Part shown: positions 1-64,000 of the stretch, piece after piece
How the letters are laid out: each line of letters begins with the position of its first letter
How positions within the stretch are numbered: the stretch's first letter is position 1
Translations under genes and position numbers: made by a program
DNA from: Patescibacteria group bacterium
GTDB lineage: Bacteria > Patescibacteriota > Patescibacteriia > UBA10025 > JAHIVO01
Length of the DNA stretch: 64,000 nucleotides
Assembly: GCA_049325535.1 (NCBI GenBank)
Contig: JBMOKY010000001.1
Coordinates: forward strand, 877,942-941,941
Reading direction: 5' to 3'
The notes under the pieces: generated by a model
Databases searched by the model: none
Told to the model about the DNA's origin: nothing
Seen by the model: only the letters and a program-made list of their open reading frames with translations

Positions 1-283
1 TGACCCCGTGACTGTCCTGGGAGGTGATATGGCTGCCATTGATGCCGACAAACACATGCTCAACGGGAACGCCAGTCATCCGCTCTACCTGCTCCAGCGC
101 GCTGGAAATGGAAGACACCGCATCTTCGATGCTGGTGATCGTGCCCTTGCTGACACCTTCCGCCGGGGTTTCCACCGCGCCTAATACATGCATTTTGCGG
201 TCTGCAGGGTTCATTTGTCCGACCACGATGCGAATCGCGGTCGATCCGACATCAAGTCCGGTAATAATATCTTCTCGTGCCAT
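1..283 (-). CDS. ftsA: Cell division protein FtsA, N-terminal part (gene continues beyond window start)
   Basis: Reverse-complement of 1-283 translates from ATG (cat at 281-283) as MAREDIITGLDVGSTAIRIVVGQMNPADRKMHVLGAVETPAEG..., the typical actin-like FtsA N-terminus (GLDVGS phosphate-1 motif). No stop before position 1. Confidence 0.65.
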   Translation of the reverse strand, partial: MAREDIITGLDVGSTAIRIVVGQMNPADRKMHVLGAVETPAEGVSKGTITSIEDAVSSISSALEQVERMTGVPVEHVFVGINGSHITSQDSHGV

Positions 284-389
284 AGGTGATAGGTATATGT
301 ATAGTCTATAGTATACCGAAAAAAGTCACAATATGCAAAATCCCCAGCTTGAACAAATTTTGTGTTTACTCCCCTGCCGATGAAAACAC

Positions 390-761
390 CTACCAGCGCG
401 CCCAAAAATAGGGGGCGAAAATGAGTATTCCCACGACAACTGCGCCGATTGACGTCACCAGCACCGCTGCCGCCATCACATCCTTTATGACTTCCGCATA
501 ATAGTGGATCCGCGGCCGTAAAATATCCACCATTTTTTCGAATATCGTATTGATCAGCTCCAATACCAGCACCAACATCATCACTAATATCAGGATGATG
601 GCCTGCCACAGTGCTACCTGGACATACACCATCAGAATAATGACCAGGAGGCTGGCGAGTAGATGCAAACGAATATTCTGCTCATTCCGTACTACGTACC
701 AAAATCCGCGAAAAGCAAAGCGGAAACTTTTTACTAACTTACGGATGTCCAGCGTTGGCAT
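390..761 (-). CDS. dgkA: Diacylglycerol/undecaprenol kinase (DgkA family) small integral membrane protein
   Basis: 123-aa ORF with three hydrophobic helices, the typical size and topology for prokaryotic DgkA. It sits directly downstream of ybeY, the conserved ybeY-dgkA arrangement. Confidence 0.7.
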   Translation of the reverse strand: MPTLDIRKLVKSFRFAFRGFWYVVRNEQNIRLHLLASLLVIILMVYVQVALWQAIILILVMMLVLVLELINTIFEKMVDILRPRIHYYAEVIKDVMAAAVLVTSIGAVVVGILIFAPYFWARW

Positions 762-764
762 AGA

Positions 765-1202
765 TTACCGATGTTCAAATGATGAAATAATTTTTTGTTC
801 AAGCGATTGCATCCGGCGTTGATCGGCGGGACGATGATGGTCGTACCCAATCAGATGAAGGAATCCATGGGCGAGCAGCCAAACCAGCTCTCGTCGGATG
901 GATACCCCCTGTATGGCCGCCTGACGACGGGCGTAGGGGTAGGCAATAATGATTTCCCCGACATATCCCGGTTCGAGTGATACACCCCGACTATCCCGCT
1001 CAGCAAATGAAAGAACATCGGTCACCGACGGCCGATGGCGGTAGCGGGTGTTCAATTTTTTCATTTCCCGATTATCCACAAAAGCAACCGACACCACGGC
1101 GTGGTCATACCGAGGCAGGTGCTGCCCAATCACCCGAAACAACTTTTGAATAAACGATGTCTGTATGCGAAATGGACTTGCCTGAATGACCTGTACCTGC
1201 AT
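765..1202 (-). CDS. ybeY: Endoribonuclease YbeY (rRNA maturation factor, metal-dependent)
   Basis: 145-aa ORF with the HGFLHLIGYDH (H-x3-H-x5-H) zinc-binding signature of the YbeY/UPF0054 family. Its start overlaps the stop of the upstream gene at 1202. Confidence 0.85.
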   Translation of the reverse strand: MQVQVIQASPFRIQTSFIQKLFRVIGQHLPRYDHAVVSVAFVDNREMKKLNTRYRHRPSVTDVLSFAERDSRGVSLEPGYVGEIIIAYPYARRQAAIQGVSIRRELVWLLAHGFLHLIGYDHHRPADQRRMQSLEQKIISSFEHR

Positions 1203-2293
1203 TACAGCCGATTGCTATTAGTATTCGTATTGCCAGTGTTTGTGTTAGTCCTGTTTGTATTGCTATTTGAATTCGTATTGGTTACTGCGTTGACATTGGC
1301 ATTGGTGGCGGTATTCGTATTGGACGAGGGGGTGGTTGCCGTGAGACTCTGGTACATCATGCTAAATGTGGTCAAATAATTTGCATCGCTCAGAATATTT
1401 GCCTTATAGCTCACCACATACACGTATGCCCCGAGGGTAAAATATACTGAGGTTCCATCCAGACTCTTCACCCCTTGGAGGGTATGATTCCAATTACTTA
1501 CGTTTTGCACCGCGGAAATATTCACTCCAGGAGATTTTGACAAATACCAATCCCGTGCCGACAGCAAAGCGGGATTATCCTGCACGCTGATCGATATAAA
1601 TTCCCCACTCGTGGAAAAAAGTTCACCGCGGGTATTCTGGGGATCTGCCGAAACGATCCATGACCGCGGATACAGTATGGTATACCCATTGGCCGTACTC
1701 GTATGGGTCTGAATGCCAGCATTGAGCGCAATTTTTTGTACCGGGGCATTGGGATCATATCCACTCACCACTTCCTGCCCATCCGCAAATCCATCCCCAT
1801 CGGTATCCGCTACGGACAAGCTGGTACCGTACAGCGCCTCCTCAACATTAGTCAAACCATCACTGTCAGAATCCTCACTACTGGTGAGAGTGACGGCATT
1901 CGTATTGGTCGAGGTATTGACATTGAGAAATACGCTGTTGGTACTCGCATTCACATTCAGGGTGGCGTTGGTATTTGTCTGATTTATATTTGTACTCGCA
2001 TTCACATTCAGGGTGGCGTTGGTATTTGTGACGGCGTTGATATTTGAATTTACCGGCTGATCATTGGTCACTACAGTATTGGTAGGGGCTGGTTTGTTTA
2101 ATTGTTTATAGACGACAAATCCACCACCACCGAGCACAGCCACTACTAAAATGAGTATCAATACGAACAAAAGCGGACTTTTCTTGCCGCCGCCGCTTTT
2201 GTCATCCACGTAGAATTTTTCCGGCATCGTATAGATACGCGCGGAACGGACCACGGGGGTTGGTGAAGATACTGGTACATCTGTTTTTACCAT
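1202..2293 (-). CDS. Hypothetical membrane-anchored Asn/Thr-rich surface protein with a thrombospondin-type-3-like Ca-binding repeat (DTDGDGFADGQE)
   Basis: 363-aa ORF with an N-terminal TM helix (LLFVLILILVVAVLGGGGFVVY), Asn/Thr-rich low-complexity segments bearing many N-x-T/S sequons, and one DxDxDG acidic Ca-binding loop. No recognisable enzyme motifs. Confidence 0.6.
   Translation of the reverse strand: MVKTDVPVSSPTPVVRSARIYTMPEKFYVDDKSGGGKKSPLLFVLILILVVAVLGGGGFVVYKQLNKPAPTNTVVTNDQPVNSNINAVTNTNATLNVNASTNINQTNTNATLNVNASTNSVFLNVNTSTNTNAVTLTSSEDSDSDGLTNVEEALYGTSLSVADTDGDGFADGQEVVSGYDPNAPVQKIALNAGIQTHTSTANGYTILYPRSWIVSADPQNTRGELFSTSGEFISISVQDNPALLSARDWYLSKSPGVNISAVQNVSNWNHTLQGVKSLDGTSVYFTLGAYVYVVSYKANILSDANYLTTFSMMYQSLTATTPSSNTNTATNANVNAVTNTNSNSNTNRTNTNTGNTNTNSNRL
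1941..2030. repeat. Tandem in-frame 51-nt duplication inside the 1202..2293 gene (peptide TNATLNVNASTN repeated)
   Basis: The 38-nt string gtactcgcattcacattcagggtggcgttggtatttgt occurs at 1941-1978 and again at 1992-2029, a 51-nt period. In translation it is NATLNVNASTN...NATLNVNASTN. Confidence 0.8.
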
Positions 2294-2306
2294 GGGACGA
2301 TATCCA

Positions 2307-2960
2307 TTAACTCTTATTCAATTCCTCGATGGCGGCATTGAGGTCGCGCAATAAACCGTCGCCATTTGGATTATAGCCGTATTTTACCTCAGTACCGTCA
2401 TTATTGCCATCGCCATCAGTATCGGGGTTGCGCGGATTCGTCCCATATATTTCTACCTCATCAAAATCCGGCAATCCATCTCGATCGGTATCCGCCTGTT
2501 GCGAATCAGTGCCAATCCGCTCTTCCTCATCGTCGCTGATACCATCACCATCGGTATCGATTATCGAGACGGTCACTACCGGAATATCAATACCACTGCC
2601 ACTATCAGCCGTAGTCGCCGACTGTCCTGGTTGGACGACCTGGTTCTCATTTGCTGATGGCGCGGGTGTAGCCAACGGATTCACGATACCAAAGGGTCCC
2701 AGTGCTAAGACGACAGCAACGATGGCCACAACCACCAGGGGTAACGTCACCAGCATCATCCGCCGGCGTCCGCTCCAGGTATGAACTGCGGTTGGCTTTG
2801 GTACGGCTGGACTTACCCGCGAACGGCTGGCGGGTACGGTACGTACCGGCCGCCGTTTTTGCCGCGCTGTCGGTTGTGCCGGAGCAGCACCAGGCGCATT
2901 GCTCGAATCAGATTCTGCAAATATATCCTCTACTTGGTTTGATGCGCCTGGTTTTGGCAT
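2307..2960 (-). CDS. Hypothetical membrane protein with three thrombospondin-type-3-like Ca-binding repeats
   Basis: 217-aa ORF with an Arg/Pro-rich N-terminus, one TM helix (MLVTLPLVVVAIVAVVLALG), then DTDGDGISDDEE, DTDRDGLPDFDE and DTDGDGNNDGTE, a DxDxDGxxDxxE pattern. It is paralogous in repeat type to the 1202..2293 gene. Confidence 0.6.
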   Translation of the reverse strand: MPKPGASNQVEDIFAESDSSNAPGAAPAQPTARQKRRPVRTVPASRSRVSPAVPKPTAVHTWSGRRRMMLVTLPLVVVAIVAVVLALGPFGIVNPLATPAPSANENQVVQPGQSATTADSGSGIDIPVVTVSIIDTDGDGISDDEEERIGTDSQQADTDRDGLPDFDEVEIYGTNPRNPDTDGDGNNDGTEVKYGYNPNGDGLLRDLNAAIEELNKS

Positions 2961-2978
2961 GAATATCCTCAGTGATGC

Positions 2979-4487
2979 CTAGATCTGTGGATTAGTAGGC
3001 TGGGTTGTCGCATTGGTACTGACGCAGTTCGTAGTGCTGGTGGATACGATGATCCCCAATTGCGAGCTCGGGGTAGCATTACCATCAGCGTCATAAGCCA
3101 TAGCGTAAATACTCCGCGGATCGGTATTGGTGGTGGTAGTACAATTTCCATTGGTCGTCGTCGATGTCGCCGCGTGCGCCACAGGTATGAATGTAAACCA
3201 AGGGCGCTCTGATTCCTGAGCAATCATCTGGTAGGGATCATAGGCAAAAGCGATAGCGCCTGCCAAAACCGGCACGGCAATATTGACGCTGGTACCAGAA
3301 GTAGTTACCTGACCGATGGGCCCACCGCCATTACTACTATACACCCGGACCTCGGTAACTGATATGTCATCCTGGGCCGATACGATGGCACTGAAGGTGG
3401 TTGAAGCGGAAAATGTAGTACCTGCCGCAGGACTGGTGATGGCCACGCTAAATGGGGCGGTCGTCGTGCGATTGACGATGACGGGCCGCACTGCCGTAGC
3501 CGACAGGGACACGCCATTGAACGCGCGTATGGTCAAGGTATGACTGCCATTTGACACGCCGGCCAGATCAAAAATCCAGTTATAAAACGTCGAACCGGCT
3601 GGTGAATCAAAATACTGCGTGTCCCGGGGAGCTGTCTCACTGTCCAGGAAAAATTCTACCCGGTCAATTCCTGATTCCGGATCTGTTGCTTCGGCAACCA
3701 CCTGGAACGTAGCGGTATTCAGTTCATCATTGTCATTATTGGGATACACGAAAGCGATGGAGGGTACAGTTGTATCACCGCAATCAGAATCGTTTGCAGA
3801 GGTGCAAGATGACGGGCAATAATCATCATTGTTCAGACACTGAGTGATGACGGTATTGGTACAAATAGCCGGGCATGTGGTCGTGGAGCAGGTGTCACTC
3901 GTACTGGGATCATTGTCATTGCATTCACTATTACTGGTACAGGTATTGGCAGCGCACGACCCGCTGCAGCAGCGTTCGCCTGCGGTCGTACAATCTGTAT
4001 CGACTGCGCAAGCACCGACACCGATGGCCAGCCGGACGACACCCGCAATGGTCACGGTGTTATTCAGCCGGTCGGTCAGCACGACATCGATCGGATATAA
4101 ACCATCAGCTTTATTACCAGCGTTCCAGGTATTTGAAAATACACCGTCGCTGGCCGCGCCATCGCCATGGATACCATCATCATAGAGGGTGACCTGCCCT
4201 GCTGCCTGAGTACTGCCCGGATTCTGAATGGTTACCGTCACGCTGCCGATTCCCGACACATCATAGGCTTCGACGGAGATGCGCACCGTCTCATTTTGCA
4301 CGATCTGTGCTGGATTCAGCGTCACCCCACTTCCGGTCAGCACGGGATTTGGATTTGTGGATACCTCAATGCTCGGCGTGGTTTGACCGTGCAACACTTC
4401 GGGATTGGCCAGCACAAACGCTGCGCCACCCAGCACCACCACCGAAAGGACCAAAATTAGTAATCTAAATTTGTACATATGATTCAT
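2979..4487 (-). CDS. Secreted Cys-rich surface protein with Ig-like (Big-type) domains
   Basis: 502-aa ORF with an N-terminal signal peptide (MNHMYKFRLLILVLSVVVLGGAAFVLA) and a central block of 21 Cys (CAVDTDCTTAGERCCSGSCAANTCTSNSECND...). Flanking segments have beta-rich Ig-like composition. Confidence 0.6.
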   Translation of the reverse strand: MNHMYKFRLLILVLSVVVLGGAAFVLANPEVLHGQTTPSIEVSTNPNPVLTGSGVTLNPAQIVQNETVRISVEAYDVSGIGSVTVTIQNPGSTQAAGQVTLYDDGIHGDGAASDGVFSNTWNAGNKADGLYPIDVVLTDRLNNTVTIAGVVRLAIGVGACAVDTDCTTAGERCCSGSCAANTCTSNSECNDNDPSTSDTCSTTTCPAICTNTVITQCLNNDDYCPSSCTSANDSDCGDTTVPSIAFVYPNNDNDELNTATFQVVAEATDPESGIDRVEFFLDSETAPRDTQYFDSPAGSTFYNWIFDLAGVSNGSHTLTIRAFNGVSLSATAVRPVIVNRTTTAPFSVAITSPAAGTTFSASTTFSAIVSAQDDISVTEVRVYSSNGGGPIGQVTTSGTSVNIAVPVLAGAIAFAYDPYQMIAQESERPWFTFIPVAHAATSTTTNGNCTTTTNTDPRSIYAMAYDADGNATPSSQLGIIVSTSTTNCVSTNATTQPTNPQI

Positions 4488-4552
4488 TCCTTAATAAGGA
4501 TAATATATTAGTTGATAGTTTCATTATAGTCGTATTCAGCGGCTGCGTAAAC

Positions 4553-7500
4553 TTATACCCCGCCACTGCAAGTACAATTGATCCGCGCTTCGCAGGCTGC
4601 TGCCGCACCATCATGGGTCGAGCAGTCATACGGCCGACAGCGGGCAGGCAGCGGAGTTGATTGCCAGACGCACTGATTAGCGGTACAAGTCGTCGAATTG
4701 GTGTACGATGAACAGTTGCCCGGACCATTATAGAAACATACCGGGCAGGTCGATGGATTACTGATAGTTACAGTCAGCGTCTGTGATGTCGTACCGGATG
4801 CATTGGTTGCGGAAATGACGATAGAAAACGTTCCTGTTCCGGTCGGCGTGCCTGACAGCACATTATTGGTCCGCGTCATCCAGGCAGGCATGCCCGTGGC
4901 ATTATACGAAGTCGGTGAATTTGTGGCCGTTATTGTATAGGAAAACGCCGTACCCACTGTGCCCGTGCGCGACAATGTACTGGTGATCACCGGCACCGCC
5001 CCGGGTGCACCACCCCCGCCGCACGCGCCCGTAGAGCCGACGATATTTTCAAATTGGCTGACATACCCGTCATTGCTCTCCGCCTCGATATCGACATAAT
5101 AGCTCCGCTCCGGTCCGCTGGACGGAGATGTCCATGAACCCTGATATGACACTGCTCCGGTGGCAGTCAGCGGCACCCGATCGATTTCCACCTCATCGGG
5201 ATACTGAATCACCGCTTCCACCCGAGCAATGCCGGTGGCACTAACGACGTCGGCCAGAATACAAAATGCCGTACCGGGTAGACCCGTCTCCGGATCGACC
5301 ACGCCATTGCTGATCGACGGTCCTCCGGGACCCCGGACATTGACCCGGATCTCGATACTGGGGCTGCGGTTTCCCACCGCATCGAGGGCATCCACCTGGA
5401 TACGGTGCCATCCATCAGATAATAGATTGGTATCTAATTGCCACTCCCAATATTCCGGAGGTGACGGCTCGCCTACCCAATCAATGCCGCGCTGCAAATA
5501 ATCCACATAGAAATTTACCCTGCTCACGGCGTTATTATCAACTGCGTCAACTCGGATAGTAAGTAATCCATCAACCGAGGTACCCGTAGCCGGCGTCGGG
5601 GGCACAAACGTGACGGTTGGCGGGGTGATGTCATTTTCCAGATTATCGACATTCACGGTCACCACCGATGACGCGGTATTGTTTCCCCAATCATCATACG
5701 CGTACGCCTGCAGCAGATGGTCGCCATTCGGGTAAATCTTGGTATTCCAGTCAAAACTGTACTCATCTGGATTGCCGGTCGGGCCGGCTCCACCGCGATA
5801 CTGCGAATCAATATATACATCCACGCGGGCGATCCCGACATTGTCCGTAGCGCTGATGATAATGGGGGTAGCATCGGCCACTGACGGCGGGCTGGCAGGC
5901 GGAGCGATGATGCTTACAGCCGGATCCACCAAATCGGGATTGCTGACATTAATACGTGCCGTCGCAGCGGCCAACCGAGCGCCATCATCGGCAACGGCGC
6001 GGATGCACACTGTTTCATTTGGTGCGGCTGTCGAATCCCAATTAAACGTATGTGACGCCTGGTTTTGCACGCCGGGAAATGCCATACTGTCATGACCGTA
6101 GTTCGGACTCCCCCCGCCTGTTGAGCAACTCGAGTTCAAAATATCATAATAGATATTAGCGATGTCCACATTATCCGATGCATCAATCTGAATGGATACC
6201 GCGCCGCTAACCGTGGCATTATTCTGCGGAACGATGATCCTGACAAAAGGTGCGGTGGTATCTGCTCCACCGGCGTTATTGATATCGAGCGTATAGGACA
6301 CCTCGGTGCGGTTACCGACGGTATCATAGGCCCTGACGGAAAACGTATGCTGGCCGTCCGGATACGCACCTGTACCGAGACTCCAGCTCCATCCGTCACT
6401 CCCATCGCTGTCGGTCGCCGTGCGGATGCCGTCCATATAGTACTCCACCCGGTCCACCCCACTCGGCACGTCGACCACATCGACGGTCATAGCGCGGGTA
6501 CCGGATATGAGATTGACGCCGGCGACGAGGCTATCGACGGAATTGATGATCGGACCCTGCCGATCAGTGGCTGTACCGGTGATACCGTATTCATAATTCA
6601 GACAGTTTGACGAGGCATTGGGGATGGCGGCATAGGGATCCCCGGCATAATTCACCCAGCTACCCGGACCGAGGTATTCCAGATTGGTAAATAAACTGGC
6701 AGCATCACCCGACGGCGTCACTAAATATTGGTATGAACGTGAACCAGCATAGCAAATATACCGCTTGTTCGTATCATCCCAGCACGTATTGGCATCATAG
6801 TCGCCACTGCAACTATTGAATTTATTTATCGGATCCGTAGGCATCGACCGGTTGAGAGCCGCCCCGAGTGTCTCCTGCCACGAGGGCCAGAGCGACGTGG
6901 ACACATTGGCGACGAAGGTGCCCCCGGCTAAGCGCGGGTATTCCTTCTGAGCTCCTTTGTAATCTATGAGCGATCCGGCGATGTCACTCAGATCAGCCAG
7001 CCGTTTGATGTCCCGCTGGATACGTCCCTTATTTTCACCGGAAATATTGGTATTAAATGACCAGTTCTTCAGCAGGCGATTGTATATCTCTATCGTCTCA
7101 CCTGATGCCTCTTCATTGTATGACATCAGATAAATATTGGCGTAGAGCACTCCCCCGACTAGATTCGTAGCGGCTACATACACCGTGCGGCCGGCGCGGA
7201 CTGCGGGATATCCATCCACCGTCAGTGACTGCGGTTCCGGCGCTGCCGGGCCGAACTGCCGGCGGTACCAGCTAAAGGGTGAAAGTCGGTTTTCATTTTC
7301 CATCACCCGGATGCCAATAGCATCATCGGTCCCGTCGCGCAGGAAGAAAAATTCCCGGATCAGCTCGTCCTCGCCCGGCACTGACGGCGCGCCGTCCTTG
7401 ATGACGATATCAGCTACGGACTTCAGCGCCGGCAATCCATCTTCACGACAGTACCACGTGGAAAAATTGGTGACGGCATCTACATAGGGGTGCGGATCAA

Positions 7501-10500
7501 TGCTCGGATCGGGCCATGGTGCCGTACAGAGAGTACCCAAGACTGGGACACTCTTCGTAAAAGTGCCCAGATCCCCAAACGTGGTACTCGTCCCATCCGC
7601 GGTAATATTGAAATACCCGGTTCCGTCATGGTTATCTGAAGTCAAGAAACAGTCCAATAAATCATCCGCTGGCGAAGGGCAGCCAGGGGTCGGTACTGGC
7701 GTGGTATGAGTCGGAGTAAAAACCTCCGCCGGATCTGTTTCCGTCCAGGTAATCTGTATCGGGCTCGTTCCGCCATTGAGAATATTGTCAAATTGATCAA
7801 GTGGGTAAGCAAAAAGATACAGGTTCGCGCCGGGCAGACCGAAATCACCGGGGAAGCAGCCAGCAAATGAGCAGATAAAAGTAGGCTTCAGTGGCGGATA
7901 CTCATTGATTCCCGGACGATAATCGATGAAATTAACCTCAATATCATCTATCCGGCATACGTCAGCGGCCGGAGCAATAGTCCAGGCGTGCGATGCCCAT
8001 CCGGGCGCCGCGGTCATGGCCACGCCATTATCGCTCTGAATAAGTTCCGTGCGCAACCGCACCTCATAGCTATGGCCATTGGCCAGCATCTCGGTCGAAT
8101 ACACGGTAATGCTGCTCACCTGCTTCCGCACCCGTGCCGGGACAGTCACGTTTGCTGTCGTATCGACTAAAAATACCGATTCATCCGCTCCCGGAGCTGT
8201 GACATCACTGCCGATGACAAAACTGCTGCCAAGCATCTGCTCGGAAAAATTCACGGTAAAGGCGGCATTGCGGCACTGGAGCGGTGATGTAGCGGGCAAC
8301 CACCCGGAGATAGCAGGACGGGCAGTACAGCAGGTGTCGGTACCGCATCCGGTACCGCCGGTGCACTGCGCATCGGCAGTGCAGCCGCAGTACATACCGC
8401 GGGTCGTGCCACTACAGGCACGGATATTCGTGGAACACGTCAATCCAGTACTGGATACCTGCCCCGGATAGCAGCAAGTACGGCAATCCTCCTCGCCTGC
8501 CGGCGGATAGCCGGCACCCAAGGGGACATTCGGATCACGATGGCCAGCCGGATCGATGCAACGATAGTCGCCGCCACTGCTGAGCGGGCCGACGGCGCAG
8601 GTGCCATTATTTGTGGCGTTGGCCGGCAGTTGGCATAGGGTGCCGACCGCTCCCGTACTGCAGTTACCGGCAGCCACGCAGATATTGCCCTGGCAGCATC
8701 CGGTAGAGCACTGGCTGTTGCGCGAGCAGCTGATACTAAATGTCTGGGAATTGGACGGACAATTATTGACCTGAACGCTCACCCCGCCGGTGACCGCACC
8801 ATCAGGTACCTGACTGCGGCTGATGCTCGTATTGGTCCAGGCTTGCGACCGGTCAGTCACCACCTCATCCCAGGTATCATCTCGCCCAGCATGGTAATAC
8901 ACCCGCGTGGTGGCTGGATTGAGCGTAGCCGGAGAAAAATTCTGCCCAGTGATGAGGACCGTGGTCCCTTCGCGCCCGGATGCCGGATCAAGCGGAGGGC
9001 AGATGCCCGGCGCCACGCCGCTCGGCGGCGGTACGCCTCCAGAACAGTTGCCGCTGGCACAGTCGGCGTTATCCTCACAGGCTTGATTGGCATTGGCACC
9101 GCCGACGCAGATGCCCGAACACATATTTGATACGTCGAAATAATACGTGTTGATATCCGTCTGATTGGCGCCGTAGGTAGAATTATCCGAGGTAGTAAAC
9201 CGTGTACACACCCCACCACCAGTACAGCTAGCGCTGTCCGTACAGATTGTACCGTCATTGGTCCCCCCGAGGCACCTTCCGTCTGGGCGGTGCACGTCTA
9301 TCAAATACCGGTTTGGCGCGGGATTGCCCGGTTCGCTCACCGTAATCGAATGATCACTCCACGCATTCACACACTCATACACGCCGGCATTACCACCGAA
9401 GTAGACCGTTCCTAAGGTATTGCCAAAATAGCACCCTTCAATGGTGACAAACGAACCACCGATGCCAGTCTGGGGTGAAATCATCTGGCCGTCTTCATTG
9501 TAATCAGCGATGACGGGAACGCAGCGGTCAGCATAGATGTCACACCGGCTGCCCGTACACTCATTCACCCCGTCCTGATCCGGATCAGCACACCGCGTCG
9601 GATTAAACGCGCATGAAGCAGGATCTACTTTCAATCTGCCACGGCCCGACTCACCTTCTGCTGACGCATTGATATACGTCGTACCCAGCGCATTACCCGT
9701 GGCAGTTTCATTTGGTGTCGTGCTGCCCGTGACTGATGCGATGATGGCACTGTCCGACGTCCACGACCACGTATAATCACTGGAGTCCAGCAGCGCGCAA
9801 TTTGGACCAATTGCGAGCGCGGAATACGCTTCGGTGTCACCAATATTGTAAATCACCGCATTGCCCGGCATGACCATCACGTCCTCCACCGGACAGGGTC
9901 CGGTATCCGCCTTGGTCTTCACCATCCAGACATAATCAGCATTCATACGCGCACCCGCCGCACTTTCTACCTGGCGACGGATAGTCACCCGATAGTACGT
10001 ATCCGGCTCGAGATCAATCGGCACGCCCGCAGCCACCCGCCGGGTAACAAACCAGTCCACCGGCGCGCCAGTCCACATATTATGTGGTTCGGCAACCGGG
10101 GCGGCACAGGTCGGATCAGATCCACAGCTATCGAGAAGAATATTCAGGGTACTGATGGTGGCGGGATTCATCAACATATTAAAGCGCGCACCAAACGCGG
10201 CATTGACACAGACGTCAGTGGCGCCTTTATACGGATTTGGTGAAGCCATGCTGATTTGACAAACGCCACCCAAGCCGCACTGGTCATCGTTATTACATAA
10301 ACTACCGGGAGTAGGACCCCCGACGCAGGTCGCGGCGCAACTGGGATTTTCCACTACGCGGGGAATATCACCGCACGGCACGGAAAATCCTTTTTCATTG
10401 CTGCCGACACCACCGGCGTCTTGCACATTGACGGTATAGCTGCCATTGGCGAGATTCGGCACACGCGCCGTGACTAATCCCTCGGTCCACGGTGGCAAAA

Positions 10501-12745
10501 CAGTCCCTAACGTTGGCGGATCATTGAAATACACCTGTCCGGCCGCCGTCCCAAAGGCTTCGCCAGTCAGGTTCACTGTGGCATTCTGAACGCCGCAATT
10601 CGGCACTGCTTCGCACAGGGTCGGACCGGGCGTTTCTGTGGTATAGATAAATTTAATAATATTGCTCGGCCATGCCCCGCCCGTACCATGTACCTGGATG
10701 CCTACCACGGAATTCGGCACGGCTGTGGGACATTCATACCAATGATGGATGGAAGTATCACAAGCGGTGATGCCGATGGATCCGAGATTATCAGGAACTT
10801 TGATCAGCACCTCATCATCCTCCCAGGTGGTGGTACAATTCGGATAATCAGCGCTCACCCGGGCATAGGAACTGAGATTGATGAAATCCACGGTGCCACC
10901 GGCAGTAAACCCGTTGTTCCCACCCGGCCGTTTTAATAGCGTCACGGCCTGCCCAATACCCCCATGCGCTTGTCCGCTCCGGCCTGACGCTTTACTGATC
11001 TGAGGACTCGATACATCGAATATTTGGTTGTTACTCACATCCTCTGGGTTTGGTCCGATGTCCACTCGGACATTGCCATCGGCAGCGCCGGCTGATGGTG
11101 TGGCACTGGCAAATGCTGCGGGACCCGCCGGAATCCGAGTAGTAATTTCGTCACCAGCGGGACTCCAGCTGACGAGACAGTTGAGATTCGGATTGCCGGT
11201 GCCATCCACGCAGCGCGAATCATGCATCACCTCGCTGTTAAATATGATGTCGCCGGTGATGGATAGATTGCTGCCGGAAATAGTCACTTCCGGTTCATCA
11301 TACCGGCGGCTGACTGGTGAGATGCTGGTAATTTCCGGAGTGCACTGGGTATTGGTCGTATCCGTATCCGCGAAGAAATTCCACGGCACCACCTCGCCGC
11401 CGTTCGGTTGATTTGCGATTGTCATGAAATCATCACCCGGGCTACCATCTTCGTTTGTATTGTAGTCACCGTCCAGATGGTTCAGGCAGACATCCATCAA
11501 ACCATTGGTCGGGTCGTTGTTGCCGGGCGTACCGGCCGTCAGCGTCATGGAATATTCATTACCGGCCGTCATGGTCACCGCCGGCCGCGTGGAAAAAGCA
11601 TCCCACGTGCTAGGAACACCAAACGGGGTTTTCAGGGCAGCCGCCGCACCCGCGGTCAGATCCGTGTAGGTAACGGTACTCGTGTTCATCGACGCTTTGC
11701 GCATCTTCTGGGAAAATGTCACGGCAATCGGCGTATTCAGACAGATATCAGTCGCATTATCCTGGGGGTATATGCCCGTTACCGTCGGGGGTTCATTCAG
11801 CGTCGACGTGCCAGTGGTGAAAAACCACACATGGCCGGCAAACGGCCGTGCGGCTGCAGGCGGCGTGGGCAATTCAGTAATCGCGTCAGTGCAGTTTGGT
11901 CCCGGAGCCGTGCCGCACAGATAGGCCATGTAGGTCGTGTTGGGCAGATGTTCCTGATTCGGCAGAAATTCCAGTACATCACCGCTGGCCTGCCACGTAC
12001 CCGGCACCCAATCGCCCTGGCAAACCCCAGCGCAGATTCCAGAGGCACACTCGGCATCGTTCCCACAGCCCGTTCCGGCTGGCGCGCCTCCGTCCACATA
12101 GAGGAAAGCCGCACCATTGACGTGGGCCGGGTCCACCGTACCGCTAAATTCCGCCTGGACGATGCTGCACATATAAACATTTATCTCGCCATCAGCCGGA
12201 TCGGTATTGGTCACACGGAATGAATTGCCACCGGACACGTCGCATCCCGGCCAGGCATTTTGGTACTGCCAGGTGCCGTCACCGCTGCCATTATCGATAC
12301 ACAGATAACAGCCATTGGCATCGCCAATCGTACAGCTGGATGCACTGGGGTTGGTCAATTCCAGCGCCCGATCAATAATAAACGTAACGATAGCCCAGGC
12401 AAACATGACAATCAACAGCCCGACCACCGCCCGGGTAATAATCTTTTTTGCTTTATCTACTTTGTCCGTATTGCCCGCCGCAGTCATCCAGATAAATCCG
12501 CCGTACATGATGAAAATGACGGCGATCAGCCCAAGAAACCCGAGCGCCCACTGGACGACGCGGATCACGGTGGACATCAGATCAGCAGTACCTAATCCAA
12601 AGGTTGCCCCAAAATTCGGATCAACATCGACCTGCGCCCACGCTGCCGGCGCAATCCCCATCGCCATCGCGGCCATCGCAGCGAAACCAAACAGGACCCC
12701 CGCCAGGGCAAACCAGAAATTTTTGTTTTTCATTCGATTATTCAT
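4553..12745 (-). CDS. Giant (2730 aa) surface protein: N-terminal VirB2/TrbC-like T4SS-pilin domain fused to a ~2600-aa Cys-rich extracellular region
   Basis: 8.2-kb ORF. The N-terminus has a signal peptide (ending AWAQ), then two long hydrophobic helices separated by a short polar loop (VIRVVQWALGFLGLIAVIFIMYGGFIWMTAAGNTDKVDKAKKIITRAVVGLLIVMFAWAIVTFII), the VirB2/TrbC conjugative-pilin organisation. The remainder is Thr/Gly/Cys-rich with Ig-like segments and a C-terminal Cys-rich knot. Confidence 0.6.
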   Translation of the reverse strand: MNNRMKNKNFWFALAGVLFGFAAMAAMAMGIAPAAWAQVDVDPNFGATFGLGTADLMSTVIRVVQWALGFLGLIAVIFIMYGGFIWMTAAGNTDKVDKAKKIITRAVVGLLIVMFAWAIVTFIIDRALELTNPSASSCTIGDANGCYLCIDNGSGDGTWQYQNAWPGCDVSGGNSFRVTNTDPADGEINVYMCSIVQAEFSGTVDPAHVNGAAFLYVDGGAPAGTGCGNDAECASGICAGVCQGDWVPGTWQASGDVLEFLPNQEHLPNTTYMAYLCGTAPGPNCTDAITELPTPPAAARPFAGHVWFFTTGTSTLNEPPTVTGIYPQDNATDICLNTPIAVTFSQKMRKASMNTSTVTYTDLTAGAAAALKTPFGVPSTWDAFSTRPAVTMTAGNEYSMTLTAGTPGNNDPTNGLMDVCLNHLDGDYNTNEDGSPGDDFMTIANQPNGGEVVPWNFFADTDTTNTQCTPEITSISPVSRRYDEPEVTISGSNLSITGDIIFNSEVMHDSRCVDGTGNPNLNCLVSWSPAGDEITTRIPAGPAAFASATPSAGAADGNVRVDIGPNPEDVSNNQIFDVSSPQISKASGRSGQAHGGIGQAVTLLKRPGGNNGFTAGGTVDFINLSSYARVSADYPNCTTTWEDDEVLIKVPDNLGSIGITACDTSIHHWYECPTAVPNSVVGIQVHGTGGAWPSNIIKFIYTTETPGPTLCEAVPNCGVQNATVNLTGEAFGTAAGQVYFNDPPTLGTVLPPWTEGLVTARVPNLANGSYTVNVQDAGGVGSNEKGFSVPCGDIPRVVENPSCAATCVGGPTPGSLCNNDDQCGLGGVCQISMASPNPYKGATDVCVNAAFGARFNMLMNPATISTLNILLDSCGSDPTCAAPVAEPHNMWTGAPVDWFVTRRVAAGVPIDLEPDTYYRVTIRRQVESAAGARMNADYVWMVKTKADTGPCPVEDVMVMPGNAVIYNIGDTEAYSALAIGPNCALLDSSDYTWSWTSDSAIIASVTGSTTPNETATGNALGTTYINASAEGESGRGRLKVDPASCAFNPTRCADPDQDGVNECTGSRCDIYADRCVPVIADYNEDGQMISPQTGIGGSFVTIEGCYFGNTLGTVYFGGNAGVYECVNAWSDHSITVSEPGNPAPNRYLIDVHRPDGRCLGGTNDGTICTDSASCTGGGVCTRFTTSDNSTYGANQTDINTYYFDVSNMCSGICVGGANANQACEDNADCASGNCSGGVPPPSGVAPGICPPLDPASGREGTTVLITGQNFSPATLNPATTRVYYHAGRDDTWDEVVTDRSQAWTNTSISRSQVPDGAVTGGVSVQVNNCPSNSQTFSISCSRNSQCSTGCCQGNICVAAGNCSTGAVGTLCQLPANATNNGTCAVGPLSSGGDYRCIDPAGHRDPNVPLGAGYPPAGEEDCRTCCYPGQVSSTGLTCSTNIRACSGTTRGMYCGCTADAQCTGGTGCGTDTCCTARPAISGWLPATSPLQCRNAAFTVNFSEQMLGSSFVIGSDVTAPGADESVFLVDTTANVTVPARVRKQVSSITVYSTEMLANGHSYEVRLRTELIQSDNGVAMTAAPGWASHAWTIAPAADVCRIDDIEVNFIDYRPGINEYPPLKPTFICSFAGCFPGDFGLPGANLYLFAYPLDQFDNILNGGTSPIQITWTETDPAEVFTPTHTTPVPTPGCPSPADDLLDCFLTSDNHDGTGYFNITADGTSTTFGDLGTFTKSVPVLGTLCTAPWPDPSIDPHPYVDAVTNFSTWYCREDGLPALKSVADIVIKDGAPSVPGEDELIREFFFLRDGTDDAIGIRVMENENRLSPFSWYRRQFGPAAPEPQSLTVDGYPAVRAGRTVYVAATNLVGGVLYANIYLMSYNEEASGETIEIYNRLLKNWSFNTNISGENKGRIQRDIKRLADLSDIAGSLIDYKGAQKEYPRLAGGTFVANVSTSLWPSWQETLGAALNRSMPTDPINKFNSCSGDYDANTCWDDTNKRYICYAGSRSYQYLVTPSGDAASLFTNLEYLGPGSWVNYAGDPYAAIPNASSNCLNYEYGITGTATDRQGPIINSVDSLVAGVNLISGTRAMTVDVVDVPSGVDRVEYYMDGIRTATDSDGSDGWSWSLGTGAYPDGQHTFSVRAYDTVGNRTEVSYTLDINNAGGADTTAPFVRIIVPQNNATVSGAVSIQIDASDNVDIANIYYDILNSSCSTGGGSPNYGHDSMAFPGVQNQASHTFNWDSTAAPNETVCIRAVADDGARLAAATARINVSNPDLVDPAVSIIAPPASPPSVADATPIIISATDNVGIARVDVYIDSQYRGGAGPTGNPDEYSFDWNTKIYPNGDHLLQAYAYDDWGNNTASSVVTVNVDNLENDITPPTVTFVPPTPATGTSVDGLLTIRVDAVDNNAVSRVNFYVDYLQRGIDWVGEPSPPEYWEWQLDTNLLSDGWHRIQVDALDAVGNRSPSIEIRVNVRGPGGPSISNGVVDPETGLPGTAFCILADVVSATGIARVEAVIQYPDEVEIDRVPLTATGAVSYQGSWTSPSSGPERSYYVDIEAESNDGYVSQFENIVGSTGACGGGGAPGAVPVITSTLSRTGTVGTAFSYTITATNSPTSYNATGMPAWMTRTNNVLSGTPTGTGTFSIVISATNASGTTSQTLTVTISNPSTCPVCFYNGPGNCSSYTNSTTCTANQCVWQSTPLPARCRPYDCSTHDGAAAACEARINCTCSGGV

Positions 12746-12800
12746 GCGTCTGCATGACCATTAGTGAAGCATGGAACCTATGGCATCGAATGGACGCAGC

Positions 12801-13244
12801 TCAGGCGTCCAGTTTTGTTTTCAGAATTTGAGAAACGAGCGCGCCGTCCGCCTGGCCTTTGGTCCGCGCCATGACCGCCTTCATCACCACGCCGAATTGT
12901 GGAACGCTCTCCTGCTCAGCCAGTACCGCATCGACAATGCTACCGATCGCGGCTTCATCGAGTTGCGCTGGTAAATATGATTCGATAATGCGTAATTCGG
13001 CCGCTTCTTGTGCAGCCAGTTCTGGTCGATTGCCCTGCTGATATGCCGCCATCGCCTCTTTCCGTTTCTTGGCTTCTGATTTGAGAACTTTCAGCACGGT
13101 ATCCTCGCTCAGCGCTTGTGTCCGGTCAGCGATGCCACGATTGTGTAATGCGTTTTTGAGCAAACGTAAAACTGATAGCCGATCCGCCTCTTTGCGGGTC
13201 ATAGCTTCCTTGATGTCTGCCTCTATGCGATCACGAATACTCAT
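12801..13244 (-). CDS. yqeY: GatB/YqeY domain protein
   Basis: 147-aa ORF with YqeY-family sequence (MSIRDRIEADIKEAMTRKEADRLSVLRLLKNAL...). It lies immediately downstream of rpsU, the conserved rpsU-yqeY operon. Confidence 0.85.
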   Translation of the reverse strand: MSIRDRIEADIKEAMTRKEADRLSVLRLLKNALHNRGIADRTQALSEDTVLKVLKSEAKKRKEAMAAYQQGNRPELAAQEAAELRIIESYLPAQLDEAAIGSIVDAVLAEQESVPQFGVVMKAVMARTKGQADGALVSQILKTKLDA

Positions 13245-13262
13245 GGAAATGCGGGGGACGGA

Positions 13263-13553
13263 TTATTTTTTGCCGATTCTAGCCTGGAGTAATTTCTTGA
13301 TAGTGCCGCGTTTATTGGGACGACGCGGATCGATGAATTCTTCCAGTTTACCAATCTTGCGTAGATATTCTTTTTTATCCTTGATCAGTAGGCGTCGTGC
13401 GGCTGCTTCTTTTTCCTGTAGTTTGCTTTTCTTCGGACTGTAATACCGGCCTTTTTTTGCCCGGAGCAACACGCCCGATGACTGCACTCGCTTGGTAAAT
13501 CGCCGCAAAAGGCTCTCTACTGACTCGCCATCGCGCTTCTTTACTTCAACCAC
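13263..13553 (-). CDS. rpsU: 30S ribosomal protein S21
   Basis: 96-aa basic protein whose LRRFTKRVQSSGVL core matches S21. The start is GTG (cac at 13551-13553), preceded by an AAAGGAAGGTGA ribosome-binding site. Confidence 0.8.
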   Translation of the reverse strand: MVEVKKRDGESVESLLRRFTKRVQSSGVLLRAKKGRYYSPKKSKLQEKEAAARRLLIKDKKEYLRKIGKLEEFIDPRRPNKRGTIKKLLQARIGKK

Positions 13554-13625
13554 GTGAATGTCACCTTCCTTTCTAAAAAATGTATTATGATTTCCCTCGG
13601 TTTTTTTATTCCGAAAATCAAACTT

Positions 13626-13655
13626 ACTATAACACTATTTTCCTGATATTGTCAA
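13626..13655 (-). promoter_or_regulatory. Sigma70-like promoter for rpsU-yqeY (TTGACA-N18-TATAGT)
   Basis: On the minus strand, TTGACA (13655-13650) and TATAGT (13631-13626) are separated by an 18-nt spacer, about 70 nt upstream of the rpsU start. Confidence 0.4.
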
Positions 13656-13707
13656 TTTACCCAAAAATTGCCCACTCTGGCTATGTCCACGAGAGCAAAC
13701 GATGGTT

Positions 13708-14052
13708 TTAAAACATAGAGGGGAGCTGGGCGCCACCCAAGAGATGTAGATGCAGATGCGGTATGGTCTGCCCACCATGTGCGCCTGTATTGATGACTAC
13801 CTTATACCCACCATCGCTGATCCTGAGCTGGGTTGCTACCTGCGGAATAGCTGCGAGCATTTCAGCCATCATGGGGTGATCTGCCGGGGTAATCTCCCGC
13901 AGTGACGGCACGTGCCGTTTGGATATAAATAACAGATGCACCGGCGCTTGCGGTTCGATATCCCGGATAACGATAAACGACTGGCCGTCGTGCACGCGCT
14001 CGGCACTGACGACTCCGCTCACGATCCGACAAAAAATGCAGTCATCGGTCAT
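13708..14052 (-). CDS. HIT-family (histidine triad) nucleotide hydrolase
   Basis: 114-aa ORF with the HLHLHLL histidine-triad motif. Its start overlaps the hisS stop by 4 nt. Confidence 0.9.
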   Translation of the reverse strand: MTDDCIFCRIVSGVVSAERVHDGQSFIVIRDIEPQAPVHLLFISKRHVPSLREITPADHPMMAEMLAAIPQVATQLRISDGGYKVVINTGAHGGQTIPHLHLHLLGGAQLPSMF

Positions 14053-15503
14053 AATAGTTTCTGCTGGTCAGCGTCCGTCTGCTCCGGCACTGACACCGCA
14101 GGTGATGCCGACCCGTTATTTTGTTTCACGCCGTGTTTCGACAGGCGCTTCTGTAATTCAGGAATCATTTTTTCCGCGTCAAACGTTTCCTGGATGCCAC
14201 TCTCCATGTCACGAATCAGGATGGTATGATCCATCAGCTCCTTCTGTCCGATGATAACCGTAAATTTCACCGCCAGTTTATGCGCCTGCTCCATCTGCGG
14301 CTTCAGACCATTTTTGGAAAAACTTTCCGCTACTCGAAATCCGGCGCTACGCAGCTGACCAAACACCTTAAGAGATTTTTTTCGAGCCTCATCACCGAGC
14401 TGCGCCACAAAAATGTCAGGTCCGGGCAGGGTGGGAATAGAAATGTTACGTTTCTTCAATTCATTGATCAGCCGCTCAATACCAATAGCAAACCCCATGG
14501 CCGACGTCGGTTGTCCGCCGAGCTCCTCGACCAGGTAATCATACCGTCCGCCTCCCCCCAGCGCGCTCTGCGCTGATGGCTTTTCTGTTGCATCAGCCAC
14601 GGCAGTCGCCTCTCCGGCATCGGCCGATGAATTATCAGCAGGAACTTCCGGCAAGTCACTGACCAGTGGCCAGATTTCAAATGCAGTGCGCGAATAATAG
14701 TCCAGCCCACGCACCAACCGGGGATTCAAAACGTAGGGGATATCCAGCTCGTCCAGATGTTCCAGTACTTTCACAAAATGCTGATTTGACTCTTCGTCCA
14801 GGTAGTCAACAATTTGCGGGGCTTCCTGTACCAGCGCCTGGGTATCAGGATGTTTGCTATCCAGGAGCCTCAGTGGGTTCGCCTGTAACCGGAGTGCATC
14901 CTCTTCCGGCAGTGAATTCTTCCGCGTTTTAAAATAATCATGCAACGCCTTGATGTAGTCTTTGCGCGCTTCCGGAGAACCGAGGCTATTGACCTGCAGC
15001 GACACCGGCAACCCCATATCGGCAAACATGGTATAAGCCATCATCATCAGCTGTGCGTCAATCACCGGATGCGCGTCCCCGAGCACCTCAAATCCGAACT
15101 GATAAAACTGCCGATACCGCCCTGCCTGCGGCCGATCATAGCGGAAAAACGGACCAATATAATATAATTTTACAGGCTGCGGACGATTGAGCATACCGTG
15201 TTCTATATAGGCGCGCACCACGCCGGCCGTCCCCTCCGGACGCAGCGCCACGGTTTCGCCGGATTTATCCTCGAACACGTACATCTCTTTTTCCACGATG
15301 TCAGTTTCTTTGCCGACCGAACGGATAAAGAGACTGGCGTCCTCGAGATAGGGCAAATCAATACGCTGAAAACTGAATGTCGAGGCGACCGCATCCACTG
15401 ACCGACGCACATAGTCCCAATACGGCTGCTCGTCAGGTAAAATATCCTTAAACCCTCGCAGCAACTGCGGAGTCTTTTTTGGTTTTTCAGATTTTTTGGG
15501 CAT
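14049..15503 (-). CDS. hisS: Histidyl-tRNA synthetase
   Basis: 484-aa ORF with class-II aaRS motifs matching HisRS (RGFKDILP, EKEMY, LRPEGTAGVVRAY). It carries an Ala/Asp-rich insertion and a C-terminal anticodon-binding domain. Confidence 0.9.
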   Translation of the reverse strand: MPKKSEKPKKTPQLLRGFKDILPDEQPYWDYVRRSVDAVASTFSFQRIDLPYLEDASLFIRSVGKETDIVEKEMYVFEDKSGETVALRPEGTAGVVRAYIEHGMLNRPQPVKLYYIGPFFRYDRPQAGRYRQFYQFGFEVLGDAHPVIDAQLMMMAYTMFADMGLPVSLQVNSLGSPEARKDYIKALHDYFKTRKNSLPEEDALRLQANPLRLLDSKHPDTQALVQEAPQIVDYLDEESNQHFVKVLEHLDELDIPYVLNPRLVRGLDYYSRTAFEIWPLVSDLPEVPADNSSADAGEATAVADATEKPSAQSALGGGGRYDYLVEELGGQPTSAMGFAIGIERLINELKKRNISIPTLPGPDIFVAQLGDEARKKSLKVFGQLRSAGFRVAESFSKNGLKPQMEQAHKLAVKFTVIIGQKELMDHTILIRDMESGIQETFDAEKMIPELQKRLSKHGVKQNNGSASPAVSVPEQTDADQQKLL

Positions 15504-15506
15504 ACA

Positions 15507-16154
15507 TTATGCGGGGGTTAATTGATAGGTCGGCGGGGTAAAAAGGGTAAACGTTTCAAACGGCCAGACGCGAAGCCACGCGCGTCCCACGATTTCCCGA
15601 CGCGGAAGCGGTCCGAAACTGCGCGAGTCGAGGCTCACCGGGCGGTTGTCACCCATCACAAAATACTGATCAGCGCCGAGTTCGACGCGCTGATTTCCGC
15701 TCGTCTGGATATAATCAGCCAGATACGATTCAGGTAAAGCAGCTCCTTCTGGATTCTGTTCATTGATAATCGTCACTCTGCCATCACCGATTTCCACGAC
15801 CTCATGGGGGAGGCCGATGATCCGCTTGATCAAAAATTCAGCTGTATTCTTTGGGTCCCGAATCACCACCACGTCACCTCGCTGCGGATCATTGAATCGA
15901 TAGGTGATTTCGTCGATAATCAAATACTGATTGTCTTCAAAATTCGGTTCCATCGAAGCGCCACGGACATAGAACGGCTGAAACAAAAAATAGCGGATGG
16001 GTATGATGATCACCACTGCGATCAGGACTATCTTAATGAGTTCTATCAAAAAACCCCGCGGCGATTTCGCGTACGCCGGCACGTCGTCTTTGGCTTTCGG
16101 CTTGGCGAGTGACGCCTCTTTTTGGATCGTCTCTCGGTCAGGCGTAATTTTCAT
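15507..16154 (-). CDS. lepB: Signal peptidase I (S26 family)
   Basis: 215-aa ORF with an N-terminal TM helix, the catalytic Ser box (RGASMEPNF) and the Lys box (GDNRPVSLDSR). Confidence 0.9.
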   Translation of the reverse strand: MKITPDRETIQKEASLAKPKAKDDVPAYAKSPRGFLIELIKIVLIAVVIIIPIRYFLFQPFYVRGASMEPNFEDNQYLIIDEITYRFNDPQRGDVVVIRDPKNTAEFLIKRIIGLPHEVVEIGDGRVTIINEQNPEGAALPESYLADYIQTSGNQRVELGADQYFVMGDNRPVSLDSRSFGPLPRREIVGRAWLRVWPFETFTLFTPPTYQLTPA

Positions 16155-16204
16155 ACTTCATACATTGTTAATATATCACCTGCGGTTGTGTTTGGGGATC
16201 GACA

Positions 16205-16278
16205 TGGGCGCGATAGGAGTCGAACCTATGACCTCACGAATGTGAATCGTGCGCTCTAACCAACTGAGCTACGCGCCC
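16205..16278 (-). tRNA. tRNA-Val (anticodon CAC)
   Basis: The reverse complement reads GGGCGCG-TA-GCTC-AGTTGGTTA-GAGC-G-CACGA-TTCACAT-TCGTG-AGGTC-ATAGG-TTCGACT-CCTAT-CGCGCCC-A, a canonical cloverleaf with anticodon CAC. CCA is not encoded. Confidence 0.85.
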
Positions 16279-16344
16279 GTGAGTTTTTTGTTAATATATC
16301 GTCTGCCTGCAGCGGACTTCAGGTTAAACTCTCTGATGTGCGCT

Positions 16345-16404
16345 CCCCGCCCGACCGGACGACTCCGGTCGTTCGGGCGGGTAACCAACTGAGCTAATCA
16401 CCCC
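16345..16404 (-). other. tRNA 5'-half-like fragment (GGGGTGATTAGCTCAGTTGGTTA) abutting a 37-nt GC-rich palindrome; no matching 3' half
   Basis: The reverse complement of 16380-16404 has an acceptor 5' strand and D-arm identical to the neighbouring tRNA-Val genes. The sequence then runs into the imperfect palindrome 16345-16381 (cccgcccgaACCGGAcgacTCCGGTcgttcgggcggg). No T-arm or acceptor 3' strand follows. Confidence 0.35.
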
Positions 16405-16519
16405 TGACCTTGGGGTCCCCACGAGCTGCGAAGCAGGTCGTGGGGAAAGGGGCGCACGAGCTGAGGGTGAAGTAGGATGGTGAAACCATCACACGAAACC
16501 CGAACCTCGTGATGACCCG

Positions 16520-16596
16520 TGGTGGGCGGTGGAGGATTCGAACCTCCGACCTTTACAATGTCAATGTAACGCTCTAACCAACTGAGCTAACCGCCC
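16520..16596 (-). tRNA. tRNA-Val (anticodon GAC), CCA encoded
   Basis: The reverse complement reads GGGCGGT-TA-GCTC-AGTTGGTTA-GAGC-G-TTACA-TTGACAT-TGTAA-AGGTC-GGAGG-TTCGAAT-CCTCC-ACCGCCC-A-CCA. Confidence 0.9.
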
Positions 16597-16684
16597 TCAA
16601 GGTTTTATTACTGTGACGCTCCCCGCCCGACTGGACGGCGTAAATAATTTCAAATAACCAAGAAAAATCAGCGAATTAGAGGCA

Positions 16685-16712
16685 GTATACCACGAAAAAA
16701 ACGATCGTCAAA
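16685..16712 (-). promoter_or_regulatory. Sigma70-like promoter (TTTGAC-N17-TATACT) upstream of the tRNA-Val cluster
   Basis: On the minus strand, TTTGAC (16712-16707) and TATACT (16690-16685) lie immediately after the stop of the 820-aa gene. The GC-rich motif 16613-16638 falls in the predicted leader. Confidence 0.4.
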
Positions 16713-19127
16713 CTACTCAGGCACGCCCGAATCCGTCTCTGGCGGCTTTTTTTTCGCGAAACTATCCTTCTTTTTTTCCACCGTATGTAGTTCAGGCGGC
16801 GCGAACGGGGACGCGCTCGCCTCTGCCGCCGATTGGGGTTTTTCTGATATCTCCGGCTCGAGCCCTTGTTCGACGTCTTGCAGCGGAGGCGGGGTAAACG
16901 CCTGATCAGTGGCGCCCATCTGTTCCAATTCTATTGTGGTAGTCCGGTGGGCTGCTTGCTCACCCGGTGCCGGCTTTTTGCGCAACTTCACCTTCAGTTC
17001 GATGATCCCCTTTTCCCTGGTCACCACGATCGGTTTGCTCTGGAATGATTCATAGCCCGATTTCACTACCACCAGATAGTATTTGCCCGGAGCGACCAGC
17101 GCCTGGAACAACCCCTCGCCGTTACTGACCCGGGTCCCAACCACATTACTCGTCTTCATATCATAGATACGCACCACCGCCAATCCCACCGGCTGACCAG
17201 TTGCAGCATCGGTGACTGCGCCCCATGATCGCTCATAATGGTGTGCAACTAAATATTTAAGGATGACCAACAAACCATACACCATCAGAAATAGATAGTT
17301 ATTCGTCGTCGGCTGGACGATCAGCGCGATCCAGCTGGCCAGCGTACCGACAATCAGCAAGGGTAAGCTCAGTCGCTCAAACACATTGCCGATCACATTC
17401 ATGACCCGCAACCACGTGACGCGCCGGACGGAAATATCACGCTGGTCCGGATCGATAGGTACATTGATAGCGAGCGACTGCTGATCCGGTTCTTTTACCG
17501 CAATCGTCTCACCGAGGTAAATATTCTCATATGGAGTAGCCGATGCTGAACGCAATAATTTCGAGGGAAACGTATATCCAGCATGGGCCGCCGTCACGAA
17601 GTATTGCCCCCGCTCAATCAGAAAGCCAAATCGACCCTCGGCATCAGTAATCTGCGTTTCCTTAAGCTTATTAAACTCCTTGGAAAAAATCCGGATGATA
17701 GTGCGGCGTACCGGCTGATTAGTGGTGCTATCAAACACCACACCCCAGGGTTTCCGCCGCTTGCCGACCGCCACCGGCACAAACCAGAGGTACCCCAGCC
17801 GGAGAAACAGGTAGACGACATTGCTCAGCTGGAGAGCAGTAATCGTCGAAGCGACACCGACGGCCGTCACGGCCGCGGTGGTACTCACCACCGGGGTGAT
17901 GATTTCCTCTACGATCCGCACCACCTGACTATTCTGCTGCAATTGTTTGACCACCCTACTCACCCGATCCGTCACATCCCGTACTGGTTTCGGGAGAATC
18001 TGGTTGATCGTATCGACGATGATACTATCCGGCTGATCTTCTTTTTCGATGACAATAACCGGTGGATTCGACCGGACAAAAGTAAATGATCCGGACGCCT
18101 CCCGGCTGTTTCCCGCCCGATCATAGGCTCGGACGATTATAGAATGCGCGCCCGAAGTAAAACCTGAATAGGTAAATGGGTCGGTTTCCCCGACCCCCAG
18201 CCTGATCAAACCAGCCTCGCCGGTGCTGAATTCATAATAATCCACTCCGGATAGTGCATCAGTCGCCACAAATCGCACACGTATGCTAGGTGAGGTGACC
18301 CGCGTACCGTCGAGAAATTCCAGGACAAATGTGTCCGGCGGGGTGATATCAATCTGTATACGAAAATGCGCCGTTTCCCCCCAACCATCGGCATTTTCCG
18401 CCCGGACGTGAAAATACCAGATGCCGTCACCAATAGCACTAAATGCATGTCCACCGCTCGTAGTGTCAGCAATAGTGTCAGGAATAGTGCCTGCCTGGTC
18501 GTCCAGTGCAAAACTAAACCCAGTGGCCCCATCAGGTGTCGTCCACGTAAATGACGGGTTCGCGTCACGGTACCAGGTATTTTCATCGGCGTGGGTACCA
18601 GAACTGACCGCCGGAGCATCAGGAAGGTTTACCACCGGCTCGGTGATGATGATATTGCCGATGGTAGCTTCTGCTACCAGCAAATCCGTCCCTTGCCCGT
18701 CATTGGCCAAAATCCTGCTCTGAGAAGTAACGATGGAAGCGGTACCAATGCCCGTGCCACGGAACGTGACGGTGATGATTGTACCAGCGGATCCACTGTA
18801 CCCCGGGGTAGGCAACCCACCGCTGAAGCTGATAGTGCCGTTTACATTTGAGTAGGTCGGTTCGACCGCCCAAAAGCTAAAAATACCCGTCCGGTCAATA
18901 CTCTCAACCTGCAGCAACGATGCGGGAAAGGTGATCGTCGACTCTGCGGCGTTCAGTGCCGTACCCTGCGCATCCACCTGGACGACGACGGCGAGCGTAT
19001 TACCTTCGGCTACTGATGCCGTGCCGGGCGACAAGGTAAATACAGCTGCATCAGCCGTTCCGGCCGTGCAAAAAATAATAATAATGGCCGCCGCTGTACC
19101 TATACCAAAAACAAATACTCGTTTCAT
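16713..19127 (-). CDS. Surface/membrane protein: signal peptide, cohesin-like beta-sandwich domain, polytopic membrane region, two carboxypeptidase-regulatory-like domains
   Basis: The ORF is called from 19175, but the likely start is MKRVFVFGIG (ATG at 19127), overlapping the upstream stop in an ATGA arrangement. The N-terminal domain is homologous to that of the adjacent 382-aa protein and fits the cohesin pattern. A middle region has about 6 TM helices. Two CarbopepD_reg-like segments follow (VVFDSTTNQPVRRTIIRIF... and VTDAATGQPVGLAVVRIYD...). Confidence 0.55.
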   Translation of the reverse strand: MKRVFVFGIGTAAAIIIIFCTAGTADAAVFTLSPGTASVAEGNTLAVVVQVDAQGTALNAAESTITFPASLLQVESIDRTGIFSFWAVEPTYSNVNGTISFSGGLPTPGYSGSAGTIITVTFRGTGIGTASIVTSQSRILANDGQGTDLLVAEATIGNIIITEPVVNLPDAPAVSSGTHADENTWYRDANPSFTWTTPDGATGFSFALDDQAGTIPDTIADTTSGGHAFSAIGDGIWYFHVRAENADGWGETAHFRIQIDITPPDTFVLEFLDGTRVTSPSIRVRFVATDALSGVDYYEFSTGEAGLIRLGVGETDPFTYSGFTSGAHSIIVRAYDRAGNSREASGSFTFVRSNPPVIVIEKEDQPDSIIVDTINQILPKPVRDVTDRVSRVVKQLQQNSQVVRIVEEIITPVVSTTAAVTAVGVASTITALQLSNVVYLFLRLGYLWFVPVAVGKRRKPWGVVFDSTTNQPVRRTIIRIFSKEFNKLKETQITDAEGRFGFLIERGQYFVTAAHAGYTFPSKLLRSASATPYENIYLGETIAVKEPDQQSLAINVPIDPDQRDISVRRVTWLRVMNVIGNVFERLSLPLLIVGTLASWIALIVQPTTNNYLFLMVYGLLVILKYLVAHHYERSWGAVTDAATGQPVGLAVVRIYDMKTSNVVGTRVSNGEGLFQALVAPGKYYLVVVKSGYESFQSKPIVVTREKGIIELKVKLRKKPAPGEQAAHRTTTIELEQMGATDQAFTPPPLQDVEQGLEPEISEKPQSAAEASASPFAPPELHTVEKKKDSFAKKKPPETDSGVPE

Positions 19128-20272
19128 ACCTTTTTTCGTCTCCGGATGACCATGGTACCCAGCACTCCGGCACACACTGCAAACACCACAGCCGCCAGCA
19201 GGAGTACATTTGAATCAAATGACGCCCGGGATGTGGAACCAGACCCCCCATGGACAACCGTTGTCTCAGATTTATTGCCGGCCCGGTCAAATGCCCGGAT
19301 GACAATATCCTGACGGTGTACCTGATCAGTCAATAAGTAAGGGCTCACGGCAGGTGATACCACTTGATTACCCTCTACTACTTCATAGTAGTCAATGCCC
19401 GAGGTGGTATCATACGAGCCAAAACTTAAATAATACCGGCCGCCAAACACATCCGGGTCAGTATCAATCTTTGCCGTGATGGAAAGCGGCGGGGTGCTAT
19501 CGATCTGCGCCCGCCGTACGCCGACGACTTGCCATTCATCACGAGTCAATTTTTCTCTCAATATGAAATAGTGTACCCCGTCCGCTACTGCTGCATAGGT
19601 AGCTGAATCCTGCGGTTCATCCACAAAATCATCTGGTACGGTGGTCGGTAACTCGCTCAGGGCGTAGCTATAAAACGCGCGGTCCCGCGGTTGCCACTGA
19701 GCAGTAAAGGTCGACCCCGGATACCACGTATCTTCATCCGGGTGCGTCGGCGACGTGATATCCAGTGCATAGGGTGACGCATTGACGATCGTATAGGTAC
19801 CGGCGACAGTCGTCAACGCCGCGGCGGTCCCCCGACCGTCATTCAGGTAGACTCCGCTCTGATCCGCGTCCACCACCACTGTGGCGGTACCCAGCGTCCG
19901 CGCCCGGAACGTCACTCGTATCAGCGGGCTATCCACCACCAAAGTACCATTTGGCTTGCCACCGGTAAAACTGATACTCCCCGCGTCGGCATTGATCGAC
20001 GGCTCATGCACCCACATGCTGAGGAATGACGTACTCCAATCCACCGATTCCACTTCCAAAAGGTCAGTGGGATAGGAAAGCGTCGCACTCACTGCATTGA
20101 TATATTCGCGCTCACTATCCAGATTGACCGTGACGATGAACGTATCGTTCACATCCACACTGGCAGTCTGCGGAGAGGGATTCATCACCGCCGCTTGTGC
20201 CGCCGATGCCACGGCCAGCAACGCGCCGCTCACGATGATGCTCCACATGAATTGTATAATCGTCCGACGCAT
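19124..20272 (-). CDS. Cell-surface protein with cohesin-like domain and a C-terminal TM anchor
   Basis: 382-aa ORF with a signal peptide (ending AAQAAV) and a cohesin-like domain paralogous to the 16713..19127 N-terminus. A second beta-domain follows, then a C-terminal hydrophobic anchor and a basic tail (LLLAAVVFAVCAGVLGTMVIRRRKKV). Confidence 0.55.
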   Translation of the reverse strand: MRRTIIQFMWSIIVSGALLAVASAAQAAVMNPSPQTASVDVNDTFIVTVNLDSEREYINAVSATLSYPTDLLEVESVDWSTSFLSMWVHEPSINADAGSISFTGGKPNGTLVVDSPLIRVTFRARTLGTATVVVDADQSGVYLNDGRGTAAALTTVAGTYTIVNASPYALDITSPTHPDEDTWYPGSTFTAQWQPRDRAFYSYALSELPTTVPDDFVDEPQDSATYAAVADGVHYFILREKLTRDEWQVVGVRRAQIDSTPPLSITAKIDTDPDVFGGRYYLSFGSYDTTSGIDYYEVVEGNQVVSPAVSPYLLTDQVHRQDIVIRAFDRAGNKSETTVVHGGSGSTSRASFDSNVLLLAAVVFAVCAGVLGTMVIRRRKKV

Positions 20273-20278
20273 AGGGAG

Positions 20279-21139
20279 TTACCCTGTCCAATAATAAAGT
20301 AATATGCTGAAATCAATGACATTCACGGTCGTATCGGCATTGATATCCGCCCGCGCCTGAGACGGGTTGGTCGCATTCCAAAAATACAATAGGATGCTGA
20401 AATCAACGATATCGACGCTGCCGTCACAATTGATATCGCCCGGAGTGGATGCGGCGCACTGATCCACGGCAGCTACTGCCAGCACAAGCGCGGGACCATC
20501 GACGGATGTTTGCGCACCACTGGTAGCGCGTGGAGTGATAATGTGAGAACCGGCGCTGAGTGTCGATCCGGCGATGGTACGTGTCCACGCACCTTGGGCG
20601 TTTGCCGTCACCGTGAATTGCTGGCTCGCGCTGCCTCCGCCAGCCAGGGTGGAAACGATATACATGGTCACGGTGCTACTGGGAACGCTGATACCCTGCA
20701 CCACGACTGATTCCGCTTCGGTAATGCTGGCGATAGACAGCGCCATGGTCGGCCCTAAAAAGATATTGCTTACCGCGGTCGTAGTTCCCTCGCCAAATGT
20801 CAATGTATACGACACCGTAGCGCCAATACGGCCCTGCGTATCCTGGCCAACTAATGTGTAGGTGTGTGTACCCGGAGTGACGATGGTGCTGGATGAAAAA
20901 GAAGCACTGCTATTTGCCGTCGGCGTGGCGATGACGATTCCATCCTGCCGAATCGTCACCGTTCCACCGGGATAGGCCAGACCACTGAACTGGATAATCG
21001 TGTCAGGATCTTCCGCCGGCGCTTCTGGTACGACCGCGCTGACCGTCACATCCACCGCCGATGCAAAACCAGCACTCATCAGCCATACAGCCATGAGTAC
21101 CAGCGTGCCGTACTGGAGTATAGTGCGCGGTCCCAGCAC
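20279..21139 (-). CDS. Secreted Ig-like protein with C-terminal type-I dockerin module
   Basis: 286-aa ORF with a signal peptide. It ends in two 22-aa Ca-binding dockerin repeats, GDINCDGSVDIVDFSILLYFW and ADINADTTVNVIDFSILLYYW, matching the D-x-N-x-D-G-x-V-D-x-x-D pattern. Confidence 0.65.
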   Translation of the reverse strand: MLGPRTILQYGTLVLMAVWLMSAGFASAVDVTVSAVVPEAPAEDPDTIIQFSGLAYPGGTVTIRQDGIVIATPTANSSASFSSSTIVTPGTHTYTLVGQDTQGRIGATVSYTLTFGEGTTTAVSNIFLGPTMALSIASITEAESVVVQGISVPSSTVTMYIVSTLAGGGSASQQFTVTANAQGAWTRTIAGSTLSAGSHIITPRATSGAQTSVDGPALVLAVAAVDQCAASTPGDINCDGSVDIVDFSILLYFWNATNPSQARADINADTTVNVIDFSILLYYWTG

Positions 21140-21150
21140 GATTGTATTGA

Positions 21151-22182
21151 TTACTTCTTATCGGTCGGGGGGGTGGATTGCGTATCGGTCGCACCGCGCT
21201 GCATAGCCTTGGCCACGATCCATTTATTGTACCGGCGCAGGAGCAGCCAGAGCAATACCAGGATAATGATGATGCCAATACCCCAAACGATCATCACATG
21301 CCAGGGCAACACCCAGAAGGTGAGCGTGGCTGATTTGTTTATGGTAGTATCGATACCCGCCTGCGTACTGATCGCTGCGGTATACCGGCCGATGGCGAAA
21401 TTTTTCCGCTCATTTTTGAATTCAGCCCAAAATCCAGTATCCGTCGACACGTCCCCTTTTTGCCATACCGTCTCATATTTACGGATAGTCTGCGGAAGCG
21501 TGGCGCCGTTTGACGGATTAAACTCCAGCGAAGCTACCGCATTGCCAAACATATTATTCACCTCAATCATACCGGTCGGCCGCAAATGGACGTTGCCCGA
21601 ATTTTCGTAGCGCGTAACAAATGTTAGCGGCAGCCGATTGGCGCTGGTCGCATCGTCCTGGAGTATAAATTCCTTGATGTCACCAGCTTCAATCACGTCG
21701 CCTGGCACCCGCGCCAGGAGAAGGATGCCAATCTTGGTGCCCACGGCGATCTGTCCGCCGCTCTGCGCCTCAGGCGGAGTATTGGAAAAAAACACTGCTG
21801 CATAGTGTCCGCCCGGTCCGGCATTTTCCGGAGGGGTGACGGTAATCGGAACGGTTATCCGATCCCCTGGTTCCAGATGAAACGGACCCTCTTCAATCGT
21901 CAACCACGAACTCAGGTCTTCCGGTTCCGCGTCGAACCGATACGACGGCTTGCCCGATTCTCCGGCAGCGCCAAAACTGGTCGCCTCGGTATAGAGATCC
22001 ACGGCGGCATCGGTTTCATTGAATAATTTGACTGACGTCTCATATTCCTGGCCCGGCGACACCTCAAACTCCAGCGACGGTGGGATAATCGTGATCGCCT
22101 GCGCGCCTGCCGCAGCCACCAGGCTGCCGGCAAACACCAGCGATGCTATGACAAGCATTTTTTTATACATACGTTCCTCCAA
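21151..22182 (-). CDS. DUF916/DUF3324-like cell-surface protein (CscA-like): signal peptide, beta-rich ectodomain, C-terminal TM anchor
   Basis: 343-aa ORF. Its size and architecture (signal peptide, two beta-rich domains including the segment ...ENAGPGGHYAAVFF..., C-terminal helix WVLPWHVMIVWGIGIIIILVLLWLLLRRYNKW) match the DUF916-DUF3324 proteins encoded in WxL clusters. The family assignment rests on architecture and motif resemblance only. Confidence 0.45.
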   Translation of the reverse strand: MEERMYKKMLVIASLVFAGSLVAAAGAQAITIIPPSLEFEVSPGQEYETSVKLFNETDAAVDLYTEATSFGAAGESGKPSYRFDAEPEDLSSWLTIEEGPFHLEPGDRITVPITVTPPENAGPGGHYAAVFFSNTPPEAQSGGQIAVGTKIGILLLARVPGDVIEAGDIKEFILQDDATSANRLPLTFVTRYENSGNVHLRPTGMIEVNNMFGNAVASLEFNPSNGATLPQTIRKYETVWQKGDVSTDTGFWAEFKNERKNFAIGRYTAAISTQAGIDTTINKSATLTFWVLPWHVMIVWGIGIIIILVLLWLLLRRYNKWIVAKAMQRGATDTQSTPPTDKK

Positions 22183-22246
22183 AAAAAGTATTAATAGAGC
22201 AATGACCTGATGCCGCTGTTCGTGTAGAAGCTCCGTGTCAGTATCA

Positions 22247-23287
22247 CTAGAATGTCGCGGTGGCGATGTAGGTCAGATCAGCGGTATAAGTGCCAGCCTC
22301 GGTATCAGAGGCGATATTGGCCACGTACCGGGCAGAATAGGTTGTGTCTGACGAAGGTCCGCCAACTGAAGCAACTTCATCCGGAAAATTTACGGTGTCA
22401 AAGGCAAAACCCGCAGCCGCATACGGCGCTGATACCGCTCCCGACCCGCCGGAGGCGGTAAAGCGAACGCCAAACTGTTCGGCACCACCGCCATTTGGCG
22501 CGGTATTGGTGCCACCAATAGCGGTGATGGTATCGAGTCCAGCCGAGGTCAGTGTAGCGCCGTCCAGGGTGATGGAATACCCACCGGTGGCATTGGTCCC
22601 AGCTACTAGATCATGTGCTCCTGTCTCAGTCGCCGATCCAGTGCCGGCGCCATTGGCATACCGGTCAGCCGTGGTACTGAGTGAACCAAATCCGACGGAT
22701 GTGTCAGAAATGCTGAAGGTCAATGACGGGTCTACTGTAGCACTGACCGTCACCGTGTCATCTGAGACAATAGCCACCGACAATGAGCCGGAATCTGATG
22801 TGGTGGTAATATCGATCTCGTACGTATCGGCTGATGAGGGATTGGTAATCTCACCATTGGCTATAGCAAGTGTCTTGGCTCCGGCCGTCACCGTATCTCC
22901 GGTACACACCGTTAGGGTAATATTTTCATCCGGCGCGCTGGTATCGACTGCTGCGGTTACTTCGGCAGCAGCGCCGGTACAAGCATCCACCACGGTCAGT
23001 CCTGTCCCGGTCATATCGGCGTAGTCCAGCGTACCTTTCAACACAAAAGCGTCTGCCGCCGGATCAAACTGGATTTTGATGGTCTGCCCTGCGGTCAGTG
23101 CGGTAGCGGTGGTAAAGGTAATCTCATGGTCTGAATCGGTCGATGCCTGTAGTCGAGTCATGGTATCACTCAGATTTGTCAAAGCATCCGCGTGGAGAGC
23201 CGCCCGGGGTATGCTGATGGTCGCCGCGACCAGGAGCACGAGCATGATGATGGAAAATCGTTTTGAATAACGTGTGGCTTGTTTCAT
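22247..23287 (-). CDS. Small secreted WxL-like-domain protein (CscB/D-like); C-terminal ~160-aa domain shared with the 4422-aa protein
   Basis: 346-aa ORF with a signal peptide. The C-terminal domain (FSISDTSVGFGSLSTTADRYANG...GGYSITLDG...AGTYTADLTYIATATF) aligns position by position with the C-terminus of the giant protein (FSISDTTIGFGSLSATQDRYATG...GGYSIDIDG...AGNYTSNITYIITPEF). The pattern resembles the WxL domain (F-x-F-G start, proximal G-x-G-WxL, distal AGTYTAxLTWTL), with W replaced by Y. Confidence 0.55.
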   Translation of the reverse strand: MKQATRYSKRFSIIMLVLLVAATISIPRAALHADALTNLSDTMTRLQASTDSDHEITFTTATALTAGQTIKIQFDPAADAFVLKGTLDYADMTGTGLTVVDACTGAAAEVTAAVDTSAPDENITLTVCTGDTVTAGAKTLAIANGEITNPSSADTYEIDITTTSDSGSLSVAIVSDDTVTVSATVDPSLTFSISDTSVGFGSLSTTADRYANGAGTGSATETGAHDLVAGTNATGGYSITLDGATLTSAGLDTITAIGGTNTAPNGGGAEQFGVRFTASGGSGAVSAPYAAAGFAFDTVNFPDEVASVGGPSSDTTYSARYVANIASDTEAGTYTADLTYIATATF

Positions 23288-23432
23288 AAAATTCTATTAT
23301 GAATGAATACTTAGGTTTTTCTTAAACCTCCTAGATCATTCCTCCTATTTTTATTTTATCCGTTTATAGTATATCATCTTTTGCTGTCTCCGTCAATAGT
23401 ATACACTATCACTGGCCAAATATCAACATACA

Positions 23433-26400
23433 TCAAAATTCCGGCGTTATGATATAAGTTATATTCGACGTATAATTCCCCGCCTCGGTCTGAGAGCTGA
23501 TATTACTCATATATCTGACTGAATAGGTGGTGGTGCTCGATGCGCCGGCTGATGTGGCAAATGTATCCGGAAAATTTATGAGATCATAAGCAAACCCCGC
23601 ATCGGCATACGGCGCGCTGACTGAGCCGCTCCCGCCGCTAGCGGTGGCGCGGATACCATACTGCTCGGTACCGGTCTGCGATGCGGTGTTGGTGCCACCA
23701 ATATAATCAATACTATCCCCCGCGCCTGAAGTCAGAGTAGTGCCGTCGATATCGATACTATACCCCCCGCCGCCACTGGTAGCAGCCGCCAGAGTATGCG
23801 CCTGCACTTCTGTGTCTGATCCCGTACCGTCGCCCGTGGCATACCGGTCCTGCGTGGCGCTCAATGAGCCAAATCCGATGGTAGTATCGGAGATACTGAA
23901 ACTCATACTATTGATCAACCAGCAGTCGTTATTGGTAGCGTCAAAATTCGTGCCATTGGACGCGTCGATATCGGGCGCCTGGCCGCAGGCGTCTGAATCG
24001 CGCACGTTGGTATTGGACACTGACCGGGTACCGGCCACATGGATATCCCACTGGGTGCCGGTGGAAGAACTGCGCAAGAAAACCCGGGTGCCCGTCGCCT
24101 GGCCATTGAAGGAAATATTCTGGAAGGTATAGGTCGATCCGGCATTGAAACGCAGCTTGGTATTGGCCGTCGTGGCAGTAAAATTATTATCCGTTTCAGC
24201 AGCGGCGCTGAATATTACCGAGGGACTGGTCTCTGGATTTGAGCCGGAGCTATTGGTGATGGTAAGATTATAAAATGCCGAAGCGCCGGTCATGGTGCCG
24301 GAAAATGTCTGCTGGTTGATGCCGTCGGCGGTAACCGTACCCGACCGCGCTTCAAAGATGTCATTATTGGTCCAGTTTCCCGCTAGATACACCGAATAAT
24401 TACTTAAATTTTTCGTATCCAGTGTACCGCCGGTAATGGTCAGGTTTCCATTGACATCCAGATTTGATTCCAGCTGAAAGGTGTCACCATTGGCACTGTC
24501 ATTTAATACGACGTGGAAAAAATCATCACACGCGGCACACTGTGCGCCGGATGAATCAATATAGATGGTACCGCCGGGTTTGGCCGCACCGGTAAAGGTG
24601 GCCGTCGCCAGCTGTGACGTGAATGTGTCAGCATTGGTCCAGTCCCCGCCGATAGTTATAGCATTGCTTTCTGTGGATTTGGTATCGAGTATACCATCGG
24701 TAATGGTGATGTCATTTTCCACGGTCAGCGGATCTTCGATCTCGACCGTCAAATCGTACGTGCCGCCGCCGTCATCGATCACCAGATCATACGGATTGCC
24801 GGTACCGGCGGTGATCAGATCGCTGGTCACATCGCTGACAGCGGTAGCCGGAATCGTGAATGCCAGCGTAGAGCCGACATTCGTGCCGTCGCTGTTATTC
24901 AGCTGGGCGCCGGACTGGAGGTCAAATTTTCCATCGGTGGCCATATAGGTCCCATCAGTCTCCACATCATCATCCACATCCAGCCGGCCACCGCCCGATC
25001 CCCCATCAGCCGCGATGGTGATGCCCCCGATCCCGATATCCAAATCATACCCATGGGTATTGAATACATCACCATCATTAATGGTCAAAGACTTAGCAGT
25101 CATGTCAGTGGCCAGGTCAGTCGTATCAGGCGACGTGCCAATATGCACGTCTCCGACGCTTGTTTGGGTGACGCGGTTATCGGCGTACGTCAGATCGCCG
25201 TCGAGAATCAGCAGACCGGACGTAGCGGGATTGAACGTAGCGCCGGATGCGATGGTAAAATCACCGGCCACATTCAGATTTGACGACGCGTGATGGGTAA
25301 ATGAGCCGCTGGACACCGTAAACGTACCATTGACATCCATGGCGTCAGCACTCGAAACTGATCCGACACCTACCTGAAAATTCGACAGAGTTTTTCCGCC
25401 TGACGTGATCACTTTACTGGCGCCATTCATCAGCAGCGTGTGCCCAGCGGTCGCCGTAAACGTGTCGCAATTGCTCAAGGTCGTATTGCCAGTCACGGTC
25501 CAGGTCGCAGTGCCAGTAGTCACGCTGTTTGTGCTGGCGCCGGCGGTGCAGGATAGATCGTTGCCCACCGTGATGACGGCATTGTTGCTGGCCGCATTCA
25601 GATGTACGTTATGTGACCCATCACCGACGACCAAATCATGGGTGATGCTGTTTGCCGTGGGGCTGGTGAAGGTATAGGCGGGTGTGGCGCCGCCGCTTGG
25701 TTGGACGTGCAGATTATAATAGTAACTATAATTCGACAGGCTCTGGATGTCGGTAGCGACCTCGCCGGTGTACCGGAACGTGGATGTATTTCCCACGATC
25801 CGACCATTATTGATCACCGGCCTTGATCCACCGGTGCCGCCCTGGGTGATCACCCACGTTTTTGATCCCGCATGCAGCGCGTGACCATAGCACGACTCCT
25901 CGGTACAGCCGCAAATCTCCAACGGGTCGTACACCGCATCGGTAGTGATGACGCCGGTCACCGTCATCTGTCCCGTGCCTGTCGCGGTGGTTATCCGGTC
26001 AGCGCACTGGGTGGTGGATGACAGATGGAAATTATTGATCGACCAGGCGGTGTCGCCACCAAAACTCCCGCTAGTCGAAGGTATGGTCAAAGTGCCGGCA
26101 GTCAGATTCAAAATCCCATCACCGGTAATATCACCACCAGTGACCGTCAGATTTTGCGCGCCGGTGACGGTCGTGCCGCTACCTACCACCATATCATTGG
26201 AAACGGTCATGGGATCATCCAGCGTAATCGTGCCACTGCCTGAAGTCTGGAAATTATACGGGGACGTGTCACTGCCATACACATTATCAACAAACAAGGT
26301 GCCGGTCCCGTTCATGATCAGGGTACTGCCCGTGTCTGGAATAAACTGACCACGGGTCAGCTCGACATCGCCGCCGACCGTCCAGGTGCCGGCGCCGGCG

Positions 26401-29400
26401 CCGATGGTGGTGATGCCACCAGCGCCGTTATTGCTGAAATCACCACCAATCGTCACGGATGGATCATAACCACTGGCGTCAGCGGTCAGCAAAAAATCGA
26501 AATCACTGTTTATCAAAGTCAGATTACCGGTAATATCCGGGGTTTGTGAACCCGCCGTACCGATGGTGACCTGGCGACTGGCGCCTCCGGGCATATAAAA
26601 TTCCACATCCCCGCCGTATGTCCGGTCGCTCATGATGGTATTGTTATTGGTACAATCGAACCGCAAGATAGAGCTAATCGTACCTGTCGTGGGAAATGCC
26701 GTCGCAGGCCGGTATGCAAGTCGTCCCGCGCCGGAAATAACCCCATTCAGGGTGAGGGACCCAGTCGAATTCAGAGTTACGGTCCGCCCGGACGGTATGC
26801 TCAGCGTATCGCTGGTATCAACAGTCATGGTATTTGACACGCTGAAATCGGTATTCTGAACCGTGACCGTACCGGTTCCCGAAGGATACACATCCAAATT
26901 ATATAATGTCTCATCATTCAGATCGAGCGTGACCGATGCCCCACCCACATACAAAGTACTGGTGCCAGCGCTCAGGGTCACATTGCTATTGACCGTCATA
27001 TTGGAATAAACTATCGTAGTGACGGCACTCTGCAGCGTATAGGTGGTGCTGCTGGATGGCTGGAGCTGGAGCGTACTATAAAAAGAATTATCCACGGTGA
27101 CGCTGGTACCAGTATACCGCACGATGGAGTTATTCACAGGCTGGCCAGCGAGGATGGCGTCCATGGGTGTGCCGCTGGACATGGTCAAAATAATCAGTTT
27201 GTCATTGGGGTCGATCACATGAGTCCAGGTTTCCAGATTGAAACAAGTATCAGTAGTCAGCGTGCCGGAAAAAGTAAATGAACCAGCGCCGGTAAATGAT
27301 GATGTTTTGCTGCCGCACGAGGCATGCGTAAACTCCATGCTGCTAAACGACCAATCTTCCGCGCCACCGATAGTTGACGTGTAGGGAAACGTCATGGTGC
27401 CGCCGGTCATAGCTACCGTACCGTTACCGGTTAGACTGCTCAGAATAGTGAAATCCCCCGTACCATCCATCGTGCCATTGACCGTCACTGTGCTAGTCAT
27501 GCTGGTCGCGTCCACGTGGAGTGCGGCGGGATCTGACAGTACATTGGCAATAGTAATACCGCCGCTGAAATACGTCGTCCCGGCATCGAACCACATCTCC
27601 GACCCATCTTCCAAATATAACTGGGAGCCGCCACCAGTGTTGATCTTACCACCCGGATCAAACGAATCACCGGACCATAGGAGTAAGTTTCGACCACTGT
27701 CGAGCTGCAGATATCCAGCATCATAGTAGATCACGCCCGCGTCGCCATTATCAGCAGCGAGCATGTCCGCATTGGTCATTGGTCCGGCGTTTTCGTGCCG
27801 GACGATGATCCAATTGTCATACAGCCGGGCGCCAGTGATGGCGGATGACGTATCGGCCGCCAGAGTCACGAAATTTGCCTGGATTGACTCCCCGCTGTCG
27901 ATATACAGGATGATGGGATCGCCGGCGCTCGATGGGGGCAATACACTGATACTGAATGTGCCGTCGCCGGAAGTACAGGTCGCCGTGTCAGCCGACTCAC
28001 CATTGGTCGCGCCATGGATCGTGATGTTATTTGCGCTGCAATTGTACAGCGTCGAACCTTGATCAGAATATATCGCGCCGCTAACCGTAACTCCAGTGAA
28101 TATCCAGCAGTTATTACTGCCGCCGTCATTGCTGGTGCCGTCATAGGCGCGGATCGAATCCCCGCCGCAGGCGCTGGAATTACTGGGATTGGCGTAGCGG
28201 ACTGACTGAGTGCCGGTCACTACCAGATTCCATGACCCTACCCCGCTGGATCGGGCCAGATCGATGCGCGTACCTACCGCCTGCCCGTTGATATTGATAT
28301 TCACCCACGTATGGGTGGTGCCACCGACGAACCCGAGATTCGTATTTGCCGTGGTAGCGGTGAAGGTGCCATCCACGTCAGTGGAGGAACTGAAGACGAC
28401 GCCACCGACCGAGGCATTGGTCACGATCAGATCATAAAATGAATTGACTCCCGTCAGGGTACCCGTGATGGTCTGGGTGCTGGTGCCATTCAGCGTGATA
28501 GTCGCCGTACCGGAGCTAAAATTACCGTCAACCGACATATTCCCGCCGATACTCATGGAGCTCCATCCCTGCAGCGAATCGCCAGACGGCAATGTGAAGC
28601 TGCCGGTAATGGTCACGGTCGGAGGTGTCATTTCTACCAAATTCGAACCTGATGGAGAATTCGATGAAAAATTCCCGCTGACGGTCAGTGTACCCGCGCC
28701 AGCTTCAAAAAGCCTGCTTCCTCCGCTGTTATTGTATAATTCCAAATCCCCGCCGTACGCCCGGGCGACAAACAATGTATCGTCAACCGGTCCGGCGGTC
28801 GCGTCGAGCCGGACGTCCACATCCAGCGTACCACCGGCGTCCAGATTTGCCGTGTCAGTGAATACTAATAACCCAGCGCCATTGATCGTACCATCACTCA
28901 GCCACAGCGGCGAGCCGGTAGTGACCGACCGACCGGAATTGATAGTCAGCGTGCTCCCGGACGAGACAATCAAGTAATTAGAGGTGGTAAAATCAGTATT
29001 GGCTACGGTAACGGTGTTATTCGTCCCATTCACATACACTCGATAAAACGTCTTACCGCCTGCATCTATGGTCTTCCCGTCACCAGCCATCTGCAGAGCT
29101 GTGCCTGACGTATGGGAAAAACTAACTAATGTGTCGATATATAAATCGCCATACAAACTGCCACCATTGAGGGTGTAGGATGGGGTGCCGCTGGCCGGAT
29201 CCAGGCGGAGATTGTACAGTGTGCCGCCATATACGTCGGTCGCGGCCGTCCCCTCGAAACTAAATGTCGATGCCCCCCAAGAACTTATATTCAGTCCGTA
29301 GGTAGGCGCACCGGTGCCGGTGCCGCTGCCGGTAAAATGCCAGATCTTATCGCCCGTCGCCAGTCGCGCATAGTAGGCACACTCCATGCCACAGGAGCAA

Positions 29401-32400
29401 CTCTCCGAGGTGAGCTGATGGCTGACGGTCATTTCCCCGCTCCCCTGGGCGGTCATGGTGTAGCTGGCCGTACAGGCCCCACTGTAGCCGGCAGTCAAAT
29501 TATAAAATGTCCAGTTGGTATTCCCGGCGATGGTCGAGGTGTTCTGCACTTCCACGGTGCCGCCGGTCATATTGACGGTGCCATTACCGCTGAAGTCCCC
29601 CAGCACGGTGATATTGCTGGTACCCTGGATAGTGCCGCCATTGGCGGTGATATTCCCCGTCACATTCAGCGCGTTGCTCACCACCAGCGTACCCAGCGTC
29701 ATGGTCACATTGCTATTCACTGTCGTGGCGGAATTCAGCGTCCACTGCCCGCCGGAGCCATTGAACACCACCGTATTCACATCAGCATCCGTGGCGCTCG
29801 TGCTGTCGATGGTTTCGGTAGTGGTTGATTCAAAAGTAATCGTCTCGCTCGCGGCGTTATAATCCCCATTATTATCCCAGGACCCAGATACGGTCACCGA
29901 CGCGGCCGGGGTCAATTGCCCGTTGATTTCCACATCATGCGCTTCGAGCAAATCACTCCCGGTCAAATCCAGATGCGATCCCGACAGGATGCGTAGTTTA
30001 TCATCAGCATACACATCGTCATCGTCGACGGTAAACACCGGGCCATCCAGAGATGTCCAGCAGGAAAACATGATGTCCTCATCATTCACATTTTGATAGG
30101 TCGTCGCCGTACAGTGGCTATCCGTCAGCGTGGGATTGTCATCACTGCCGATAGTCAGTACGTGCGTATCGAGCACCATGCCGGTGATGTGGCCACTGCC
30201 GTCGTAAATGGTGATAGCCGTCGATTCGTTATCATTACCCACGTTATCAATCCATACATAGACCTCATCCCCGGATGACGGAGCGGTCACACCGGAAATC
30301 GTCCAGGTGCCGGAGGAAATCGTGGTCGTGGATCCTTGGAGGGTGCTATTGTACGCGTACCGTACGGTCGCGCCTTCATTGCCATTGGCCGTGCCAGATA
30401 TGGCAAACCCAAAATTCCAGTTCGTATTGGTGCCACAGTTGGTATTGGTGCCGTCATCGGCACCGATCTCACTGCCGCTTGATGCGTCAGACCGGGCCAC
30501 ATCGACATATGAGACAGCCGTCTGGGTTCCGGAAACATTGAGCAGCCACGTGCCGGAGGTCAGATTTGAATTCCGAAATACGATGAAGTTACCTACTGAA
30601 CCCGCCCAATTGATATTATTGACGGTGTACGTAGATCCGGAATTGTACTCTACTTCCACGCTGCCAGTGGTGATAGTGTAGGTGCCGGAGATGGTAGCCG
30701 CGGCTGCGAAATCGATGCTGGGGTTAAAAGACGTGGAGCACCCGGACCATGAACCGGCGGTGTTGGTCAGGATCAGATTATAAAAATTATTAGTCGAGGT
30801 AGTCATCGATCCGGACAATGTCTGCTTGGCAGTTCCGGACAGAGTGACTGTACCGAGATTATCGGTAAACGTACCATTATTGGTGTAGTCTCCTTTCAGG
30901 TCAAACGAACCGGTATTACTCGCTTCCCATACGGTACCCGTACCGATAGTCAATGCTTGAGTAATGGTAAATGTCGGATCGTAGGTATTCACCTGCACGG
31001 TCAGGGTCCCGGCACCCGCCCGGGTAGTGGTCACCCCTCCAGTAATGCTGAACGTGCGGCCGGCGGTATCCCCGAGGGTGATCGTCCGTGATGAAGCGGA
31101 ATTATTATACAGTTCCAAGATTTTACCCGACCCGACAAGCGTCCGGGTGCTGGCGGTGCCATTGACAGTGATGTCATTTGACGTGGCGTCCAGCCGAATA
31201 TTAGCACTGATCGAAGGACTGGCCGGCAGTGTCGATGCCTGGACGATGAGAGTCCCGTCGCCGCTGATGATAGAGGACGAATTATTAGCCAGTGAACCCG
31301 TGCTGGCCACCGTCGCGCTGTATGAACTGGCGATATCCAGCTGGGTAAGAGACGCGATGCTTAAGGTGTTGGTTACGGTCATATTTCCCGCTTGCATGTG
31401 TGCCACAGTTCCAAATCCGGTCAGGGAAAAATTATAAAACGAAGTACCATTTGGATACAGCGCGTCATCATCATCACCATCCATAGCCAGCGTATTGCCG
31501 GACGTGGCAGTATATGTCCCACCGGTGAAATCGACGATGTTGCTCACGGTCCACGTGCCTGTGCCGGAAGTGATAGACTCGCTTCCGCCACCGGTGCCAG
31601 TGAAGTCCAAATCACCGCCGATAGTCACCGTCGGATTATTGGTATTTGCCGCTACCGCCATCGTCTGGGTGCCGGCTGCCAGTACATGAAAATGCGCGCC
31701 TGAACCGGACAGAGTATAGGTGCCCGAGGCCAGGGTGGCCGTGCGCGTCCCGGCACTACTGCTGGAATAAAACTCTACCGGCCCAGCATACGTCCGGGCG
31801 TCGATGGTCGTCGATGCCACATCGCCACTCGTCGCGTCATAGCGAGTGATGGCACTCAAGGTACCGGTCGTCCCCGGACCACCGGCGCCATTCGGATAGA
31901 CTAGCCGTCCCGCACCGGATACCGTGCCATTGAGGGTGGTGTTGGCCGCATTGGTATGGGTCACGGTCCGGTCCGATCCGATGGAAAGCACATCATCAGT
32001 ATCGATATTCAGAGTATTGGTCACGGTCACATCATTCGAGCCGCCGACCGTCACCGTACCGACGGTACTGTCACCGATGGTCAGATTATAAAATGTGGTG
32101 TCGGTGGTGCCATTGATAGCGCCATTGCCCACCAGTTGCACCGTACTGGTACCACCGGTATACGTGCCGCCGTTATTGGTGAAATCACCGGTCACCGCCA
32201 TGGTATTGTCATTGCCATTGAATGTCTTGCCGGAACTGATGATAAATGACCCGGCTAAGTTTAAGGTCTGCGTGGTACTGTCATTAAATTTACTGTCCTC
32301 ATCGACCTGAAAATTATAAAACGAATGTGCCGCTGCCTGCACGTCATAATACGTCCGGGACGAGGAATCACCGCCGCCATTCAGCCCTAAATGCAGCGTG

Positions 32401-35400
32401 CCGCCACTGGGCGCCCCCCCAAGTCCATTACCCGTCACCAGCGTGGCAGTATTGTACACCAGGAAACCCCGAGCATAGAGATGGCCTCCAGTCATATAAA
32501 AATTGACGGTGCCAGGAGTGGTGTTTGCCCATTCCACGATGGCATTGTTCCCGGCATACACGCTGGCACCGGCCAGATAGGTGGTCGACCCGGCGCGCAG
32601 ACGGATATGCGAACTGTTTGCCGTATCGCCGGTGATGGTACCTGCGCTCCAATACCCCGTGCCGCCGGTGGCCTGGTACTCACCAGTAAATATGACACTG
32701 GCGCCAGTATCAAATATCAGCGTTCCGCCGCTGTGAGCGATGGTGCTGCCAGTTCCATTGCCCCAGACATTGACCGCTGTACTGATGGTCGTCGTGCCAT
32801 TGCTGACCAGGAGGTCATCGGCGATATTGATAGTGCCACCAGACAATGTCGTGGTACCGGTAGACGATAAATCTTCAACCAATCCATCGCCAATCGCAAA
32901 TGTGCCTCCGCTTACATTGAGCGTGCCTGTGACAGTGACACCGCTGTCACCATTGGCATTTGTCGAGTTTTGGACATTGAGCGTGGCGCCGGTATCGATG
33001 GTCGTGCTGCCGGCGATGGTATTGGTCGCGGTATCCAGGTACATGGTGGCACTATCATCCACATGCAGCGAACCGGTCCCCTGAGTGGTCACGGTGCCGT
33101 TCGGATCATACGTATCACCGGTCCAGAGGTGCAGTTCGAAATTTGAATCAACCGTCAGATTTGATGAGGCGACGTCGAATTTCACGTCGCTGTCTCCGCC
33201 CTCCCGGTCGCCTGACTCCAGATTCGCATTGGTGATGGATGCCCCATAATCGTTGCGCACGATGACGCGATTTTGGTACAGGTGGGCATTGGTCTGCGTG
33301 GTGCCATCGCTCTTGAATACCGTAGTCGCTTCTTCCGTCTCCTCATCCACAAATATGGTGATGACATCCCCGGCTGAGGCAGTCACGTTTGCTATGGTAT
33401 AGTCCCCGCTCGAGGTTTCTGCCGTGCACGCCCCGCCACCGCACGCGTTCGCATTGCCATTGACCCACAGTACGATGGTCTTTGCCGATGCGGTTATCTT
33501 GGTCGATCCTTCGTCAGAATACAGCGATCCGCCGATGCTGATGCCGCTGGCGGCACCGCAGCCGCTGGCATTGGTACACTCGGCCAGGATCACGTCGAAA
33601 TACTGCGGCTTGTGGTCAGTGCTGGCATTGAACGATGCGGTGATGGTATGCGTGTGGGTGCTACGCGCCACACCAGTGCCAGCAGCCGTACCGCCTGAAT
33701 TGGCGGATGGGGTTCCGGTATTGCCGCTGGTCTGATTGGCCATGCTATGGGTATCGGCTGATTGGGGGGTAGCGGAATAGCTAGATGACCCGCGGATGAA
33801 TTGGCCATTGTACGTCTGGCTGGCGCCAGACACCGTGGTCCAGCCAGTCGGCGGCGCGGCGTCCCACATGGCGATCATATTTTGCGGCACGCTATTGTCC
33901 GCCGTGGCCTGATAGATGAGCGACTGGATGTAGGAAGGTAAAGAGGTATATGAAGTGGAATTGGTAGCGGTAGGCGCGGTATGGGTATGAGTAAAAGATG
34001 CGGACCGGTACGTTGCCAAACCGATATCCTCATCAGCCGAGCCTGATGCGGCGGTCAGTGATCCCCAGGTCAGCGAATGGGTGTGCGTGTTGGCCGTCCC
34101 GCCAGTCGCGTGGGAATTATTTATTTTTACCATGCGGTCGTCCGCGCTACTGAATTGGGACCAGCTGCCGCTGGGTGTGGTATCGAAAAACACAAACGCA
34201 TTATTCGGAATGGTAGTGGGATCTGTGGAATTGCTTTTCCACAGGTAAAACGTGTAATTGAGCGGATCATTATTAGCGCTGCCCACCGTCAGACTATTGA
34301 TCCCATGGGTATGACTGGTCAACGACATGATGGAACAAAAATCAGAGCATCCATGGTCAGATACTTCCGTGGACGGCGCGCTGATAGTCTGGCCGGAGAC
34401 GGTGTGCGTGTGCGATGTCGCACCGCCCGAGGGCGGGGTAGCATCGGTACTGGCCGCACCACGAGGATAGTAGCCATTGTAGGTCGTATCAGTCGTCCAC
34501 CCGGTGGGTGCCGAGCTGGAATTCCCCAGTACAAACATATAGGCCGGATCGATGACCAGCTGCCAGGCGCGCGCCTCCTGCCACTCACCCACCTGCGCCG
34601 GGCCAAAAGCAAATAGTGCCGGACTTTTTTCTGGCGATTTGAATGCATAGGTCAGCTCGGTATCGCTTCCCGCTGCCAGATCCACCTCCCACACGATGGA
34701 ATGCACGATGGCCGACCCGGTGTCATACGGCTCCACGCGCCCGCCCTGACCCGGCTCCACCGTAAATTCACCCGGGATGAGCTCACGTACTATGCCGGCG
34801 AAATCATCGCGCGCATGTACCCGCAGCGTCATCGGCTGAGGCACATTCGGGAAAACGCGGGTGGGACCCTGCCGGGTAATATAATACGCCGGGTCCTCAG
34901 CTACGGTAAACGAATCAGTCAGCCGCCGCTCGTCCCCCTGTACCGCGGCAACGAGCTCCACGCTATATCGCCCGATAACGGTCGGCGTGTACACGGCCAC
35001 ATAGTCCGGTCCCTCGTAGACGTCTTTCACCGAGCAATAGTCGGTGACCGCAATCGACCCATCGGCTGACGACAGGATGGAGACGGTGCCCTGAGGATCA
35101 GTGATCCTGAGCAGCATGTCCGCGGTACAGACGATATGGCCGGTGTCATCCACCGCGCCGAGAGAAAACGTGACGTCCTGCCCGAGCCGGTACTGCGCCT
35201 GGTCGGTATTCATGGCCAGTCCGCCCCAGACAAACTCATAGACGACCTCCTTGGTCCGGCCATCCTGCTCCACTGCCACGGTCACCGAGTATTTGCCCGG
35301 CCGGGTAAATGAACCAGTGCCCACCGTCACCGCTGCGGTCGTGTCACCGCCAGATTCTGATTCGGTGACAGCGATTCGCGCGTCCTGGGTGGTGCCATTG

Positions 35401-36701
35401 GGGTCGGTGATGGCCACGTTTTTGATTTCGCGGGTAGTCGGCTCGACGCCTAAGAATTCGAAATTGGACCCTTCTTTTATAGTGACGTCAATCACCGGCT
35501 GCTCATCCAGGGCGAAATTACCGTCACCCTCCACATCGACAAATGCGGTACTCTCCTCGATCTGCTGGATGACCGGGTCCGGCTCCTGCACCGTCGCCCG
35601 GACGGTCACCCCGTCTATCCATGCCGCCGTGGCTGCGTCCGCCGAGCCAGAAGCAAATGTTGCCCGGAATCGAACTTGGGTGATCTGGGCGATGCTGGTG
35701 ATATCAGGAAGCGGATAGATGAAAAAATCTCCATGAATAGCGTTGCTAAAATTTTCAGTGAGCGCCATCGATTCCAGTGCCATCCAGGTCTGGCCGGCAT
35801 CAGCCGAATACTCCAGTACCAGCACATCATCACTGGCAGAGTCCCCCTGGGCGGCTAATGAAATCGCGAGGGCCACCTCGGAAATAGTAGATGCTGGATC
35901 CACGCTGTCCGGCAGCCGGAACCCGCCAACCGTGAGGATTGGGTCAGAGGTATCCAGCGGCGCATCGGTGACCTCACCGATAGAAGCGGGCTGATCCTCG
36001 ATCACGGTAGTATGCTCTATCTCCACCGGCTGTTGGTCGGCCGGCTGCAATGCGTGGAAATGCGCAGCATTGTCATCGGTGAAATCGCCGATACCCGCCG
36101 TGGGCAGCGCATCGATCTCCATCACTGCCGCAGTCGCATCCCAGCCCGCAGCCGTACTCGGTGCCAGTGTGTATGTCTCTACCGGCGCCTGTCCAGCCCG
36201 AGCCAAATAAATATAGGCAAAGAAGCTGACCTGCACTACGGCAAACGTAAATGCGACGAGGAGGACGGAAAAAATGTATAGGGAAAATTTACGGCTCAAA
36301 AAATACAGCTGGAACCAGCGCCAGGAAAATCCCGGTTTGAGCACGTAGCGATTGTCATCTGATTCCGGCACGACTGGTGCGACAGGCACTACCACGATCC
36401 GCTTGTGCGGCGGCAGCGACTGATAGAAGGAGCGGATCGCTTCACGGTCATATCGTCGGTCCTGCCGGATACCGATGCGGACAGCACGAAGCCGACCAGA
36501 ACGGTCCCAGTTCCGGAGGGTATTTGGGTGCACGCCAAGGATTTCGCTGACCTGCTCTATGGTGAGCAAATGCGGCAGCGAATCAAAGTCTATGGAGCGT
36601 TCCTGTACGGTTGGCGTCTGTTTTTGTTTTTTCTTAAACCAAAACAGCTCCACGAATTTACTTTTTACTTTCGCTTCAATTAGCGAAAAATAATCATTCA
36701 C
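23433..36701 (-). CDS. Giant (4422 aa) surface protein: N-terminal excisionase/MerR-type HTH + TM segment, ~4000-aa Thr/Gly/Ser-rich beta-helix-like repeat region, C-terminal WxL-like domain
   Basis: 13.3-kb uninterrupted ORF with a GTG start at 36701. Residues ~45-95 (LLTIEQVSEILGVHPNTLRNWDRSGRLRAVRIGIRQDRRYDREAIRSF) match the HTH_17/excisionase DNA-binding domain. Residues ~130-165 form a TM helix. Internal repeated modules such as GTRIDLARSSGVGSWNLVVTGTQSVRYANPSNSSACGG recur several times. The C-terminal 160 aa are homologous to the 346-aa neighbour. Confidence 0.6.
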   Translation of the reverse strand: MNDYFSLIEAKVKSKFVELFWFKKKQKQTPTVQERSIDFDSLPHLLTIEQVSEILGVHPNTLRNWDRSGRLRAVRIGIRQDRRYDREAIRSFYQSLPPHKRIVVVPVAPVVPESDDNRYVLKPGFSWRWFQLYFLSRKFSLYIFSVLLVAFTFAVVQVSFFAYIYLARAGQAPVETYTLAPSTAAGWDATAAVMEIDALPTAGIGDFTDDNAAHFHALQPADQQPVEIEHTTVIEDQPASIGEVTDAPLDTSDPILTVGGFRLPDSVDPASTISEVALAISLAAQGDSASDDVLVLEYSADAGQTWMALESMALTENFSNAIHGDFFIYPLPDITSIAQITQVRFRATFASGSADAATAAWIDGVTVRATVQEPDPVIQQIEESTAFVDVEGDGNFALDEQPVIDVTIKEGSNFEFLGVEPTTREIKNVAITDPNGTTQDARIAVTESESGGDTTAAVTVGTGSFTRPGKYSVTVAVEQDGRTKEVVYEFVWGGLAMNTDQAQYRLGQDVTFSLGAVDDTGHIVCTADMLLRITDPQGTVSILSSADGSIAVTDYCSVKDVYEGPDYVAVYTPTVIGRYSVELVAAVQGDERRLTDSFTVAEDPAYYITRQGPTRVFPNVPQPMTLRVHARDDFAGIVRELIPGEFTVEPGQGGRVEPYDTGSAIVHSIVWEVDLAAGSDTELTYAFKSPEKSPALFAFGPAQVGEWQEARAWQLVIDPAYMFVLGNSSSAPTGWTTDTTYNGYYPRGAASTDATPPSGGATSHTHTVSGQTISAPSTEVSDHGCSDFCSIMSLTSHTHGINSLTVGSANNDPLNYTFYLWKSNSTDPTTIPNNAFVFFDTTPSGSWSQFSSADDRMVKINNSHATGGTANTHTHSLTWGSLTAASGSADEDIGLATYRSASFTHTHTAPTATNSTSYTSLPSYIQSLIYQATADNSVPQNMIAMWDAAPPTGWTTVSGASQTYNGQFIRGSSSYSATPQSADTHSMANQTSGNTGTPSANSGGTAAGTGVARSTHTHTITASFNASTDHKPQYFDVILAECTNASGCGAASGISIGGSLYSDEGSTKITASAKTIVLWVNGNANACGGGACTAETSSGDYTIANVTASAGDVITIFVDEETEEATTVFKSDGTTQTNAHLYQNRVIVRNDYGASITNANLESGDREGGDSDVKFDVASSNLTVDSNFELHLWTGDTYDPNGTVTTQGTGSLHVDDSATMYLDTATNTIAGSTTIDTGATLNVQNSTNANGDSGVTVTGTLNVSGGTFAIGDGLVEDLSSTGTTTLSGGTINIADDLLVSNGTTTISTAVNVWGNGTGSTIAHSGGTLIFDTGASVIFTGEYQATGGTGYWSAGTITGDTANSSHIRLRAGSTTYLAGASVYAGNNAIVEWANTTPGTVNFYMTGGHLYARGFLVYNTATLVTGNGLGGAPSGGTLHLGLNGGGDSSSRTYYDVQAAAHSFYNFQVDEDSKFNDSTTQTLNLAGSFIISSGKTFNGNDNTMAVTGDFTNNGGTYTGGTSTVQLVGNGAINGTTDTTFYNLTIGDSTVGTVTVGGSNDVTVTNTLNIDTDDVLSIGSDRTVTHTNAANTTLNGTVSGAGRLVYPNGAGGPGTTGTLSAITRYDATSGDVASTTIDARTYAGPVEFYSSSSAGTRTATLASGTYTLSGSGAHFHVLAAGTQTMAVAANTNNPTVTIGGDLDFTGTGGGSESITSGTGTWTVSNIVDFTGGTYTATSGNTLAMDGDDDDALYPNGTSFYNFSLTGFGTVAHMQAGNMTVTNTLSIASLTQLDIASSYSATVASTGSLANNSSSIISGDGTLIVQASTLPASPSISANIRLDATSNDITVNGTASTRTLVGSGKILELYNNSASSRTITLGDTAGRTFSITGGVTTTRAGAGTLTVQVNTYDPTFTITQALTIGTGTVWEASNTGSFDLKGDYTNNGTFTDNLGTVTLSGTAKQTLSGSMTTSTNNFYNLILTNTAGSWSGCSTSFNPSIDFAAAATISGTYTITTGSVEVEYNSGSTYTVNNINWAGSVGNFIVFRNSNLTSGTWLLNVSGTQTAVSYVDVARSDASSGSEIGADDGTNTNCGTNTNWNFGFAISGTANGNEGATVRYAYNSTLQGSTTTISSGTWTISGVTAPSSGDEVYVWIDNVGNDNESTAITIYDGSGHITGMVLDTHVLTIGSDDNPTLTDSHCTATTYQNVNDEDIMFSCWTSLDGPVFTVDDDDVYADDKLRILSGSHLDLTGSDLLEAHDVEINGQLTPAASVTVSGSWDNNGDYNAASETITFESTTTETIDSTSATDADVNTVVFNGSGGQWTLNSATTVNSNVTMTLGTLVVSNALNVTGNITANGGTIQGTSNITVLGDFSGNGTVNMTGGTVEVQNTSTIAGNTNWTFYNLTAGYSGACTASYTMTAQGSGEMTVSHQLTSESCSCGMECAYYARLATGDKIWHFTGSGTGTGAPTYGLNISSWGASTFSFEGTAATDVYGGTLYNLRLDPASGTPSYTLNGGSLYGDLYIDTLVSFSHTSGTALQMAGDGKTIDAGGKTFYRVYVNGTNNTVTVANTDFTTSNYLIVSSGSTLTINSGRSVTTGSPLWLSDGTINGAGLLVFTDTANLDAGGTLDVDVRLDATAGPVDDTLFVARAYGGDLELYNNSGGSRLFEAGAGTLTVSGNFSSNSPSGSNLVEMTPPTVTITGSFTLPSGDSLQGWSSMSIGGNMSVDGNFSSGTATITLNGTSTQTITGTLTGVNSFYDLIVTNASVGGVVFSSSTDVDGTFTATTANTNLGFVGGTTHTWVNININGQAVGTRIDLARSSGVGSWNLVVTGTQSVRYANPSNSSACGGDSIRAYDGTSNDGGSNNCWIFTGVTVSGAIYSDQGSTLYNCSANNITIHGATNGESADTATCTSGDGTFSISVLPPSSAGDPIILYIDSGESIQANFVTLAADTSSAITGARLYDNWIIVRHENAGPMTNADMLAADNGDAGVIYYDAGYLQLDSGRNLLLWSGDSFDPGGKINTGGGSQLYLEDGSEMWFDAGTTYFSGGITIANVLSDPAALHVDATSMTSTVTVNGTMDGTGDFTILSSLTGNGTVAMTGGTMTFPYTSTIGGAEDWSFSSMEFTHASCGSKTSSFTGAGSFTFSGTLTTDTCFNLETWTHVIDPNDKLIILTMSSGTPMDAILAGQPVNNSIVRYTGTSVTVDNSFYSTLQLQPSSSTTYTLQSAVTTIVYSNMTVNSNVTLSAGTSTLYVGGASVTLDLNDETLYNLDVYPSGTGTVTVQNTDFSVSNTMTVDTSDTLSIPSGRTVTLNSTGSLTLNGVISGAGRLAYRPATAFPTTGTISSILRFDCTNNNTIMSDRTYGGDVEFYMPGGASRQVTIGTAGSQTPDITGNLTLINSDFDFLLTADASGYDPSVTIGGDFSNNGAGGITTIGAGAGTWTVGGDVELTRGQFIPDTGSTLIMNGTGTLFVDNVYGSDTSPYNFQTSGSGTITLDDPMTVSNDMVVGSGTTVTGAQNLTVTGGDITGDGILNLTAGTLTIPSTSGSFGGDTAWSINNFHLSSTTQCADRITTATGTGQMTVTGVITTDAVYDPLEICGCTEESCYGHALHAGSKTWVITQGGTGGSRPVINNGRIVGNTSTFRYTGEVATDIQSLSNYSYYYNLHVQPSGGATPAYTFTSPTANSITHDLVVGDGSHNVHLNAASNNAVITVGNDLSCTAGASTNSVTTGTATWTVTGNTTLSNCDTFTATAGHTLLMNGASKVITSGGKTLSNFQVGVGSVSSADAMDVNGTFTVSSGSFTHHASSNLNVAGDFTIASGATFNPATSGLLILDGDLTYADNRVTQTSVGDVHIGTSPDTTDLATDMTAKSLTINDGDVFNTHGYDLDIGIGGITIAADGGSGGGRLDVDDDVETDGTYMATDGKFDLQSGAQLNNSDGTNVGSTLAFTIPATAVSDVTSDLITAGTGNPYDLVIDDGGGTYDLTVEIEDPLTVENDITITDGILDTKSTESNAITIGGDWTNADTFTSQLATATFTGAAKPGGTIYIDSSGAQCAACDDFFHVVLNDSANGDTFQLESNLDVNGNLTITGGTLDTKNLSNYSVYLAGNWTNNDIFEARSGTVTADGINQQTFSGTMTGASAFYNLTITNSSGSNPETSPSVIFSAAAETDNNFTATTANTKLRFNAGSTYTFQNISFNGQATGTRVFLRSSSTGTQWDIHVAGTRSVSNTNVRDSDACGQAPDIDASNGTNFDATNNDCWLINSMSFSISDTTIGFGSLSATQDRYATGDGTGSDTEVQAHTLAAATSGGGGYSIDIDGTTLTSGAGDSIDYIGGTNTASQTGTEQYGIRATASGGSGSVSAPYADAGFAYDLINFPDTFATSAGASSTTTYSVRYMSNISSQTEAGNYTSNITYIITPEF

Positions 36702-36720
36702 TTACCAAAAAACTGATTAC

Positions 36721-36749
36721 AGTATAGCAGAAAAAAAAGAATTTGTCTA
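36721..36749 (-). promoter_or_regulatory. Candidate promoter (TAGACA-N17-TATACT) for the giant-protein operon
   Basis: On the minus strand, TAGACA (36749-36744), a 17-nt spacer and TATACT (36726-36721) lie about 20 nt upstream of the GTG start. A weak hairpin plus T-run for the upstream GT2 gene precedes it. Confidence 0.35.
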
Positions 36750-36834
36750 CTCAATGGCTACAATAAATAAACGCGATTTTCTCGCGCCCCGTCATATCTC
36801 TGAATGAGGCATAAATTATGGGCCGAAGACTCAA

Positions 36835-37557
36835 TTACTTAACAACTTTTTTCCTGCCTAAACGGAGCAAAATCACCTGCCAAAAGCTCTCAAACATGAT
36901 CCCTATACTAAACTTTGATTTACCGGCCCGCCGTTCTACGAATGTGATGGGAATTTCCCGGATATGCCATCCGGCGCGATAGGCACGGTAGGTAAGCTCA
37001 ATCTGAAAATTATACCCGCGCGAGGCTACGGCCGCTAAATCCATTTTTTCCAGCACCACCCGGCGAAAACATTTATAGCCCCCGGTGAGGTCATGAATCG
37101 GGGACCCGAGAATCAGCCGGATGAGCCGGTTTGCAGTCGAAGAAATGAATAGCCGCATGGCATGCCAGTTCTCTACCCCGCCGCCCTGGATATACCGAGA
37201 CCCGAGGACGATATCGGCGCTTTCGATGGCGCGCAGGAAATCCGGGATATACCGCGGCTGATGGGAAAAATCAGCATCCATCTCAAAGACATACGCCACC
37301 GTCGGATCGCGTAGTACCTGCTGGAATCCCGCCACATACGCTTTACCCAGCCCTTCTTTCTCTTTCCGGTGCAGTACCGCTACGCGGGACTCACGCCGGG
37401 CAATGTCATCCGCCAGCTGACCCGTCCCATCCGGGGAATTGTCATCGACCACCAGCACCGAAAGCTCGGGTACCGGAAGCGCCAGCAAAGCCCTGACGAT
37501 ATCCTCGAGGTTATCGCGCTCATTGTACGTCGGAAGAATGACCGTTGCTTTAGCCAT
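36835..37557 (-). CDS. GT2-family polyprenyl-phosphate glycosyltransferase (dolichyl/undecaprenyl-phosphate mannosyl- or glucosyltransferase-like)
   Basis: 240-aa ORF containing ILPTYNERDNLE, VDDNSPDGT and a DAD motif, the GT-A fold of DPM1/Ppm1-like enzymes. Confidence 0.85.
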   Translation of the reverse strand: MAKATVILPTYNERDNLEDIVRALLALPVPELSVLVVDDNSPDGTGQLADDIARRESRVAVLHRKEKEGLGKAYVAGFQQVLRDPTVAYVFEMDADFSHQPRYIPDFLRAIESADIVLGSRYIQGGGVENWHAMRLFISSTANRLIRLILGSPIHDLTGGYKCFRRVVLEKMDLAAVASRGYNFQIELTYRAYRAGWHIREIPITFVERRAGKSKFSIGIMFESFWQVILLRLGRKKVVK

Positions 37558-37651
37558 AGAATGAACTCAGTGTAGCACGCTAAACGAAAAAAGTGTATTG
37601 GCACCTTTTGACGCACGGCCTCTATTTTATTATAATAACCCCACTCAACCT

Positions 37652-39136
37652 ATGCCCGACCTCCTCAAGCCCAACGAAAAACAAGCGCAAAAGATTCGGA
37701 AATTTGACCCATCGATTTATCAGCCGTCCGAATCGTCTGGAGCCGCACCGCGTACTTCCACCCGCCGAGGATCACGCCTGCTTTTGTGGTCTTCAGTTAG
37801 TTTGGTGGTGGTCATCATCATGATCGGCGCAGTATTCATGACTCGCGTCATCGCGGCGGTAAACAGTACCAATACTGAAACCGGGGAAAAAGTGGGCCTC
37901 TTCGACCAGATCCGCCATCTCATCAGCAATCCCGAACAACAGCTCAATGGAGAGGCTGACGACCGAATCAATATTCTGCTGGCCGGCATCGGTGGCGCCG
38001 GACATCAGGGTGCCTATCTGGCCGATACTATCATCCTCATGAGCATCAAGCCGTCCACCAATGATATCGCCATGATGTCCATTCCACGCGACCTCTACGT
38101 AGAAATACCCGACTACGGCTTCCGCAAAATCAATAATGCGCTGGCATTCGGCGTTCAGTCAGACTATCCGGGCGGGGGTGAGGCGCTGCTCGCCCAGGTG
38201 GTATCTGATACCTTTGACGTGCCCGTTCATTATTTCGCTCGCATTGATTTTGAAGGCTTTCGCAAAGCCATCGATAATCTCGGCGGCATCGATGTCACTA
38301 TTGATGCTGCGTTTACCGACTACGAATACCCGGACTACAACTACGGCTACCAAGTAATCTCATTCAAAAAAGGTATCGAACACATGACCGGCGAACGGGC
38401 GCTCCAGTTTGTCCGCTCGCGCCACGGTAATAATGGCGAGGGGTCTGATTTCGCCCGCTCCCAGCGCCAACAAAAAGTCCTCTTTGCCCTGAAAAATCAA
38501 TTTTTCTCCGTCAATAACCTGATTAACCCATCGAGTGTGGTATCCGCTCTAGAAAGCCTGGGGCAGCACAATCAAACCAACATGGAAATATGGGAAATCG
38601 TCCGGCTGGCAAAAATGTCCGAACCAGTACAGAAAAGCGACATCATCACCATCACCCTCGACACGAGTGAAGAGGGATACCTCTATTCTGACCATACCCT
38701 GGACGGGGCTTACATCCTACGCCCCACCGCCGGTGATTTTACGGAAATACAGCTTCGGCTCGCCACTATCTTTGACACCAGCAATATCAGCCGTGAACAC
38801 GCGCGGATCGAAGTGCAAAATGGCACCACTACTGAAGGTTTGGCCACTCAAACGGCTGATCTGCTGCGGCAGGAGCACTTCAATGTGGTGCAGGTGGGCA
38901 ATGTCGACAGCGAAAACGAGGTCAGTACCACCACGATCTATGATCTGTCCAACGGCACCAAACCGTACACACTGGCCAGTTTGAAAAATCTGCTCAATGC
39001 CCGCATCGCCCCGGCGACGCCAGCGGCAGCCACCAACACTGGAATCCCCACGGCAGTCGACGACTCAGCCGACATACTTATCATTATCGGCGCTGATTAC
39101 ATCCAGCCATCCCAACTGACGCAAGCCACCAATTAA
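37652..39136 (+). CDS. LytR-CpsA-Psr (LCP) family cell-envelope phosphotransferase with C-terminal LytR_C domain
   Basis: The ORF is called from a TTG at 37598; the first ATG is at 37652 (MPDLLK...). It has an N-terminal TM helix and the LCP core (DRINILLAGIGGAGHQGAYLADTIILMSI...SIPRDLYVEIPDYGFRKINNA). Confidence 0.85.
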   Translation: MPDLLKPNEKQAQKIRKFDPSIYQPSESSGAAPRTSTRRGSRLLLWSSVSLVVVIIMIGAVFMTRVIAAVNSTNTETGEKVGLFDQIRHLISNPEQQLNGEADDRINILLAGIGGAGHQGAYLADTIILMSIKPSTNDIAMMSIPRDLYVEIPDYGFRKINNALAFGVQSDYPGGGEALLAQVVSDTFDVPVHYFARIDFEGFRKAIDNLGGIDVTIDAAFTDYEYPDYNYGYQVISFKKGIEHMTGERALQFVRSRHGNNGEGSDFARSQRQQKVLFALKNQFFSVNNLINPSSVVSALESLGQHNQTNMEIWEIVRLAKMSEPVQKSDIITITLDTSEEGYLYSDHTLDGAYILRPTAGDFTEIQLRLATIFDTSNISREHARIEVQNGTTTEGLATQTADLLRQEHFNVVQVGNVDSENEVSTTTIYDLSNGTKPYTLASLKNLLNARIAPATPAAATNTGIPTAVDDSADILIIIGADYIQPSQLTQATN

Positions 39137-39146
39137 CACAGGATCT

Positions 39147-40466
39147 ATGACCCGTTCCGTTCCGCATGTCGTGCTCGTAGGCAGAATCAATGCCGGGAAA
39201 TCAACGCTCTACAATAAACTCACCGAACAATTTTCGGCGATTGTTTCCGATGTCCCGGGAACGACGCGTGATATCAATGAGACGCTGATGCACTGGCGCC
39301 ATGCCACGTTTGCTTTAGTCGATACCGGGGGTCTCGATGCGGCCAGCCTCGGTTTGGTCGAAAAAAAAGTTCAAGAGCAGGCGTTTCGCGCAGTCAAATC
39401 GGCTACGCTCATCCTCTACGTCATCGACGGGAAGGGCGACGTCACGGCTATCGACCGGACGCTTGCCCGCTCGCTGCGCCAAGGTACCACGCCAGTCATC
39501 CTAGTCGCTACGAAACTCGATGGTCCCCGGTGGCGACGCCGCGTCTCTCCCCAGCTGTATTCCCTCGGCCTGGGCGACCCGCATCTCGTCTCAGGAACGA
39601 GCGGAGTGGGTACCGGTGACCTGCTCGATGCGATCGTCGAACGGCTACCAGCGAAAGCCTTTCGTGCCCGCACGTCAGAACTATTCATATCCATAGTCGG
39701 CAAAACAAATGTCGGCAAATCGTCCCTTTTCAATGCGCTCATCGGCGAAGAACGGGCCATCGTCACCCCCATTCCTCATACTACCCGGGATCCACACGAT
39801 GTCATCCTCACCTACCACGGAACCCCTCTGACCATCGTCGACACGGCGGGCCTGCGCCGTGACCGCAAACAATCAAGCGCCATCGAACATGTCAGCAGTA
39901 TGAAAACAAAGCAGATGATTGACCGATCGGATTTGTGCTGGCTGGTGACCGATGTCTCCGAACCATTGAGCGTCCAGGATCAAATCATCGCCCAGCACGC
40001 GCTCGATGCGCACAATAGCATCATCATCGTGGCAAACAAATGGGATCGCATCGCCAATAAAACCCCGCTCTCTATCCCCGAACATACCAAACGGTACCGA
40101 AATTTTTTCGCAGCGCTCGGCTGGGCGCCCATTCTCTTCGTTTCCGCCACGGAAAAGCAGCGCCTCGGCCAGCTGCTCAAGCTCACCATCGCTGTGGCCA
40201 GCGGCCGCAGACGAACACTGACACCACAACAGTTGAAATCGATGCTGACGATTTCCCCGCCCAAAAAGGCGGCACCGCGGAAAGGCACCAAATCAGCCAC
40301 TGACCTCAGGCTTAAACAAACGCGCTCTAACCCGCCGGTATTTACTCTGGCCACTCGGCATCCGGATCGCATCCATCCGGCGTATTGCAATTTTCTGGAG
40401 CGGCTGCTGCGTCAGCGGTATGATTTTACCGGCACCCCAATCCAGGTACAATTACAGAAAAACTAA
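39147..40466 (+). CDS. der: Ribosome-associated GTPase Der (EngA), tandem GTPase domains
   Basis: Two G-domains with P-loops GRINAGKST and GKTNVGKSS, DTGG/DTAG G3 motifs and a C-terminal KH-like domain. Confidence 0.9.
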   Translation: MTRSVPHVVLVGRINAGKSTLYNKLTEQFSAIVSDVPGTTRDINETLMHWRHATFALVDTGGLDAASLGLVEKKVQEQAFRAVKSATLILYVIDGKGDVTAIDRTLARSLRQGTTPVILVATKLDGPRWRRRVSPQLYSLGLGDPHLVSGTSGVGTGDLLDAIVERLPAKAFRARTSELFISIVGKTNVGKSSLFNALIGEERAIVTPIPHTTRDPHDVILTYHGTPLTIVDTAGLRRDRKQSSAIEHVSSMKTKQMIDRSDLCWLVTDVSEPLSVQDQIIAQHALDAHNSIIIVANKWDRIANKTPLSIPEHTKRYRNFFAALGWAPILFVSATEKQRLGQLLKLTIAVASGRRRTLTPQQLKSMLTISPPKKAAPRKGTKSATDLRLKQTRSNPPVFTLATRHPDRIHPAYCNFLERLLRQRYDFTGTPIQVQLQKN

Positions 40467-40477
40467 AGACGCACCCT

Positions 40478-41026
40478 ATGCGCTGCATCATCGGCCTCGG
40501 CAACCCAGAACCAATCTATGAAAAAACCCGGCATAACGCTGGCTGGATGACGCTCGATGCCCTGGCACCGGAACCGTGGGAATTGAAGAAAAAATTCAAT
40601 GCCGCCCTGCTGAAAACCATACGCCACGGCCAAGAGCTGCTGCTGGTCAAGCCGCACACCTATATGAACCGATCAGGAGAAGCCATCGCGGCCATCGCGG
40701 CTTTTTACCAGCTGCGCCCGGAAGAGTGCTGGCTGGTGCACGATGATATTGATTTACCCTGGGGCGTGATCCGCATCAGCCAGAATCGATCCGCGGGGGG
40801 GCACCGCGGAGTAGAATCAATATTTAATGCTCTGCATTCGCAGGCTTGTCCCCGATTCAGAATCGGTATCCGCCCGGAACATCCGTTTGATACCGAAGCG
40901 TACGTCCTGCAAAAATTCTCACCGGATCAGGCAGCACTATTGCCCGATATCATGACCAAAACCGTCGCTGCCATTGACCTGGCGCTTATATCCTCGCCAG
41001 CAGCAGCTGCCACGCGCTATAATTAA
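40478..41026 (+). CDS. pth: Peptidyl-tRNA hydrolase
   Basis: 182-aa ORF with the Pth N-terminal signature (MRCIIGLGNPEPIYEKTRHNAGW) and the catalytic His. Confidence 0.9.
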   Translation: MRCIIGLGNPEPIYEKTRHNAGWMTLDALAPEPWELKKKFNAALLKTIRHGQELLLVKPHTYMNRSGEAIAAIAAFYQLRPEECWLVHDDIDLPWGVIRISQNRSAGGHRGVESIFNALHSQACPRFRIGIRPEHPFDTEAYVLQKFSPDQAALLPDIMTKTVAAIDLALISSPAAAATRYN

Positions 41027-41029
41027 TCT

Positions 41030-42103
41030 ATGGACACCCAAACAAAACTCAGCATTGAACACATCCTCACCAAGACGGCCGAAAAGCGCTCGGCTGACCT
41101 GCACTTGTCCGTGGGGACACCCCCGGCACTCCGCGTCCATGACCAGCTCGTGCCCATGCCCGACGAACCGGTGGTGACGAAAGATTTTATGGAAACATTT
41201 GTCGAGATGATTCTGGACAATGAACAAGAACGAGTTCTGCAGGAACAGCGGGAGATTGTCATCGCCTACCAGCTCAACCGTCAAACCAGGTATCGAATAA
41301 ATATCTTCTACCAGCGTGGCGTGCTCGGTGCGTATCTGCGCCTGATCGGCAATGACATCATCGTCCTGGATAAACTCGGCCTACCCCCGTCCATCGAACA
41401 ATTCACGGCCGCCACCCGCGGGCTGATACTCGTCAGCGGTGCGTTTGGATCCGGAAAAACAACGACCTCAGCGTCCCTGATAGATTTTTATAATAAAAAC
41501 CGATCTGCCTACATATTAACCATCGAACGGCCAATCGAGTACCTGTTTACCAGCCAGCGCAGCATCGTCGAGCAGCGCGAGGTCGGACGCGACGCATTGT
41601 CATTTGACCACGCACTCCGTACTATTACTCAGGAGGATGTCGACATCCTATTTATTTCCGATCTCTCCGCACCAGAGGTGATAGCCAGCGCCATTTCCAT
41701 CGCTGCTTCAGGCCGGCTGGTCATCGGTAATGTCGAGGCTGACACCACGGTAAAAACTATCGAGCACCTGACCAATGCCTTTCCGGGAAATGAACAACAG
41801 CGTATCCGGGAACAATTAGCATCAAATCTGACGGGCATCATCTGCCAGCGGCTCGTACCGCGAGTTGGCGGCGGAACAGTGCCGGTAGCTGAAATAACCT
41901 TTGGCACACCGGCAATTCAGGCACATATAAAGGACGGTTCGCTCTACCAGATTCCTACTGTCATTCAGACGTCACGCGCCGAAGGGATGGTATCGCTCGA
42001 CTGGTCGCTGGCTGAACTGGTCAAAACAAATGAAGTCACCATTGAGACCGCATTGGAGCAAGCCAGTGACGAGCAGCAGCTCCGCTATATGTTGAATGCC
42101 TAA
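41030..42103 (+). CDS. pilT: Type IV pilus retraction ATPase PilT
   Basis: 357-aa ORF with a PilT-type N-terminus (ADLHLSVGTPPALRVHDQLVPM), Walker A GAFGSGKTTT and secretion-ATPase Asp/His boxes. The size fits PilT rather than PilB. Confidence 0.85.
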   Translation: MDTQTKLSIEHILTKTAEKRSADLHLSVGTPPALRVHDQLVPMPDEPVVTKDFMETFVEMILDNEQERVLQEQREIVIAYQLNRQTRYRINIFYQRGVLGAYLRLIGNDIIVLDKLGLPPSIEQFTAATRGLILVSGAFGSGKTTTSASLIDFYNKNRSAYILTIERPIEYLFTSQRSIVEQREVGRDALSFDHALRTITQEDVDILFISDLSAPEVIASAISIAASGRLVIGNVEADTTVKTIEHLTNAFPGNEQQRIREQLASNLTGIICQRLVPRVGGGTVPVAEITFGTPAIQAHIKDGSLYQIPTVIQTSRAEGMVSLDWSLAELVKTNEVTIETALEQASDEQQLRYMLNA

Positions 42104-42115
42104 TCAGCAGCGCCA

Positions 42116-43168
42116 ATGAAACTATTTGCAAAAAAATCACCGGATATCATCGGACTTGAGCTTGGCTCATCCGCCATCAAATTGGTGCAGCTCCGCATCG
42201 AACAAAACAAACACCAGTTGGTCACCTTTGGCATGGCCTTTCATGACCGCAGTGCCGTCCGCACCAGCGCGCTGGCTGATACTGCTCAGGTGCAGGAAAC
42301 GCTTACCCGAGTGCTGCAGCAGGCGCGGGTCACCACTGATCGGGTCGTGGTATCATTGCCAGCTATCAACGTATTTCATACCACCCTGGAAATTCCAAAC
42401 ATGCCAAAAAAAGACCTAGCCTCAGCCGTCCAGTGGGAAGCCAAAAGAACCATACCGCTCCCCCTGGAAAAAATGTCACTCGACTGGCAGGTTATCCCCA
42501 ATGCCTCCGGTGTACATGATACGCTCAACGTCATTCTCACCGCCGCTCCACGGACGGTGGTGGACCACTATGTCACCCTGATCAAAACCACCGGACTTTC
42601 ATTGGTCGGACTGGAAACCGAGGTCAATGCGCTTCAGCGCTCGATCTTGCCACGGGACCCGGGTACCTATCTGGTCATTGACATGGGGGCCAGTAATACG
42701 AACGCCATCGTCTTCAATAACCATATCCCCGTGGTCGTCCGGAATATCAGCGTCGGCGCTGATGTCATCGTCCAGCAAATCGCCAATACGCTCAATATAT
42801 CCGCCGAACGCGCGGCCATGATCCAGAAAGAGCTGGGTATACCATCCCGGCAAGCAAGCCATCCGGCTGCCGATACCATCCGGTTTGTCATGGAAACCCA
42901 AATCGCCAAGGAAATCCAGCGAGTGATTGGCGCTACCACCGGCACTGCTCAGCCCACCCGTATCATCCTGGTAGGCGGCGCCGCCCATCTCGCCCACGCT
43001 CCTGAGTATTTCACAGAACAGCTCGGCATCCCAGCAAGTATCGGGAACCCGTGGCAATACGTGCAATCCCACCCCGATCTAGCCGCAACCCTAGCTGAAC
43101 ACGGACCGGAATGTGCGGTAGCGGTCGGTTTAGCGCTCAAAACAAAAACTCCCGCACCGATTGCGTGA
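42116..43168 (+). CDS. pilM: Type IV pilus assembly protein PilM (actin-like ATPase)
   Basis: 350-aa ORF whose N-terminus IIGLELGSSAIKLVQL is typical for PilM/FtsA-fold proteins. It immediately follows pilT. Confidence 0.8.
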   Translation: MKLFAKKSPDIIGLELGSSAIKLVQLRIEQNKHQLVTFGMAFHDRSAVRTSALADTAQVQETLTRVLQQARVTTDRVVVSLPAINVFHTTLEIPNMPKKDLASAVQWEAKRTIPLPLEKMSLDWQVIPNASGVHDTLNVILTAAPRTVVDHYVTLIKTTGLSLVGLETEVNALQRSILPRDPGTYLVIDMGASNTNAIVFNNHIPVVVRNISVGADVIVQQIANTLNISAERAAMIQKELGIPSRQASHPAADTIRFVMETQIAKEIQRVIGATTGTAQPTRIILVGGAAHLAHAPEYFTEQLGIPASIGNPWQYVQSHPDLAATLAEHGPECAVAVGLALKTKTPAPIA

Positions 43169-43408
43169 GCAGATTACTGCCTCCAAGCGTAAGATTATAT
43201 AGTATTGACTACACAACCTTATCTTAAGGCTACTGACAAAGGTTAGGAGGGGTGTCTTTGAGTTCGCCGCTTGGTAGGCAGAAATGTGGTCACGATGGAG
43301 TACGAGAGTTATGCACTTGCCTTTTTTCAAAAAACTGTAATAATACACCGTAGCAGACCCTGTCGATCCTGTCAAGCCTCATCACCGGCGCAGGGTATGT
43401 TTCGGTAA

Positions 43409-46400
43409 TTGCTACTGAATTTTCGTTCTTATAATTCACTCACTGTGCCTGCCCACCACTCTGAGAATGGAGACGTCGGCTCGCTGTTTCAGCCTATCAA
43501 CCGCCTCTTGTCCCAACAGGCGGAAATCGCGGTAAGCGGACTCCCAAATCTCACTACCCAGTCATATGTCCTCACGCGGAACCCCGAACTCCATAGTCGG
43601 GTGATTTTCTGGTTATTAAGCAGCGAGGAGATCGCCTCGGCGCACAAACTGTTGGCTTACTGGCACCGGATTTTTAAGATAAAACGTCACCTCTGGCTAC
43701 TCCATGACATCAGCCCCGTGCGCCTTTTCCAGCTCGGACGGCATGAGCCGCAAATCATACTCACGGATATCGCTGATTTGGAAGAGCGCTTCCCGTCGCT
43801 CCAGACCATGGATGAGCACACCCTCCAGCTGACCACCGGCCAATCACTCCAACCAGCCCAGCTCTCCCAGCAACTCATCAGCATGGGATATGACTTTTCT
43901 AGCCACGCCAGCGAAGCGGGGTATTTTGCCCGCCGCGGCGGCATTCTCGACGTCTATCCGGTCAATAGCGACTTGCCGGTACGATTGGAATTCACTGCCA
44001 CCGGAATTGAACAGATGCAGCGCTACAATCCCGTCGAGAAGAGGCTCACCCAACCGATCACCGAGCTGACCATCGTCGCTCAGCGATTCAAATCCCACCA
44101 TGCCCGCACCACCTGCCTCAATTATATGAGCGCCATCGCCAATCCCATACTACTCTATAATGAAATCACCGAACCGCCCGGCACTATCTCAAATTGGGAA
44201 CCGATCCAGCGGGCGCTGGAACAGTATACTCGGATCGTGGTCAAGGATTTCGATCAAAAGGCGGCACACATCGGCTTCGAACACGCGCCGCTCTACCACC
44301 AGGAGTTTACCCAGCTGATTGAGGATATCCGCACCTACCACCGGCAGCACTGGCGCATCGCGATCGCCACCCAGCGATCGCACGAACTGGAACAGCTGTT
44401 TAAAGCTTCGAAGATAAGCGTTCCAGTCAGCATCTGGCCAATCATGCGCGAATTGTCTGGCTTTGCCAATGATCGCGCCAAACTGGTGATGCTGACTGAC
44501 CGAGAAATATTTGGCGATATCATCGAGGAGCAGTCCCCGCGTAAACAGGTCGATCAAGCATTTATCATGGAATTGCAGCCGGGTGACTACATCGTGCACC
44601 TGGATCATGGCATCGGCCAATTCGTCGGCATGGCAAAAAACGTGGTCGAGGAAATCACCAAAGAATATTTTGTCCTTGAATACGCCGAAAAAGACAAACT
44701 CTACGTACCCGTCGAAACGGCGGATAAGATATCGAAATACATCGGGGTCGCCAATCCGAAACTGCACCGTCTCTCAGGCGGACAGTGGTACCAGCTCACC
44801 CGAAAGGTCAAACAAGAAGCGAAAGTGCTGGCCCAAGAATTGCTTAAAATATATGCCCAGCGGGAAATGACAAAGATCGCCCCCTTCGGCAAGGACACCC
44901 CTGAGGAAATTGAGCTGGCCACATCATTTCCCTACCGGGAAACTCCGGACCAGCACAAAGCCATCGCCGAAGTGCAGGCCGATCTGGAAAAAGAAACACC
45001 CATGGACCGACTCATCTGCGGAGATGTGGGTTTCGGCAAAACTGAAGTAGCGGTACGGGCAGCACTCAAAGCAGTGATGAACAAAACCCAAGTGGCACTA
45101 TTGTCGCCCACCACCATCCTCACCCAGCAGCACTATGACACCTTTCGGAAGCGACTGAAAAAATTCCCACTCCGCGTCGGCATCCTATCCCGGTTTGAAA
45201 CGGACCGGGAACAGAAAGAAACTATCCTCGGACTGAAAGCGGGGACCATCGATATCGTCATCGGTACGCATCGCCTCCTCTCCCACGACGTCCAGTTCAA
45301 ACGCCTCGGCCTGATCATCATCGATGAAGAGCAACGATTTGGCGTCAAGGCAAAAGAACGCCTCAAATCCCTGCGAACCCAGGCGCATGTCCTCACACTT
45401 ACGGCCACCCCTATCCCCCGGACGCTCAATATCGCCCTATCCGGCGTGCGAGATGTCAGTATCATCGAGACGCCACCCGAGGGACGACTGCCCATCGAGA
45501 CGCATATCGAGCCATACACCGATACTGCAGCGCAGGCAGTGCTGAAACGAGAGCTCGATCGAGGCGGACAGGCCTATTTCCTGCACAACAAAGTAGAAAC
45601 CATCGCTTTTGCCGCCCAGGAAATCCAAAAGCTCATTCCAAACGCCCGTCTCGGCATCGCTCACGGCCGGCTACCGGAAAAGGATCTGGCAAAAGCCATG
45701 GCGGATTTTGACAACATGAAAACGAACATTTTAGTTTGTTCCACTATCATCGAAAATGGTCTCGACCTGCCAAATGTCAATACTATGGTAGTGGATAATG
45801 CCACCAATTTTGGATTGGCCCAGCTGTACCAATTGCGGGGACGCATTGGCCGGGGTGACCGCCAAGCATACGCCTACTTCTTTTACCACCGCAAAAAACT
45901 AAAAGGCAATGCCAAAAAAAGATTACAGGCACTGATGGCCGCCAAGCGGCTAGGAAGCGGTTTCCAGTTAGCGTTGCGGGATCTGGAAATTCGCGGAGCT
46001 GGCAATATCCTCGGCAAAGAGCAACACGGCAAGGTATCGGCCATCGGCCTGTCCCTCTACACGCGGCTGCTGGCACAGGCAATCGAGGAACTGAAACATG
46101 GCAAAGTCCAAGAGCCAATCCGCGACATCGTGCTGGATCTGCCGATGGAAGCGTACATCCCCAAAGAATTCGTCGGTGAGGAAGAACGGATGGTGCTCTA
46201 TCAAAAAATGGCCGGAGTGACCACGACCGAGGATCTCAATGATATCAAAGATGCCATTATCCGCTCCCGCACCCGCGAGGAACAATTGCATATACCTGCA
46301 CCGCTACTCAATTTGTTTGAGGTGCTGGAAATCAAGCTGATGGCCCAGAAAACGGATATCTCACACATCGATACTACCCAAATAACCGACGACCAGGGTA

Positions 46401-46600
46401 TCCGCAGACGCCGCCTCGTCATCAAATTCCTATTTCCCCTCAAACCGGAAAATCTGGCGCGCCTGCTCCAACGCAACGCCGATTGGCAATTTACCGATGA
46501 CGCCCTGAAGATTGACCTCGAAAAACTGGGCGACCATTGGCTGGAGGAATTGAAAAAGGTCATCCGGCTCTACCAGCACCCCGAAAAACAAAAAAAATAG
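43409..46600 (+). CDS. mfd: Transcription-repair coupling factor Mfd
   Basis: 1063-aa ORF with an N-terminal UvrB-like region, an RNAP-interaction domain and SF2 translocase motifs (GDVGFGKTEVAVRA, DEEQRFG, TATPIPRT). The called start is TTG; there is no in-frame ATG for about 130 codons. Confidence 0.9.
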   Translation: MLLNFRSYNSLTVPAHHSENGDVGSLFQPINRLLSQQAEIAVSGLPNLTTQSYVLTRNPELHSRVIFWLLSSEEIASAHKLLAYWHRIFKIKRHLWLLHDISPVRLFQLGRHEPQIILTDIADLEERFPSLQTMDEHTLQLTTGQSLQPAQLSQQLISMGYDFSSHASEAGYFARRGGILDVYPVNSDLPVRLEFTATGIEQMQRYNPVEKRLTQPITELTIVAQRFKSHHARTTCLNYMSAIANPILLYNEITEPPGTISNWEPIQRALEQYTRIVVKDFDQKAAHIGFEHAPLYHQEFTQLIEDIRTYHRQHWRIAIATQRSHELEQLFKASKISVPVSIWPIMRELSGFANDRAKLVMLTDREIFGDIIEEQSPRKQVDQAFIMELQPGDYIVHLDHGIGQFVGMAKNVVEEITKEYFVLEYAEKDKLYVPVETADKISKYIGVANPKLHRLSGGQWYQLTRKVKQEAKVLAQELLKIYAQREMTKIAPFGKDTPEEIELATSFPYRETPDQHKAIAEVQADLEKETPMDRLICGDVGFGKTEVAVRAALKAVMNKTQVALLSPTTILTQQHYDTFRKRLKKFPLRVGILSRFETDREQKETILGLKAGTIDIVIGTHRLLSHDVQFKRLGLIIIDEEQRFGVKAKERLKSLRTQAHVLTLTATPIPRTLNIALSGVRDVSIIETPPEGRLPIETHIEPYTDTAAQAVLKRELDRGGQAYFLHNKVETIAFAAQEIQKLIPNARLGIAHGRLPEKDLAKAMADFDNMKTNILVCSTIIENGLDLPNVNTMVVDNATNFGLAQLYQLRGRIGRGDRQAYAYFFYHRKKLKGNAKKRLQALMAAKRLGSGFQLALRDLEIRGAGNILGKEQHGKVSAIGLSLYTRLLAQAIEELKHGKVQEPIRDIVLDLPMEAYIPKEFVGEEERMVLYQKMAGVTTTEDLNDIKDAIIRSRTREEQLHIPAPLLNLFEVLEIKLMAQKTDISHIDTTQITDDQGIRRRRLVIKFLFPLKPENLARLLQRNADWQFTDDALKIDLEKLGDHWLEELKKVIRLYQHPEKQKK

Positions 46601-46645
46601 ACGGGCATTTGCCGAAAGCTACCACTGTGCTATAGTTCCAGTTGA

Positions 46646-46673
46646 GACCTTCCCCGCTTAAGGTCTTTTTTTT
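46646..46673 (+). terminator. Rho-independent terminator after mfd (GACCTT-loop-AAGGTC + T8), directly abutting the dprA start codon
   Basis: A 6-bp stem (46646-46651 / 46660-46665) and an 8-nt loop are followed by TTTTTTTT (46666-46673), then ATG (46674). Confidence 0.55.
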
Positions 46674-47774
46674 ATGGACACTACGCAATCAGATCTCCCC
46701 TACTGGATCGCCTTTGCCTCCGGACGTTCTATCGGCGCGCGAACAATACATCAGCTAGCCGAATATTTTGGTACGCTCGAGGCGGCATGGCATGCGGACA
46801 TCACTGAACTGCTCGACGCAGGATTACCCCCTGTGCGTGCGGAACGGCTGGCGTCAGAACGGTTGACTATTGATCCCTTCAGCGTACTGGCCTCGCTCGA
46901 GCGCTTGCACATACAGACGGTCACCCCCCGCGACCAGGCCTATCCCCGCCTTCTCAAGGAAATATATGACCCGCCCGCAGTTATTTTTTACCGGGGCACA
47001 CTCCCGGCTCATGACGCACTGAGTGTGGCCATCGTCGGTTCCCGCAAAACATCCCCCTATGGTCGCCGAGTCACTCCACAGATCACCCAGCCGCTGGCGG
47101 CGGCGGGTATCGTCATCGTATCGGGTTTGGCCCTGGGGATCGACGCGCTGGCGCACCAGGCCGCGCTCGATAGCCAGGGCATCACCATCGGCGTACTGGC
47201 CTGCGGGGTGGACGCGCCCTACCCCCGGGCAAATGCGGGGTTAGCCGAAGCGATAATCACCCGGGGCGGTGCGATCATTTCTGAATTCCCGCCCGGCACT
47301 CCGCCCCTCAAACAACATTTCCCCATTCGTAACCGTATCATCGCCGGACTGGCGGCGGCAGTAGTAGTCATCGAAGGGGCGGAGGATTCCGGTTCGCTCA
47401 TTACTGCCCGCTGTGCCGCGGACAGTAACCGCGAAGTGTGCGCCGTACCTGGCAGCATCGAATCCGCTACCGCCCGCGGTCCGCACCGATTACTGCAAAT
47501 GGGTGCGCATCTGATCACCAGTGCAGCTGATGTGTGCGCCATCCTTCAGCTTGACAATACCCAGACAACGGTCCAGAATAGAACAATCTTACCCAGTACC
47601 GAAGCAGAACGTACAGTACTGGCGAGCATCGAGACTGAGCCAACTGATATTGACGAAATTTTTCAGCATAGTAGACTACCTAGCAGTATCGTCAATACCG
47701 CACTGACAACATTGGAAATGAAAGGATTGGTCCGTCATGAGGGCGGCACACGCTATAGTAAAACAAATACATAG
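46674..47774 (+). CDS. dprA: DNA-processing protein A (DprA/Smf), natural-transformation DNA protection
   Basis: 366-aa ORF with the Rossmann-like DprA core (VAIVGSRKTSPYG...IVSGLALGIDALAHQAAL...) and a C-terminal winged-helix extension. Confidence 0.9.
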   Translation: MDTTQSDLPYWIAFASGRSIGARTIHQLAEYFGTLEAAWHADITELLDAGLPPVRAERLASERLTIDPFSVLASLERLHIQTVTPRDQAYPRLLKEIYDPPAVIFYRGTLPAHDALSVAIVGSRKTSPYGRRVTPQITQPLAAAGIVIVSGLALGIDALAHQAALDSQGITIGVLACGVDAPYPRANAGLAEAIITRGGAIISEFPPGTPPLKQHFPIRNRIIAGLAAAVVVIEGAEDSGSLITARCAADSNREVCAVPGSIESATARGPHRLLQMGAHLITSAADVCAILQLDNTQTTVQNRTILPSTEAERTVLASIETEPTDIDEIFQHSRLPSSIVNTALTTLEMKGLVRHEGGTRYSKTNT

Positions 47775-47873
47775 AACACTCTCTATTTACATGCATGGCG
47801 TATTGAAAACCGCGTTCCTGAACCGCTCCCGATTCCATCAGGATGCGCTTTTTCATACCTTCCCCCCGACACT

Positions 47874-50060
47874 ATGAAATTATTGATCGTCGAATCGCCC
47901 ACCAAGGCAAAAACCGTCACTAAATTCCTCGGGGACAAATCTCCCTATACCGTCGCTGCCAGCGTCGGGCATATTCGTGACTTGCCCAAAAGCAATACGA
48001 AGGCGATCGACATAGAGGCGGGCTTCGTCCCTCATTACGAAATTCCGGAAAAAAAGAAAGAGGTCGTCAGTCAGCTCAAATCGCTAGCAAAAAAAGCGGA
48101 GGAAATCATCCTGGCCACCGATCCTGATCGTGAAGGTGAGGCTATCGCTTGGCATATCGCCGAAGTACTCGACCATAGCAATCATATAAACCCCGACTCG
48201 ATCAAACGGGTGGTTTTTCATGAAATTACCCAATCGGCAATCGAAGAAGCCATGGCCCATCCCCGCGCTATCGACCAAAACCTGCGTATCGCTCAGGAAG
48301 CACGGCGGGTGCTGGATCGACTCGTGGGATACGACCTGAGCGGTCTCATCTGGAAAAAAGTGCGCTATGGGCTGTCTGCCGGACGCGTACAATCGCCAGC
48401 CCTGAGGATTCTGGCAGAACGTGAACGAGAAGTACGGGCGTTTGTTCCCGAGACGTTCTGGGTGATCCAGGCAGAGGTTGCCACCCAGTCCCAGGACGTG
48501 ATGCTGCTTACCTGCAGCGTCGAACCCCGCGAACGAACCCAAGTGGACACGATACTTACCGCCGGCAAAAAAGGTGACTGGAAAATTTCCGACGTGAAAA
48601 CCGCAGAAGGAAAGCGTACTCCGAAGCCACCCTTCATCACCTCGTCGCTGCAGCAGACTGCCAGCAGCCGACTTGGCTTTACCCCATCGCGTACTATGCG
48701 CGCAGCGCAGAAACTCTACGAAGCTGGCTATATCACCTACATGCGCACTGACAGCACCAATCTCAGCACCGAGGCGCTGGGACACGCGGCGCAAGTGATT
48801 GAAAAAGAATTTGGAAAAGAAAATCTGCAGCTCCGCCAATTTAAGACCACATCAAAGAACGCCCAAGAGGCTCACGAAGCTATCCGGCCGACGAACAGTA
48901 CGAAAAAATCAGCGGGTGCCAGTGACGACCAAAAACGCCTCTACCAGCTGATCCGCCAGCGCACCCTGGCCTCTCAGATGATTGACGCTCGGATACTCAA
49001 AACCAAAATCACCGCAAACATCACCACCGCGGCCATTCCCGATTTTACGGTCACCGGATCACACGTGGTCACTCCCGGCTGGTTGCTGGCTGACCCGGAA
49101 GCGCGGGGCGAGGACGTGGATCTTCCCCGCGTCACTGCTGGTGAACCGCTCCAGCTCAGAGCTATGACCGACGTGGAAAAACAAACCCAGCCGCCCGCAC
49201 GCTATTCTGAAGCAGGACTGATCCGCGAACTGGAAAAAAGAGGCATCGGCCGACCCAGCACGTACGCCTCTATTATCCAGACGCTCCTTGATCGGGGGTA
49301 CGTCACCAAAGACCGCTCCCGGCTCCAGCCGACCGATACCGGTGAAGTGGTCAGTGAATTTTTAGAAAAATATTTTGCCCAATATATCAGCGACTCATTC
49401 ACTGCCGAGATGGAAGATGAACTCGATGACATAGCGAATGGCAAGCGGGAGTACGTCAATACCCTCAAAAGTTTCTACGAGCCTTTTTCCCGCGATATCC
49501 GAGAAAAAGAAAACATCCCAAAAATTACCAATCTCGGCAATGCTGATGCGGCACATACCTGCCCGAAATGCAGCTCCCCGATGATTATCAAACTGGGAAA
49601 AAACGGAAAATTCCTCAGCTGTTCCCGTTTCCCCGAGTGTGATGGCGCCTTGCTAATCAATGGCGAGGAACTCAAAGGGCCACAAACCCTGGGTACTCAT
49701 CCGGATACCGGAGAAAAAATATTTGTTTTAGACGGCCGGTTTGGTCCGTACCTGCAGGTCGGTGAAAAAACAAAAGCCCAGCCCAAACCAAAACGCGCCA
49801 GCATCCCGGCCGATATAGATCCGTCGACCATCACCATGGAACAGGCGCAAAAGCTCCTGAGCTTGCCACGACTCCTGGGCGTCCATCCGCAGACCGGCAA
49901 AGACATTCTGGCCAATAAGGGCCGGTTTGGTCCGTACATCGTGCATGACGGGGATTTCCGGTCGCTGAAGAAGGACGACGTATACACCATCGCCCTTCCA
50001 CGTGCCCTCGAAATTCTGGCTGAGGAAAAAAAGACCCGGCGCGGCAAGAAGAAAAAATAA
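47874..50060 (+). CDS. topA: DNA topoisomerase I
   Basis: 728-aa ORF with a TOPRIM N-terminus (MKLLIVESPTKAKT) and the active-site Tyr region. C-terminal zinc ribbons (CPKCSSPMIIKLGKNGKFLSCSRFPEC) are followed by a Lys-rich tail. Confidence 0.95.
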   Translation: MKLLIVESPTKAKTVTKFLGDKSPYTVAASVGHIRDLPKSNTKAIDIEAGFVPHYEIPEKKKEVVSQLKSLAKKAEEIILATDPDREGEAIAWHIAEVLDHSNHINPDSIKRVVFHEITQSAIEEAMAHPRAIDQNLRIAQEARRVLDRLVGYDLSGLIWKKVRYGLSAGRVQSPALRILAEREREVRAFVPETFWVIQAEVATQSQDVMLLTCSVEPRERTQVDTILTAGKKGDWKISDVKTAEGKRTPKPPFITSSLQQTASSRLGFTPSRTMRAAQKLYEAGYITYMRTDSTNLSTEALGHAAQVIEKEFGKENLQLRQFKTTSKNAQEAHEAIRPTNSTKKSAGASDDQKRLYQLIRQRTLASQMIDARILKTKITANITTAAIPDFTVTGSHVVTPGWLLADPEARGEDVDLPRVTAGEPLQLRAMTDVEKQTQPPARYSEAGLIRELEKRGIGRPSTYASIIQTLLDRGYVTKDRSRLQPTDTGEVVSEFLEKYFAQYISDSFTAEMEDELDDIANGKREYVNTLKSFYEPFSRDIREKENIPKITNLGNADAAHTCPKCSSPMIIKLGKNGKFLSCSRFPECDGALLINGEELKGPQTLGTHPDTGEKIFVLDGRFGPYLQVGEKTKAQPKPKRASIPADIDPSTITMEQAQKLLSLPRLLGVHPQTGKDILANKGRFGPYIVHDGDFRSLKKDDVYTIALPRALEILAEEKKTRRGKKKK

Positions 50061-50073
50061 CACCCTTTTTATT

Positions 50074-51024
50074 ATGTCTCATATTCTCATCACGGGTGCT
50101 GCGGGCCAAGTCGGCTCCGCACTGCTCTCGGCACTCATCACGAAATATGGCGCGGACAATATCGTCATCACCATCCACAAAACGCCCGCGCAGGAATCGC
50201 CGTGCGCCACGGAAACAGTAGACACGACTGACCGGGAAGCATTACGAACCGTTATCAATAAATATCAGATTGATACCGTCTATCACCTCTCAGGCATGCT
50301 CTCCGCAGCGAGCGAAAAATACCCCGATCGCGCCTGGCAGGTTAATTTTACCAGTCTCAAAAACATTTTAGACCTGGCTCGTGAACTGCCTATTTCCAAA
50401 ATTTTCTGGCCCAGCTCCATCGCCGCATTTGGCCCGAATACCCCAAAAGAGGACACCCCCCAATCAACCATCCTCGAACCCAGTACCATGTACGGGGTAG
50501 CAAAAGTAGCCGGAGAACTGCTGTGCAACTACTACTACCACAAATTTAAGGTCGATATTCGAAGTGTCCGATACCCCGGCCTGATCAGTCATGCCGCGCC
50601 TCCGGCTGATGGGACGACTGAGTATTCCATCGCCATGTTTTATGCTGCACTTGAGGGAAAGCCATTCAGCTGTTTTCTCAAAGCAGATACCGCCCTCCCC
50701 ATGATGTACATGGATGACGCTATCAAGGGTACGATCGATCTAATGGAAGCCGATCCGAATCGACTGTCCACGCGTATGAGCTACAATCTGACCGCCTTGA
50801 GCTTCACTCCGGCTGAGCTGACCGCCGCCATACAGAAACACATCCCGAATTTTACGGTCTCGTATCAACCGGATTTCCACCAGGCCATCGCAGATTCCTG
50901 GCCGCGGTCCATCGATGATTCGGTCGCCCGACGTGACTGGGACTGGCAACCGGCGTTTGATCTCGAAACCATGACCGCCGACATGTTCCTGCACTTGCGA
51001 AAAAAACTGAATATTCCGGCATAA
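50074..51024 (+). CDS. NAD-dependent epimerase/dehydratase (extended SDR; L-threonine 3-dehydrogenase-like)
   Basis: The called ORF (from 50002) overlaps topA; the real ATG is at 50074 (MSHILITGAAGQVGSALL, a Rossmann GxxGxxG). A YxxxK catalytic dyad lies in the SDR core. Confidence 0.75.
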   Translation: MSHILITGAAGQVGSALLSALITKYGADNIVITIHKTPAQESPCATETVDTTDREALRTVINKYQIDTVYHLSGMLSAASEKYPDRAWQVNFTSLKNILDLARELPISKIFWPSSIAAFGPNTPKEDTPQSTILEPSTMYGVAKVAGELLCNYYYHKFKVDIRSVRYPGLISHAAPPADGTTEYSIAMFYAALEGKPFSCFLKADTALPMMYMDDAIKGTIDLMEADPNRLSTRMSYNLTALSFTPAELTAAIQKHIPNFTVSYQPDFHQAIADSWPRSIDDSVARRDWDWQPAFDLETMTADMFLHLRKKLNIPA

Positions 51025-51034
51025 CCGCCAACAA

Positions 51035-51061
51035 CCACCCTGATCATGAGGGTGGTTTTTT
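51035..51061 (+). terminator. Rho-independent terminator (CCACCCT-GATCATG-AGGGTGG + T-run) between the convergent epimerase and Wzy_C/TPR genes
   Basis: A 7-bp GC-rich perfect stem (51035-51041 / 51049-51055) is followed by TTTTTT. Confidence 0.8.
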
Positions 51062-51074
51062 CGCTCACCGCTCA

Positions 51075-53378
51075 TCACGGTACCGACGGCTGTACACTGT
51101 TCTGCAACTGATTAAGTCGATCCGCCGCTTGGGTATTTCCCGGATCCAATTGCATCAGAGACTGTAATTCGGTCATCGCCCGGTCCCTCTGGTCCTGGGC
51201 CTCATAGATCAGCGAGCGCTGCCAGTACACACCTAGGTACCCCGGGGCCATATCCAGCACCTGCTGATAGCCCTGCAGCGCCGTATCATACTGCCCGGCC
51301 TCATAGTGGAGCGTGGCAAGCGCATACCGGGCATCGGGATTGTCCGGATACCGTGCGATTGTGGACTCTAAATGAGTGATGGCCTGCTCGGTATCTCCCA
51401 GCGTTTGATAGGCAAGGGCGATATTGAAATCCGCAATGATGAAATCCCGTTTCATCCCGGCAGCTTGACGAAAATCACCGATCGCCTGGGTGATGGCCGA
51501 CCGCGCTTCGTCGTTCAGCGCATCAGACTGCGGTGACTGCGCTGCCAGGAGCCGCGCCCGCCCGAGATTGAGCCGAATCAGTGGATCAGTAGGATTAAGC
51601 ACCGCGGCTTTTGCATATGCGGACACCGAGAGTTGATCGACATTGCTGACCACACCACGCAGCGTATCGTATACCGACGCTTCCCGCTCGGGAATCGTCG
51701 GATCAGCGACAAACCGAGTCTGCACGGAAATCAAAGTATCAATCACGACTTGGGCATACTGCTGAACCACCCCGTCAGTCTCGGCTCCCGATTCCTGGAT
51801 GGACCGTGCGTGCGCTGCGTATCCCTGAGCTTTCAGTAGATACAACCGCGCATCCCAGGGATTGTGACGCAATGCCACAGTGATTTCATCCACGATATCC
51901 TGAAACGGCGCCTGAGCAGCTATCTCGTCCTGAGCCCGAATAAAGTGCCGATCGGCATTCCAAACCATATACCCTCTCGCCACCACGACGACCAGTACCC
52001 CAGCGACTACGACTACCGGAACGATCCGCCACGGACCAAAACCCCCGGTGAATTTCCATATACCGCGTATGCGCCATACTCCATGCAATTCTCCGACACC
52101 GAGTATCAGCGCCAGCAATGCCCACCACCAGACCCAGTACACCACACTGACGTTTGCTACCATGCCAAATACCGTCATGCCCAGCCACGCAATACCCACG
52201 GTGCCAAGCCACATGTCCGACGGCGAATGCCGTTTGGATGGTCGTACTGCCTGATATACATGCCATACCACCCATCCACTGAGGAGCACCAGAAAAAACA
52301 CCGCGCCAACCCCCAGCATACTGACCATACCCAACCATTCACTGGACGATTTGACGAACCGGACATTCCACAGTGCCGTATCATTGAAACGCACTGGTCG
52401 CAATGAAGAAAAATCATAATAAAACGTCTGTGGCCCGCTCCCCCACAGTGGCGACTCAATCAAACGCTGTTGCGTGAGATATAATCCCGTATCAGCATCG
52501 AGGCTGACCTGCTCACTCACAACCGATGGCCGAAATGAGAAACCGGTACTCAGTAGCAATCCAGCGGCAATAACCACAGTAATCGTCGGTAGCACCACCC
52601 ACCAGCGTGAAAGCAGCCGGGAATGGATACTGGCATAGACAAACCACAACAGCCCCATGCCACCCAATAGGTACATCGGCACCACGACCTGATAACGATA
52701 TAGGACCACTGCTCCGAGGAGAGCAAGTGCCGCCGGTGCGATACGCCACTGTCGTGGAGCATACTGCAGGGTAACCATCCCGAAAAAAAGGACCACAGCA
52801 CTGATCAGCGATACCACGGCACTGGTGTTTGATAGGGGATTAAATTGGACACTATCAGTAATCCCCCCCGGGAGGATAAAACGCGATGACACCTGCAGCA
52901 GTGCGCTGCCCAATGCCAGACCGCTCCCTGCCAAAAGGGCGATGAAATACTGCCAGACGACACGCCACGTCGTGAGCGTATGGATTATGATCCAGGCACA
53001 TACGACGTAAGCCAGCATGATAATCATACCGGCATGATGAAATCCGCTTACCCCAACCAGACTGACGTACCAATTAAAGGAGAACGCGCCAGACACTACT
53101 ACAAACACGACGAAACCGCCGATGAGCCAGCCAAATGGCCGGCGGATCAATGGAAGCTGGTGCCGAAGTGCAGCATCAATGCAGAGCGCCACGGCCGCTA
53201 GACCAGTGATGATAACGAAAAAGAATGCCTTTGGGAATTCCACAGGTGCGCTGTTGCCCGGATAAAAAAAGAGTGGCACGCCAGCCAGCAAACAGATGAT
53301 CAGCCATTGTGCTACCGCAAGCCAAATCGTGGGCTGGTCACGATGAAATACGGACATGAATCGACTGAATACGCCCAT
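51075..53378 (-). CDS. Polytopic membrane protein with O-antigen-ligase-like (Wzy_C) domain and C-terminal TPR repeats (PglL/TfpO-like O-oligosaccharyltransferase candidate)
   Basis: 767-aa ORF with about 12 TM helices and an extracytoplasmic Wzy_C-type loop region. The C-terminal 300 aa contain TPR repeats (YLLKAQGYAAHARSIQ..., ALAYQTLGDTEQAITHLE..., YALATLHYEAGQYDTAL...). Confidence 0.7.
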   Translation of the reverse strand: MGVFSRFMSVFHRDQPTIWLAVAQWLIICLLAGVPLFFYPGNSAPVEFPKAFFFVIITGLAAVALCIDAALRHQLPLIRRPFGWLIGGFVVFVVVSGAFSFNWYVSLVGVSGFHHAGMIIMLAYVVCAWIIIHTLTTWRVVWQYFIALLAGSGLALGSALLQVSSRFILPGGITDSVQFNPLSNTSAVVSLISAVVLFFGMVTLQYAPRQWRIAPAALALLGAVVLYRYQVVVPMYLLGGMGLLWFVYASIHSRLLSRWWVVLPTITVVIAAGLLLSTGFSFRPSVVSEQVSLDADTGLYLTQQRLIESPLWGSGPQTFYYDFSSLRPVRFNDTALWNVRFVKSSSEWLGMVSMLGVGAVFFLVLLSGWVVWHVYQAVRPSKRHSPSDMWLGTVGIAWLGMTVFGMVANVSVVYWVWWWALLALILGVGELHGVWRIRGIWKFTGGFGPWRIVPVVVVAGVLVVVVARGYMVWNADRHFIRAQDEIAAQAPFQDIVDEITVALRHNPWDARLYLLKAQGYAAHARSIQESGAETDGVVQQYAQVVIDTLISVQTRFVADPTIPEREASVYDTLRGVVSNVDQLSVSAYAKAAVLNPTDPLIRLNLGRARLLAAQSPQSDALNDEARSAITQAIGDFRQAAGMKRDFIIADFNIALAYQTLGDTEQAITHLESTIARYPDNPDARYALATLHYEAGQYDTALQGYQQVLDMAPGYLGVYWQRSLIYEAQDQRDRAMTELQSLMQLDPGNTQAADRLNQLQNSVQPSVP

Positions 53379-53380
53379 GA

Positions 53381-54223
53381 CTAGGTAATTTTCTTAATAA
53401 TAGCGGTTAGTTCCTCCGCAGAATAAAAATGTATGGTAATGGTCCCCTGCCCACCCGATCGCCGCAGCTCAACTTTTGTCCCCAGTGCTTCCCGCAGGCG
53501 ATCTTCCTGAGCCGCCAGATTCGGATCTGCCTGAGTTCGCCGAGTATGCGTCCGTACCGTCACCCGTCGTGCCTGGGATTCGGCTACCCGCACCGTCAGT
53601 TTCTTTTCCATGATTTCCTTAAATAACCGATCGCGCTCCGCCTCATTGCGCACACTCAGCAGCACTTTGGCATGGCCCTCAGTCAACCGTCCGTCAGCCA
53701 GCGCTTCCTGCACCGGTCGCGGCAAACTCAGCATACGGACGGCATTGGCTACCGCTGCGCGGCTCTGGCCTACCTGTTTGGCCACCGCATCCTGAGTCAT
53801 ATTGAATTCATCGATCAATCGCTGATACCCCACCGCCTTATCAATCGGATTGAGGTTTTGGCGCTGTACATTTTCCACCAAAGCCAATTCCAGTTTTTGC
53901 TGCTCCGTTGCCGTCCGGACGATAGCTGGTACTTTTTTCTTGCCCAATATTTTTGCTGCGCGCAAGCGGCGTTCACCGGCAATCAGCTGGTACTGGCCAC
54001 CGTCCGCGATGACCACCAGCGGCTGGATGATGCCGTGTTCTTTGATAGACTGCACCAGATCTTCGAGCGCGTCATGGTCAAACTGCTGACGCGGCTGCTG
54101 TGAATTCGGCTTAATACGCTCCACCGGTACCTGTAGTACCGCATCAGCCGACGATCCCGCTGCCTGACCCGGGACCGGTGGGATCAATGAATTGAGACCA
54201 CGGCCGAGAGTTGTCGTGTTCAT
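53381..54223 (-). CDS. parB: Chromosome partitioning protein ParB (Spo0J)
   Basis: The ParB box (GERRLRAAK) and HTH are present, and the gene sits immediately downstream of parA. Confidence 0.9.
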   Translation of the reverse strand: MNTTTLGRGLNSLIPPVPGQAAGSSADAVLQVPVERIKPNSQQPRQQFDHDALEDLVQSIKEHGIIQPLVVIADGGQYQLIAGERRLRAAKILGKKKVPAIVRTATEQQKLELALVENVQRQNLNPIDKAVGYQRLIDEFNMTQDAVAKQVGQSRAAVANAVRMLSLPRPVQEALADGRLTEGHAKVLLSVRNEAERDRLFKEIMEKKLTVRVAESQARRVTVRTHTRRTQADPNLAAQEDRLREALGTKVELRRSGGQGTITIHFYSAEELTAIIKKIT

Positions 54224-54235
54224 AGCATTAGCTCC

Positions 54236-55021
54236 TTACCATTGAGATGGTATTTGTTGTTCATGATAATCAATAAATTCTTTCGCCAATCGCTCATAGG
54301 CTTTGGCGCCGGGCGACCGCTTGTCATAGTGAAAAATGCTTTTGCCAAAACTGGGGGCCTCAGCCAATTTCACGTTTCGCGGAATCACTGTCCGGAAAAT
54401 TTTATTGGGGAAATATTTATACAGCTCGTTGAAAATATCCTGGGACAATCGGTTCCGGTCATCGTACATCGTCATCACCGCTCCCAAAACTTGTAAATTT
54501 GGCTGCAACCGCTCCTGTATCAGCTGCACGGTCTGCAGCAGCTGCCCGAGCCCTTCCAGTGCATAGTACTCAGTCTGGACAGGGATAAGCACTTCGTCGG
54601 CGGCTACTAAACCATTGATGGTGAGCAGGCATAGTGACGGCGGATTATCGATGATGATGTAGTCATAATCATTGCGTACTTCAAGCGTAGCAGTATGCAG
54701 CCGATGCTCACGGCGCTCCAGACCGACCAATTCTACCCGCGCCCCCGCCAGATCAGCCGTAGCCGGCGCCAGGCTCAAACCATCGACGGTGGTCGGCTGA
54801 ATCACTTCCTTGATTGACACCTCAGTGACCAGGGGATGGTAGATACCCTGTTCTACCTGACGATAGTCGACGCCCAATCCTGAAGAAGCGTTGCCCTGAG
54901 GATCGAGGTCTACCAGCAATACATATTTACCCTGCCGTGCTAAATACACCGCAAGGTTAACCGCCGTGGTGGTCTTGCCGACGCCTCCTTTTTGATTCAC
55001 GATTGAGATAACTTTTGGCAT
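54236..55021 (-). CDS. parA: Chromosome partitioning ATPase ParA (Soj)
   Basis: Deviant Walker A motif KGGVGKTT in IVNQKGGVGKTTTAVNLA, typical ParA/Soj, at 261 aa. Confidence 0.95.
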   Translation of the reverse strand: MPKVISIVNQKGGVGKTTTAVNLAVYLARQGKYVLLVDLDPQGNASSGLGVDYRQVEQGIYHPLVTEVSIKEVIQPTTVDGLSLAPATADLAGARVELVGLERREHRLHTATLEVRNDYDYIIIDNPPSLCLLTINGLVAADEVLIPVQTEYYALEGLGQLLQTVQLIQERLQPNLQVLGAVMTMYDDRNRLSQDIFNELYKYFPNKIFRTVIPRNVKLAEAPSFGKSIFHYDKRSPGAKAYERLAKEFIDYHEQQIPSQW

Positions 55022-55052
55022 ACGATAGTGGCCTTAGTATAGCAGAAAAACG

Positions 55053-55082
55053 TTGACAAAAACAGTGGATTTCTAGTAGAAT
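55053..55082 (+). promoter_or_regulatory. Sigma70-like promoter TTGACA-N18-TAGAAT upstream of the tRNA-Leu fragment / GIY-YIG / tRNA-Leu unit
   Basis: TTGACA at 55053-55058 and TAGAAT at 55077-55082, about 25 nt upstream of the tRNA-Leu-like 5' fragment. Confidence 0.45.
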
Positions 55083-55107
55083 CATTCAGTATACACTCGT
55101 CACTCAG

Positions 55108-55168
55108 GCCGCCGTGGTGGAACTGGTAGACACGCACGACCTGCCTGCCGGCAGGCAGGCTCAAAATC
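55108..55168 (+). pseudogene. Duplicated 5' half of tRNA-Leu(CAA) interrupted by a 20-nt perfect palindrome; no 3' half
   Basis: 55108-55140 is identical over 33 nt to tRNA-Leu 55428-55460 (GCCGCCGTGGTGGAACTGGTAGACACGCACGAC). Next comes CTGCCTGCCGGCAGGCAGGC (palindrome 55140-55159), then the anticodon-loop sequence TCAAAATC. After that the sequence diverges into the GIY-YIG gene. Confidence 0.7.
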
Positions 55169-55188
55169 CCATGGAGCCAATCGCCAAC

Positions 55189-55422
55189 ATGTACGTCACC
55201 TACGCAATTAAGAGTCAAACAAAAAAATACCTCTACGTCGGACTTACCAATAATTTGACGAGGCGGTTAAAAGAACATAATCAGGGTCAGAATAAAACCA
55301 CAAGACCCTACAGGCCATTCAAGCTCGTTCTCCAGGAAACATATCAATCGCGAATTGAAGCAAGAAAACGAGAAAAGCAATTAAAAAGTGGGTACGGAAG
55401 AGAATATTTGAAAAAATTGTGA
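55189..55422 (+). CDS. Small GIY-YIG nuclease (YhbQ/UPF0213-like)
   Basis: The ORF is called from 55114, inside the tRNA fragment. Plausible starts are ATG 55171 (MEPIAN...) or ATG 55189 (MYVTYAIKSQTKKYLYVGLTNNLTRRLKEHN...). It carries the GIY (YVTY) and YIG (LYVGLT) motifs plus the conserved Arg and Glu, in a 77-83 aa protein like E. coli YhbQ. Confidence 0.8.
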   Translation: MYVTYAIKSQTKKYLYVGLTNNLTRRLKEHNQGQNKTTRPYRPFKLVLQETYQSRIEARKREKQLKSGYGREYLKKL

Positions 55423-55427
55423 CACAT

Positions 55428-55512
55428 GCCGCCGTGGTGGAACTGGTAGACACGCACGACTCAAAATCGTGTGAGGCGACTCATGTCGGTTCGAGTCCGA
55501 CCGGCGGCACCA
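55428..55512 (+). tRNA. tRNA-Leu (anticodon CAA), long variable arm, CCA encoded
   Basis: The sequence reads GCCGCCG-TG-GTGG-AACTGGTAGA-CACG-CACGA-CTCAAAA-TCGTG-[TGAGGCGACTCAT]-GTCGG-TTCGAGT-CCGAC-CGGCGGC-A-CCA, a type II tRNA. Confidence 0.85.
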
Positions 55513-55550
55513 CAAAAACCCCATACTCTTTCACGGGGTTATTTTTAGTC

Positions 55551-55627
55551 TGGTACCAGGGGTGGGATTCGAACCCACGACCTCGGGCTTATGAGTCCCA
55601 CGCTCTAACCAACTGAGCTACCCTGGC
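55551..55627 (-). tRNA. tRNA-Met (anticodon CAT; elongator Met or Ile2-lysidine type), CCA encoded
   Basis: The reverse complement reads GCCAGGG-TA-GCTC-AGTTGGTTA-GAGC-G-TGGGA-CTCATAA-GCCCG-AGGTC-GTGGG-TTCGAAT-CCCAC-CCCTGGT-A-CCA, with a G1-U72 pair. Confidence 0.8.
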
Positions 55628-55646
55628 TCATTGTTTTATGTCGGCT

Positions 55647-55721
55647 TGGTTGCGGGGGCGGGATTTGCACCCGCGATCTCCGGATTATGAGCCCGGCGAG
55701 ATTCTACTTCTCCACCCCGCG
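55647..55721 (-). tRNA. Initiator tRNA-fMet (anticodon CAT), CCA encoded
   Basis: The reverse complement reads C-GCGGGG-TG-GAGA-AGTAGAA-TCTC-G-CCGGG-CTCATAA-TCCGG-AGATC-GCGGG-TGCAAAT-CCCGC-CCCCGCA-A-CCA. The C1xA72 mismatch and G-C rich anticodon stem are initiator hallmarks. Confidence 0.8.
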
Positions 55722-55856
55722 ATATTGATAAGAGTCAGGCAGTGCGCCATTGACCGCCATACTGATGTGGTTGGCATTGTAATGGATATGACTCAATCGG
55801 TCAAGTGATGTCCGACGGGACTGGTCGCTTGAGAGAATATTCGCTATAGTTACGCC

Positions 55857-56747
55857 ATGCATACCCGTGCCTCACGAACGCCTATCGGCATCCTCATATA
55901 CACCCATGATCGAGTGGAGGATGCCCGGATTAATATGGATATCATCCGGAGTCTCTGGCACCATGCTGGGTTATTTTCGAATGTACGGATCGTCCACGCA
56001 TACAATGGGAAACGCAGCTGGTATCCCGAAAAATACCGGGAGGATATCGTGGTGAGAATAAAAAATACTGACCACTACCGTGGAGCGGCTGAACTCATCG
56101 ACGCAGGATGGTACGCGGTACGGCGGCACTATCCCGGCATCCGATACCTGGTGATTCTCGCGGCGGACACGTGGTGCATCAAACCCGCCTTTATCCGATC
56201 GATAATTGACCGAATGCAGCGCCAGCAAACGGTTTGGGCTACCTGCCCCTGGGGTCTGCCCGGCCGCTTCCGAGAAACCAATGTAGGCATGGCCACTGAT
56301 TTTCACATCGTGGACGTGGCCTGGGCAAACCGTTATGGATTTCTCCCGCTCCGGTACCGACAATTCTGGAATCAGTACCACGAAATAGTTTCATACCTCA
56401 GGCCCGGTGCCAATGTGTCAGTTGAAAAGCTGGCGCTGGCCCGATTTCACGATGCCTGCTTTCGTGAACACGGTGATGCCATTCACCGCAAAGAACAGGC
56501 TCGTCGTCGCACGCAGCTGATTACCGAACGCATGCCCGTACACTCCGGAAAAGACCGCCGAGGGTACTGGATTCGTTCCTGGTACTGGCCGCGCATCGGA
56601 CTGGTGACGCACCACCAACCAGGACCAAAACGAGTAATTCTCCGCCGCACAAAAAATATCTCTGGCTACGCGGTTGAAAAGCTCTTGCATGCCAAACGCC
56701 TCGACTACTACCAGACGTTTGCTACGACGAGGCAGTCATATGATTAG
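55857..56747 (+). CDS. Hypothetical Trp/Arg-rich cytoplasmic protein, no recognisable family
   Basis: 296-aa ORF with host-like GC and no TM helix or signal peptide. The N-terminal segment IGILIYTHDRVEDARINMDII...YLVILAADTW is vaguely nucleotide-binding/GT-A-like. It lies between the tRNA cluster and lgt. Confidence 0.5.
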   Translation: MHTRASRTPIGILIYTHDRVEDARINMDIIRSLWHHAGLFSNVRIVHAYNGKRSWYPEKYREDIVVRIKNTDHYRGAAELIDAGWYAVRRHYPGIRYLVILAADTWCIKPAFIRSIIDRMQRQQTVWATCPWGLPGRFRETNVGMATDFHIVDVAWANRYGFLPLRYRQFWNQYHEIVSYLRPGANVSVEKLALARFHDACFREHGDAIHRKEQARRRTQLITERMPVHSGKDRRGYWIRSWYWPRIGLVTHHQPGPKRVILRRTKNISGYAVEKLLHAKRLDYYQTFATTRQSYD

Positions 56748-57420
56748 GATGAGTAACGCGACGCCGTCTCGCCCAAAACACGATCGCCACGGCAATAAAC
56801 AGCAATGAAAGCCACTGTGACACGAGTAATGGGCCGACGTGCAGCATGCCCAGGCGGAGAAAATCTAAAAAAAATCGAACGCTTGGAAACAGCAAAAAAT
56901 ACAACAATACGTATTCGCCGGTACGAAGCGATTGCCGCCAGTACAGGAAAAACAACACACCGAACACGACCGCCATCAGCAGTGACTCGTAGAGAAAAAG
57001 CGGATGGAAATGGGTTGCGGTGACGTACCCCGGCAGGCGGTACGCTGGCTCTATCGGGATCGCCCAGGCCACGTCCGTCGGCCCACCATATAATTCTTGA
57101 TTAAAATAATTCCCCCACCGACCGATTGCCTGGGCTAGCGGAGCGGCCACCGCCAATATGTCCGCGATGCCCCAAAAAGCAAGCCGGTGGCGCCGCGTAT
57201 ACCACCAGAGCGTCAATATGTCGGCGATGAGTACCCCCTGGATGGCGATGCCGCCCCGCAGAAAAGAATCAAGAGTTTTTCTGATCGCCAGAGGCGGATC
57301 CGCTGTAGGAGAAAAAATAGGTTCTAATTTGGTTGTAAAGCAATACCAACGCAAACTTAAGTCGGCTTTTTTCGGCGTGACTAAAATACACACCCTGCAA
57401 TCAGTATAAACAGAATACAA
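56722..57420 (-). pseudogene. lgt: 5'-truncated lgt paralog (prolipoprotein diacylglyceryl transferase fragment); called N-terminal 54 codons derive from low-GC island DNA
   Basis: From 57259 leftwards it encodes the Lgt core and C-terminus, including the GRWGNYFNQELYG signature. It lacks the N-terminal ~90 aa (two TM helices) present in the full copy at 58751..59539. Upstream of 57260 the reading frame continues into AT-rich unrelated sequence. Confidence 0.65.
57063..57259. repeat. 197-bp perfect direct repeat (copy 1) shared by the two lgt genes
   Basis: 57063-57259 is 100% identical to 59071-59267. Identity decays gradually on the 3' side (about 85-90% for a further ~80 bp) and stops abruptly at 57260. 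Confidence 0.9.
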
Positions 57421-57425
57421 ATCGC

Positions 57426-58049
57426 CTATTTGCTATCCGCAACTACCTGTTCAAGTTTATTCTGATAACTATCAAGGCTAGTTTCAACGGCACCATCTTC
57501 ATGATTGATTCCGCGCACAACTCCATTCTCTATTGATAACTTGCCGAATGAGCCGTAATTAACATAGTATTCACCGACGATGCCTTCTTGATCTACCTGA
57601 CCAAGAAACAAAATGACACTTTCTGACTCCTCAAACGATGGAATATTCATACCCCAATACCACGCCTCCTCCGTTTCCCCTCCCTCAACTGCCACCGTTA
57701 TCTCCTTTCCGACCTTTATGTTTTCATTACTTTTATAGATTTTCTCCAATTTCAGGACAACAGAATGATACACTTCGCCTTGCGCTGTCTTATACGGTTT
57801 TTCAATTTTCTGGACTTGGCCTTGCACGATAATATCCGCTTGAGTAGCAATATTTGTAGTACTCGGATCGTTGGGTAAAAGACCGCTGATTTCAACCGAT
57901 GTTTTTCCTAAAAAATCAGTAGGTATGCGCTGCTGTAGATATGAATTAATTTCCTCTGCGTTTTCCTTTTGATCTAATTTCCACCAAATACCAACGCCGA
58001 TGAATAATATGATAAGGAACAATGGAATTACTAAATATTTTTTATTCAT
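57426..58049 (-). CDS. Hypothetical membrane-anchored protein (island cargo)
   Basis: 207-aa ORF with an N-terminal TM helix (YLVIPLFLIILFIGVGIWW) and a beta-rich ectodomain. The gene is AT-rich. Confidence 0.5.
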   Translation of the reverse strand: MNKKYLVIPLFLIILFIGVGIWWKLDQKENAEEINSYLQQRIPTDFLGKTSVEISGLLPNDPSTTNIATQADIIVQGQVQKIEKPYKTAQGEVYHSVVLKLEKIYKSNENIKVGKEITVAVEGGETEEAWYWGMNIPSFEESESVILFLGQVDQEGIVGEYYVNYGSFGKLSIENGVVRGINHEDGAVETSLDSYQNKLEQVVADSK

Positions 58050-58082
58050 ATATTATTTCTGTTACTTATAAAGTCAATCAAG

Positions 58083-58664
58083 CTAATAAATATAGTTAAT
58101 CCCATTAATATCGTCTCCTGCTAAAGTCCGCTTCCGAGTTTCACCCTCATAAGTAGTATAATACATGGTATCAAAAAAATCCCAATCGTTATACTGATCC
58201 CCAAGAACCAACCAGTGGCCAAACTCATGCGTAGTAACATTCCTGACATCATACATATCAGGCTCTCCACAGCACCCCCAGTCATATTTTGTATTAATAA
58301 TTAAGTCAACCTCAGTCAGAACTGAACCAGATCGACTTACAATATAAGTCTTTGCAACATCATCAAAGCTGCGATAATATCTCGAAACAGTATTCTTTCC
58401 ATCTCCCATATATAGAACATTATTCCCTTTAAACACAAACCGAAATGGTGACCCCGCAAAGCTCCAGGTGTCACCAGGAGCTGTTATTAAATTTGGATCC
58501 CAGCCAGCGATGTCATTATAGAATTCAGCCCTCGCGCCGCTCCAATAATAGCCGCCGTAGGTATAGGCCTCCCCGTCACCTGCTGGCACAAGAATAACAC
58601 CCAGTAAAACTAATATCGGCAACAAAAAAATCAACAATATACCTCTGCTTGAGATTTGTCGCAT
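58083..58664 (-). CDS. Secreted metzincin-like zinc metalloprotease (matrixin/snapalysin-like; HEFGHWLVLGD)
   Basis: 193-aa ORF with a signal peptide and an HExxHxxGxxD zinc site (the third ligand is Asp, as in M7 snapalysin). A Met-turn candidate DTMYY is present. The C-terminal GDDINGINYIY resembles the MMP DDxxGIQxLYG segment. Confidence 0.6.
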   Translation of the reverse strand: MRQISSRGILLIFLLPILVLLGVILVPAGDGEAYTYGGYYWSGARAEFYNDIAGWDPNLITAPGDTWSFAGSPFRFVFKGNNVLYMGDGKNTVSRYYRSFDDVAKTYIVSRSGSVLTEVDLIINTKYDWGCCGEPDMYDVRNVTTHEFGHWLVLGDQYNDWDFFDTMYYTTYEGETRKRTLAGDDINGINYIY

Positions 58665-58750
58665 ATATATTGATATATCAACTTAATAATAGCCCATTCC
58701 TGTAAAAAAAAATAATGACGACTTATCCACAGAGCTCATTACTAAATTAA

Positions 58751-59539
58751 TTAACCCTTACGCCTACTGCGACGGTACCACCACAATCCGATTGCACCAA
58801 TAATAAATGCAATACTAATCCACTGCGACAAGAGCAGCGGGCCCACCGCCAACATATCAATCCTCAGGAAATCCAACGAAAACCGAACCACGGGAAATAG
58901 CATAAAGTACAACAAGGTATATTCACCAGGTCGTAATGCTTGTTTGCAATATAACACATACATAACAATAAACAACTCCAGCATCAAGAGTGACTCATAG
59001 AGAAACAGCGGATGAAAATGGGTTGCGGCGGCGTACCCCGATAGGCGGTATGCTGGCTCTATCGGGATGGCCCAGGCCACGTCCGTCGGCCCACCATATA
59101 ATTCTTGATTAAAATAATTCCCCCACCGACCGATTGCCTGGGCTAGCGGAGCGGCCACCGCCAATATGTCCGCGATGCCCCAAAAAGCAAGCCGGTGGCG
59201 CCGCGTATACCACCAGAGCGTCAATATGTCGGCGATGAGTACCCCCTGGATGGCGATGCCGCCCCGCCAAAGCGCGGGGATCGCCCCTGGATTGGAACTG
59301 TAATATGACCATTCACCGATGATATGGCCGATGCGCCCACCAATCACACCAAAAACCAACAGCCAAAACAAGAGGCCATACATGTAGTCAAGCGATACAC
59401 CGCGTCGCACGAACCAGAACCGCGCCACCGCTAGTGCGGCCAGAACAGCGCCCGCGATGATAATTCCATACCAGGACAAGGTAAAAAACCCCAACTGAAA
59501 CGCCACGGCGGAAGGGCTAAACGTATGCCACCAATCCAT
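58751..59539 (-). CDS. lgt: Prolipoprotein diacylglyceryl transferase (full length)
   Basis: 262-aa ORF with 7 predicted TM helices, the Lgt signature GRWGNYFNQELYG and N-terminal MDWWHTFSP...LSWYGIII. Its 3' ~300 nt is low-GC. Confidence 0.9.
   Translation of the reverse strand: MDWWHTFSPSAVAFQLGFFTLSWYGIIIAGAVLAALAVARFWFVRRGVSLDYMYGLLFWLLVFGVIGGRIGHIIGEWSYYSSNPGAIPALWRGGIAIQGVLIADILTLWWYTRRHRLAFWGIADILAVAAPLAQAIGRWGNYFNQELYGGPTDVAWAIPIEPAYRLSGYAAATHFHPLFLYESLLMLELFIVMYVLYCKQALRPGEYTLLYFMLFPVVRFSLDFLRIDMLAVGPLLLSQWISIAFIIGAIGLWWYRRSRRKG
59071..59267. repeat. 197-bp perfect direct repeat (copy 2) inside the intact lgt
   Basis: Identical to 57063-57259. Confidence 0.9.
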
Positions 59540-59560
59540 ATGGTACGCGCCCGTCTGCCG

Positions 59561-60313
59561 CTAGAGCAGGCTGTCGATCATGGTCTGGAAGCTGCTGAAG
59601 GGAACCGCTCCAGAAACCAGCTGGCCATTGACAAACGTCGCCGGCGTCCCCTCCACGCCATAGGCTACCCCCGAATCAAATGAATCCTGAACTTTTTGCG
59701 CATACGTGCCCGTATCGAGACAGGTGTCAAATGTTGTTTGATTAAGCCCCAATTCACCGGCAGCCGATTTGAAACTATCCACGCTCAAAGAACCGGCGTC
59801 ATTCAGGGCAAAAAGTTTATCATGCATTTCCCAAAATTTACCCTGCGCCGCGGCACACTCTGATGCCTCAGCTGCTTTTTGAGCATTCTGGTGGAATGAC
59901 AATGGAAAATGACGGAAAATCACTCGCACCTGATCTGGATATGCGTCGAGGATCTGTTCGATTGTCGGCGTATGCCGAGAACAATACGGACACTCAAAAT
60001 CAGAATACTCCACGATGGTAATAGGCGCATCAGCCGCACCACGGATATGATCCTCGTCAGTGATGACAATATCCACCGGGGCCGGAGCGGCAGTATTGGT
60101 TCCCGCTTGGTCAGTATCATCTACGCCGGCAACGATGCCCACATTTGAATTTGTAGTTTTCGACGGAGCATCATCTCCACGGAGCGCCGCGAGCGTTACG
60201 CCAAATCCGATAGTGGACAGCACCGCGACACCAGCCAGGATGCCCATGGCAAAAGCAACCTTGGGAGAGGTCCGATACACGACACGTTCCGACATTCCTT
60301 GTTGATCGTTCAT
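59561..60313 (-). CDS. DsbA-family thiol:disulfide oxidoreductase (membrane-anchored, CPYC active site)
   Basis: 250-aa ORF with an N-terminal TM helix, a thioredoxin fold carrying FECPYCSRH, and the DsbA helical insertion (GKFWEMHDKLF). Confidence 0.85.
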   Translation of the reverse strand: MNDQQGMSERVVYRTSPKVAFAMGILAGVAVLSTIGFGVTLAALRGDDAPSKTTNSNVGIVAGVDDTDQAGTNTAAPAPVDIVITDEDHIRGAADAPITIVEYSDFECPYCSRHTPTIEQILDAYPDQVRVIFRHFPLSFHQNAQKAAEASECAAAQGKFWEMHDKLFALNDAGSLSVDSFKSAAGELGLNQTTFDTCLDTGTYAQKVQDSFDSGVAYGVEGTPATFVNGQLVSGAVPFSSFQTMIDSLL

Positions 60314-60456
60314 AATATTTCAATAATAGTAAGTGGAGATTAGATTGGTTAATTCTATCAGCCAGCCCCCGGCTGTCAAGCGTAGACTGCGTATCCCATT
60401 AACAAAATAACAATCATTCCTGATTGCATGATGCGGAGCGCCATATCAGTCGCCGA

Positions 60457-61137
60457 CTAATTGAGAACCTTCAGCTGGTCAATAATTTGCGCGAACTGAT
60501 CGTAGGTAATCGAGCCGGTGAACGGCCGACCATTGATGAAAAAAGTAGGCGTGCCAGTCACCCCCGCGGTCAGGCCATCGATAAAATCCTGCTCTACTTC
60601 AGCGGCAAACTGCCCCCCGTCCAAGCATTGATTAAATAGCTCCGTATCGAGTCCGATTTCATTGGCATATTCCTTCAGCGCGTCCACCGCCAAATTATCG
60701 TGATTCAGGAACATCTTATCATGCATCTCCCAAAACCTCCCCTGCGCTTGCGCGCACTCTCCCGCTTCAGCAGCTTTTCGCGCGTTCGGATGTGAACTGT
60801 CAATCGGGAAATCCCGATAGACAAAATAGATGTCTTGGCTGTAATTATCCAATAGCTGCCGAACTACCGGAAACGCCTGAAAACAGAACGGGCACTCAAA
60901 ATCAGCGAATTCAACTATCACAATTTTTGCCTGAGGATTGCCGCTCGACGGGTCGTCCTCCGTGGCAAATGTGGTAGTGCCGCCTTGGTTGCTGTTATTG
61001 ATAGAATCAACATTTTGCCGAACGAGCATGTAAAAATAAATCACCCCAATGACGAGGAGAATGGCGATGATGAGTATAATATAAAACCACCGTCGGTACG
61101 GGTTGCGGGAAATAGGTGATCCGGGTTGGATGGTCAT
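60457..61137 (-). CDS. DsbA-family thiol:disulfide oxidoreductase paralog (CPFC active site)
   Basis: 226-aa ORF with an N-terminal TM helix, FECPFCFQAF and GRFWEMHDKMF. It is a tandem paralog of the 59561..60313 gene. Confidence 0.85.
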   Translation of the reverse strand: MTIQPGSPISRNPYRRWFYIILIIAILLVIGVIYFYMLVRQNVDSINNSNQGGTTTFATEDDPSSGNPQAKIVIVEFADFECPFCFQAFPVVRQLLDNYSQDIYFVYRDFPIDSSHPNARKAAEAGECAQAQGRFWEMHDKMFLNHDNLAVDALKEYANEIGLDTELFNQCLDGGQFAAEVEQDFIDGLTAGVTGTPTFFINGRPFTGSITYDQFAQIIDQLKVLN

Positions 61138-61173
61138 ACCCGTTTGATTGGCTCCGGTTAGCGTGCTGAAATT

Positions 61174-61383
61174 TTAGGGGACGAGCTGCGTTCCCTGATC
61201 ATCGTAGATCTCTATTGCCTGAGTCGGACAGGATCGCGCCGCATCCAGAATGGTCTGTTCATCGGCTCCGTTTGGATCGATCAATTTGACCTTACCCTCT
61301 TCATCCAGCTCAAATACCCCGGGAGCGATCGCCACACAGGTAGCGGCGGAAATACATTTATCTCGCTTGAGTTCGATTTTCAT
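61174..61383 (-). CDS. Small single-cluster ferredoxin
   Basis: The start is taken at MKIELKRDKC (ATG at 61383-61381) rather than the called 61428. The Cys pattern C-x5-C...CP is typical of 3Fe-4S/4Fe-4S ferredoxins of about 70 aa. Confidence 0.7.
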   Translation of the reverse strand: MKIELKRDKCISAATCVAIAPGVFELDEEGKVKLIDPNGADEQTILDAARSCPTQAIEIYDDQGTQLVP

Positions 61384-61508
61384 ATGCTGGTGGGGTAAAA
61401 AAATTAGAAACGAATAATCGTACACCACCAGTATACCATGTTTTTACCCAAAAATCAACAGCGTAACATACGTTCGATGTGCGTAGTTCACCTGACGGAT
61501 AGCGCGAA

Positions 61509-62126
61509 TCATGCTGCCGCAGAAAATTTTTCGGCGACTTTTTTCCAATTGACCACCTGCCACCACGCTGCGATGTACTCAGGCCGACGGTTTTGATATG
61601 CTAAATAATACGCGTGTTCCCACACATCGAGCGCGAGAATCGGCGTGCGGCCGTCAGACAGCGGCGTGTCCTGATTGGATGTTTTTTCCACCTGGAGCGA
61701 CCCGTCCGCGGCCACCGTCAACCATGCCCACCCGGAACCAAACTGGGTGGTAGCCGCATCGGTAAATTGCTCCTGGAATTTAGAAAAACTACCAAATTTT
61801 TTTGCTATCGCGGTTGCCAAAGCGCCACTCGGTTCACCGCCAGCGTGCGGCCCCATTATCTCCCAAAACAGCGCATGGTTGACATGTCCGCCGCCGTTAT
61901 TTCGTACCGCGGTACGGATATCCACCGGTACCTGCTCGAGCGTACGGAGTAAATCTTCAGGGGCTCTATCAAAAAGTTCGGGATGCTGTTCCAGCGCCGC
62001 GTTCAGCTTGGTGGTATAGGCAACATGATGCTTGTCATGATGAATCTCCATCGTCTGTTTGTCGATCGCCGGTTCCAAGGCATCATAGGCATAGGGTAAT
62101 GCGGGGGTGCTATAGTGCTCTTTCAT
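61509..62126 (-). CDS. sodA: Fe/Mn superoxide dismutase
   Basis: Starting at [19 protein letters not shown], it has the His ligands (HHDKHH) and the D...WEHAYYL motif. Confidence 0.9.
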
Positions 62127-62189
62127 AATAAAAATCATTACTGATTAGTGAATACACGGTACCAGGTCTCTATGCAATGGTCAAAACGT

Positions 62190-62570
62190 TCATTCGACTA
62201 TTTTTGCGATTTTGCCCCGCAGCGTCCGCAATGCCAATAAAGCACACTTCTTTCGAGCAGGCGTAACCGGGACACCCAAATCAGCAATAAACGCATCATC
62301 AGTATAGTGCGCTATTTCTTCCAGTGCCCTCCCTTTCACTTGTTCCGTCAGTACCGAGGCCCCTGCTTTAGTCAGGCTACAACCAGTTCCGGTAAATTTA
62401 ATATCCGTCAGTATCTTTTTCTTGAAATCAATTTGATACTGTAAGTCTACGTTATCACCGCACGAAGGATTGTCAGCCGAAGCAGTTCCGTCAGGTTTAT
62501 CCAGTGTGCCAAAATTACGCGGGTTCTTGGCGTGGTCGATGATAATTTCGCGATACATGTCGAATGTCAT
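62190..62570 (-). CDS. sufU: SUF Fe-S cluster assembly scaffold SufU (NifU-like)
   Basis: 126-aa ORF with three conserved Cys (SCGD, GCS, KKC). It overlaps sufS by 4 nt. Confidence 0.9.
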   Translation of the reverse strand: MTFDMYREIIIDHAKNPRNFGTLDKPDGTASADNPSCGDNVDLQYQIDFKKKILTDIKFTGTGCSLTKAGASVLTEQVKGRALEEIAHYTDDAFIADLGVPVTPARKKCALLALRTLRGKIAKIVE

Positions 62571-63796
62571 ACGCCGAATAGTTTCAAGGCTTTATGTAGA
62601 CCGACAATCAATGCATCAATATCCTCGGTGGTATTGTACACGTAGATGCTGGCACGAGCCGTGGCCTCAAGCTCTAGTTTCTGATGCATAGGCTGGGCGC
62701 AGTGGTGACCGGCGCGGATGGCGATGCGCTGCTCGTCTAATATTGAAGCAAGGTCATGTGGGTGCACCTCCGGCAACGTGAAGGAAAATATTGCACCACG
62801 CTGTTCAGTCGTCGCCGGACCAATCAGCTGTAATCCCGGAATTTCTTTCAACCGCCGTAGACCGTAGTCCGTCAGTTGGTGTTCATGATCAGTAATCGCC
62901 TCCATACCCAATCTTTCTAAATAATCAATCGCTGCGGCCAGGCCAACGGCGCCGGCAATATGCGGTGTGCCAGCCTCAAATTTATAGGGCAATTCATTCC
63001 ATTTCGCTTCAGTAAACGTCACACGGGAAATCATATCCCCACCGGTGAGAAATGGCGGCATGGCTTCGAGCAACTCTTTGCGCCCGTACAATACACCCAT
63101 GCCTGAAGGCCCTAACATCTTATGAGATGAAAAAGCAAAGAAATCAGGCTGTATGATATTCATTGATACGGGCAGGTGCGGAGTACTCTGAGCGCCGTCA
63201 ATCAGAATAACAATATCTTTATTATACGTACGTATGGCACTGATAATATCCGATACTGGATTAATAGTGCCAAGTACATTGGACATATGGGTACAAGCGA
63301 CCAGCTTCGTTTTTGCAGATAATAACTTCGTTAGGTCAGCCAGATCTAATCGATATTCGGCTGTCACCGGCCACCACTTGAGGATGGCGCCCGTGCGCAG
63401 GGCAAGCTGCTGCCACGGTACGATATTGGCGTGGTGCTCCATTTCGGTAATGATGATCTCATCCCCTGATTTCAGATTGGCATTGCCCCAGGTATAAGCA
63501 ACTAAGTTAATACTCTCGGTGGCATTGCGCGTAAAAATTACCTCGGTGGGATCGGCGCCGATAAATCGTGCTACGGTCGCCCGGGACTGTTCGTAGGCTT
63601 CGGATGCCTTTTCTGATAATTTGTAAATGCCCCGGTGCACATTAGCATACGACGTGCTATAGAGGCTGCTCATGGCATCGATCACTGATTGCGGCTTCTG
63701 GCTGGACGCAGTCGAATCTAAATACACCAGTCCAGCATTGTCCGGGTGATAGAAAATCGGGAAATCTTTTTTGACGATCGCTGGATCAAAGCTCAT
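62567..63796 (-). CDS. sufS: Cysteine desulfurase SufS (PLP-dependent, class II)
   Basis: 409-aa ORF with the PLP-Lys region (SSHKMLGPSGMG) and the active-site Cys loop (HHCAQP). Confidence 0.9.
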   Translation of the reverse strand: MSFDPAIVKKDFPIFYHPDNAGLVYLDSTASSQKPQSVIDAMSSLYSTSYANVHRGIYKLSEKASEAYEQSRATVARFIGADPTEVIFTRNATESINLVAYTWGNANLKSGDEIIITEMEHHANIVPWQQLALRTGAILKWWPVTAEYRLDLADLTKLLSAKTKLVACTHMSNVLGTINPVSDIISAIRTYNKDIVILIDGAQSTPHLPVSMNIIQPDFFAFSSHKMLGPSGMGVLYGRKELLEAMPPFLTGGDMISRVTFTEAKWNELPYKFEAGTPHIAGAVGLAAAIDYLERLGMEAITDHEHQLTDYGLRRLKEIPGLQLIGPATTEQRGAIFSFTLPEVHPHDLASILDEQRIAIRAGHHCAQPMHQKLELEATARASIYVYNTTEDIDALIVGLHKALKLFGV

Positions 63797-64000
63797 AACG
63801 CTTTCATAAATGAGGTGAGTTGGGCTTGTTGGGCTTCAGGCGCGTTTGCCAATACTGGCTGAAAAAATCCCTGGATGATCATGTACCGCGCCTGCTGGTA
63901 GGATAGACCGCGCGACTGCAGATAAAATAATTGATCGCTATTGACTCGTCCGGTGGTCGACCCATGCGAGGCGCGGACATCGTCCGCCTCGATCTCCAGC
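63793..64000 (-). CDS. sufD: SufD/SufB-family Fe-S assembly protein, C-terminal end (gene continues beyond window)
   Basis: The reverse complement translates ...ASHGSTTGRVNSDQLFYLQSRGLSYQQARYMIIQGF..., the conserved SufB/D C-terminus. Its TGA overlaps the sufS ATG in an ATGA arrangement. Confidence 0.65.
   Translation of the reverse strand, partial: LEIEADDVRASHGSTTGRVNSDQLFYLQSRGLSYQQARYMIIQGFFQPVLANAPEAQQAQLTSFMKAL

What the first reader, a model, noticed from the sequence alone, without database searches (positions are those of the whole stretch)
4553..12745. 2730-aa protein with a VirB2/TrbC-like T4SS pilin N-terminus
After a signal peptide, residues ~60-135 show the two-helix hairpin that defines conjugative/T4SS pilins: VIRVVQWALGFLGLIAVIFIMYGGFIWMTAAGNTDKVDKAKKIITRAVVGLLIVMFAWAIVTFII. 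This is covalently continuous with ~2600 aa of Cys-rich extracellular sequence.
Pilin-domain fusion to a giant ectodomain would put an enormous cargo on a T4SS-like filament, or use the pilin fold simply as a membrane anchor. No other T4SS genes (VirB4, VirB6, VirD4) are in the window. The partner machinery is therefore elsewhere, or the domain has been repurposed.
Basis: partly seen in the sequence, partly recalled or inferred. Interest (0 to 1): 0.6.

Follow-up and report, generated by a model that had tools for sequence, protein, structure and literature searches.

The report
Giant surface protein on pilin anchor
An ultra-small (Patescibacteria/CPR) bacterium encodes a 2,730-residue surface protein whose first 125 residues are a complete copy of the small secretion-system pilin that the same kind of cell also makes on its own; this undescribed but widely conserved design may tie a huge adhesin-like fibre to the cell's pilin system.

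Summary
ORF 4553-12745 (-) encodes 2,730 aa. Residues 56-123 match Pfam PF18895 T4SS_pilin above the curated cut-off and are 50-69% identical to free-standing ~117-aa Patescibacteria pilins, which end exactly where the giant's homology ends. The rest is a Cys-rich ectodomain with no further hydrophobic segment: Ig-like arrays plus a conserved ~385-aa module of unknown fold.

It is not an artefact. Forty-eight database homologues and 32 GTDB species representatives (Kerfeld-, Komeili-, Falkow-, Uhr-, Buchananbacteria) share the architecture at one syntenic chromosomal locus: S21-YqeY-giant-TSP3 protein-~360-aa protein-YbeY.

The hairpin is the best conserved part of the protein (83% identity among orthologues, against 62% for the ectodomain). 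Ordinary anchors of the neighbouring genes reach only 30-54%. This argues for more than a passive anchor.

No VirB4, VirB6 or VirD4 lies in the window, just beyond its right end, or within ±10 kb of four related giant loci. Whether this genome has a T4SS could not be tested. A published survey lists VirB4 in 8 of 11 visible Kerfeldbacteria assemblies.

Best reading: a "modular" T4SS-type pilin that couples a giant adhesin-like fibre to the free-pilin system. A pure anchor role is the main rival. I rate it a new variant of a known kind, of moderate to high interest.

The parts
4553..12745 (-). Complete gene for the 2,730-aa pilin-anchored giant surface protein (stop codon 4553-4555)
   Evidence: ORF list and translation. 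Start and stop checked. A 99% identical copy, P0001, exists in another assembly, and an exact copy lies on Logan contig SRR32167788_82880.
12632..12745 (-). Sec-type signal peptide, residues 1-38 (basic n-region MNNRMKNK, hydrophobic core, AWA|Q site)
   Evidence: Sequence and hydropathy. Free pilins have ASA|Q at the aligned position. This stretch is only 29% identical to the orthologue P0002, as expected for a signal peptide. Cleavage itself is inferred.
12569..12631 (-). Mature pilin N-terminal segment, residues 39-59 (VDVDPNFGATFGLGTADLMST), acidic and predicted to be extracellular
   Evidence: The motif G.TFGLGTADL is shared with free pilins. It is 76% identical to the orthologue.
12482..12568 (-). 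Pilin helix 1, residues 60-88 (first transmembrane helix)
   Evidence: Covered by the PF18895 match at residues 56-123. AlphaFold2 predicts a helix at 53-88 with pLDDT about 86-90. It is 90% identical to the orthologue.
12431..12481 (-). Inter-helix loop, residues 89-105 (AAGNTDKVDKAKKIITR), net charge +3, predicted to be cytoplasmic
   Evidence: Charge count. The consensus TAxGNExKV..AKK is the same in 48 giants and 120 free pilins. In solved conjugative pili the equivalent positively charged loop faces the lumen (PMC11722321).
12374..12430 (-). Pilin helix 2, residues 106-124 (second transmembrane helix). Free pilins end 8-10 residues after it.
   Evidence: Alignment A2. AlphaFold2 helix at 93-131. 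It is 74% identical to the orthologue.
4556..12373 (-). Ectodomain, residues 125-2730 (about 273 kDa, pI 4.25, 96 Cys, no hydrophobic segment, no LPXTG motif)
   Evidence: Pfam finds Big_5 x4, Big_7 x4, Big_3_3 and Big_13.
11531..11794 (-). Best-scoring Big_5 Ig-like domain (residues 318-405), one of four
   Evidence: Pfam PF13205, 97.4 bits for the protein, 4 stretches.
6491..7648 (-). Conserved central module, residues 1700-2085. It is family-defining, its function is unknown, and it is the second most conserved region.
   Evidence: It is about 70% identical at residues 1800-1900 among 16 orthologues. It is present in nearly all giants of the family. The AlphaFold2 model has pLDDT 82.5 and pTM 0.78. 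There is no PDB sequence hit and no significant Foldseek hit.
5708..6466 (-). Start of the C-terminal Ig-like array: the best-scoring Big_13 (residues 2094-2154), Big_3_3 (2127-2198) and Big_7 (2275-2346) matches
   Evidence: Pfam.
4556..4747 (-). C-terminal Cys-rich tail, residues 2667-2730 (12 Cys in 64 residues). It would be the membrane-distal tip if the protein is extended.
   Evidence: Sequence. Its role as a tip is inferred from the N-terminal anchorage.
2979..4487 (-). Downstream 502-aa secreted Cys-rich Big_7 / choice-of-anchor-X protein, a syntenic partner in the closer relatives
   Evidence: Pfam and NCBIfam. N-terminal hydrophobic segment. An orthologue sits in the same position in L006, L007 and L010. 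It is detected in 10 of 32 species loci.
2307..2960 (-). Downstream 217-aa single-pass membrane protein with thrombospondin type-3 (Ca-binding) repeats, a conserved partner
   Evidence: Pfam TSP3_bac. TM segment at 65-99. It lies downstream of the giant in 30 of 32 species loci and in L006, L010, L011 and L012.
1202..2293 (-). Downstream 363-aa single-pass membrane protein (TSP3 repeat plus a C-terminal domain), a conserved partner
   Evidence: Pfam. TM segment at 33-65. It is present in 29 of 32 species loci.
15507..16154 (-). Context only: signal peptidase I (LepB), the enzyme expected to cut the AWA|Q site. It is syntenic upstream of the giant in relatives.
   Evidence: Pfam Peptidase_S26, 151.9 bits. 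Synteny. A functional link is inferred.
59561..61137 (-). Context only: two DsbA-like thioredoxin-fold genes (59561-60313 and 60457-61137), consistent with disulfide formation in Cys-rich exported proteins
   Evidence: Pfam Thioredoxin_4 / DSBA. A functional link is inferred.

Best explanation
This is a real, vertically inherited gene of a Kerfeldbacteria-like member of the Patescibacteria class ABY1. It encodes a 'modular pilin'.

The N-terminal 125 residues are a complete pre-pilin of the T4SS_pilin (VirB2-like) family: a Sec signal peptide, an acidic mature N-terminus, and a helix-loop-helix hairpin. Its C-terminus is predicted to lie outside the cell. Instead of stopping there, as the cell's free ~117-aa pilins do, it runs through a short linker into a 2,606-residue, disulfide-rich ectodomain. 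That ectodomain consists of Ig-like arrays, a conserved ~385-aa module and a Cys-knot tail.

Proposed mechanism:
1. Sec export and LepB cleavage at AWA|Q (inferred).
2. Insertion of the hairpin with the basic loop in the cytoplasm and both ends outside (inferred from charge and hydropathy).
3. Oxidative folding of the ectodomain into a long fibre that projects through the envelope and binds a host or surface ligand, probably together with the conserved TSP3 and ~360-aa membrane proteins encoded next to it (inferred).
4. The hairpin stays pilin-like because it packs against the cell's free pilins. It would do so in the membrane pool, and possibly as a rare or terminal subunit of a T4SS-type filament. 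In solved conjugative pili the basic loop faces the lumen and the two termini lie next to each other. This would couple the giant adhesin-like fibre to the pilin system (hypothesis, supported only by conservation).
For: Pilin identity:
- PF18895 matches above its curated cut-off over the full model.
- Identity to free pilins is 50-69%, and their ends coincide with the end of homology.
- The consensus is the same in 48 giants and 120 free pilins.
- 5 of 44 family members also hit PF04956 TrbC/VirB2, best E = 1.1e-6.

Real and conserved:
- 48 homologues of 1,504-3,974 aa all carry the module, starting at residue 9-71.
- 32 of 53 intact ORFs in GTDB species representatives carry it.
- 26 of the top-150 50%-identity cluster representatives are single N-terminal module proteins longer than 1,000 aa.
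- The locus S21-YqeY-giant-TSP3-p363-YbeY is conserved.

More than an anchor:
- Residues 51-100 are the best conserved 50-residue block in the protein, at 83% identity among 16 orthologues.
- Against P0002, helix 1 is 90% identical, the loop 82% and helix 2 74%. The signal peptide is 29% and the ectodomain 62%.
- Plain TM or signal anchors of the three neighbouring genes are 30%, 54% and 48% identical.

Partners exist: free pilins P0085 and P0088 and a 523-aa pilin with a Cys-rich C-terminal domain lie on contigs from the same sample (SRR32167788). Where checked (L008), GC content and divergence from the reference genome match the window.

Topology: three hydrophobic segments only, a loop of net charge +3, and all 96 Cys outside. 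AlphaFold2 predicts a hairpin with pLDDT about 90.

Literature:
- VirB2-like pilins and an MPF-FATA-like T4SS are widespread in Patescibacteria (PMC12102498).
- 8 of 11 visible Kerfeldbacteria assemblies carry VirB4.
- In conjugative pili the basic loop faces the lumen (PMC11722321).
Against: - No T4SS gene lies in the 64-kb window or in the ~10 kb beyond its right end. None lies within ±10 kb of four related giant loci, nor among the called neighbours of the free-pilin loci examined. A VirB4 in this genome is unverified.
- No member of PF18895 has, to my knowledge, been shown to form a filament in a monoderm or CPR cell.
- A 273-kDa C-terminal module cannot be carried by every subunit of a tight helical pilus, so only sparse or terminal incorporation is sterically plausible.
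- The same hairpin also occurs as covalent tandem arrays of 2-17 modules. This shows the module can work as a purely membrane-embedded unit.
- Fold comparison is uninformative: Foldseek finds only generic helical hairpins and no T4SS pilin in the top 50.
- The profile of the family finds no solved pilin by sequence.
- Adhesin function is inferred from domain content only.
Confidence: 0.55

Rival explanations
1. Pure anchor. The pilin hairpin has been co-opted only as a stable two-helix membrane anchor and export signal for a giant surface protein. It has no interaction with free pilins and no link to any T4SS or filament.
For: No T4SS gene lies near any giant locus or near the free-pilin arrays examined. 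The hairpin also occurs in tandem poly-hairpin membrane proteins, 93 of the top 150 representatives, so it is a versatile membrane module. The gene sits among housekeeping and cell-division genes, not in a mobile or secretion locus.
Against: Ordinary anchors drift. The signal peptide of the same protein is 29% identical between orthologues, and the TM anchors of the neighbouring genes are 30-54% identical. The hairpin is 74-90% identical and is the most conserved block of the protein. Giants keep the same loop and extracellular N-terminal motifs (GLGTADL, TAxGNExKV..AKK) as free pilins, and an anchor would not need them.
Confidence: 0.3
2. Giant pro-pilin or carrier. The protein is cleaved just after helix 2. 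This would release a normal mature pilin and a free 273-kDa secreted ectodomain, or the reverse, with the pilin part acting as an export carrier.
For: C-terminal trimming of pilins exists in the VirB2/TrbC family: TrhA loses 5 residues before cyclisation, and TrbC is cyclised by a similar step (PMC11722321). Homology to free pilins stops exactly at their C-terminus and is followed by a Gly/Ser-rich linker.
Against: No conserved cleavage motif is visible at the junction; the consensus after helix 2 is variable apart from a single T followed by a glycine-rich stretch. Known trimmings remove only a few residues (5 in TrhA), not 2,600. The cell already encodes several cheap free pilins. The signal peptide alone would be enough for secretion of the ectodomain.
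Confidence: 0.08
3. Artefact or chance. Either the long ORF is a mis-assembly or frameshift fusion of a small pilin gene with a downstream surface-protein gene, or the hairpin only resembles pilins by hydrophobic composition.
For: Two-TM hairpins give low-level hits to many membrane families. Foldseek cannot tell this hairpin from other hairpins.
Against: The same continuous architecture appears in independent assemblies and in 32 species representatives. The PF18895 score is well above its cut-off, and identity to free pilins is 50-69% with E down to 1e-36. All competing family hits are below their thresholds.
Confidence: 0.01

Closest known systems
Free-standing VirB2-like / T4SS_pilin (PF18895) pilins of Patescibacteria (Quinonero-Coronel et al. 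2025, PMC12102498)
   Same: The pre-pilin layout is the same: signal peptide with an A-x-A|Q site, the GLGTADL motif, and two helices joined by the loop TAxGNExKV..AKK. Identity is 50-69%. The host phylum is the same, and such pilins occur in the same sample.
   Different: Those pilins are 106-149 aa and stop 8-10 residues after helix 2; this protein continues for 2,606 residues. The paper mentions fusions only for VirB3-VirB4 and finds none; it does not describe pilin fusions. The pilins most similar to this one lie in conserved arrays (NTP-transferase, solute-binding protein, pilins, DUF2079) or beside a cation ATPase, not beside virB4.
Modular type IV pilins, e.g. PilB of Streptococcus sanguinis (PMC8179133)
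   Same: The design principle is the same: a pilin module with a bulky functional (adhesive) module grafted onto its C-terminus. This is an analogy for how it may work.
   Different: The pilin superfamily is unrelated. Type IV pilins have a class III signal peptide and a single N-terminal helix and are assembled by PilB/PilC-type machines. No G-[FY]-[TS]-L-x-E prepilin motif is present here or anywhere in the window. The grafted part here is roughly an order of magnitude larger.
Conjugative T4SS pilins VirB2/TrbC/TraA/TrhA of diderm bacteria
   Same: They share a signal peptide plus a helix-loop-helix with a basic loop. Some relatives of this module cross-hit PF04956 TrbC/VirB2 (5 of 44, best E = 1.1e-6). 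C-terminal residues are dispensable or processed in that family.
   Different: The window protein itself does not reach PF04956. There is no sequence hit to any solved pilin and no specific fold hit. No adjacent VirB machinery is present. Those pilins are 7-8 kDa subunits of homopolymeric tubes.
Giant Ig-repeat surface adhesins of other bacteria (own knowledge: e.g. Ebh, SiiE, LapA, Bap-type proteins)
   Same: Size in the thousands of residues, arrays of bacterial Ig-like domains, and an acidic ectodomain with Ca-binding partners (TSP3).
   Different: Those are anchored by an LPXTG/sortase motif, a C-terminal TM segment, or a T1SS retention module. This protein has no LPXTG and no C-terminal hydrophobic segment. 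It is N-terminally anchored by a pilin hairpin.

Membership tests
Pfam PF18895 T4SS_pilin | Profile score at or above the curated gathering cut-off (26.6 bits) over most of the model | tested here: met
   41.7 bits in the whole protein and 46.2-46.4 bits in N-terminal fragments. The match covers residues 56-123 and model positions 4-71 of 71.
Pfam PF18895 T4SS_pilin | Pre-pilin layout: cleavable signal peptide, two hydrophobic helices and a short basic loop | tested here: met
   Hydropathy and charge analysis. AlphaFold2 helices at 53-88 and 93-131. Column-by-column agreement with 120 free pilins. Cleavage itself is not testable here.
Pfam PF18895 T4SS_pilin | Small single-domain protein (about 100-150 aa) ending shortly after helix 2 | tested here: not met
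   This protein has 2,730 aa, whereas free pilins end 8-10 residues after helix 2. It is therefore a member by domain, not by whole-protein architecture.
VirB2/TrbC conjugative pilins (PF04956) | Sequence match to the TrbC/VirB2 profile | tested here: inconclusive
   The window protein gives no PF04956 hit at E <= 0.05. Of 44 aligned family members, 5 do hit it (best E = 1.1e-6). The NCBIfam Mbov_0395 pilin-like ICE protein scores 29-35 bits, below its cut-off of 40.
VirB2/TrbC conjugative pilins (PF04956) | Fold match to solved T4SS pilins | tested here: inconclusive
VirB2/TrbC conjugative pilins (PF04956) | Encoded with, and assembled by, a VirB4-containing T4SS | not testable with these tools
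   The window and the ~10 kb beyond its right end lack it, as do the ±10 kb around four related giant loci and the called neighbours of the free-pilin loci. The literature table lists VirB4 as 'Yes' in 8 of 11 visible Kerfeldbacteria assemblies.
VirB2/TrbC conjugative pilins (PF04956) | Polymerises into an extracellular filament | not testable with these tools
   This needs cryo-EM/ET or biochemistry. I found no report of a PF18895 filament.
Type IV (class III signal peptide) modular pilins | Prepilin peptidase motif G|[FY][TS]L[IL]E and a single N-terminal hydrophobic helix | tested here: not met
   A regex search of all six-frame ORFs in the window found no such motif. The N-terminus is a Sec signal peptide plus a hairpin. 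The resemblance is in design only.
Sortase-anchored (LPXTG) giant adhesins | C-terminal LPXTG motif, then a hydrophobic stretch and a basic tail | tested here: not met
   No [LIVN]PX[TSA]G motif occurs anywhere, and there is no hydrophobic segment after residue 130.
ABY1 pilin-anchored giant family (defined here) | N-terminal PF18895 module, Big_5-type Ig arrays, the conserved ~385-aa module, and the locus YqeY-giant-TSP3-p363-YbeY | tested here: met
   All four features are present in the window and in relatives.

The most novel reading that the evidence does not exclude
Patescibacteria of class ABY1 build a T4SS-type (VirB2-like) filament or membrane pilin platform. The cell covalently arms it with a 270-kDa adhesin by making the adhesin itself a pilin subunit. 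This would be the first 'modular pilin' in the conjugative-pilin superfamily. It would mean the repurposed, relaxase-less T4SS of CPR bacteria is in part a host-attachment organelle whose tip or base subunit is this giant protein.
Probability: 0.25. Interest if true: 0.8.

Novelty: new variant of a known kind. Interest (0 to 1): 0.55.

Why it matters
Patescibacteria make up a large share of bacterial diversity, and the cultivated ones live attached to host cells. How most of them attach is unknown. Their T4SS lacks relaxases, has no assigned function, and is essential for epibiotic growth in the one species tested (PMC12102498).

A class-wide core gene that fuses the T4SS-type pilin to a giant, rapidly diverging Ig-repeat ectodomain gives a concrete and testable link between the pilin/T4SS system and cell-surface adhesion. 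It also shows that the VirB2-like hairpin is used as a building block for modular proteins: giants, 200-640-aa fusions (Cys-rich, peptidoglycan-binding or Big_5 domains), and tandem poly-hairpins. I found no paper describing this.

It further defines a new conserved extracellular module (residues 1700-2085) with no solved relative.

Tried and rejected
1. VirB4 hunt. I looked at the neighbourhoods of five free-pilin genes (four distinct contexts), four giant loci and the window's right end. None contains a T4SS ATPase.

2. Sequence profiles of the pilin family (A2) and of the central module (A1) against PDB sequences gave no meaningful hit.

4. I suspected that the long helix RDxKRxxDL...Y....G.YP in the central module is a type IV pilin/GspG-like alpha-1C helix plus head domain. 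Only one homologue gave a weak T2SSG hit (E = 0.019, below threshold), and no pilin appeared in the Foldseek list. I treat this as an unsupported lead.

5. The concerted-evolution test asked whether each giant's hairpin clusters with the free pilins of its own genome. In a neighbour-joining tree most giants group with other giants in several clades, with best giant-giant identity usually above best giant-free identity. There is therefore no evidence of gene conversion. Too few genomes had both partners for a covariation test.

The single-protein patterns found nothing. A six-sequence alignment, A3, worked.

7. A profile search with the central module returned only 7 proteins because of the word-index limit.

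8. The promoter and terminator scans were not clearly above shuffled expectation (21 against 16.6 +/- 3.9; 19 against 13.8 +/- 3.6), so no operon boundaries are claimed.

9. The 'novel pilus system in CPR' preprint concerns Ig-fold donor-strand Pam pili, not this hairpin.
Full report
**Observation**

The minus-strand ORF 4553..12745 is real. It encodes 2,730 residues from an ATG that lies five codons after an in-frame stop, and it ends in TAA.

A hydropathy scan finds only three hydrophobic segments in the whole protein, at residues 9-36, 58-91 and 101-130. The first, preceded by MNNRMKNK and followed by AWA|Q, looks like a Sec signal peptide.

The loop between them (AAGNTDKVDKAKKIITR) carries five K/R and two D/E. 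The flanks outside the helices are acidic. By the positive-inside rule the loop is cytoplasmic and both ends of the hairpin are outside (inference).

All 96 cysteines lie after residue 125. There is no LPXTG motif and no C-terminal hydrophobic segment.

**Is the N-terminus a T4SS pilin?**

Pfam PF18895 (T4SS_pilin) matches residues 56-123 over positions 4-71 of its 71-position model. It scores 41.7 bits in the whole protein and 46.2-46.4 bits in N-terminal fragments, against a curated cut-off of 26.6. Every other family that appears (a GPCR family, cytochrome bd subunit II, FixQ and others) is below its own cut-off. NCBIfam gives a sub-threshold match to the Mbov_0395 pilin-like conjugal transfer protein of Mycoplasma ICEs.

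A search of 5.8 billion proteins with residues 1-150 returned 225 hits. The best 120 are all free-standing proteins of 103-149 aa, mostly 116-122 aa, and all are annotated PF18895. They are 45-69% identical to the query, with E-values down to 1e-36.

The alignment shows that these small pilins have the same layout as the giant. They have a signal peptide ending in ASA|Q, the motif TFGLGTADL, helix 1, the loop TAxGNExKV..AKK and helix 2. They stop 8-10 residues after helix 2, exactly where the giant's similarity to them stops.

Five of 44 aligned members also hit the classical TrbC/VirB2 family PF04956 (best E = 1.1e-6). The window protein itself does not.

AlphaFold2 predicts the expected hairpin (helices 53-88 and 93-131, pLDDT about 90). 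Foldseek cannot tell it from other helical hairpins and shows no T4SS pilin in the top 50. The family profile finds no solved pilin by sequence.

Membership in PF18895 by domain is therefore established. Kinship with VirB2/TrbC rests on intermediate sequences and on the literature, not on a direct test.

**Organism and family**

The window is chromosomal. It carries YbeY, HisRS, S21, YqeY, LepB, Der, Pth, Mfd, DprA, TopA, ParAB, Lgt, SOD and a cysteine desulfurase, interleaved with surface-protein genes.

The closest full-length relative, P0002 (62% identity), is on a 1.1-Mb contig of a Candidatus Kerfeldbacteria MAG. Kerfeldbacteria are class ABY1 in the table of PMC12102498.

The full-length search gave 52 hits. 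Forty-eight of them (1,504-3,974 aa) carry the pilin module, always starting at residue 9-71.

A scan of one genome per GTDB species with the conserved central module found 57 loci in Kerfeld-, Komeili-, Falkow-, Uhr-, Buchanan- and Magasanikbacteria. Several MAGs among them carry obviously generic titles. Of 53 ORFs with an intact 5' end, 32 are giants of 1,638-3,882 aa with the N-terminal pilin module.

An exhaustive profile search of 1.84 billion cluster representatives found 67,992 proteins with the hairpin at E <= 1e-3. The top 150 break down as follows:
- 93 are tandem arrays of 2-17 hairpins.
- 28 are free pilins.
- 26 have a single N-terminal hairpin and exceed 1,000 aa.
- 3 have a single hairpin and an intermediate length (201-1,000 aa).

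The fusion is therefore a recurrent natural architecture and not an assembly artefact.

**Locus**

The giant sits at the same chromosomal place in every relative examined. The order is LepB-HisRS-HIT-S21-YqeY-giant (one or two tandem copies)-[Big_7 or He_PIG protein]-TSP3-repeat membrane protein-~360-aa membrane protein-YbeY-DAGK-FtsA(-FtsZ).

Among the 32 species loci, tblastn finds the TSP3 protein in 30 and the ~360-aa protein in 29. It finds S21 in 27, HisRS in 26, and YqeY and YbeY in 25 each; truncated flanks limit these counts.

In the window the three downstream genes are 2979-4487, 2307-2960 and 1202-2293. Each has one N-terminal hydrophobic segment. They are the best candidates for functional partners (inference from conserved adjacency).

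**Conservation pattern**

Among 16 orthologues, the 50-residue block 51-100 (hairpin) is 83% identical to the window protein, the highest value in the protein. The next peak is residues 1801-1900, at 67-72%. Most of the ectodomain is 30-50% identical.

The comparison with P0002 breaks down as follows:

| Region | Identity to P0002 |
|---|---|
| Signal peptide | 29% |
| Mature N-terminus | 76% |
| Helix 1 | 90% |
| Loop | 82% |
| Helix 2 | 74% |
| Ectodomain | 62% |

The plain signal or TM anchors of the three neighbouring genes are only 30%, 54% and 48% identical between the same two genomes. Those values are below the identity of their own ectodomains.

The consensus of 48 giants and that of 120 free pilins are nearly superimposable, including the extracellular GLGTADL motif and the basic loop. 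A passive anchor would not be expected to be held this tightly. This is the main argument that the hairpin does something pilin-specific.

**Ectodomain**

Pfam recognises four Big_5, four Big_7, one Big_3_3 and one Big_13 Ig-like domains. Short Cys-rich knots lie between them, and a 64-residue tail carries 12 Cys.

Residues 1700-2085 form a conserved module present in nearly all family members. In several it lies at the extreme C-terminus. It also occurs directly behind a signal peptide in short secreted proteins.

AlphaFold2 models it with confidence (pLDDT 82.5, pTM 0.78). It has no PDB sequence relative and no significant Foldseek match. Its function is unknown.

A helix motif in it resembles the alpha-1C helix of type IV pilins. 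The only support for that is one sub-threshold T2SSG hit in one homologue, so I do not claim it.

Two DsbA-like genes in the window fit a disulfide-rich exported proteome.

**T4SS context**

No VirB4, VirB6 or VirD4 is present in any of these places:
- the window;
- the ~10 kb beyond its right end;
- ±10 kb around four related giant loci.

The only secretion-type ATPase in the window is a PilT-family type IV pilus ATPase next to PilM.

The free pilins most similar to the giant's anchor are also not next to virB4. They lie either beside a cation ATPase gene or in a conserved array. The array runs NTP-transferase, solute-binding protein, a modular pilin, one to four short pilins, then DUF2079. 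The modular pilin is either about 520 aa with a Cys-rich C-terminal domain or carries a peptidoglycan-binding domain.

Both kinds of free-pilin locus occur on contigs from the same sequencing run as the giant (SRR32167788). The array contig L008 has a GC content of 0.52, against 0.53 for the window. Its divergence from the Kerfeldbacteria reference matches that of the window. The organism therefore very probably makes several free pilins (inference).

I could not test whether this genome has VirB4. In the published survey, 8 of the 11 Kerfeldbacteria assemblies visible in Table S1 are scored VirB4-positive. The paper reports VirB2-like pilins in 1,948 VirB4-containing Patescibacteria assemblies.

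**How it most likely works**

Shown by the data:
- The protein is a full pre-pilin of the PF18895 family, extended at its C-terminus by a 273-kDa Cys-rich Ig-repeat region.
- The design and the locus are conserved across a bacterial class.
- The hairpin is under the strongest constraint in the protein.

Inferred:
- The protein is exported by Sec and cleaved by LepB.
- The topology is loop-in and C-terminus-out.
- The ectodomain folds oxidatively.
- It has a fibre-like adhesive role together with the TSP3 and ~360-aa partner proteins.

Hypothesis:
- The hairpin packs with the free pilins, in the membrane pool or as a rare or terminal subunit of a T4SS-type filament.
- In solved conjugative pili the basic inter-helix loop faces the lumen, and the N- and C-termini lie next to each other (PMC11722321). 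If, as I recall from the pilus structures, those termini are on the outer face, a C-terminal module would point outwards.
- Sterically only sparse or terminal incorporation is plausible.

The closest functional analogy is the modular type IV pilins of Streptococcus sanguinis (PMC8179133). They belong to an unrelated pilin superfamily, and their defining prepilin motif is absent here.

**Rivals**

- Pure anchor role, about 0.3. It fits the lack of nearby T4SS genes and the existence of tandem poly-hairpin proteins. It does not explain the conservation pattern.
- Giant pro-pilin that is cleaved after helix 2, about 0.08. Small C-terminal trimmings in TrhA and TrbC are a precedent. No conserved site is seen, and the cost would be extravagant.
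- Artefact or chance, about 0.01. This is excluded.

**Novelty and verdict**

The pilin family and its abundance in Patescibacteria are known (PMC12102498). Public annotation calls the giants only 'Ig-like domain-containing protein'.

Four full-text searches found no description of pilin-anchored giant proteins. Three keyword combinations around Patescibacteria/CPR, VirB2 or pilin, giant or large surface proteins and Ig-like turned up nothing relevant. The two papers that mention PF18895 or T4SS_pilin do not describe such fusions.

I classify this as a new variant of a known kind: a modular, giant member of the T4SS-type pilin family. Interest is moderate to high.

Its hedged interpretation is supported, but the choice between filament cargo and anchor remains open.

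Noticed in passing
window 22247-23287 (-), with neighbours 21151-22182, 20279-21139, 19124-20272 and 16713-19175 (all -): The 346-aa ORF matches NCBIfam NF058581 'CPR Pam pilus system pilin subunit' (70.9 bits, cut-off 55) and weakly matches PamT. The next gene (343 aa) has a signal peptide and a C-terminal TM, like the membrane-anchored Pam chaperones. Dockerin, cohesin and CarboxypepD_reg surface proteins follow. The 2026 Pam-pilus preprint reports homologues mainly in Saccharimonadia and Microgenomatia, whereas this is an ABY1/Kerfeldbacteria-like genome.
   Followed up: partly
window 23433-36701 (-): This is a second giant ORF of 4,422 aa with a different anchoring style. It has an N-terminal HTH_17/MerR-like DNA-binding domain (residues 45-94, 39 bits), a single TM segment (137-167), and then about 4,250 residues with no Pfam match. 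A membrane-tethered HTH on a giant ectodomain is odd and suggests signalling from outside to DNA.
   Followed up: no
proteins P0173-P0313 (e.g. P0174 of 820 aa, P0180 of 1,775 aa) from the representative search: The PF18895 hairpin very often occurs as covalent tandem arrays of 2-17 modules in one polypeptide, without intervening signal peptides. This applies to 93 of the 150 best cluster representatives. Such poly-hairpin proteins would be multi-pass membrane proteins rather than pilus subunits.
   Followed up: partly
L005 5668-12429; L008 5608-12450; L009 5769-12465; L013 5783-12943: A conserved pilin array runs NTP-transferase, SBP_bac_1 solute-binding protein, a 'modular' pilin, 1-4 short pilins, then the DUF2079 membrane protein and glycosyltransferases. 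The modular pilin is either 516-523 aa with a Cys-rich C-terminal domain and no Pfam hit on record (hairpin seen by eye), or 271-327 aa with PG_binding_1. The array is found from Kerfeldbacteria to a 'Nomurabacteria' complete genome and is never next to virB4.
   Followed up: partly
L008 10001-10354 against L005 10001-10354: The 117-aa free pilin is 92% identical between two genomes (identical in the mature part as seen). Its flanking proteins are 46-84% identical, and the giant orthologues are 62% identical. This is extreme conservation for a small membrane protein.
   Followed up: partly
window 6491-7648 (-); proteins P0316-P0319; 21 of the 53 intact ORFs among loci L014-L070: The conserved central module of the giant (core AIGIRV..N...LSP..WY ... 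VDGYPAVR.GRTVYV ... WPSWQ.TLG ... DP.N) also exists directly behind a signal peptide in proteins of about 310-1,350 aa. It is thus an independent ABY1/Parcubacteria extracellular domain with no solved relative.
   Followed up: partly
L010 1-20074 (CP181398.1); L012 8078-19378: Some genomes carry two pilin-anchored proteins in tandem at the locus. One has two giants of 3,314 and 3,357 aa with identical pilin modules. Another has a 637-aa pilin-Big_5 protein in front of a 3,125-aa VWA-containing giant. This suggests local duplication and diversification of the ectodomain.
   Followed up: no
record titles of L017, L018, L025, L033, L034 and others: Many GTDB representative MAGs that carry this clearly Patescibacteria locus are titled 'uncultured Gammaproteobacteria bacterium' (TPA_asm binchicken/SRP assemblies). 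These look like placeholder or wrong organism names in the records.
   Followed up: no

What the first reader, a model, noticed from the sequence alone, without database searches (positions are those of the whole stretch)
16713..21139. Cohesin-like x2 plus dockerin gene trio: a cellulosome-style protein-protein docking module on the cell surface
20279-21139 encodes a secreted Ig-like protein ending in a canonical duplicated Ca-binding dockerin (GDINCDGSVDIVDFSILLYFW / ADINADTTVNVIDFSILLYYW). The next two genes encode paralogous N-terminal beta-sandwich domains with a cohesin-like pattern. One (19124-20272) is held by a C-terminal TM anchor and RRRKKV tail. The other (16713-19127) is embedded in a polytopic membrane protein that also carries two carboxypeptidase-regulatory-like domains.
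A dockerin ligand next to two membrane-tethered putative cohesins looks like a self-contained surface scaffolding system. It sits in the same operon as the WxL-like module.
The ATGA start/stop overlap at 19124-19127 indicates translational coupling.
Basis: partly seen in the sequence, partly recalled or inferred. Interest (0 to 1): 0.65.

Follow-up and report, generated by a model that had tools for sequence, protein, structure and literature searches.

The report
Cohesin-dockerin anchor of a CPR pilus
The three genes really do encode one secreted dockerin protein and two membrane-anchored cohesin proteins, but they are not a cellulosome: they are the conserved last genes of a newly described pilus operon of ultra-small (CPR) bacteria, and most likely fasten the base of the pilus to the cell membrane.

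Summary
Observation confirmed. The product of 20279-21139(-) has a signal peptide, two Ig-like domains and a type I dockerin (Pfam 34.2 bits, cutoff 22.9). The product of 19124-20272(-) has a cohesin (Pfam 28.2, cutoff 24.1). Its AlphaFold model matches solved type I cohesins best (TM 0.77, rmsd 2.6 A). Two more beta-sandwich domains and a C-terminal membrane helix follow. The first 350 residues of the 16713-19127(-) product are paralogous to it (33% identity, E 8e-46). Four hydrophobic segments and two CarboxypepD_reg domains follow.

The cellulosome reading is not supported. There is no enzyme, no carbohydrate-binding module and no multi-cohesin scaffoldin. In 85 non-redundant Patescibacteria loci the gene order is giant protein, pilin(s), WxLIP-like membrane chaperone, one dockerin protein, then one to five (usually two or three) cohesin proteins. 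The pilin and the giant's C-terminus match NCBIfam CPR_Pam_pilin_C, the Pam pilus of a 2026 preprint.

The mature N-terminus of the dockerin protein (VDVTVSAVV) carries the same strand motif as the pilin's donor linker (DDTVTVSATVDP). It lacks the acceptor domain.

Best reading (confidence 0.6): it is the pilus terminator and docks the filament onto the membrane cohesins. Binding itself is untested. I rate it a new variant of known kinds.

The parts
20279..21139 (-). D: secreted dockerin protein (286 aa), proposed pilus terminator and adaptor
   Evidence: ORF. Pfam Dockerin_1 34.2 bits > 22.9. AF2 pLDDT 94.5. Only one hydrophobic segment, the signal peptide.
21056..21139 (-). D signal peptide (aa 1-28, ...AGFASA|VD)
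   Evidence: Hydrophobic helix 4-25 in the AF2 model. A-x-A site read from the sequence.
21002..21055 (-). D mature N-terminal extension VDVTVSAVVPEAPAEDPD: putative donor strand plus Pro/acidic linker
   Evidence: Translation. Coil, not part of a domain, in the AF2 model. Motif [VI]x[VI][ST]Ax[VI] lies in the first 70 aa of 30/53 short D proteins, against 2/720 background proteins. Same consensus as the pilin linker.
20471..21001 (-). D: two tandem Ig/FnIII-like beta-sandwich domains (aa 47-127, 138-223)
   Evidence: AF2. Big_13 25.5 bits, below cutoff. Foldseek hits are tandem FnIII/Ig proteins, including RbmA 4be6_A at rank 2.
20282..20443 (-). D: type I dockerin with duplicated Ca-binding loop plus helix (aa 233-286)
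   Evidence: Translation. Pfam. PDB dockerins. Helices 244-252 and 274-282.
19124..20272 (-). C1: cohesin - two-domain stalk - C-terminal TM anchor (382 aa)
   Evidence: ORF. AF2 pLDDT 92.8.
19784..20194 (-). C1 cohesin domain (aa 27-163)
   Evidence: Pfam Cohesin 28.2 > 24.1. Foldseek best matches are type I cohesins: 6kgf_C TM 0.77, rmsd 2.6 A, 20% id; also 2vn5_C, 1g1k_A, 2w1n.
19250..19750 (-). C1 stalk: two beta-sandwich domains (aa ~175-341; THPDxxxWY... and IDxTPP...DxAGN motifs)
   Evidence: AF2 strands. OmpL47-type barrel 22.7 bits, below cutoff. Conserved columns.
19130..19213 (-). C1 C-terminal transmembrane helix and RRRKKV tail
   Evidence: AF2 helix 354-381. KD 2.62.
19124..19127 (-). 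ATGA stop/start overlap between C1 and CR
   Evidence: Sequence.
16713..19127 (-). CR: cohesin-like - stalk - polytopic membrane region with two transthyretin-like domains (804 aa)
   Evidence: ORF. P0001 100% id. 16 full-length homologues at 38-62% id.
18078..19049 (-). CR N-terminal cohesin-like domain plus two stalk domains (aa ~27-350), paralogous to C1
   Evidence: BLASTP 33% id over 352 aa, E 8e-46. Orthologues P0004 and P0006 carry PF00963. Own Pfam Cohesin hit absent at E<=1. Profile vs PDB cohesin 1g1k_A only E 0.6.
17763..17903 (-). CR hydrophobic segments 1-2 (aa 409-455), followed by GKRRKPWG
17448..17735 (-). CR first CarboxypepD_reg / transthyretin-like domain (aa ~465-560)
   Evidence: Pfam CarboxypepD_reg, 2 stretches. 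SdrD_B/NOMO-like hits at 470-521.
17241..17372 (-). CR hydrophobic segments 3-4 (aa 586-629)
16980..17222 (-). CR second CarboxypepD_reg domain (aa 636-716)
   Evidence: Pfam 55 bits > 32.3, best stretch 636-706.
16716..16979 (-). CR Lys/Pro/Glu-rich low-complexity C-terminal tail
   Evidence: Translation.
21151..22182 (-). H (context): signal peptide - two-domain beta protein - C-terminal TM; WxLIP-like / PamC-D-like chaperone candidate
   Evidence: TM segments. Family profile hits solved EfmWxLIP1 9i1y_A at E 3.7e-6 over nearly its full length. 9/16 members hit Pfam WxLIP_PGBD. Directly upstream of D in 60/76 loci.
22247..23287 (-). P (context): Pam-type shaft pilin (346 aa)
   Evidence: NCBIfam CPR_Pam_pilin_C 70.9 bits > 55.
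22727..22762 (-). Pilin linker DDTVTVSATVDP (putative donor strand), just before the C-terminal acceptor domain
   Evidence: Translation. Motif present in 37/49 pilins. Absent from the giant protein, whose similarity to the pilin starts right after it.
23433..36701 (-). Giant protein (context, 4422 aa): proposed tip subunit
   Evidence: ORF. Orthologues of 3700-9711 aa at the same position.
23436..23846 (-). Giant protein's C-terminal Pam pilin acceptor domain (no donor linker)
   Evidence: NCBIfam CPR_Pam_pilin_C 66.3 bits > 55. 64% identical to the pilin CTD.

Best explanation
The trio is the cell-proximal anchoring module of a Pam-type (donor-strand-exchange) pilus of a Patescibacteria/CPR bacterium.

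The filament is built outside the membrane from three kinds of subunit:
- An acceptor-only giant tip protein.
- A shaft pilin that has both a donor linker strand and an acceptor C-terminal domain.
- The 286-aa dockerin protein D as the last subunit.

D has a free N-terminal strand of the same type as the pilin linker, but no acceptor domain. Once its strand fills the groove of the last pilin, no further subunit can be added. D therefore acts as a terminator.

D has no membrane anchor of its own. Its C-terminal, internally duplicated Ca2+-type dockerin binds the N-terminal cohesin of the membrane-anchored proteins C1 and CR. These hold the cohesin away from the membrane on a two-domain stalk. 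The pilus is thus fixed to the cell by a non-covalent cohesin-dockerin joint. In the one experimentally studied Pam system, the terminator PamR instead uses its own transmembrane helix.

Shown here:
- Domain identities and membrane anchors.
- Conserved synteny.
- The shared strand motif.
- Absence of an acceptor domain in D.

Inferred:
- That the strand is donated to a pilin.
- That the dockerin binds these cohesins.
- That D sits at the proximal end.

Unknown: what the polytopic half of CR does.
For: (1) Identity of the modules:
- Dockerin: Pfam 34.2 > 22.9; PDB dockerin matches; two helices in the AF2 model, pLDDT 94.5.
- Cohesin: Pfam 28.2 > 24.1; AF2 pLDDT 92.8; Foldseek top hits are type I cohesins, TM 0.77, rmsd 2.6 A; 43/74 family members hit Pfam Cohesin.
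- CR is paralogous to C1 (E 8e-46).

(2) Pilus context:
- The pilin scores 70.9 bits and the giant's C-terminus 66.3 bits on NCBIfam CPR_Pam_pilin_C, cutoff 55.
- The Pam system is described in bioRxiv 10.64898/2026.03.03.709456.

(3) Conserved organisation:
- At least 356 species genomes encode a cohesin-family relative.
- In 85 non-redundant loci, 76 have a D gene and 75 of those have exactly one.
- In 75 of the 76, D is directly followed by a cohesin gene (median gap 4 nt).
- 60 have the chaperone-like gene directly upstream.
- 52 have pilin-type genes upstream; in 22 loci the upstream context is cut by the contig end.
- Three of three loci chosen through D homologues also carry cohesin genes.

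(4) Topology:
- D proteins have only a signal peptide.
- 200/206 cohesin proteins have at least one TM segment beyond it.

(5) Donor strand:
- [VI]x[VI][ST]Ax[VI] occurs in the first 70 aa of 30/53 short D proteins and in 37/49 pilins.
- Background is 6 hits in 287,434 residues. Only 2/720 background proteins, 1/208 cohesin proteins and 0/89 chaperone-like proteins have it in the first 70 aa.
- Consensus is xxQVxVTATVP in D and DDQVxVTATVDPS in pilins.
- In the AF2 model, residues 26-46 are coil outside any domain.
- Long-form D proteins (437-467 aa) in other lineages have a pilin-like N-terminal domain, the same motif at residues ~175-202, then an Ig domain and the dockerin instead of the acceptor domain.

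(6) The giant protein lacks the linker. Its similarity to the pilin starts exactly after DDTVTVSATVDP. This fits an acceptor-only tip.

(7) Analogy:
- PamR was described as an N-terminal strand, two FnIII domains (RbmA-like) and a TM helix, and was predicted to insert into the last pilin.
- D's tandem domains retrieve RbmA at rank 2 among generic FnIII hits.
Against: - No binding or complex model exists.
- CR's own N-terminal domain does not reach Pfam Cohesin. Its family profile hits a solved cohesin only at E 0.6.
- No NCBIfam Pam model other than the pilin C-domain and PamT matched. D, C1, CR and H gave no Pam hits. Kinship with the M. amalyticus operon therefore rests on the pilin domain and on architecture.
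- 23 of 53 short D proteins lack the strict motif.
- Same-locus covariation between the D strand and the pilin linker is weak: 5.55 vs 5.23+-0.16 identical positions, reached by 317/10000 shuffles.
- The RbmA match is one among many generic tandem-Ig matches with low TM.
- One dockerin facing two to five cohesin paralogues is not explained.
- The giant 'tip' protein starts with an HTH domain and a hydrophobic segment. If this is not cleaved, it would tether that end too.
- The Pam assembly model is itself largely AlphaFold-based.
Confidence: 0.6

Rival explanations
1. Assembly platform rather than permanent anchor. The membrane cohesins recruit D, and through it the growing filament, to the assembly site. 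The polytopic CR protein would be an usher-like or regulatory platform. The joint would be transient, governing initiation, termination or release of pili.
For: - Two to five cohesin paralogues per single dockerin.
- CR's elaborate polytopic region with two transthyretin-like domains, conserved in 24 loci.
- The positive-inside rule (KRRK after segment 2, Lys-rich tail) allows these domains to be cytoplasmic.
- The Pam preprint notes that pili are 'easily untethered' and found no dedicated trans-envelope machinery.
Against: - D lacks an acceptor domain. Once incorporated it must be the last subunit, and a terminal subunit with a docking module is most simply an anchor.
- Most lineages have no CR-type protein at all. 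They have only single-TM cohesin proteins.
Confidence: 0.2
2. Independent surface display. D is a small adhesin or Ig-domain protein shown on the surface through cohesin-dockerin binding. It would be co-regulated with pilus genes but not part of the filament, and the N-terminal motif would have another role or be coincidental.
For: - Cohesin-dockerin pairs are classically used to display proteins on cell-anchored cohesins (established knowledge of cellulosome anchoring scaffoldins).
- 23/53 short D proteins lack the strict motif.
Against: - Motif enrichment is about 200-fold over background and specific to D and pilins.
- Long-form D proteins contain a whole pilin N-terminal domain plus linker.
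- D always sits between the chaperone-like gene and the cohesins.
Confidence: 0.1
3. One reading: a self-contained cellulosome-like scaffold that assembles enzymes or glycan-binding proteins on the cell surface.
For: Genuine cohesin and dockerin modules.
Against: - No glycoside hydrolase, esterase, lyase or CBM domain in D, C1 or CR.
- Exactly one dockerin gene in 75/76 loci.
- One cohesin per polypeptide.
- No other dockerin or cohesin ORF in the 64-kb window by family HMMs.
- Obligatory association with pilin genes.
Confidence: 0.04
4. Reversed polarity. The giant protein stays anchored by its N-terminal hydrophobic segment and forms the base. D would cap the distal end, presenting a dockerin at the fibre tip that binds cohesins on the same or a neighbouring cell.
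For: The giant protein has an N-terminal HTH_17 domain (43.7 bits > 27) followed by a hydrophobic segment. This is conserved in orthologues.
Against: - Chaperone-bound subunits are membrane-tethered (H has a C-terminal TM). New subunits must therefore be added at the membrane-proximal end, which puts the acceptor-only subunit distal, as in chaperone-usher and Pam models.
- An A-x-A site (LARA|G) after the hydrophobic segment permits cleavage (sequence).
Confidence: 0.06

Closest known systems
Pam pilus of Candidatus Mycosynbacter amalyticus (Troman et al., bioRxiv 10.64898/2026.03.03.709456): PamA/B/E pilins, PamT tip, PamC/D TM-anchored chaperones, PamR terminator-anchor
   Same: - The pilin C-terminal domain matches the NCBIfam model above cutoff.
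- Linker/donor strand between an N-terminal and a C-terminal domain.
- Acceptor-only tip subunit.
- Chaperone-like proteins with a C-terminal TM helix.
- A terminator with a free N-terminal strand followed by two FnIII/Ig domains.
   Different: - Here the terminator has no TM helix. It ends in a dockerin, and two to five separate membrane proteins supply cohesins.
- The preprint does not mention cohesin or dockerin.
- The tip is a 3,700-9,711-aa giant protein rather than a single-domain PamT.
- The lineages are Kerfeldbacteria, Paceibacteria and Parcubacteria-type as well as Saccharimonadia.
- No NCBIfam Pam hit for H, D or the cohesin proteins.
Cellulosome anchoring: cell-surface cohesins binding the scaffoldin's dockerin (e.g. 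C. thermocellum SdbA/OlpB/Orf2p, R. flavefaciens ScaE; my own knowledge), and type I cohesin-dockerin complexes 1OHZ, 2VN5, 6KGF
   Same: - A cell-anchored cohesin receives the C-terminal dockerin of a secreted structural protein.
- The dockerin is an internally duplicated Ca-loop/helix pair, compatible with dual binding.
- Cohesin fold, TM 0.77 to CaCohA2.
   Different: - The anchor is a transmembrane helix, not SLH domains or sortase.
- The cargo is a pilus, not enzymes.
- No CBM, no glycoside hydrolases, no multi-cohesin scaffoldin.
- The dockerin helices are unusually hydrophobic and invariant (DFSILLYYWTG) across the family.
Non-cellulosomal cohesin/dockerin modules (e.g. Clostridium perfringens GH84C cohesin-FnIII, PDB 2w1n)
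   Same: The best Foldseek hit of C1 is the cohesin-FnIII double module 2w1n (E 1.4e-10). Like it, the cohesin is followed by Ig/FnIII-type domains and is used outside cellulose degradation.
   Different: In C. perfringens the modules link secreted glycoside hydrolases to one another. Here they are membrane-anchored and tied to a pilus operon.
WxL gene clusters of Lactobacillales/Bacillales: small WxL protein, large WxL protein, WxLIP = DUF916-DUF3324-TM (Hassan et al. 2023, PMC10599100)
   Same: - The chaperone-like neighbour H is a WxLIP homologue: profile vs solved EfmWxLIP1 E 3.7e-6; 9/16 members hit WxLIP_PGBD.
- The cluster logic is parallel: a small protein and a large protein share a C-terminal domain, and a TM-anchored two-Ig-domain partner is predicted to insert a strand into it.
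   Different: - The pilin does not match Pfam WxL at E<=1.
- That paper's description of the WxL cluster lists no cohesin or dockerin component.
- WxL proteins are described as peptidoglycan-bound platforms, not filaments.
Chaperone-usher pilus terminator PapH (my own knowledge)
   Same: A last subunit that donates its N-terminal strand but cannot be complemented further. This stops growth and sits at the base.
   Different: PapH has an ordinary pilin fold and remains at the outer-membrane usher. D has complete Ig domains plus a dockerin, and there is no outer membrane or usher.

Membership tests
Dockerin type I (Pfam PF00404) | Profile match above the curated threshold | tested here: met
   34.2 bits against 22.9, residues 233-280. 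PDB dockerins 2vn6_B at E 7.5e-4 and 5nrm_B at E 3.3e-3.
Dockerin type I (Pfam PF00404) | Two tandem ~22-residue segments, each a Ca-binding D-x-N-x-D-G...D loop followed by a helix | tested here: met
   DINCDGSVDIVD + FSILLYFW and DINADTTVNVID + FSILLYYW. AF2 helices 244-252 and 274-282. D235, N237, D239, D246, D265, N267, D276 are invariant in the 6-sequence alignment; in the 100-sequence alignment D235 and D246 are invariant and N237, D239, D265, N267, D276 at least 90% conserved.
Dockerin type I (Pfam PF00404) | Ca2+-dependent binding to a cognate cohesin | not testable with these tools
Needs AF-Multimer or biochemistry.
Cohesin (Pfam PF00963) | Profile match above the curated threshold | tested here: met
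   C1: 28.2 bits against 24.1. 43/74 family members match at E<=0.01, best 6.8e-11. CR itself gives no hit at E<=1; it is assigned by paralogy (E 8e-46) and through orthologues P0004 and P0006, which carry PF00963.
Cohesin (Pfam PF00963) | Nine-stranded jelly-roll beta-sandwich superposable on solved cohesins | tested here: met
   C1 model pLDDT 92.8. Foldseek: 6kgf_C TM(target) 0.77, rmsd 2.6 A; 2vn5_C, 1g1k_A, 4dh2_A, 5nrm_A and others. Not modelled for CR.
Cohesin (Pfam PF00963) | Binds a dockerin | not testable with these tools
   Only indirect evidence: one dockerin gene directly upstream of the cohesin genes in 75/76 loci.
Cellulosome | Scaffoldin with several cohesins in one polypeptide, usually with a CBM | tested here: not met
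   One cohesin per protein in the window. Only 2 of ~208 family proteins show two cohesin stretches. No CBM hit.
Cellulosome | Dockerin-bearing carbohydrate-active enzymes | tested here: not met
   The only dockerin protein has two Ig-like domains and no catalytic domain. No other dockerin ORF in the window.
Pam pilus system (CPR) | Pilin with the Pam C-terminal (truncated Ig, acceptor) domain | tested here: met
   NCBIfam NF058581 scores 70.9 bits (pilin) and 66.3 bits (giant C-terminus), cutoff 55.
Pam pilus system (CPR) | Conserved donor linker strand between the N- and C-terminal domains | tested here: met
   DDTVTVSATVDP lies directly before the C-domain. The motif is in 37/49 pilins. That it is the donated strand is inferred from the preprint's description.
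Pam pilus system (CPR) | PapD-like chaperones with a C-terminal TM helix (PamC/PamD) | tested here: inconclusive
   H has a signal peptide, about 270 beta-rich residues and a C-terminal TM, and is homologous to WxLIP. No NCBIfam Pam chaperone hit. Fold not modelled.
Pam pilus system (CPR) | PamR-type terminator: N-terminal strand + two FnIII domains + own TM helix | tested here: not met
   D has the strand and two beta-sandwich domains, but no TM helix. It has a dockerin instead. This is the point of difference.
Pam pilus system (CPR) | Filament actually formed | not testable with these tools
   Uncultured organism; no imaging.
WxL cluster | WxL domain with dual Trp-x-Leu motifs (Pfam WxL) | tested here: not met
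   No WxL hit for the pilin at E<=1.
WxL cluster | WxLIP (DUF916-DUF3324-TM) partner | tested here: met
   H-family profile vs EfmWxLIP1 9i1y_A: E 3.7e-6, profile 39-277 to chain 23-257. 9/16 members hit WxLIP_PGBD, best 1.7e-5. The window's own H is below threshold (14.5 bits against 27.3).

The most novel reading that the evidence does not exclude
Across hundreds of Patescibacteria species, a Ca2+-dependent cohesin-dockerin joint is the only link between a donor-strand-exchange pilus and the cell. It would be a built-in, reversible 'quick-release' coupling. In this reading the several cohesin paralogues are alternative docking stations. In the Kerfeldbacteria-type clade, the polytopic CR paralogue would pass pilus occupancy or load across the membrane to its two (possibly cytoplasmic) transthyretin-like domains. 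Together with the WxLIP homology of the chaperone, this would make Pam pili, Firmicute WxL clusters and this cohesin-anchored form three versions of one ancient monoderm fibre system. They would differ mainly in how the base is fixed.
Probability: 0.15. Interest if true: 0.8.

Novelty: new variant of a known kind. Interest (0 to 1): 0.6.

Why it matters
CPR/Patescibacteria are a very large, mostly uncultured part of bacterial diversity, and they live attached to host cells. Their attachment organelles are only now being identified.

The Pam pilus preprint left open how filaments are held on the cell. It noted that they detach easily.

If this reading is right, a large group of these bacteria fix their pili by a cohesin-dockerin joint. 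At least 356 species genomes carry the cohesin family, and more than 700 protein clusters carry the dockerin protein.

Several consequences follow:
- It gives the first concrete function for the widespread 'non-cellulosomal' cohesin/dockerin genes of CPR genomes.
- It predicts a simple test: release of pili by chelators.
- It supplies a small, well-behaved protein pair for biochemical validation without culturing the organism.
- It extends Pam-type pili beyond Saccharimonadia and Microgenomatia.

Tried and rejected
(1) Complex modelling. No interface model was obtained.

(2) Link to the essential 'dockerin' protein SEML1_0315 of Southlakia epibionticum (PMC10633639). Its supplement shows a 2,784-bp stand-alone gene next to a tRNA gene, annotated with three Ig/FnIII-type domains. 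It is not an orthologue, so I dropped it.

(3) Direct sequence proof that CR's N-terminal domain is a cohesin. A profile of 15 CR N-termini against PDB gave only 1g1k_A at E 0.6. The assignment rests on paralogy.

(4) NCBIfam Pam models for H, D, C1 and CR: no hits.

(5) Locus-specific covariation of the D strand with the pilin linker. The first attempt was mis-registered and showed nothing. Re-anchored, the excess is small.

(6) A search for cultured or named organisms with the module, using a Saccharimonadia D query. It returned 703 clusters but no named cultured strain. Whether the M. amalyticus pam operon has a cohesin or dockerin could not be checked.

(7) Literature searches for cohesin/dockerin together with CPR, Patescibacteria, pilus or donor strand found nothing relevant.

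(8) Promoter and terminator scans gave only consensus-level matches, not above shuffles in a useful way.

Full report
WHAT IS THERE

The region is the 3' end of a run of six co-oriented minus-strand genes:
- A 4,422-aa giant protein (23433-36701).
- A 346-aa protein, P (22247-23287).
- A 343-aa protein, H (21151-22182).
- The 286-aa dockerin protein, D (20279-21139).
- The 382-aa protein C1 (19124-20272).
- The 804-aa protein CR (16713-19127).

Gaps are tiny. D's stop and C1's start are 6 nt apart. C1 and CR overlap in ATGA at 19127-19124. Downstream lie signal peptidase I, HisRS, HIT, S21 and YqeY. Elsewhere the window holds ordinary housekeeping genes and type IV pilus genes. Homologues and synteny place the organism in Patescibacteria/CPR, near Kerfeldbacteria.

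CHECK OF THE OBSERVATION

D passes Pfam Dockerin_1 (34.2 bits, cutoff 22.9) and matches solved dockerins. Its two repeats, DINCDGSVDIVDFSILLYFW and DINADTTVNVIDFSILLYYW, keep the Ca-ligand positions. The AlphaFold2 model (100-sequence alignment, pLDDT 94.5) shows, in order:
- A signal-peptide helix.
- A 20-residue coil.
- Two beta-sandwich domains.
- Two dockerin helices.

C1 passes Pfam Cohesin (28.2 bits, cutoff 24.1). Its model (pLDDT 92.8) has a 27-163 sandwich. The best PDB matches of this sandwich are type I cohesins: CaCohA2 6kgf_C (TM 0.77, rmsd 2.6 A, 20% identity), C. cellulolyticum 2vn5_C and 1g1k_A, and the C. perfringens cohesin-FnIII pair 2w1n. Two further sandwiches and a C-terminal helix (354-381) follow.

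CR does not itself reach Pfam Cohesin, and a profile of its orthologues hits a solved cohesin only at E 0.6. It is, however, 33% identical to C1 over 352 residues (E 8e-46). Some orthologues carry PF00963, and 43 of 74 family members match Cohesin. CR continues with four hydrophobic segments and two CarboxypepD_reg domains.

So the description is correct.

SURROUNDINGS CHANGE THE INTERPRETATION

P scores 70.9 bits on NCBIfam 'CPR_Pam_pilin_C' (cutoff 55). The last 137 residues of the giant protein score 66.3 bits and are 64% identical to P's C-terminal domain.

The Pam pilus was described in 2026 from cryo-EM of Ca. Mycosynbacter amalyticus filaments. Its pilins have an N-terminal sandwich, a linker strand that is donated to the open C-terminal Ig-like domain of the neighbouring subunit, and that acceptor domain. 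The other parts are:
- PamT, an acceptor-only tip.
- PamC/D, PapD-like chaperones with a C-terminal TM helix.
- PamR, which has an N-terminal strand, two FnIII domains resembling RbmA, and a TM helix. It is predicted to plug the last pilin and anchor the filament.

That paper does not mention cohesin or dockerin.

CONSERVATION

Four divergent genomes reached through CR homologues have the same six-gene order.

A scan of one genome per species found 356 genomes encoding a relative of the cohesin protein. I kept 80 loci, from Kerfeld-, Nealson-, Uhr-, Buchanan-, Nomura-, Niyogi- and Sungii-bacteria, Paceibacterota, Minisyncoccia and Saccharibacteria. Family HMMs built from the window proteins were run on all six-frame ORFs. 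They gave the following in 85 non-redundant loci:
- 76 loci have a dockerin gene; 75 of these have exactly one.
- In 75 of the 76, the dockerin gene is directly followed by a cohesin gene (median gap 4 nt).
- 60 have an H-type gene directly upstream.
- 52 have pilin-type genes further upstream. In 22 loci the upstream DNA is cut off by the contig end.
- The number of cohesin genes after D is 1 (4 loci), 2 (41), 3 (22), 4 (7) or 5 (2).

Because these loci were found through the cohesin, I also checked three loci chosen through D homologues. All three have cohesin genes downstream and an H gene upstream.

D proteins have only a signal peptide. In contrast, 200 of 206 cohesin proteins have at least one further TM segment. 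CR-type polytopic proteins occur in 24 loci of one clade. Elsewhere the extra cohesin proteins are 450-700-aa single-TM proteins.

THE KEY CLUE

After its A-x-A cleavage site, D begins VDVTVSAVVPEAPAEDPD. P's linker, immediately before its acceptor domain, reads DDTVTVSATVDP. The giant protein's similarity to P starts exactly after this segment. This fits an acceptor-only tip.

I counted the motif [VI]x[VI][ST]Ax[VI] across the loci:

| Protein set | With motif |
|---|---|
| Short D proteins, first 70 residues | 30 of 53 |
| Pilins | 37 of 49 |
| Other proteins, first 70 residues | 2 of 720 |
| Other proteins, all residues | 6 hits in 287,434 |
| Cohesin proteins, first 70 residues | 1 of 208 |
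| H proteins, first 70 residues | 0 of 89 |

In register, the consensus is xxQVxVTATVP for D and DDQVxVTATVDPS for pilins. Locus-specific covariation is only weak (317 of 10,000 shuffles reach the observed identity).

In other lineages D is 437-467 aa. It then starts with a pilin-like N-terminal domain, has the same motif at residues ~175-202, and continues with an Ig domain and the dockerin where a pilin would have its acceptor domain.

In the window's D model the motif lies in a coil outside any domain. D's tandem domains retrieve V. cholerae RbmA at rank 2, among many generic FnIII/Ig tandems. This echoes the description of PamR, but weakly.

MECHANISM PROPOSED

Shown here:
- The domain identities.
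- Membrane tethering of all cohesin proteins and the lack of tethering of D.
- The invariant gene order.
- The shared strand motif.
- The absence of an acceptor domain in D and of a donor linker in the giant protein.

Inferred:
1. Subunits are exported by Sec. They are held by the membrane-anchored H protein and added at the membrane-proximal end. The giant acceptor-only protein therefore ends up distal, as the adhesin.
2. Pilins follow.
3. D's N-terminal strand fills the last pilin's groove and stops growth.
4. D's dockerin binds the cohesin of C1 and/or CR. These hold the cohesin at the end of a two-domain stalk above the membrane.

In effect, PamR's covalent 'strand - two domains - TM helix' is split into an adaptor and an anchor joined by cohesin-dockerin. 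The near-identical dockerin repeats allow a dual binding mode, as in type I dockerins (established knowledge). The role of CR's polytopic half is unknown. The KRRK after the second hydrophobic segment and the Lys-rich tail leave open whether its transthyretin-like domains are cytoplasmic.

RIVALS

- A transient assembly or release platform (0.2).
- Independent display of D (0.1).
- Reversed polarity with the giant protein as base (0.06). This was prompted by its conserved N-terminal HTH_17 domain and hydrophobic segment.
- A true cellulosome-like enzyme scaffold (0.04), contradicted by the lack of enzymes, CBMs and scaffoldins.

COMPARISON WITH WHAT IS KNOWN

The modules are ordinary members of the cohesin and dockerin families. 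GenBank already names these proteins that way. The system is not a cellulosome. It works like cellulosome anchoring (a cell-bound cohesin receives the dockerin of a secreted structural protein), but the cargo is a pilus.

It belongs with Pam pili by the pilin domain and by operon logic. It fails the PamR feature (own TM helix), which is exactly where it differs.

The H family is homologous to the Enterococcus WxL-interacting protein (E 3.7e-6 to solved EfmWxLIP1; Pfam WxLIP_PGBD in 9/16 members). The WxL cluster logic is parallel: a small and a large protein share a C-terminal domain, and a TM-anchored two-Ig partner is predicted to insert a strand (PMC10599100). The Pam preprint does not mention WxL.

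I found no paper connecting cohesin/dockerin with CPR pili or with donor-strand pili.

VERDICT

- Observation: confirmed.
- Interpretation: partly supported. It is a docking module, but for a pilus, not a cellulosome.
- Novelty: new variant of known kinds.
- Interest: 0.6.

The weakest link is that no binding or complex evidence could be obtained here.

Noticed in passing
window 35802-36701 (-), N-terminus of the giant ORF 23433-36701: The 4,422-aa surface protein starts with a cytoplasmic-type HTH_17/MerR DNA-binding domain (aa 45-94, 43.7 bits against cutoff 27). A hydrophobic segment ending ...YLARA|GQAP follows. HTH_17 is also listed for the orthologous giants in L001, L004 and L008. A DNA-binding domain fused ahead of the export signal of a giant adhesin is odd and might couple secretion to regulation.
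   Followed up: partly
window 21151-22182 (-), and H-type genes in 67 loci: The Pam-type 'chaperone' family is homologous to the WxL-interacting protein of Enterococcus faecium (PDB 9i1y_A, E 3.7e-6 over nearly the whole chain). 9/16 members hit Pfam WxLIP_PGBD. This suggests that CPR Pam pili and Firmicute WxL clusters are related systems. The Pam preprint does not mention WxL.
   Followed up: partly
window 4553-12745 (-): A second giant protein (2,730 aa) begins with a T4SS_pilin domain (PF18895, 41.7 bits against cutoff 26.6), followed by Big_5, Big_7 and Cys-rich repeats. Downstream are a Big_7/choice-of-anchor-X protein (2979-4487) and two bacterial TSP3-repeat proteins (1202-2960).
   Followed up: no
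window 41030-43168 (+): Type IV pilus genes (T2SSE-family ATPase, PilM) lie 20 kb from the Pam-type cluster. The 64-kb window therefore carries parts of three different filament systems.
   Followed up: no
L050, L051, L053, L054, L059, L067, L083, L091 (D genes of 437-467 aa): Long-form dockerin proteins start with a pilin-like N-terminal domain plus the donor-strand motif, and replace the acceptor domain by an Ig domain and a dockerin. A third form (e.g. L048, L052, L057, L064, L074) has a different N-terminal domain rich in SxNFxL repeats.
   Followed up: partly
window 15507-16154 (-); L008, L092: Signal peptidase I sits directly downstream of the cluster. The glycosyltransferase-2, SPase I, HisRS, HIT order is kept in distant genomes. 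This may be coincidental synteny or a dedicated processing enzyme.
   Followed up: no
L015, L023, L025, L043, L050, L059, L084, L091 (record titles): Contigs carrying this CPR-type cluster are titled 'uncultured Gammaproteobacteria' or 'Aminicenantia' in GenBank. These are probably binning or taxonomy-label errors.
   Followed up: no
window 23368-23426 (-): Two sigma-70-like promoter matches (10/12) lie in the gap between the giant gene and the pilin gene. They hint that the pilin-to-CR genes can be transcribed separately from the giant gene. These are consensus matches only.
   Followed up: no
D proteins, e.g. window 20282-20470 (-): Conserved cysteines flank the dockerin: CxxxxPGDINCDG in the Kerfeld-type clade; VCxGADLNFDG...RCADINFDG in another. 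This suggests a clade-specific disulfide stapling the dockerin. The family also always ends in ...YYWTG.
   Followed up: no

Follow-up and report, generated by a model that had tools for sequence, protein, structure and literature searches.

A probable Pam-type pilus operon with a giant candidate tip adhesin and a proposed cohesin-dockerin anchor in a Patescibacteria genome

Results

Six co-oriented genes in an order largely kept across genomes

The window, by which we mean the whole 64,000-nucleotide stretch of DNA that was analysed, contains three consecutive minus-strand open reading frames at 23433-36701 (4422 aa), 22247-23287 (346 aa) and 21151-22182 (343 aa), in agreement with the tripartite layout described in an earlier note on this DNA. 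For the 343-aa frame, translation most likely starts four codons downstream (MYKKM), giving a 339-aa product (21151-22170) that is 100% identical to a public database entry and is called in the same way in four independent assemblies. Past 21151 the unit continues with three more genes in the same orientation, which overlap or lie 6-11 nt from one another: one for a dockerin protein (20279-21139) and two for cohesin paralogues (19124-20272 and 16713-19127). The earlier note had placed the first three genes, separated by 7-145 nt, in one operon. A co-oriented operon is indeed what we find, but its extent differs from that proposal, in that it comprises six genes, the first three gaps of which measure 145 nt, 76 nt (or 64 nt if translation begins at the TTG) and 11 nt. 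The features of the locus are as follows.

23433..36701, minus strand: giant protein and proposed tip adhesin, 4422 aa (open reading frame and translation)
36420..36569, minus strand: DNA-binding HTH_17 domain (excisionase/MerR-like), fused in frame at residues 45-94 of the giant protein (PF12728)
36195..36287, minus strand: hydrophobic segment, giant protein residues ~139-167, followed by A-R-A (167-169), seen in the translation
23436..23912, minus strand: C-terminal Pam pilin domain, giant protein residues 4264-4422 (NF058581)
23288..23432, minus strand: intergenic region 5' of the pilin gene (two sigma-70-like promoter matches in tandem, AGGAGG ribosome-binding sites)
22247..23287, minus strand: putative major pilin, 346 aa, with signal peptide, N-terminal beta-sandwich, conserved linker strand and Pam pilin C-terminal domain (NF058581)
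22724..22762, minus strand: pilin residues 176-188, DDTVTVSATVDPS, the proposed donor (linker) strand (family conservation)
21151..22170, minus strand: putative pilus chaperone, 339 aa, with DUF916-like and DUF3324-like Ig domains and a C-terminal transmembrane (TM) helix (WxLIP homology, AlphaFold2)
20279..21139, minus strand: dockerin protein and proposed base or terminator, 286 aa, with signal peptide, donor-like strand, two Ig-like domains and a type I dockerin at residues 233-280 (PF00404)
21026..21055, minus strand: VDVTVSAVVP, a donor-like strand with which the mature dockerin protein is predicted to begin, after ..GFASA (close to the pilin linker VTVSATV)
19124..20272, minus strand: cohesin protein, 382 aa, with signal peptide, Ig-like domains, C-terminal TM helix and basic tail (PF00963)
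16713..19127, minus strand: second cohesin paralogue, 804 aa when read from MKRVF (a length also called in assemblies)

The gene order (large candidate tip protein, pilin, membrane-anchored chaperone, dockerin protein, two cohesin proteins) is largely kept over 79 genome loci, with the pilin gene followed by the chaperone gene in 77 and preceded by a gene for a protein with the same C-terminal domain in 58. Judged by relatives of the pilin, at least 154 species-level genomes have this type of operon. CPR record titles predominate among the 79 loci, four of which are titled 'uncultured Gammaproteobacteria bacterium'. Loci of the Doudnabacteria type have pilin-chaperone pairs but no dockerin or cohesin genes. 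In the region between the giant and pilin genes, the two promoter matches (TTGATA-17-TATACT and TTGACG-17-TATACT) each agree with the consensus at 10 of 12 positions and are consensus matches only. Separate, strong promoter-like sites of this kind are what a gene for a major subunit would be expected to have.

The shared C-terminal domain belongs to the Pam pilin family

The ~160-residue C-terminal domains (CTDs) of the giant and 346-aa proteins are 64% identical over 159 residues (E 5e-61), bearing out the shared domain of the earlier note, and the strings FSISDT..GFGSL, GGYSI and TYI are confirmed in the sequences. This identity, together with the existence of hundreds of homologues in which the domain is always C-terminal, rules out a low-complexity artefact. 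The NCBIfam model NF058581 ('CPR_Pam_pilin_C', cutoff 55) is passed by both the 346-aa protein (70.9 bits) and the giant protein (68.1 bits). In scans of the whole giant protein this match was hidden by the bias filter of HMMER, and the last 199 aa were used instead; our own family HMM recognises the CTD of the giant protein with an E value of 6.2e-66 when the filter is off. The identification of the domain as WxL in the earlier note was not upheld, as PF13731 (WxL) had no match at E<=1 in the giant protein, the 346-aa protein or 36 family members. Passage of the Pam pilin model also means that the system is not an undescribed branch, as had been thought, since Pam pili, donor-strand-exchange pili of CPR bacteria, were published in a 2026 preprint on the PamA, PamB, PamT, PamC, PamD and PamR proteins of Ca. 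Mycosynbacter amalyticus (Troman et al., bioRxiv 10.64898/2026.03.03.709456).

A resemblance to WxL domains does exist below this level. HHalign comparisons of the CTD with 15 WxL domains gave P values of 0.002-0.005 and probabilities of 5-10%, which are only suggestive. The alignments pair YSI and TYI with the two WxL motifs, with Tyr at the Trp positions, the equivalence that the earlier note had drawn. Among nine beta domains, CTD and WxL form a reciprocal best pair (P 0.003) that is collinear and stronger than the accepted DUF3324 pair. Searches of PDB sequences with pilin, pilin-family and CTD profiles returned no relative and no match to PamA or PamB. An SCPU/Csu or TasA fold for the CTD was not adopted, both being absent among the top matches listed; TLP-1b was the sole strand-exchange fibre subunit among the matches listed.

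The 346-aa protein has 397 homologues, and its AlphaFold2 model (pLDDT 90.2) consists of two beta domains joined by residues ~176-188. Few stretches of the family alignment are as conserved as this linker, in which D177, V179, A183 and V185 are invariant or nearly so. By comparison, the filaments of PamA and PamB solved by cryo-EM have a linker strand donated into the CTD, and this linker is reported to be the region of highest conservation in Pam pilins (bioRxiv 10.64898/2026.03.03.709456). From motif conservation and by analogy with PamA and PamB, we infer that the pilin linker is a donor strand. All 120 pilin orthologues have the corresponding motif (VTVSATV), as against 4 of 85 CTD carriers with a length of at least 450 aa (background 2%) and 1 of the 31 large CTD carriers encoded upstream across the genome loci. 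In all of the best 150 representatives the CTD reaches the protein C-terminus to within one or two residues, a position that fits a chaperone recognising the C-terminus, as for chaperone-usher pili.

A putative membrane-anchored chaperone homologous to WxLIP

In its AlphaFold2 model (pLDDT 90.5), the chaperone starts with a signal-like helix and ends with a TM helix, with two beta domains in between, and HHalign aligns its family with WxLIP at 98% in local mode (E 2.9e-13, 226 columns, both domains) and 99.2% in global mode. Taken by halves, the comparison gives P values of 9e-10 for DUF916 and 0.009 for DUF3324. The family profile also finds EfmWxLIP1 in the PDB (E 4.6e-5). The DUF916/DUF3324-like architecture and TM anchor assigned in the earlier note are therefore well founded, and at the family level the chaperone is a true relative of Firmicute WxLIP. 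Profile matches to the three families that the note had named were uneven: for DUF916, PF06030 is matched by 14 of 34 chaperone family members (with the chaperone of the window, at 14.5 bits, under the Pfam cutoff of 27.3); DUF3324 is recovered by HHalign but not by PF11797, which matched none of the 34; and WxL is not recovered by PF13731. NCBIfam searches of the chaperone family matched no Pam chaperone model. The protein does agree with the Pam chaperones in being PapD/FimC-like and in ending with a TM helix. More distant relatives of the chaperone occur in a metagenome-assembled genome titled Dehalococcoidia and on a contig that we infer to be non-CPR. The Dehalococcoidia relative adjoins fatty-acid genes by a contig end and is uninformative.

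A donor-like strand opens the dockerin protein

The dockerin gene lies directly 3' of the chaperone gene in 62 of the 79 loci, and a cohesin gene follows it in 53 of these 62, with a C-terminal hydrophobic run in 39 of the 53 cohesin proteins. In the window, the dockerin (PF00404, E 2.9e-8) and cohesin (PF00963, E 2.5e-6) matches are both over Pfam cutoffs. Because a pilin-type strand opens the dockerin protein after its signal peptide, this protein is probably the base of the fibre, docked on a membrane-anchored cohesin, and we propose the 382-aa cohesin protein as the membrane anchor that receives it. The donor motif occurs within the first 70 aa of the dockerin proteins of 51 of 62 loci under a strict definition and 60 of 62 under a relaxed one, against a background in other open reading frames of 21/289 (7%) and 48/289 (17%), respectively; the 11 of 62 dockerin proteins that miss the strict motif count against the pilus reading. 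In the loci inspected, the N-terminal strand of the dockerin protein resembles the linker of the cognate pilin locus by locus. Most loci have a second cohesin gene. In the window, the N-terminal 350 aa of its 804-aa product resemble the 382-aa protein (33% identity over 352 aa, E 8e-46) and are followed by membrane-spanning segments and two CarboxypepD_reg (transthyretin-like) domains (PF13620, E 1.2e-14). This protein is possibly an alternative anchor.

Family memberships, folds, gene order and the distribution of strand motifs together make it likely that the products of the locus build a usher-less pilus related to Pam pili, with strand exchange, polymerisation and docking as its presumed modes of assembly. 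The principal alternative is a static WxL/Csc-type surface complex without polymerisation, in which the CTDs would bind permanently to the WxLIP-like protein and/or to peptidoglycan, with the small protein as an adaptor. Such a complex would accommodate the genuine WxLIP homology of the chaperone-like protein, a gene layout like that of CscA/CscB/CscC and the collinear, reciprocal best likeness of CTD and WxL among nine beta domains, as well as the picture of WxLIP in the literature, which is that of a permanent, stabilising anchor of WxL domains rather than an assembly chaperone, with a DUF916 strand predicted to insert into WxL. We nevertheless consider it unlikely, since the Pfam WxL domain is absent and the CTD instead passes the model of pilins that experimentally form filaments. 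It also leaves three things unexplained: the strand conserved before the CTD only in the ~350-aa class of proteins, the recurrence of that strand at the start of the CTD-less dockerin protein in 51-60 of 62 loci, and the conservation of a separate cohesin-TM anchor. A donor-strand-exchange pilus is the better reading than non-covalent anchoring to peptidoglycan.

Cohesin-dockerin pairs are common outside pili, as in cellulosomes, and the operon could in principle hold two independent neighbours, in which pilin and chaperone form a Pam-type fibre, dockerin and cohesin belong to an unrelated, cellulosome-like CPR scaffold, and the CTD of the giant protein serves only for export or quality control. 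That Doudnabacteria-type loci have pilin-chaperone pairs alone does imply that the modules are separable. Independence is, however, rather improbable in view of the regularity with which dockerin (62/79) and cohesin (53/79) genes follow the chaperone gene, at spacings of no more than 30 nt in 50, the resemblance of the dockerin N-terminal strand to the cognate pilin linker in the loci inspected, and the tip-like lack of a donor motif in 30 of 31 large upstream CTD proteins.

A giant protein as the probable tip subunit

From N- to C-terminus, the 4422-aa protein comprises the HTH_17 domain, a TM or signal-anchor segment, a Thr/Gly/Ser/Asn-rich ectodomain of ~4,000 residues and the Pam pilin domain. 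The CTD runs to the C-terminal Phe, and no donor-like strand is found upstream of it (NNDCWLINSMSFSISD). As the conserved linker strand of the pilin is missing, the giant protein is probably a tip subunit. Searches against Pfam with the whole protein and with eight segments matched nothing besides the HTH, leaving the ~4,000-residue ectodomain without a match, and a BLAST comparison of the protein with itself did not find clean internal repeats. Such a carrier is not exceptional in size, as had been supposed, in that 37 of the top 147 cluster representatives of the pilin-domain family exceed 1000 aa. The composition filter of HMMER conceals the pilin domain in giant proteins, and tip adhesins of this kind are probably under-annotated as a result.

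The HTH_17 match is over the gathering score (E 9.1e-10 in the whole protein and 7.2e-11 in its first 600 aa). A DNA-binding domain at the N-terminus of a secreted adhesin is odd and counts against the pilus reading; the start codon of the giant protein is a predicted one. Residues ~139-169 may be a signal-anchor or a signal peptide with a long n-region, with a possible signal-peptidase site. Orthologues of the giant protein are 3654-4603 aa long, and those of 4603 and 3654 aa share its CTD. An annotation or assembly artefact, whether fused HTH and adhesin genes or a pseudogene, is very improbable even though HTH_17 is a separate gene of 59-71 aa upstream of large proteins in Doudnabacteria-type loci and the GTG start has no clear ribosome-binding site upstream, because the frame passes from the HTH to the remainder with no stop codon, is unbroken in four independent metagenome assemblies (4422-4423 aa), and has orthologues, and because the HTH is likewise fused in the 4603-aa Kerfeldbacteria orthologue and, at a distant locus, in a protein of 3220 aa.

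Discussion

Our analysis indicates that positions 16713-36701 of the window probably encode a six-gene Pam-type pilus operon, in a CPR (Patescibacteria) bacterium related to Candidatus Kerfeldbacteria. In the mechanism we propose, all six proteins would be exported by Sec, and the 339-aa chaperone, kept in the membrane by its C-terminal helix, would fill the open CTD groove of fresh subunits in the manner of PapD. The 346-aa pilin would then polymerise head to tail, with the linker strand (TVTVSATVDP) of each subunit inserted into the CTD of the preceding one. The 4422-aa protein, which has an acceptor CTD but no donor strand and would for that reason be restricted to the distal tip, would occupy this position like FimH, PapG or PamT and display ~4,000 residues of adhesin. 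At the proximal end, the 286-aa dockerin protein, with a donor strand at its mature N-terminus and no acceptor CTD, would cap the fibre, and binding of its C-terminal dockerin to the cohesin of the 382-aa membrane-anchored protein would tether the fibre to the cell.

In the Pam operon, the chaperones are PapD-like and anchored by TM helices, the tip pilin lacks a donor strand and the terminator carries a strand at its N-terminus (bioRxiv 10.64898/2026.03.03.709456). The locus described here shares with it a CTD that passes the family model, a two-domain pilin with a conserved linker, a PapD-like TM chaperone, the lack of an usher and a CPR host, to which we propose to add a donor-less tip subunit and a CTD-less base subunit with an N-terminal strand. 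There are also marked differences. One major pilin and one chaperone are encoded here, whereas Pam has three pilins and two chaperones. Instead of a PamT of ~240 aa, the candidate tip adhesin has 4422 aa and bears an HTH_17 in its N-terminal part, and scores against the PamT equivalog NF058579 (26.3 and 38.0 bits) lie far under the cutoff of 240. The terminator and anchor, combined in Pam in one RbmA-like TM protein, are split here into dockerin and cohesin-TM proteins, and the locus encodes no PamR-like protein that would unite an N-terminal strand with two FnIII domains and a TM helix at the C-terminus. ATP-synthase genes were not found in the scanned parts of the window. Finally, the lineage is Kerfeldbacteria-like, with relatives titled Paceibacterota, Doudnabacteria and others, while the preprint stresses Saccharimonadia and Microgenomatia. 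The locus is thus a divergent branch of Pam and not the M. amalyticus operon. Cohesin, dockerin, WxL and DUF916 are nowhere mentioned in the Pam preprint.

With chaperone-usher pili (Fim, Pap, Csu, CFA/I) the operon has in common an incomplete C-terminal Ig pilin domain and, as in FimH and PapG, a tip in which a receptor-binding part is joined to a pilin domain lacking a donor strand. It differs from them in having no usher or outer membrane (no usher family was among the Pfam matches of the operon proteins or scanned neighbours), a chaperone that is membrane-anchored and a donor strand that is an interdomain linker, and sequence similarity to them is undetectable. The TLP-1a/b fibrils (CryoSeek, PMC11494351; PDB 9IKJ, 9IKK) are built differently, from single-domain subunits with an N-terminal donor strand that pair n with n+4 in an 8-nm tubule, and TLP-1 gave no sequence-level match. 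The proposed base recalls the anchoring of cellulosomes through the scaffoldins of Clostridia, with a type I dockerin of two Ca-binding repeats and a cohesin on a cell-bound partner encoded adjacent to it; here, however, the anchor is a TM helix, not SLH or sortase, and the cargo is the proposed base of a pilus rather than enzymes.

Csc clusters of Firmicutes encode CscA (a WxLIP with DUF916, DUF3324 and TM), a small WxL protein (CscB), a large WxL protein (CscC) and an LPXTG protein (CscD) (Hassan et al. 2023, PMC10599100; PDB 9i1y, 9i25), and they have been described as peptidoglycan-binding complexes, not pili. The likeness to the present locus extends to a chaperone homologous over both domains and the TM helix, to small and large clients that adjoin it and share a domain at the extreme C-terminus, and to collinear motifs in that domain (LSIDF..FG for LTFSIS..GFG, GWSL for GYSI and LTWxL for LTYIA). 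A base-like small LPXTG protein and the small WxL client have a common N-terminal [ST]xGx[IV]xF strand in five WxL loci on plasmids (four of these being distinct), a parallel to the strand shared by the dockerin protein and pilin. The CPR proteins depart from the WxL pattern in lacking PF13731 and having Tyr for Trp; in a pilin with an extra N-terminal beta-sandwich, whose donor strand is an internal linker and not an N-terminal strand with a Pro-rich spacer; in a chaperone without the NQIDKxxxYFDLK insert; and in a dockerin that leads to a cohesin-TM anchor with no LPXTG or sortase. No LPXTG (CscD) protein is encoded at the locus, and the dockerin protein takes that position. On one contig of presumed non-CPR origin, two paralogous family chaperones adjoin a WxL-type client (WxL HMM E 1.2e-6, HHalign 80%) and a Pam-CTD-like client that ends TYTATLNYIASTL.

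These parallels raise the possibility, to which we give slightly less than even weight, that Pam-type CPR operons, Firmicute WxL/Csc clusters and related clusters from other lineages are members of one old superfamily of usher-less donor-strand-exchange fibres with a membrane-anchored WxLIP-type chaperone. If so, the WxL domain may be a pilin acceptor rather than primarily a peptidoglycan-binding module, large proteins with WxL or Pam CTDs may be tip adhesins and small ones shaft subunits, and the base subunit may combine the same donor strand with a lineage-specific anchor, namely LPXTG and sortase in Firmicutes and dockerin with cohesin-TM in CPR bacteria. A paper on 'signal-strapping' makes only a passing mention of DUF916.

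CPR bacteria are thought to live attached to hosts, in a manner that is largely obscure. If the pilus reading is true, the operon would combine a cheap strand-exchange fibre with very large, highly variable tip proteins that are candidates for host recognition, and it would place a cohesin-dockerin joint at the base. To our knowledge, the anchoring of a pilus through cohesin and dockerin has not been described before. The role of DUF916/WxLIP proteins and the retention of WxL proteins on enterococci, listeriae and lactobacilli have been debated since csc clusters were described. Because WxLIP is homologous to a putative pilus chaperone, and cryo-EM structures exist for relatives of that pilus, this debate becomes a matter of direct experiment. 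For the Firmicutes, the question is raised whether CscB, CscC and CscD form strand-exchanged fibres, and the idea that WxL clusters are cousins of Pam pili becomes a testable lead.

A giant protein and a pilin share a Pam pilin domain

Three consecutive minus-strand ORFs, read in the earlier note as a WxL/Csc surface module of the Firmicute kind, were found in the window:

23433-36701, minus: giant protein, 4422 aa, proposed tip adhesin
22247-23287, minus: pilin, 346 aa, proposed major subunit
21151-22182, minus: chaperone as first read, 343 aa

The chaperone ORF is 100% identical to a 339-aa protein of 'Patescibacteria group bacterium', and this shorter start (21151-22170) is called in four independent assemblies. 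The giant gene is intact (4422-4423 aa) in the same four assemblies, which excludes an artefactual ORF. The G+C content of the operon region (52-58%) does not differ from that of its surroundings.

The last ~160 residues of the giant protein and the pilin are 64% identical (159 residues aligned, E 5e-61). The C-terminal domain (CTD) that the two had been proposed to share is therefore real, and compositional similarity is ruled out. Pfam searches found no WxL domain in either protein (E<=1) or in any of 36 pilin-family members. Instead, both C-termini matched the NCBIfam model NF058581 'CPR_Pam_pilin_C' (70.9 and 68.1 bits, against a curated cutoff of 55) and, weakly, the PamT equivalog. As both models originate from a 2026 preprint on Pam pili (10.64898/2026.03.03.709456), the system cannot be called undescribed, as had been suggested; of the WxL/Csc reading, the gene layout and the chaperone stand, whereas membership of the WxL family and novelty of the system do not.

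Searching the two CTDs against 1.84 billion cluster representatives returned 673 clusters at E<=1e-3. The domain formed the protein C-terminus, or stopped no more than two residues short of it, in 150/150 of the best representatives, and its carriers ranged from ~190 aa to 3243 aa (37/147 of those retrieved exceeded 1000 aa). The pilin has ~400 full-length homologues, with relatives confirmed in 154 species-level genomes. We kept 79 loci for comparison, with lineages taken from record titles, which name many CPR groups: Paceibacterota/Parcubacteria, Doudna-, Kerfeld-, Falkow-, Magasanik-, Kaiser-, Taylor-, Harrison- and Nomurabacteria, Peribacteria and 'Saccharibacteria'; in four cases the title alone gives Gammaproteobacteria.

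Ca. Mycosynbacter amalyticus, a CPR parasite, makes Pam filaments that have been resolved by cryo-EM; in them two pilins, PamA and PamB, polymerise by donating a linker strand into the neighbour's C-terminal domain (10.64898/2026.03.03.709456). An AlphaFold2 model of the window's pilin (pLDDT 90.2) has two beta domains joined at residues ~176-188. The junction strand, DDTVTVSATVDPS, is among the best-conserved parts of the family alignment, in agreement with the preprint's account of the donated linker.

The operon also encodes dockerin and cohesin proteins

Three further genes follow the chaperone gene, with gaps of 6-11 nt or overlaps:

20279-21139, minus: 286 aa, type I dockerin (PF00404, E 2.9e-8)
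19124-20272, minus: 382 aa, cohesin (PF00963, E 2.5e-6) and C-terminal TM helix
16713-19127, minus: 804 aa, membrane segments and CarboxypepD_reg domains; paralogous to the 382-aa cohesin protein (33% over 352 aa, E 8e-46)

The 79 loci were screened with our own HMMs, those for dockerin and cohesin proteins being rough models built from 4-6 syntenic orthologues. The pilin gene was followed by the chaperone gene in 77/79 loci and preceded by a CTD-bearing gene in 58/79, of which 31 were large or ran off the locus edge. A dockerin gene followed the chaperone gene in 62/79 loci, and a cohesin gene followed the dockerin gene in 53, with a gap of <=30 nt in 50. In Doudnabacteria-type loci, which lack dockerin and cohesin genes, the pilin-chaperone pair is repeated. 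Ahead of the window's pilin gene, the 145-nt gap holds two strong promoter-like sites which, although consensus matches only, fit a need for far more pilin than tip protein.

Donor-strand motifs distinguish the pilin, the proposed tip and the proposed base

We searched for a donor motif, [VI]x[VILA]xAx[VI], directly upstream of the CTD. It was present in 120/120 pilin orthologues, 24/49 CTD proteins of 260-450 aa and 4/85 carriers of at least 450 aa, compared with 2% of background windows; among the large upstream carriers of the genome loci it occurred in 1/31. The giant protein of the window has NNDCWLINSMSFSISD at this position. A subunit with an acceptor domain and no donor strand could occupy only the distal end of a fibre, the same logic as for FimH, PapG and PamT, the last a donor-less, single-domain tip pilin (10.64898/2026.03.03.709456).

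The dockerin protein shows the converse arrangement, having no CTD but a donor-type strand directly after its predicted signal peptide. Its mature start, ..GFASA|VDVTVSAVVPEAP, can be set beside the pilin linker DDTVTVSATVDPS, and in the loci inspected this strand resembles the linker of the cognate pilin (VNISAVV/VNVSATV, VSVSATV/VNVTATV). Within their first 70 residues, 51/62 dockerin proteins contained the strict motif and 60/62 a relaxed form, versus 21/289 and 48/289 other ORFs of the same loci. A subunit that caps the proximal end would be expected to carry such a strand. Its equivalent in the published system is the N-terminal strand of PamR, a terminator that also has a TM helix (10.64898/2026.03.03.709456); in the dockerin protein, however, a dockerin replaces the TM helix, which is found on the proposed partner, the cohesin protein.

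The chaperone is a homologue of WxLIP

In the AlphaFold2 model of the chaperone (pLDDT 90.5, pTM 0.78), a signal-like helix precedes two Ig-like domains, and a long helix forms the C-terminus. The earlier note's description of it as DUF916/DUF3324-like is correct as homology, judging from profile comparisons: the family profile matched EfmWxLIP1 among PDB sequences (E 4.6e-5), 14/34 family members matched Pfam DUF916/WxLIP_PGBD (the window's chaperone itself scores under the Pfam threshold), and HHalign against seven WxLIPs from annotated plasmid WxL clusters gave 98% probability locally (E 2.9e-13, 226 columns spanning both domains) and 99.2% globally. By description it is also a membrane-anchored PapD-like chaperone in the preprint's terms, in which PamC and PamD of the pam operon are PapD/FimC-like chaperones with a C-terminal TM helix (10.64898/2026.03.03.709456). 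In one chaperone subfamily (~530-550 aa, for example in Falkowbacteria; among proteins P0193-P0224), the TM helix is followed by an additional LytR_C domain (PF13399), and a LytR_cpsA_psr plus LytR_C protein is encoded on the opposite strand at 37598-39136, ~900 nt upstream of the operon and beyond a glycosyltransferase gene.

Relationship of the CTD to the WxL domain

As the WxL family is defined, the CTD does not belong to it. When a 184-sequence CTD alignment was compared with 15 WxL domains by HHalign, P was 0.0052 locally and 0.0023 globally; reversed controls had P 0.036-0.2. The alignment is collinear, pairing LTFSIS..GFG with LSIDF..FG, GGYSI with EGWSL and TYTADLTYIA with EYRTTLTWNL. 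It thus places YSI and TYI at the WxL motif positions, as had been proposed, but at a probability of 5-10% and with no Pfam WxL match. In an all-versus-all comparison of nine beta-rich domains of these systems, CTD-WxL was a reciprocal best pair and second overall (P 0.003), ahead of chaperone D2-DUF3324 (P 0.009), a pair accepted on context; the remaining 33 pairs had P>=0.045.

A bridging locus (metagenome contig ERZ27249833 k141_893134, 6412-13802; L102) encodes two paralogous WxLIP/Pam-type chaperones (E 2.8e-63 and 3.4e-14 with the window-family HMM). One adjoins a 177-aa WxL-type protein (E 1.2e-6 with the WxL HMM built here, HHalign 80%) with Gln in place of the second Trp, and the other a 190-aa protein with the Pam-like motifs ..AGYAVTV.. 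and ..TYTATLNYIASTL, whose CTD similarity is weak but whose end resembles a Pam CTD. From its chaplin-like and sigma/anti-sigma neighbours we infer that this contig is not from CPR. We regard the WxL domain and the Pam CTD as plausible but unproven homologues.

Five plasmid WxL loci (four of them distinct) encode a small LPXTG (CscD-like) protein whose mature start has the strand motif that also opens the mature form of the locus's own small WxL protein (AYDSNGVTSFF with EYTSNGAITFE, VETEGSIRFTG with VTTEGKIEFRP, AVGTTRISFVS with GQGDTKVTFTA). The dockerin protein of the CPR operon is related to its pilin in a similar way. A published AlphaFold2 prediction has a DUF916 strand inserted into WxL; taken with it, the shared motif suggests, as a lead from few loci, that WxL clusters, too, might be built by strand exchange on a base anchored in the wall. 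The WxL cluster of E. faecalis plasmid NZ_CP124902.1 (5842-11934; L005) has as its large member a 1424-aa protein annotated 'pectate lyase-like adhesive domain-containing protein', with a WxL-like tail; it is a possible parallel to the giant protein's large ectodomain in the CPR operon.

Other features of the giant protein and its surroundings

An HTH_17/excisionase-like DNA-binding domain (36420-36569; giant residues 45-94) is fused in frame ahead of the giant protein's TM segment. We also see this fusion in a 4603-aa orthologue from Kerfeldbacteria and in a 3220-aa protein encoded at a distant locus. Doudnabacteria-type loci carry HTH_17 as a separate 59-71-aa gene beside the pilus genes; the observation extends to the related loci L013, L104, L015, L041, L045 and L076. 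The domain might act as a regulator that is tethered to the membrane and coupled to export of the adhesin. Giant residues ~764-1020 (33642-34412) contain five [ST]HTH[TSG] motifs in ~260 residues (SHTHT, SHTHG, THTHS, THTHT, THTHT), reminiscent of the metal-binding HxH repeats in phage tail fibres; a 'tail fibre-like protein' is mentioned as a constant neighbour of pam operons (10.64898/2026.03.03.709456).

A second giant surface protein (4553-12745, minus; 2730 aa) lacks a Pam CTD. Its N-terminus matches the T4SS pilin domain (PF18895, E 1.2e-10; in NCBIfam, a VirB2-like conjugative pilin family), after which come numerous Ig-like domains (Big_5, Big_7 and Big_3_3) and stretches rich in Cys. 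Downstream, at 1202-4487 (minus), lie three more secreted or membrane proteins, one with a choice-of-anchor X domain and Cys-rich repeats and two with thrombospondin-type-3-like DxDxDG repeats and Asn/Thr-rich low-complexity tails. Genes for a T2SSE-family ATPase (PilB/PilT-like) and PilM at 41030-43168 (plus), ~4.3 kb upstream of the giant gene start, indicate that the organism probably also has type IV pilus machinery, separate from the Pam-type fibre.

A Pam variant with a proposed giant tip and a proposed cohesin-dockerin base

The operon belongs to the recently described Pam kind of pilus, with strand exchange and docking as predicted properties. In the assembly we propose, its proteins would be exported by Sec and their CTD grooves capped transiently by the membrane-anchored chaperone; the giant tip protein would nucleate the fibre, the pilin elongate it and the dockerin protein terminate it, with dockerin-cohesin pairing tethering it to the membrane. 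Cohesin, dockerin, WxL, DUF916 and adhesins all go unmentioned in the preprint (10.64898/2026.03.03.709456). As read from its genes, the operon is a widespread, undescribed variant of Pam with a giant tip adhesin, one pilin, one chaperone and a cohesin-dockerin base.

When the whole giant protein was scanned, the CTD match was lost under the HMMER bias filter and regained with --nobias. Matches suppressed in this way in whole Thr/Gly/Ser-rich giants (of the window and the related loci L013 and L014) reach E ~1e-58 to 1e-66, and giant carriers are thus probably under-counted. In the largest carriers, the domain will be missed by standard annotation pipelines, the filter being a HMMER default.
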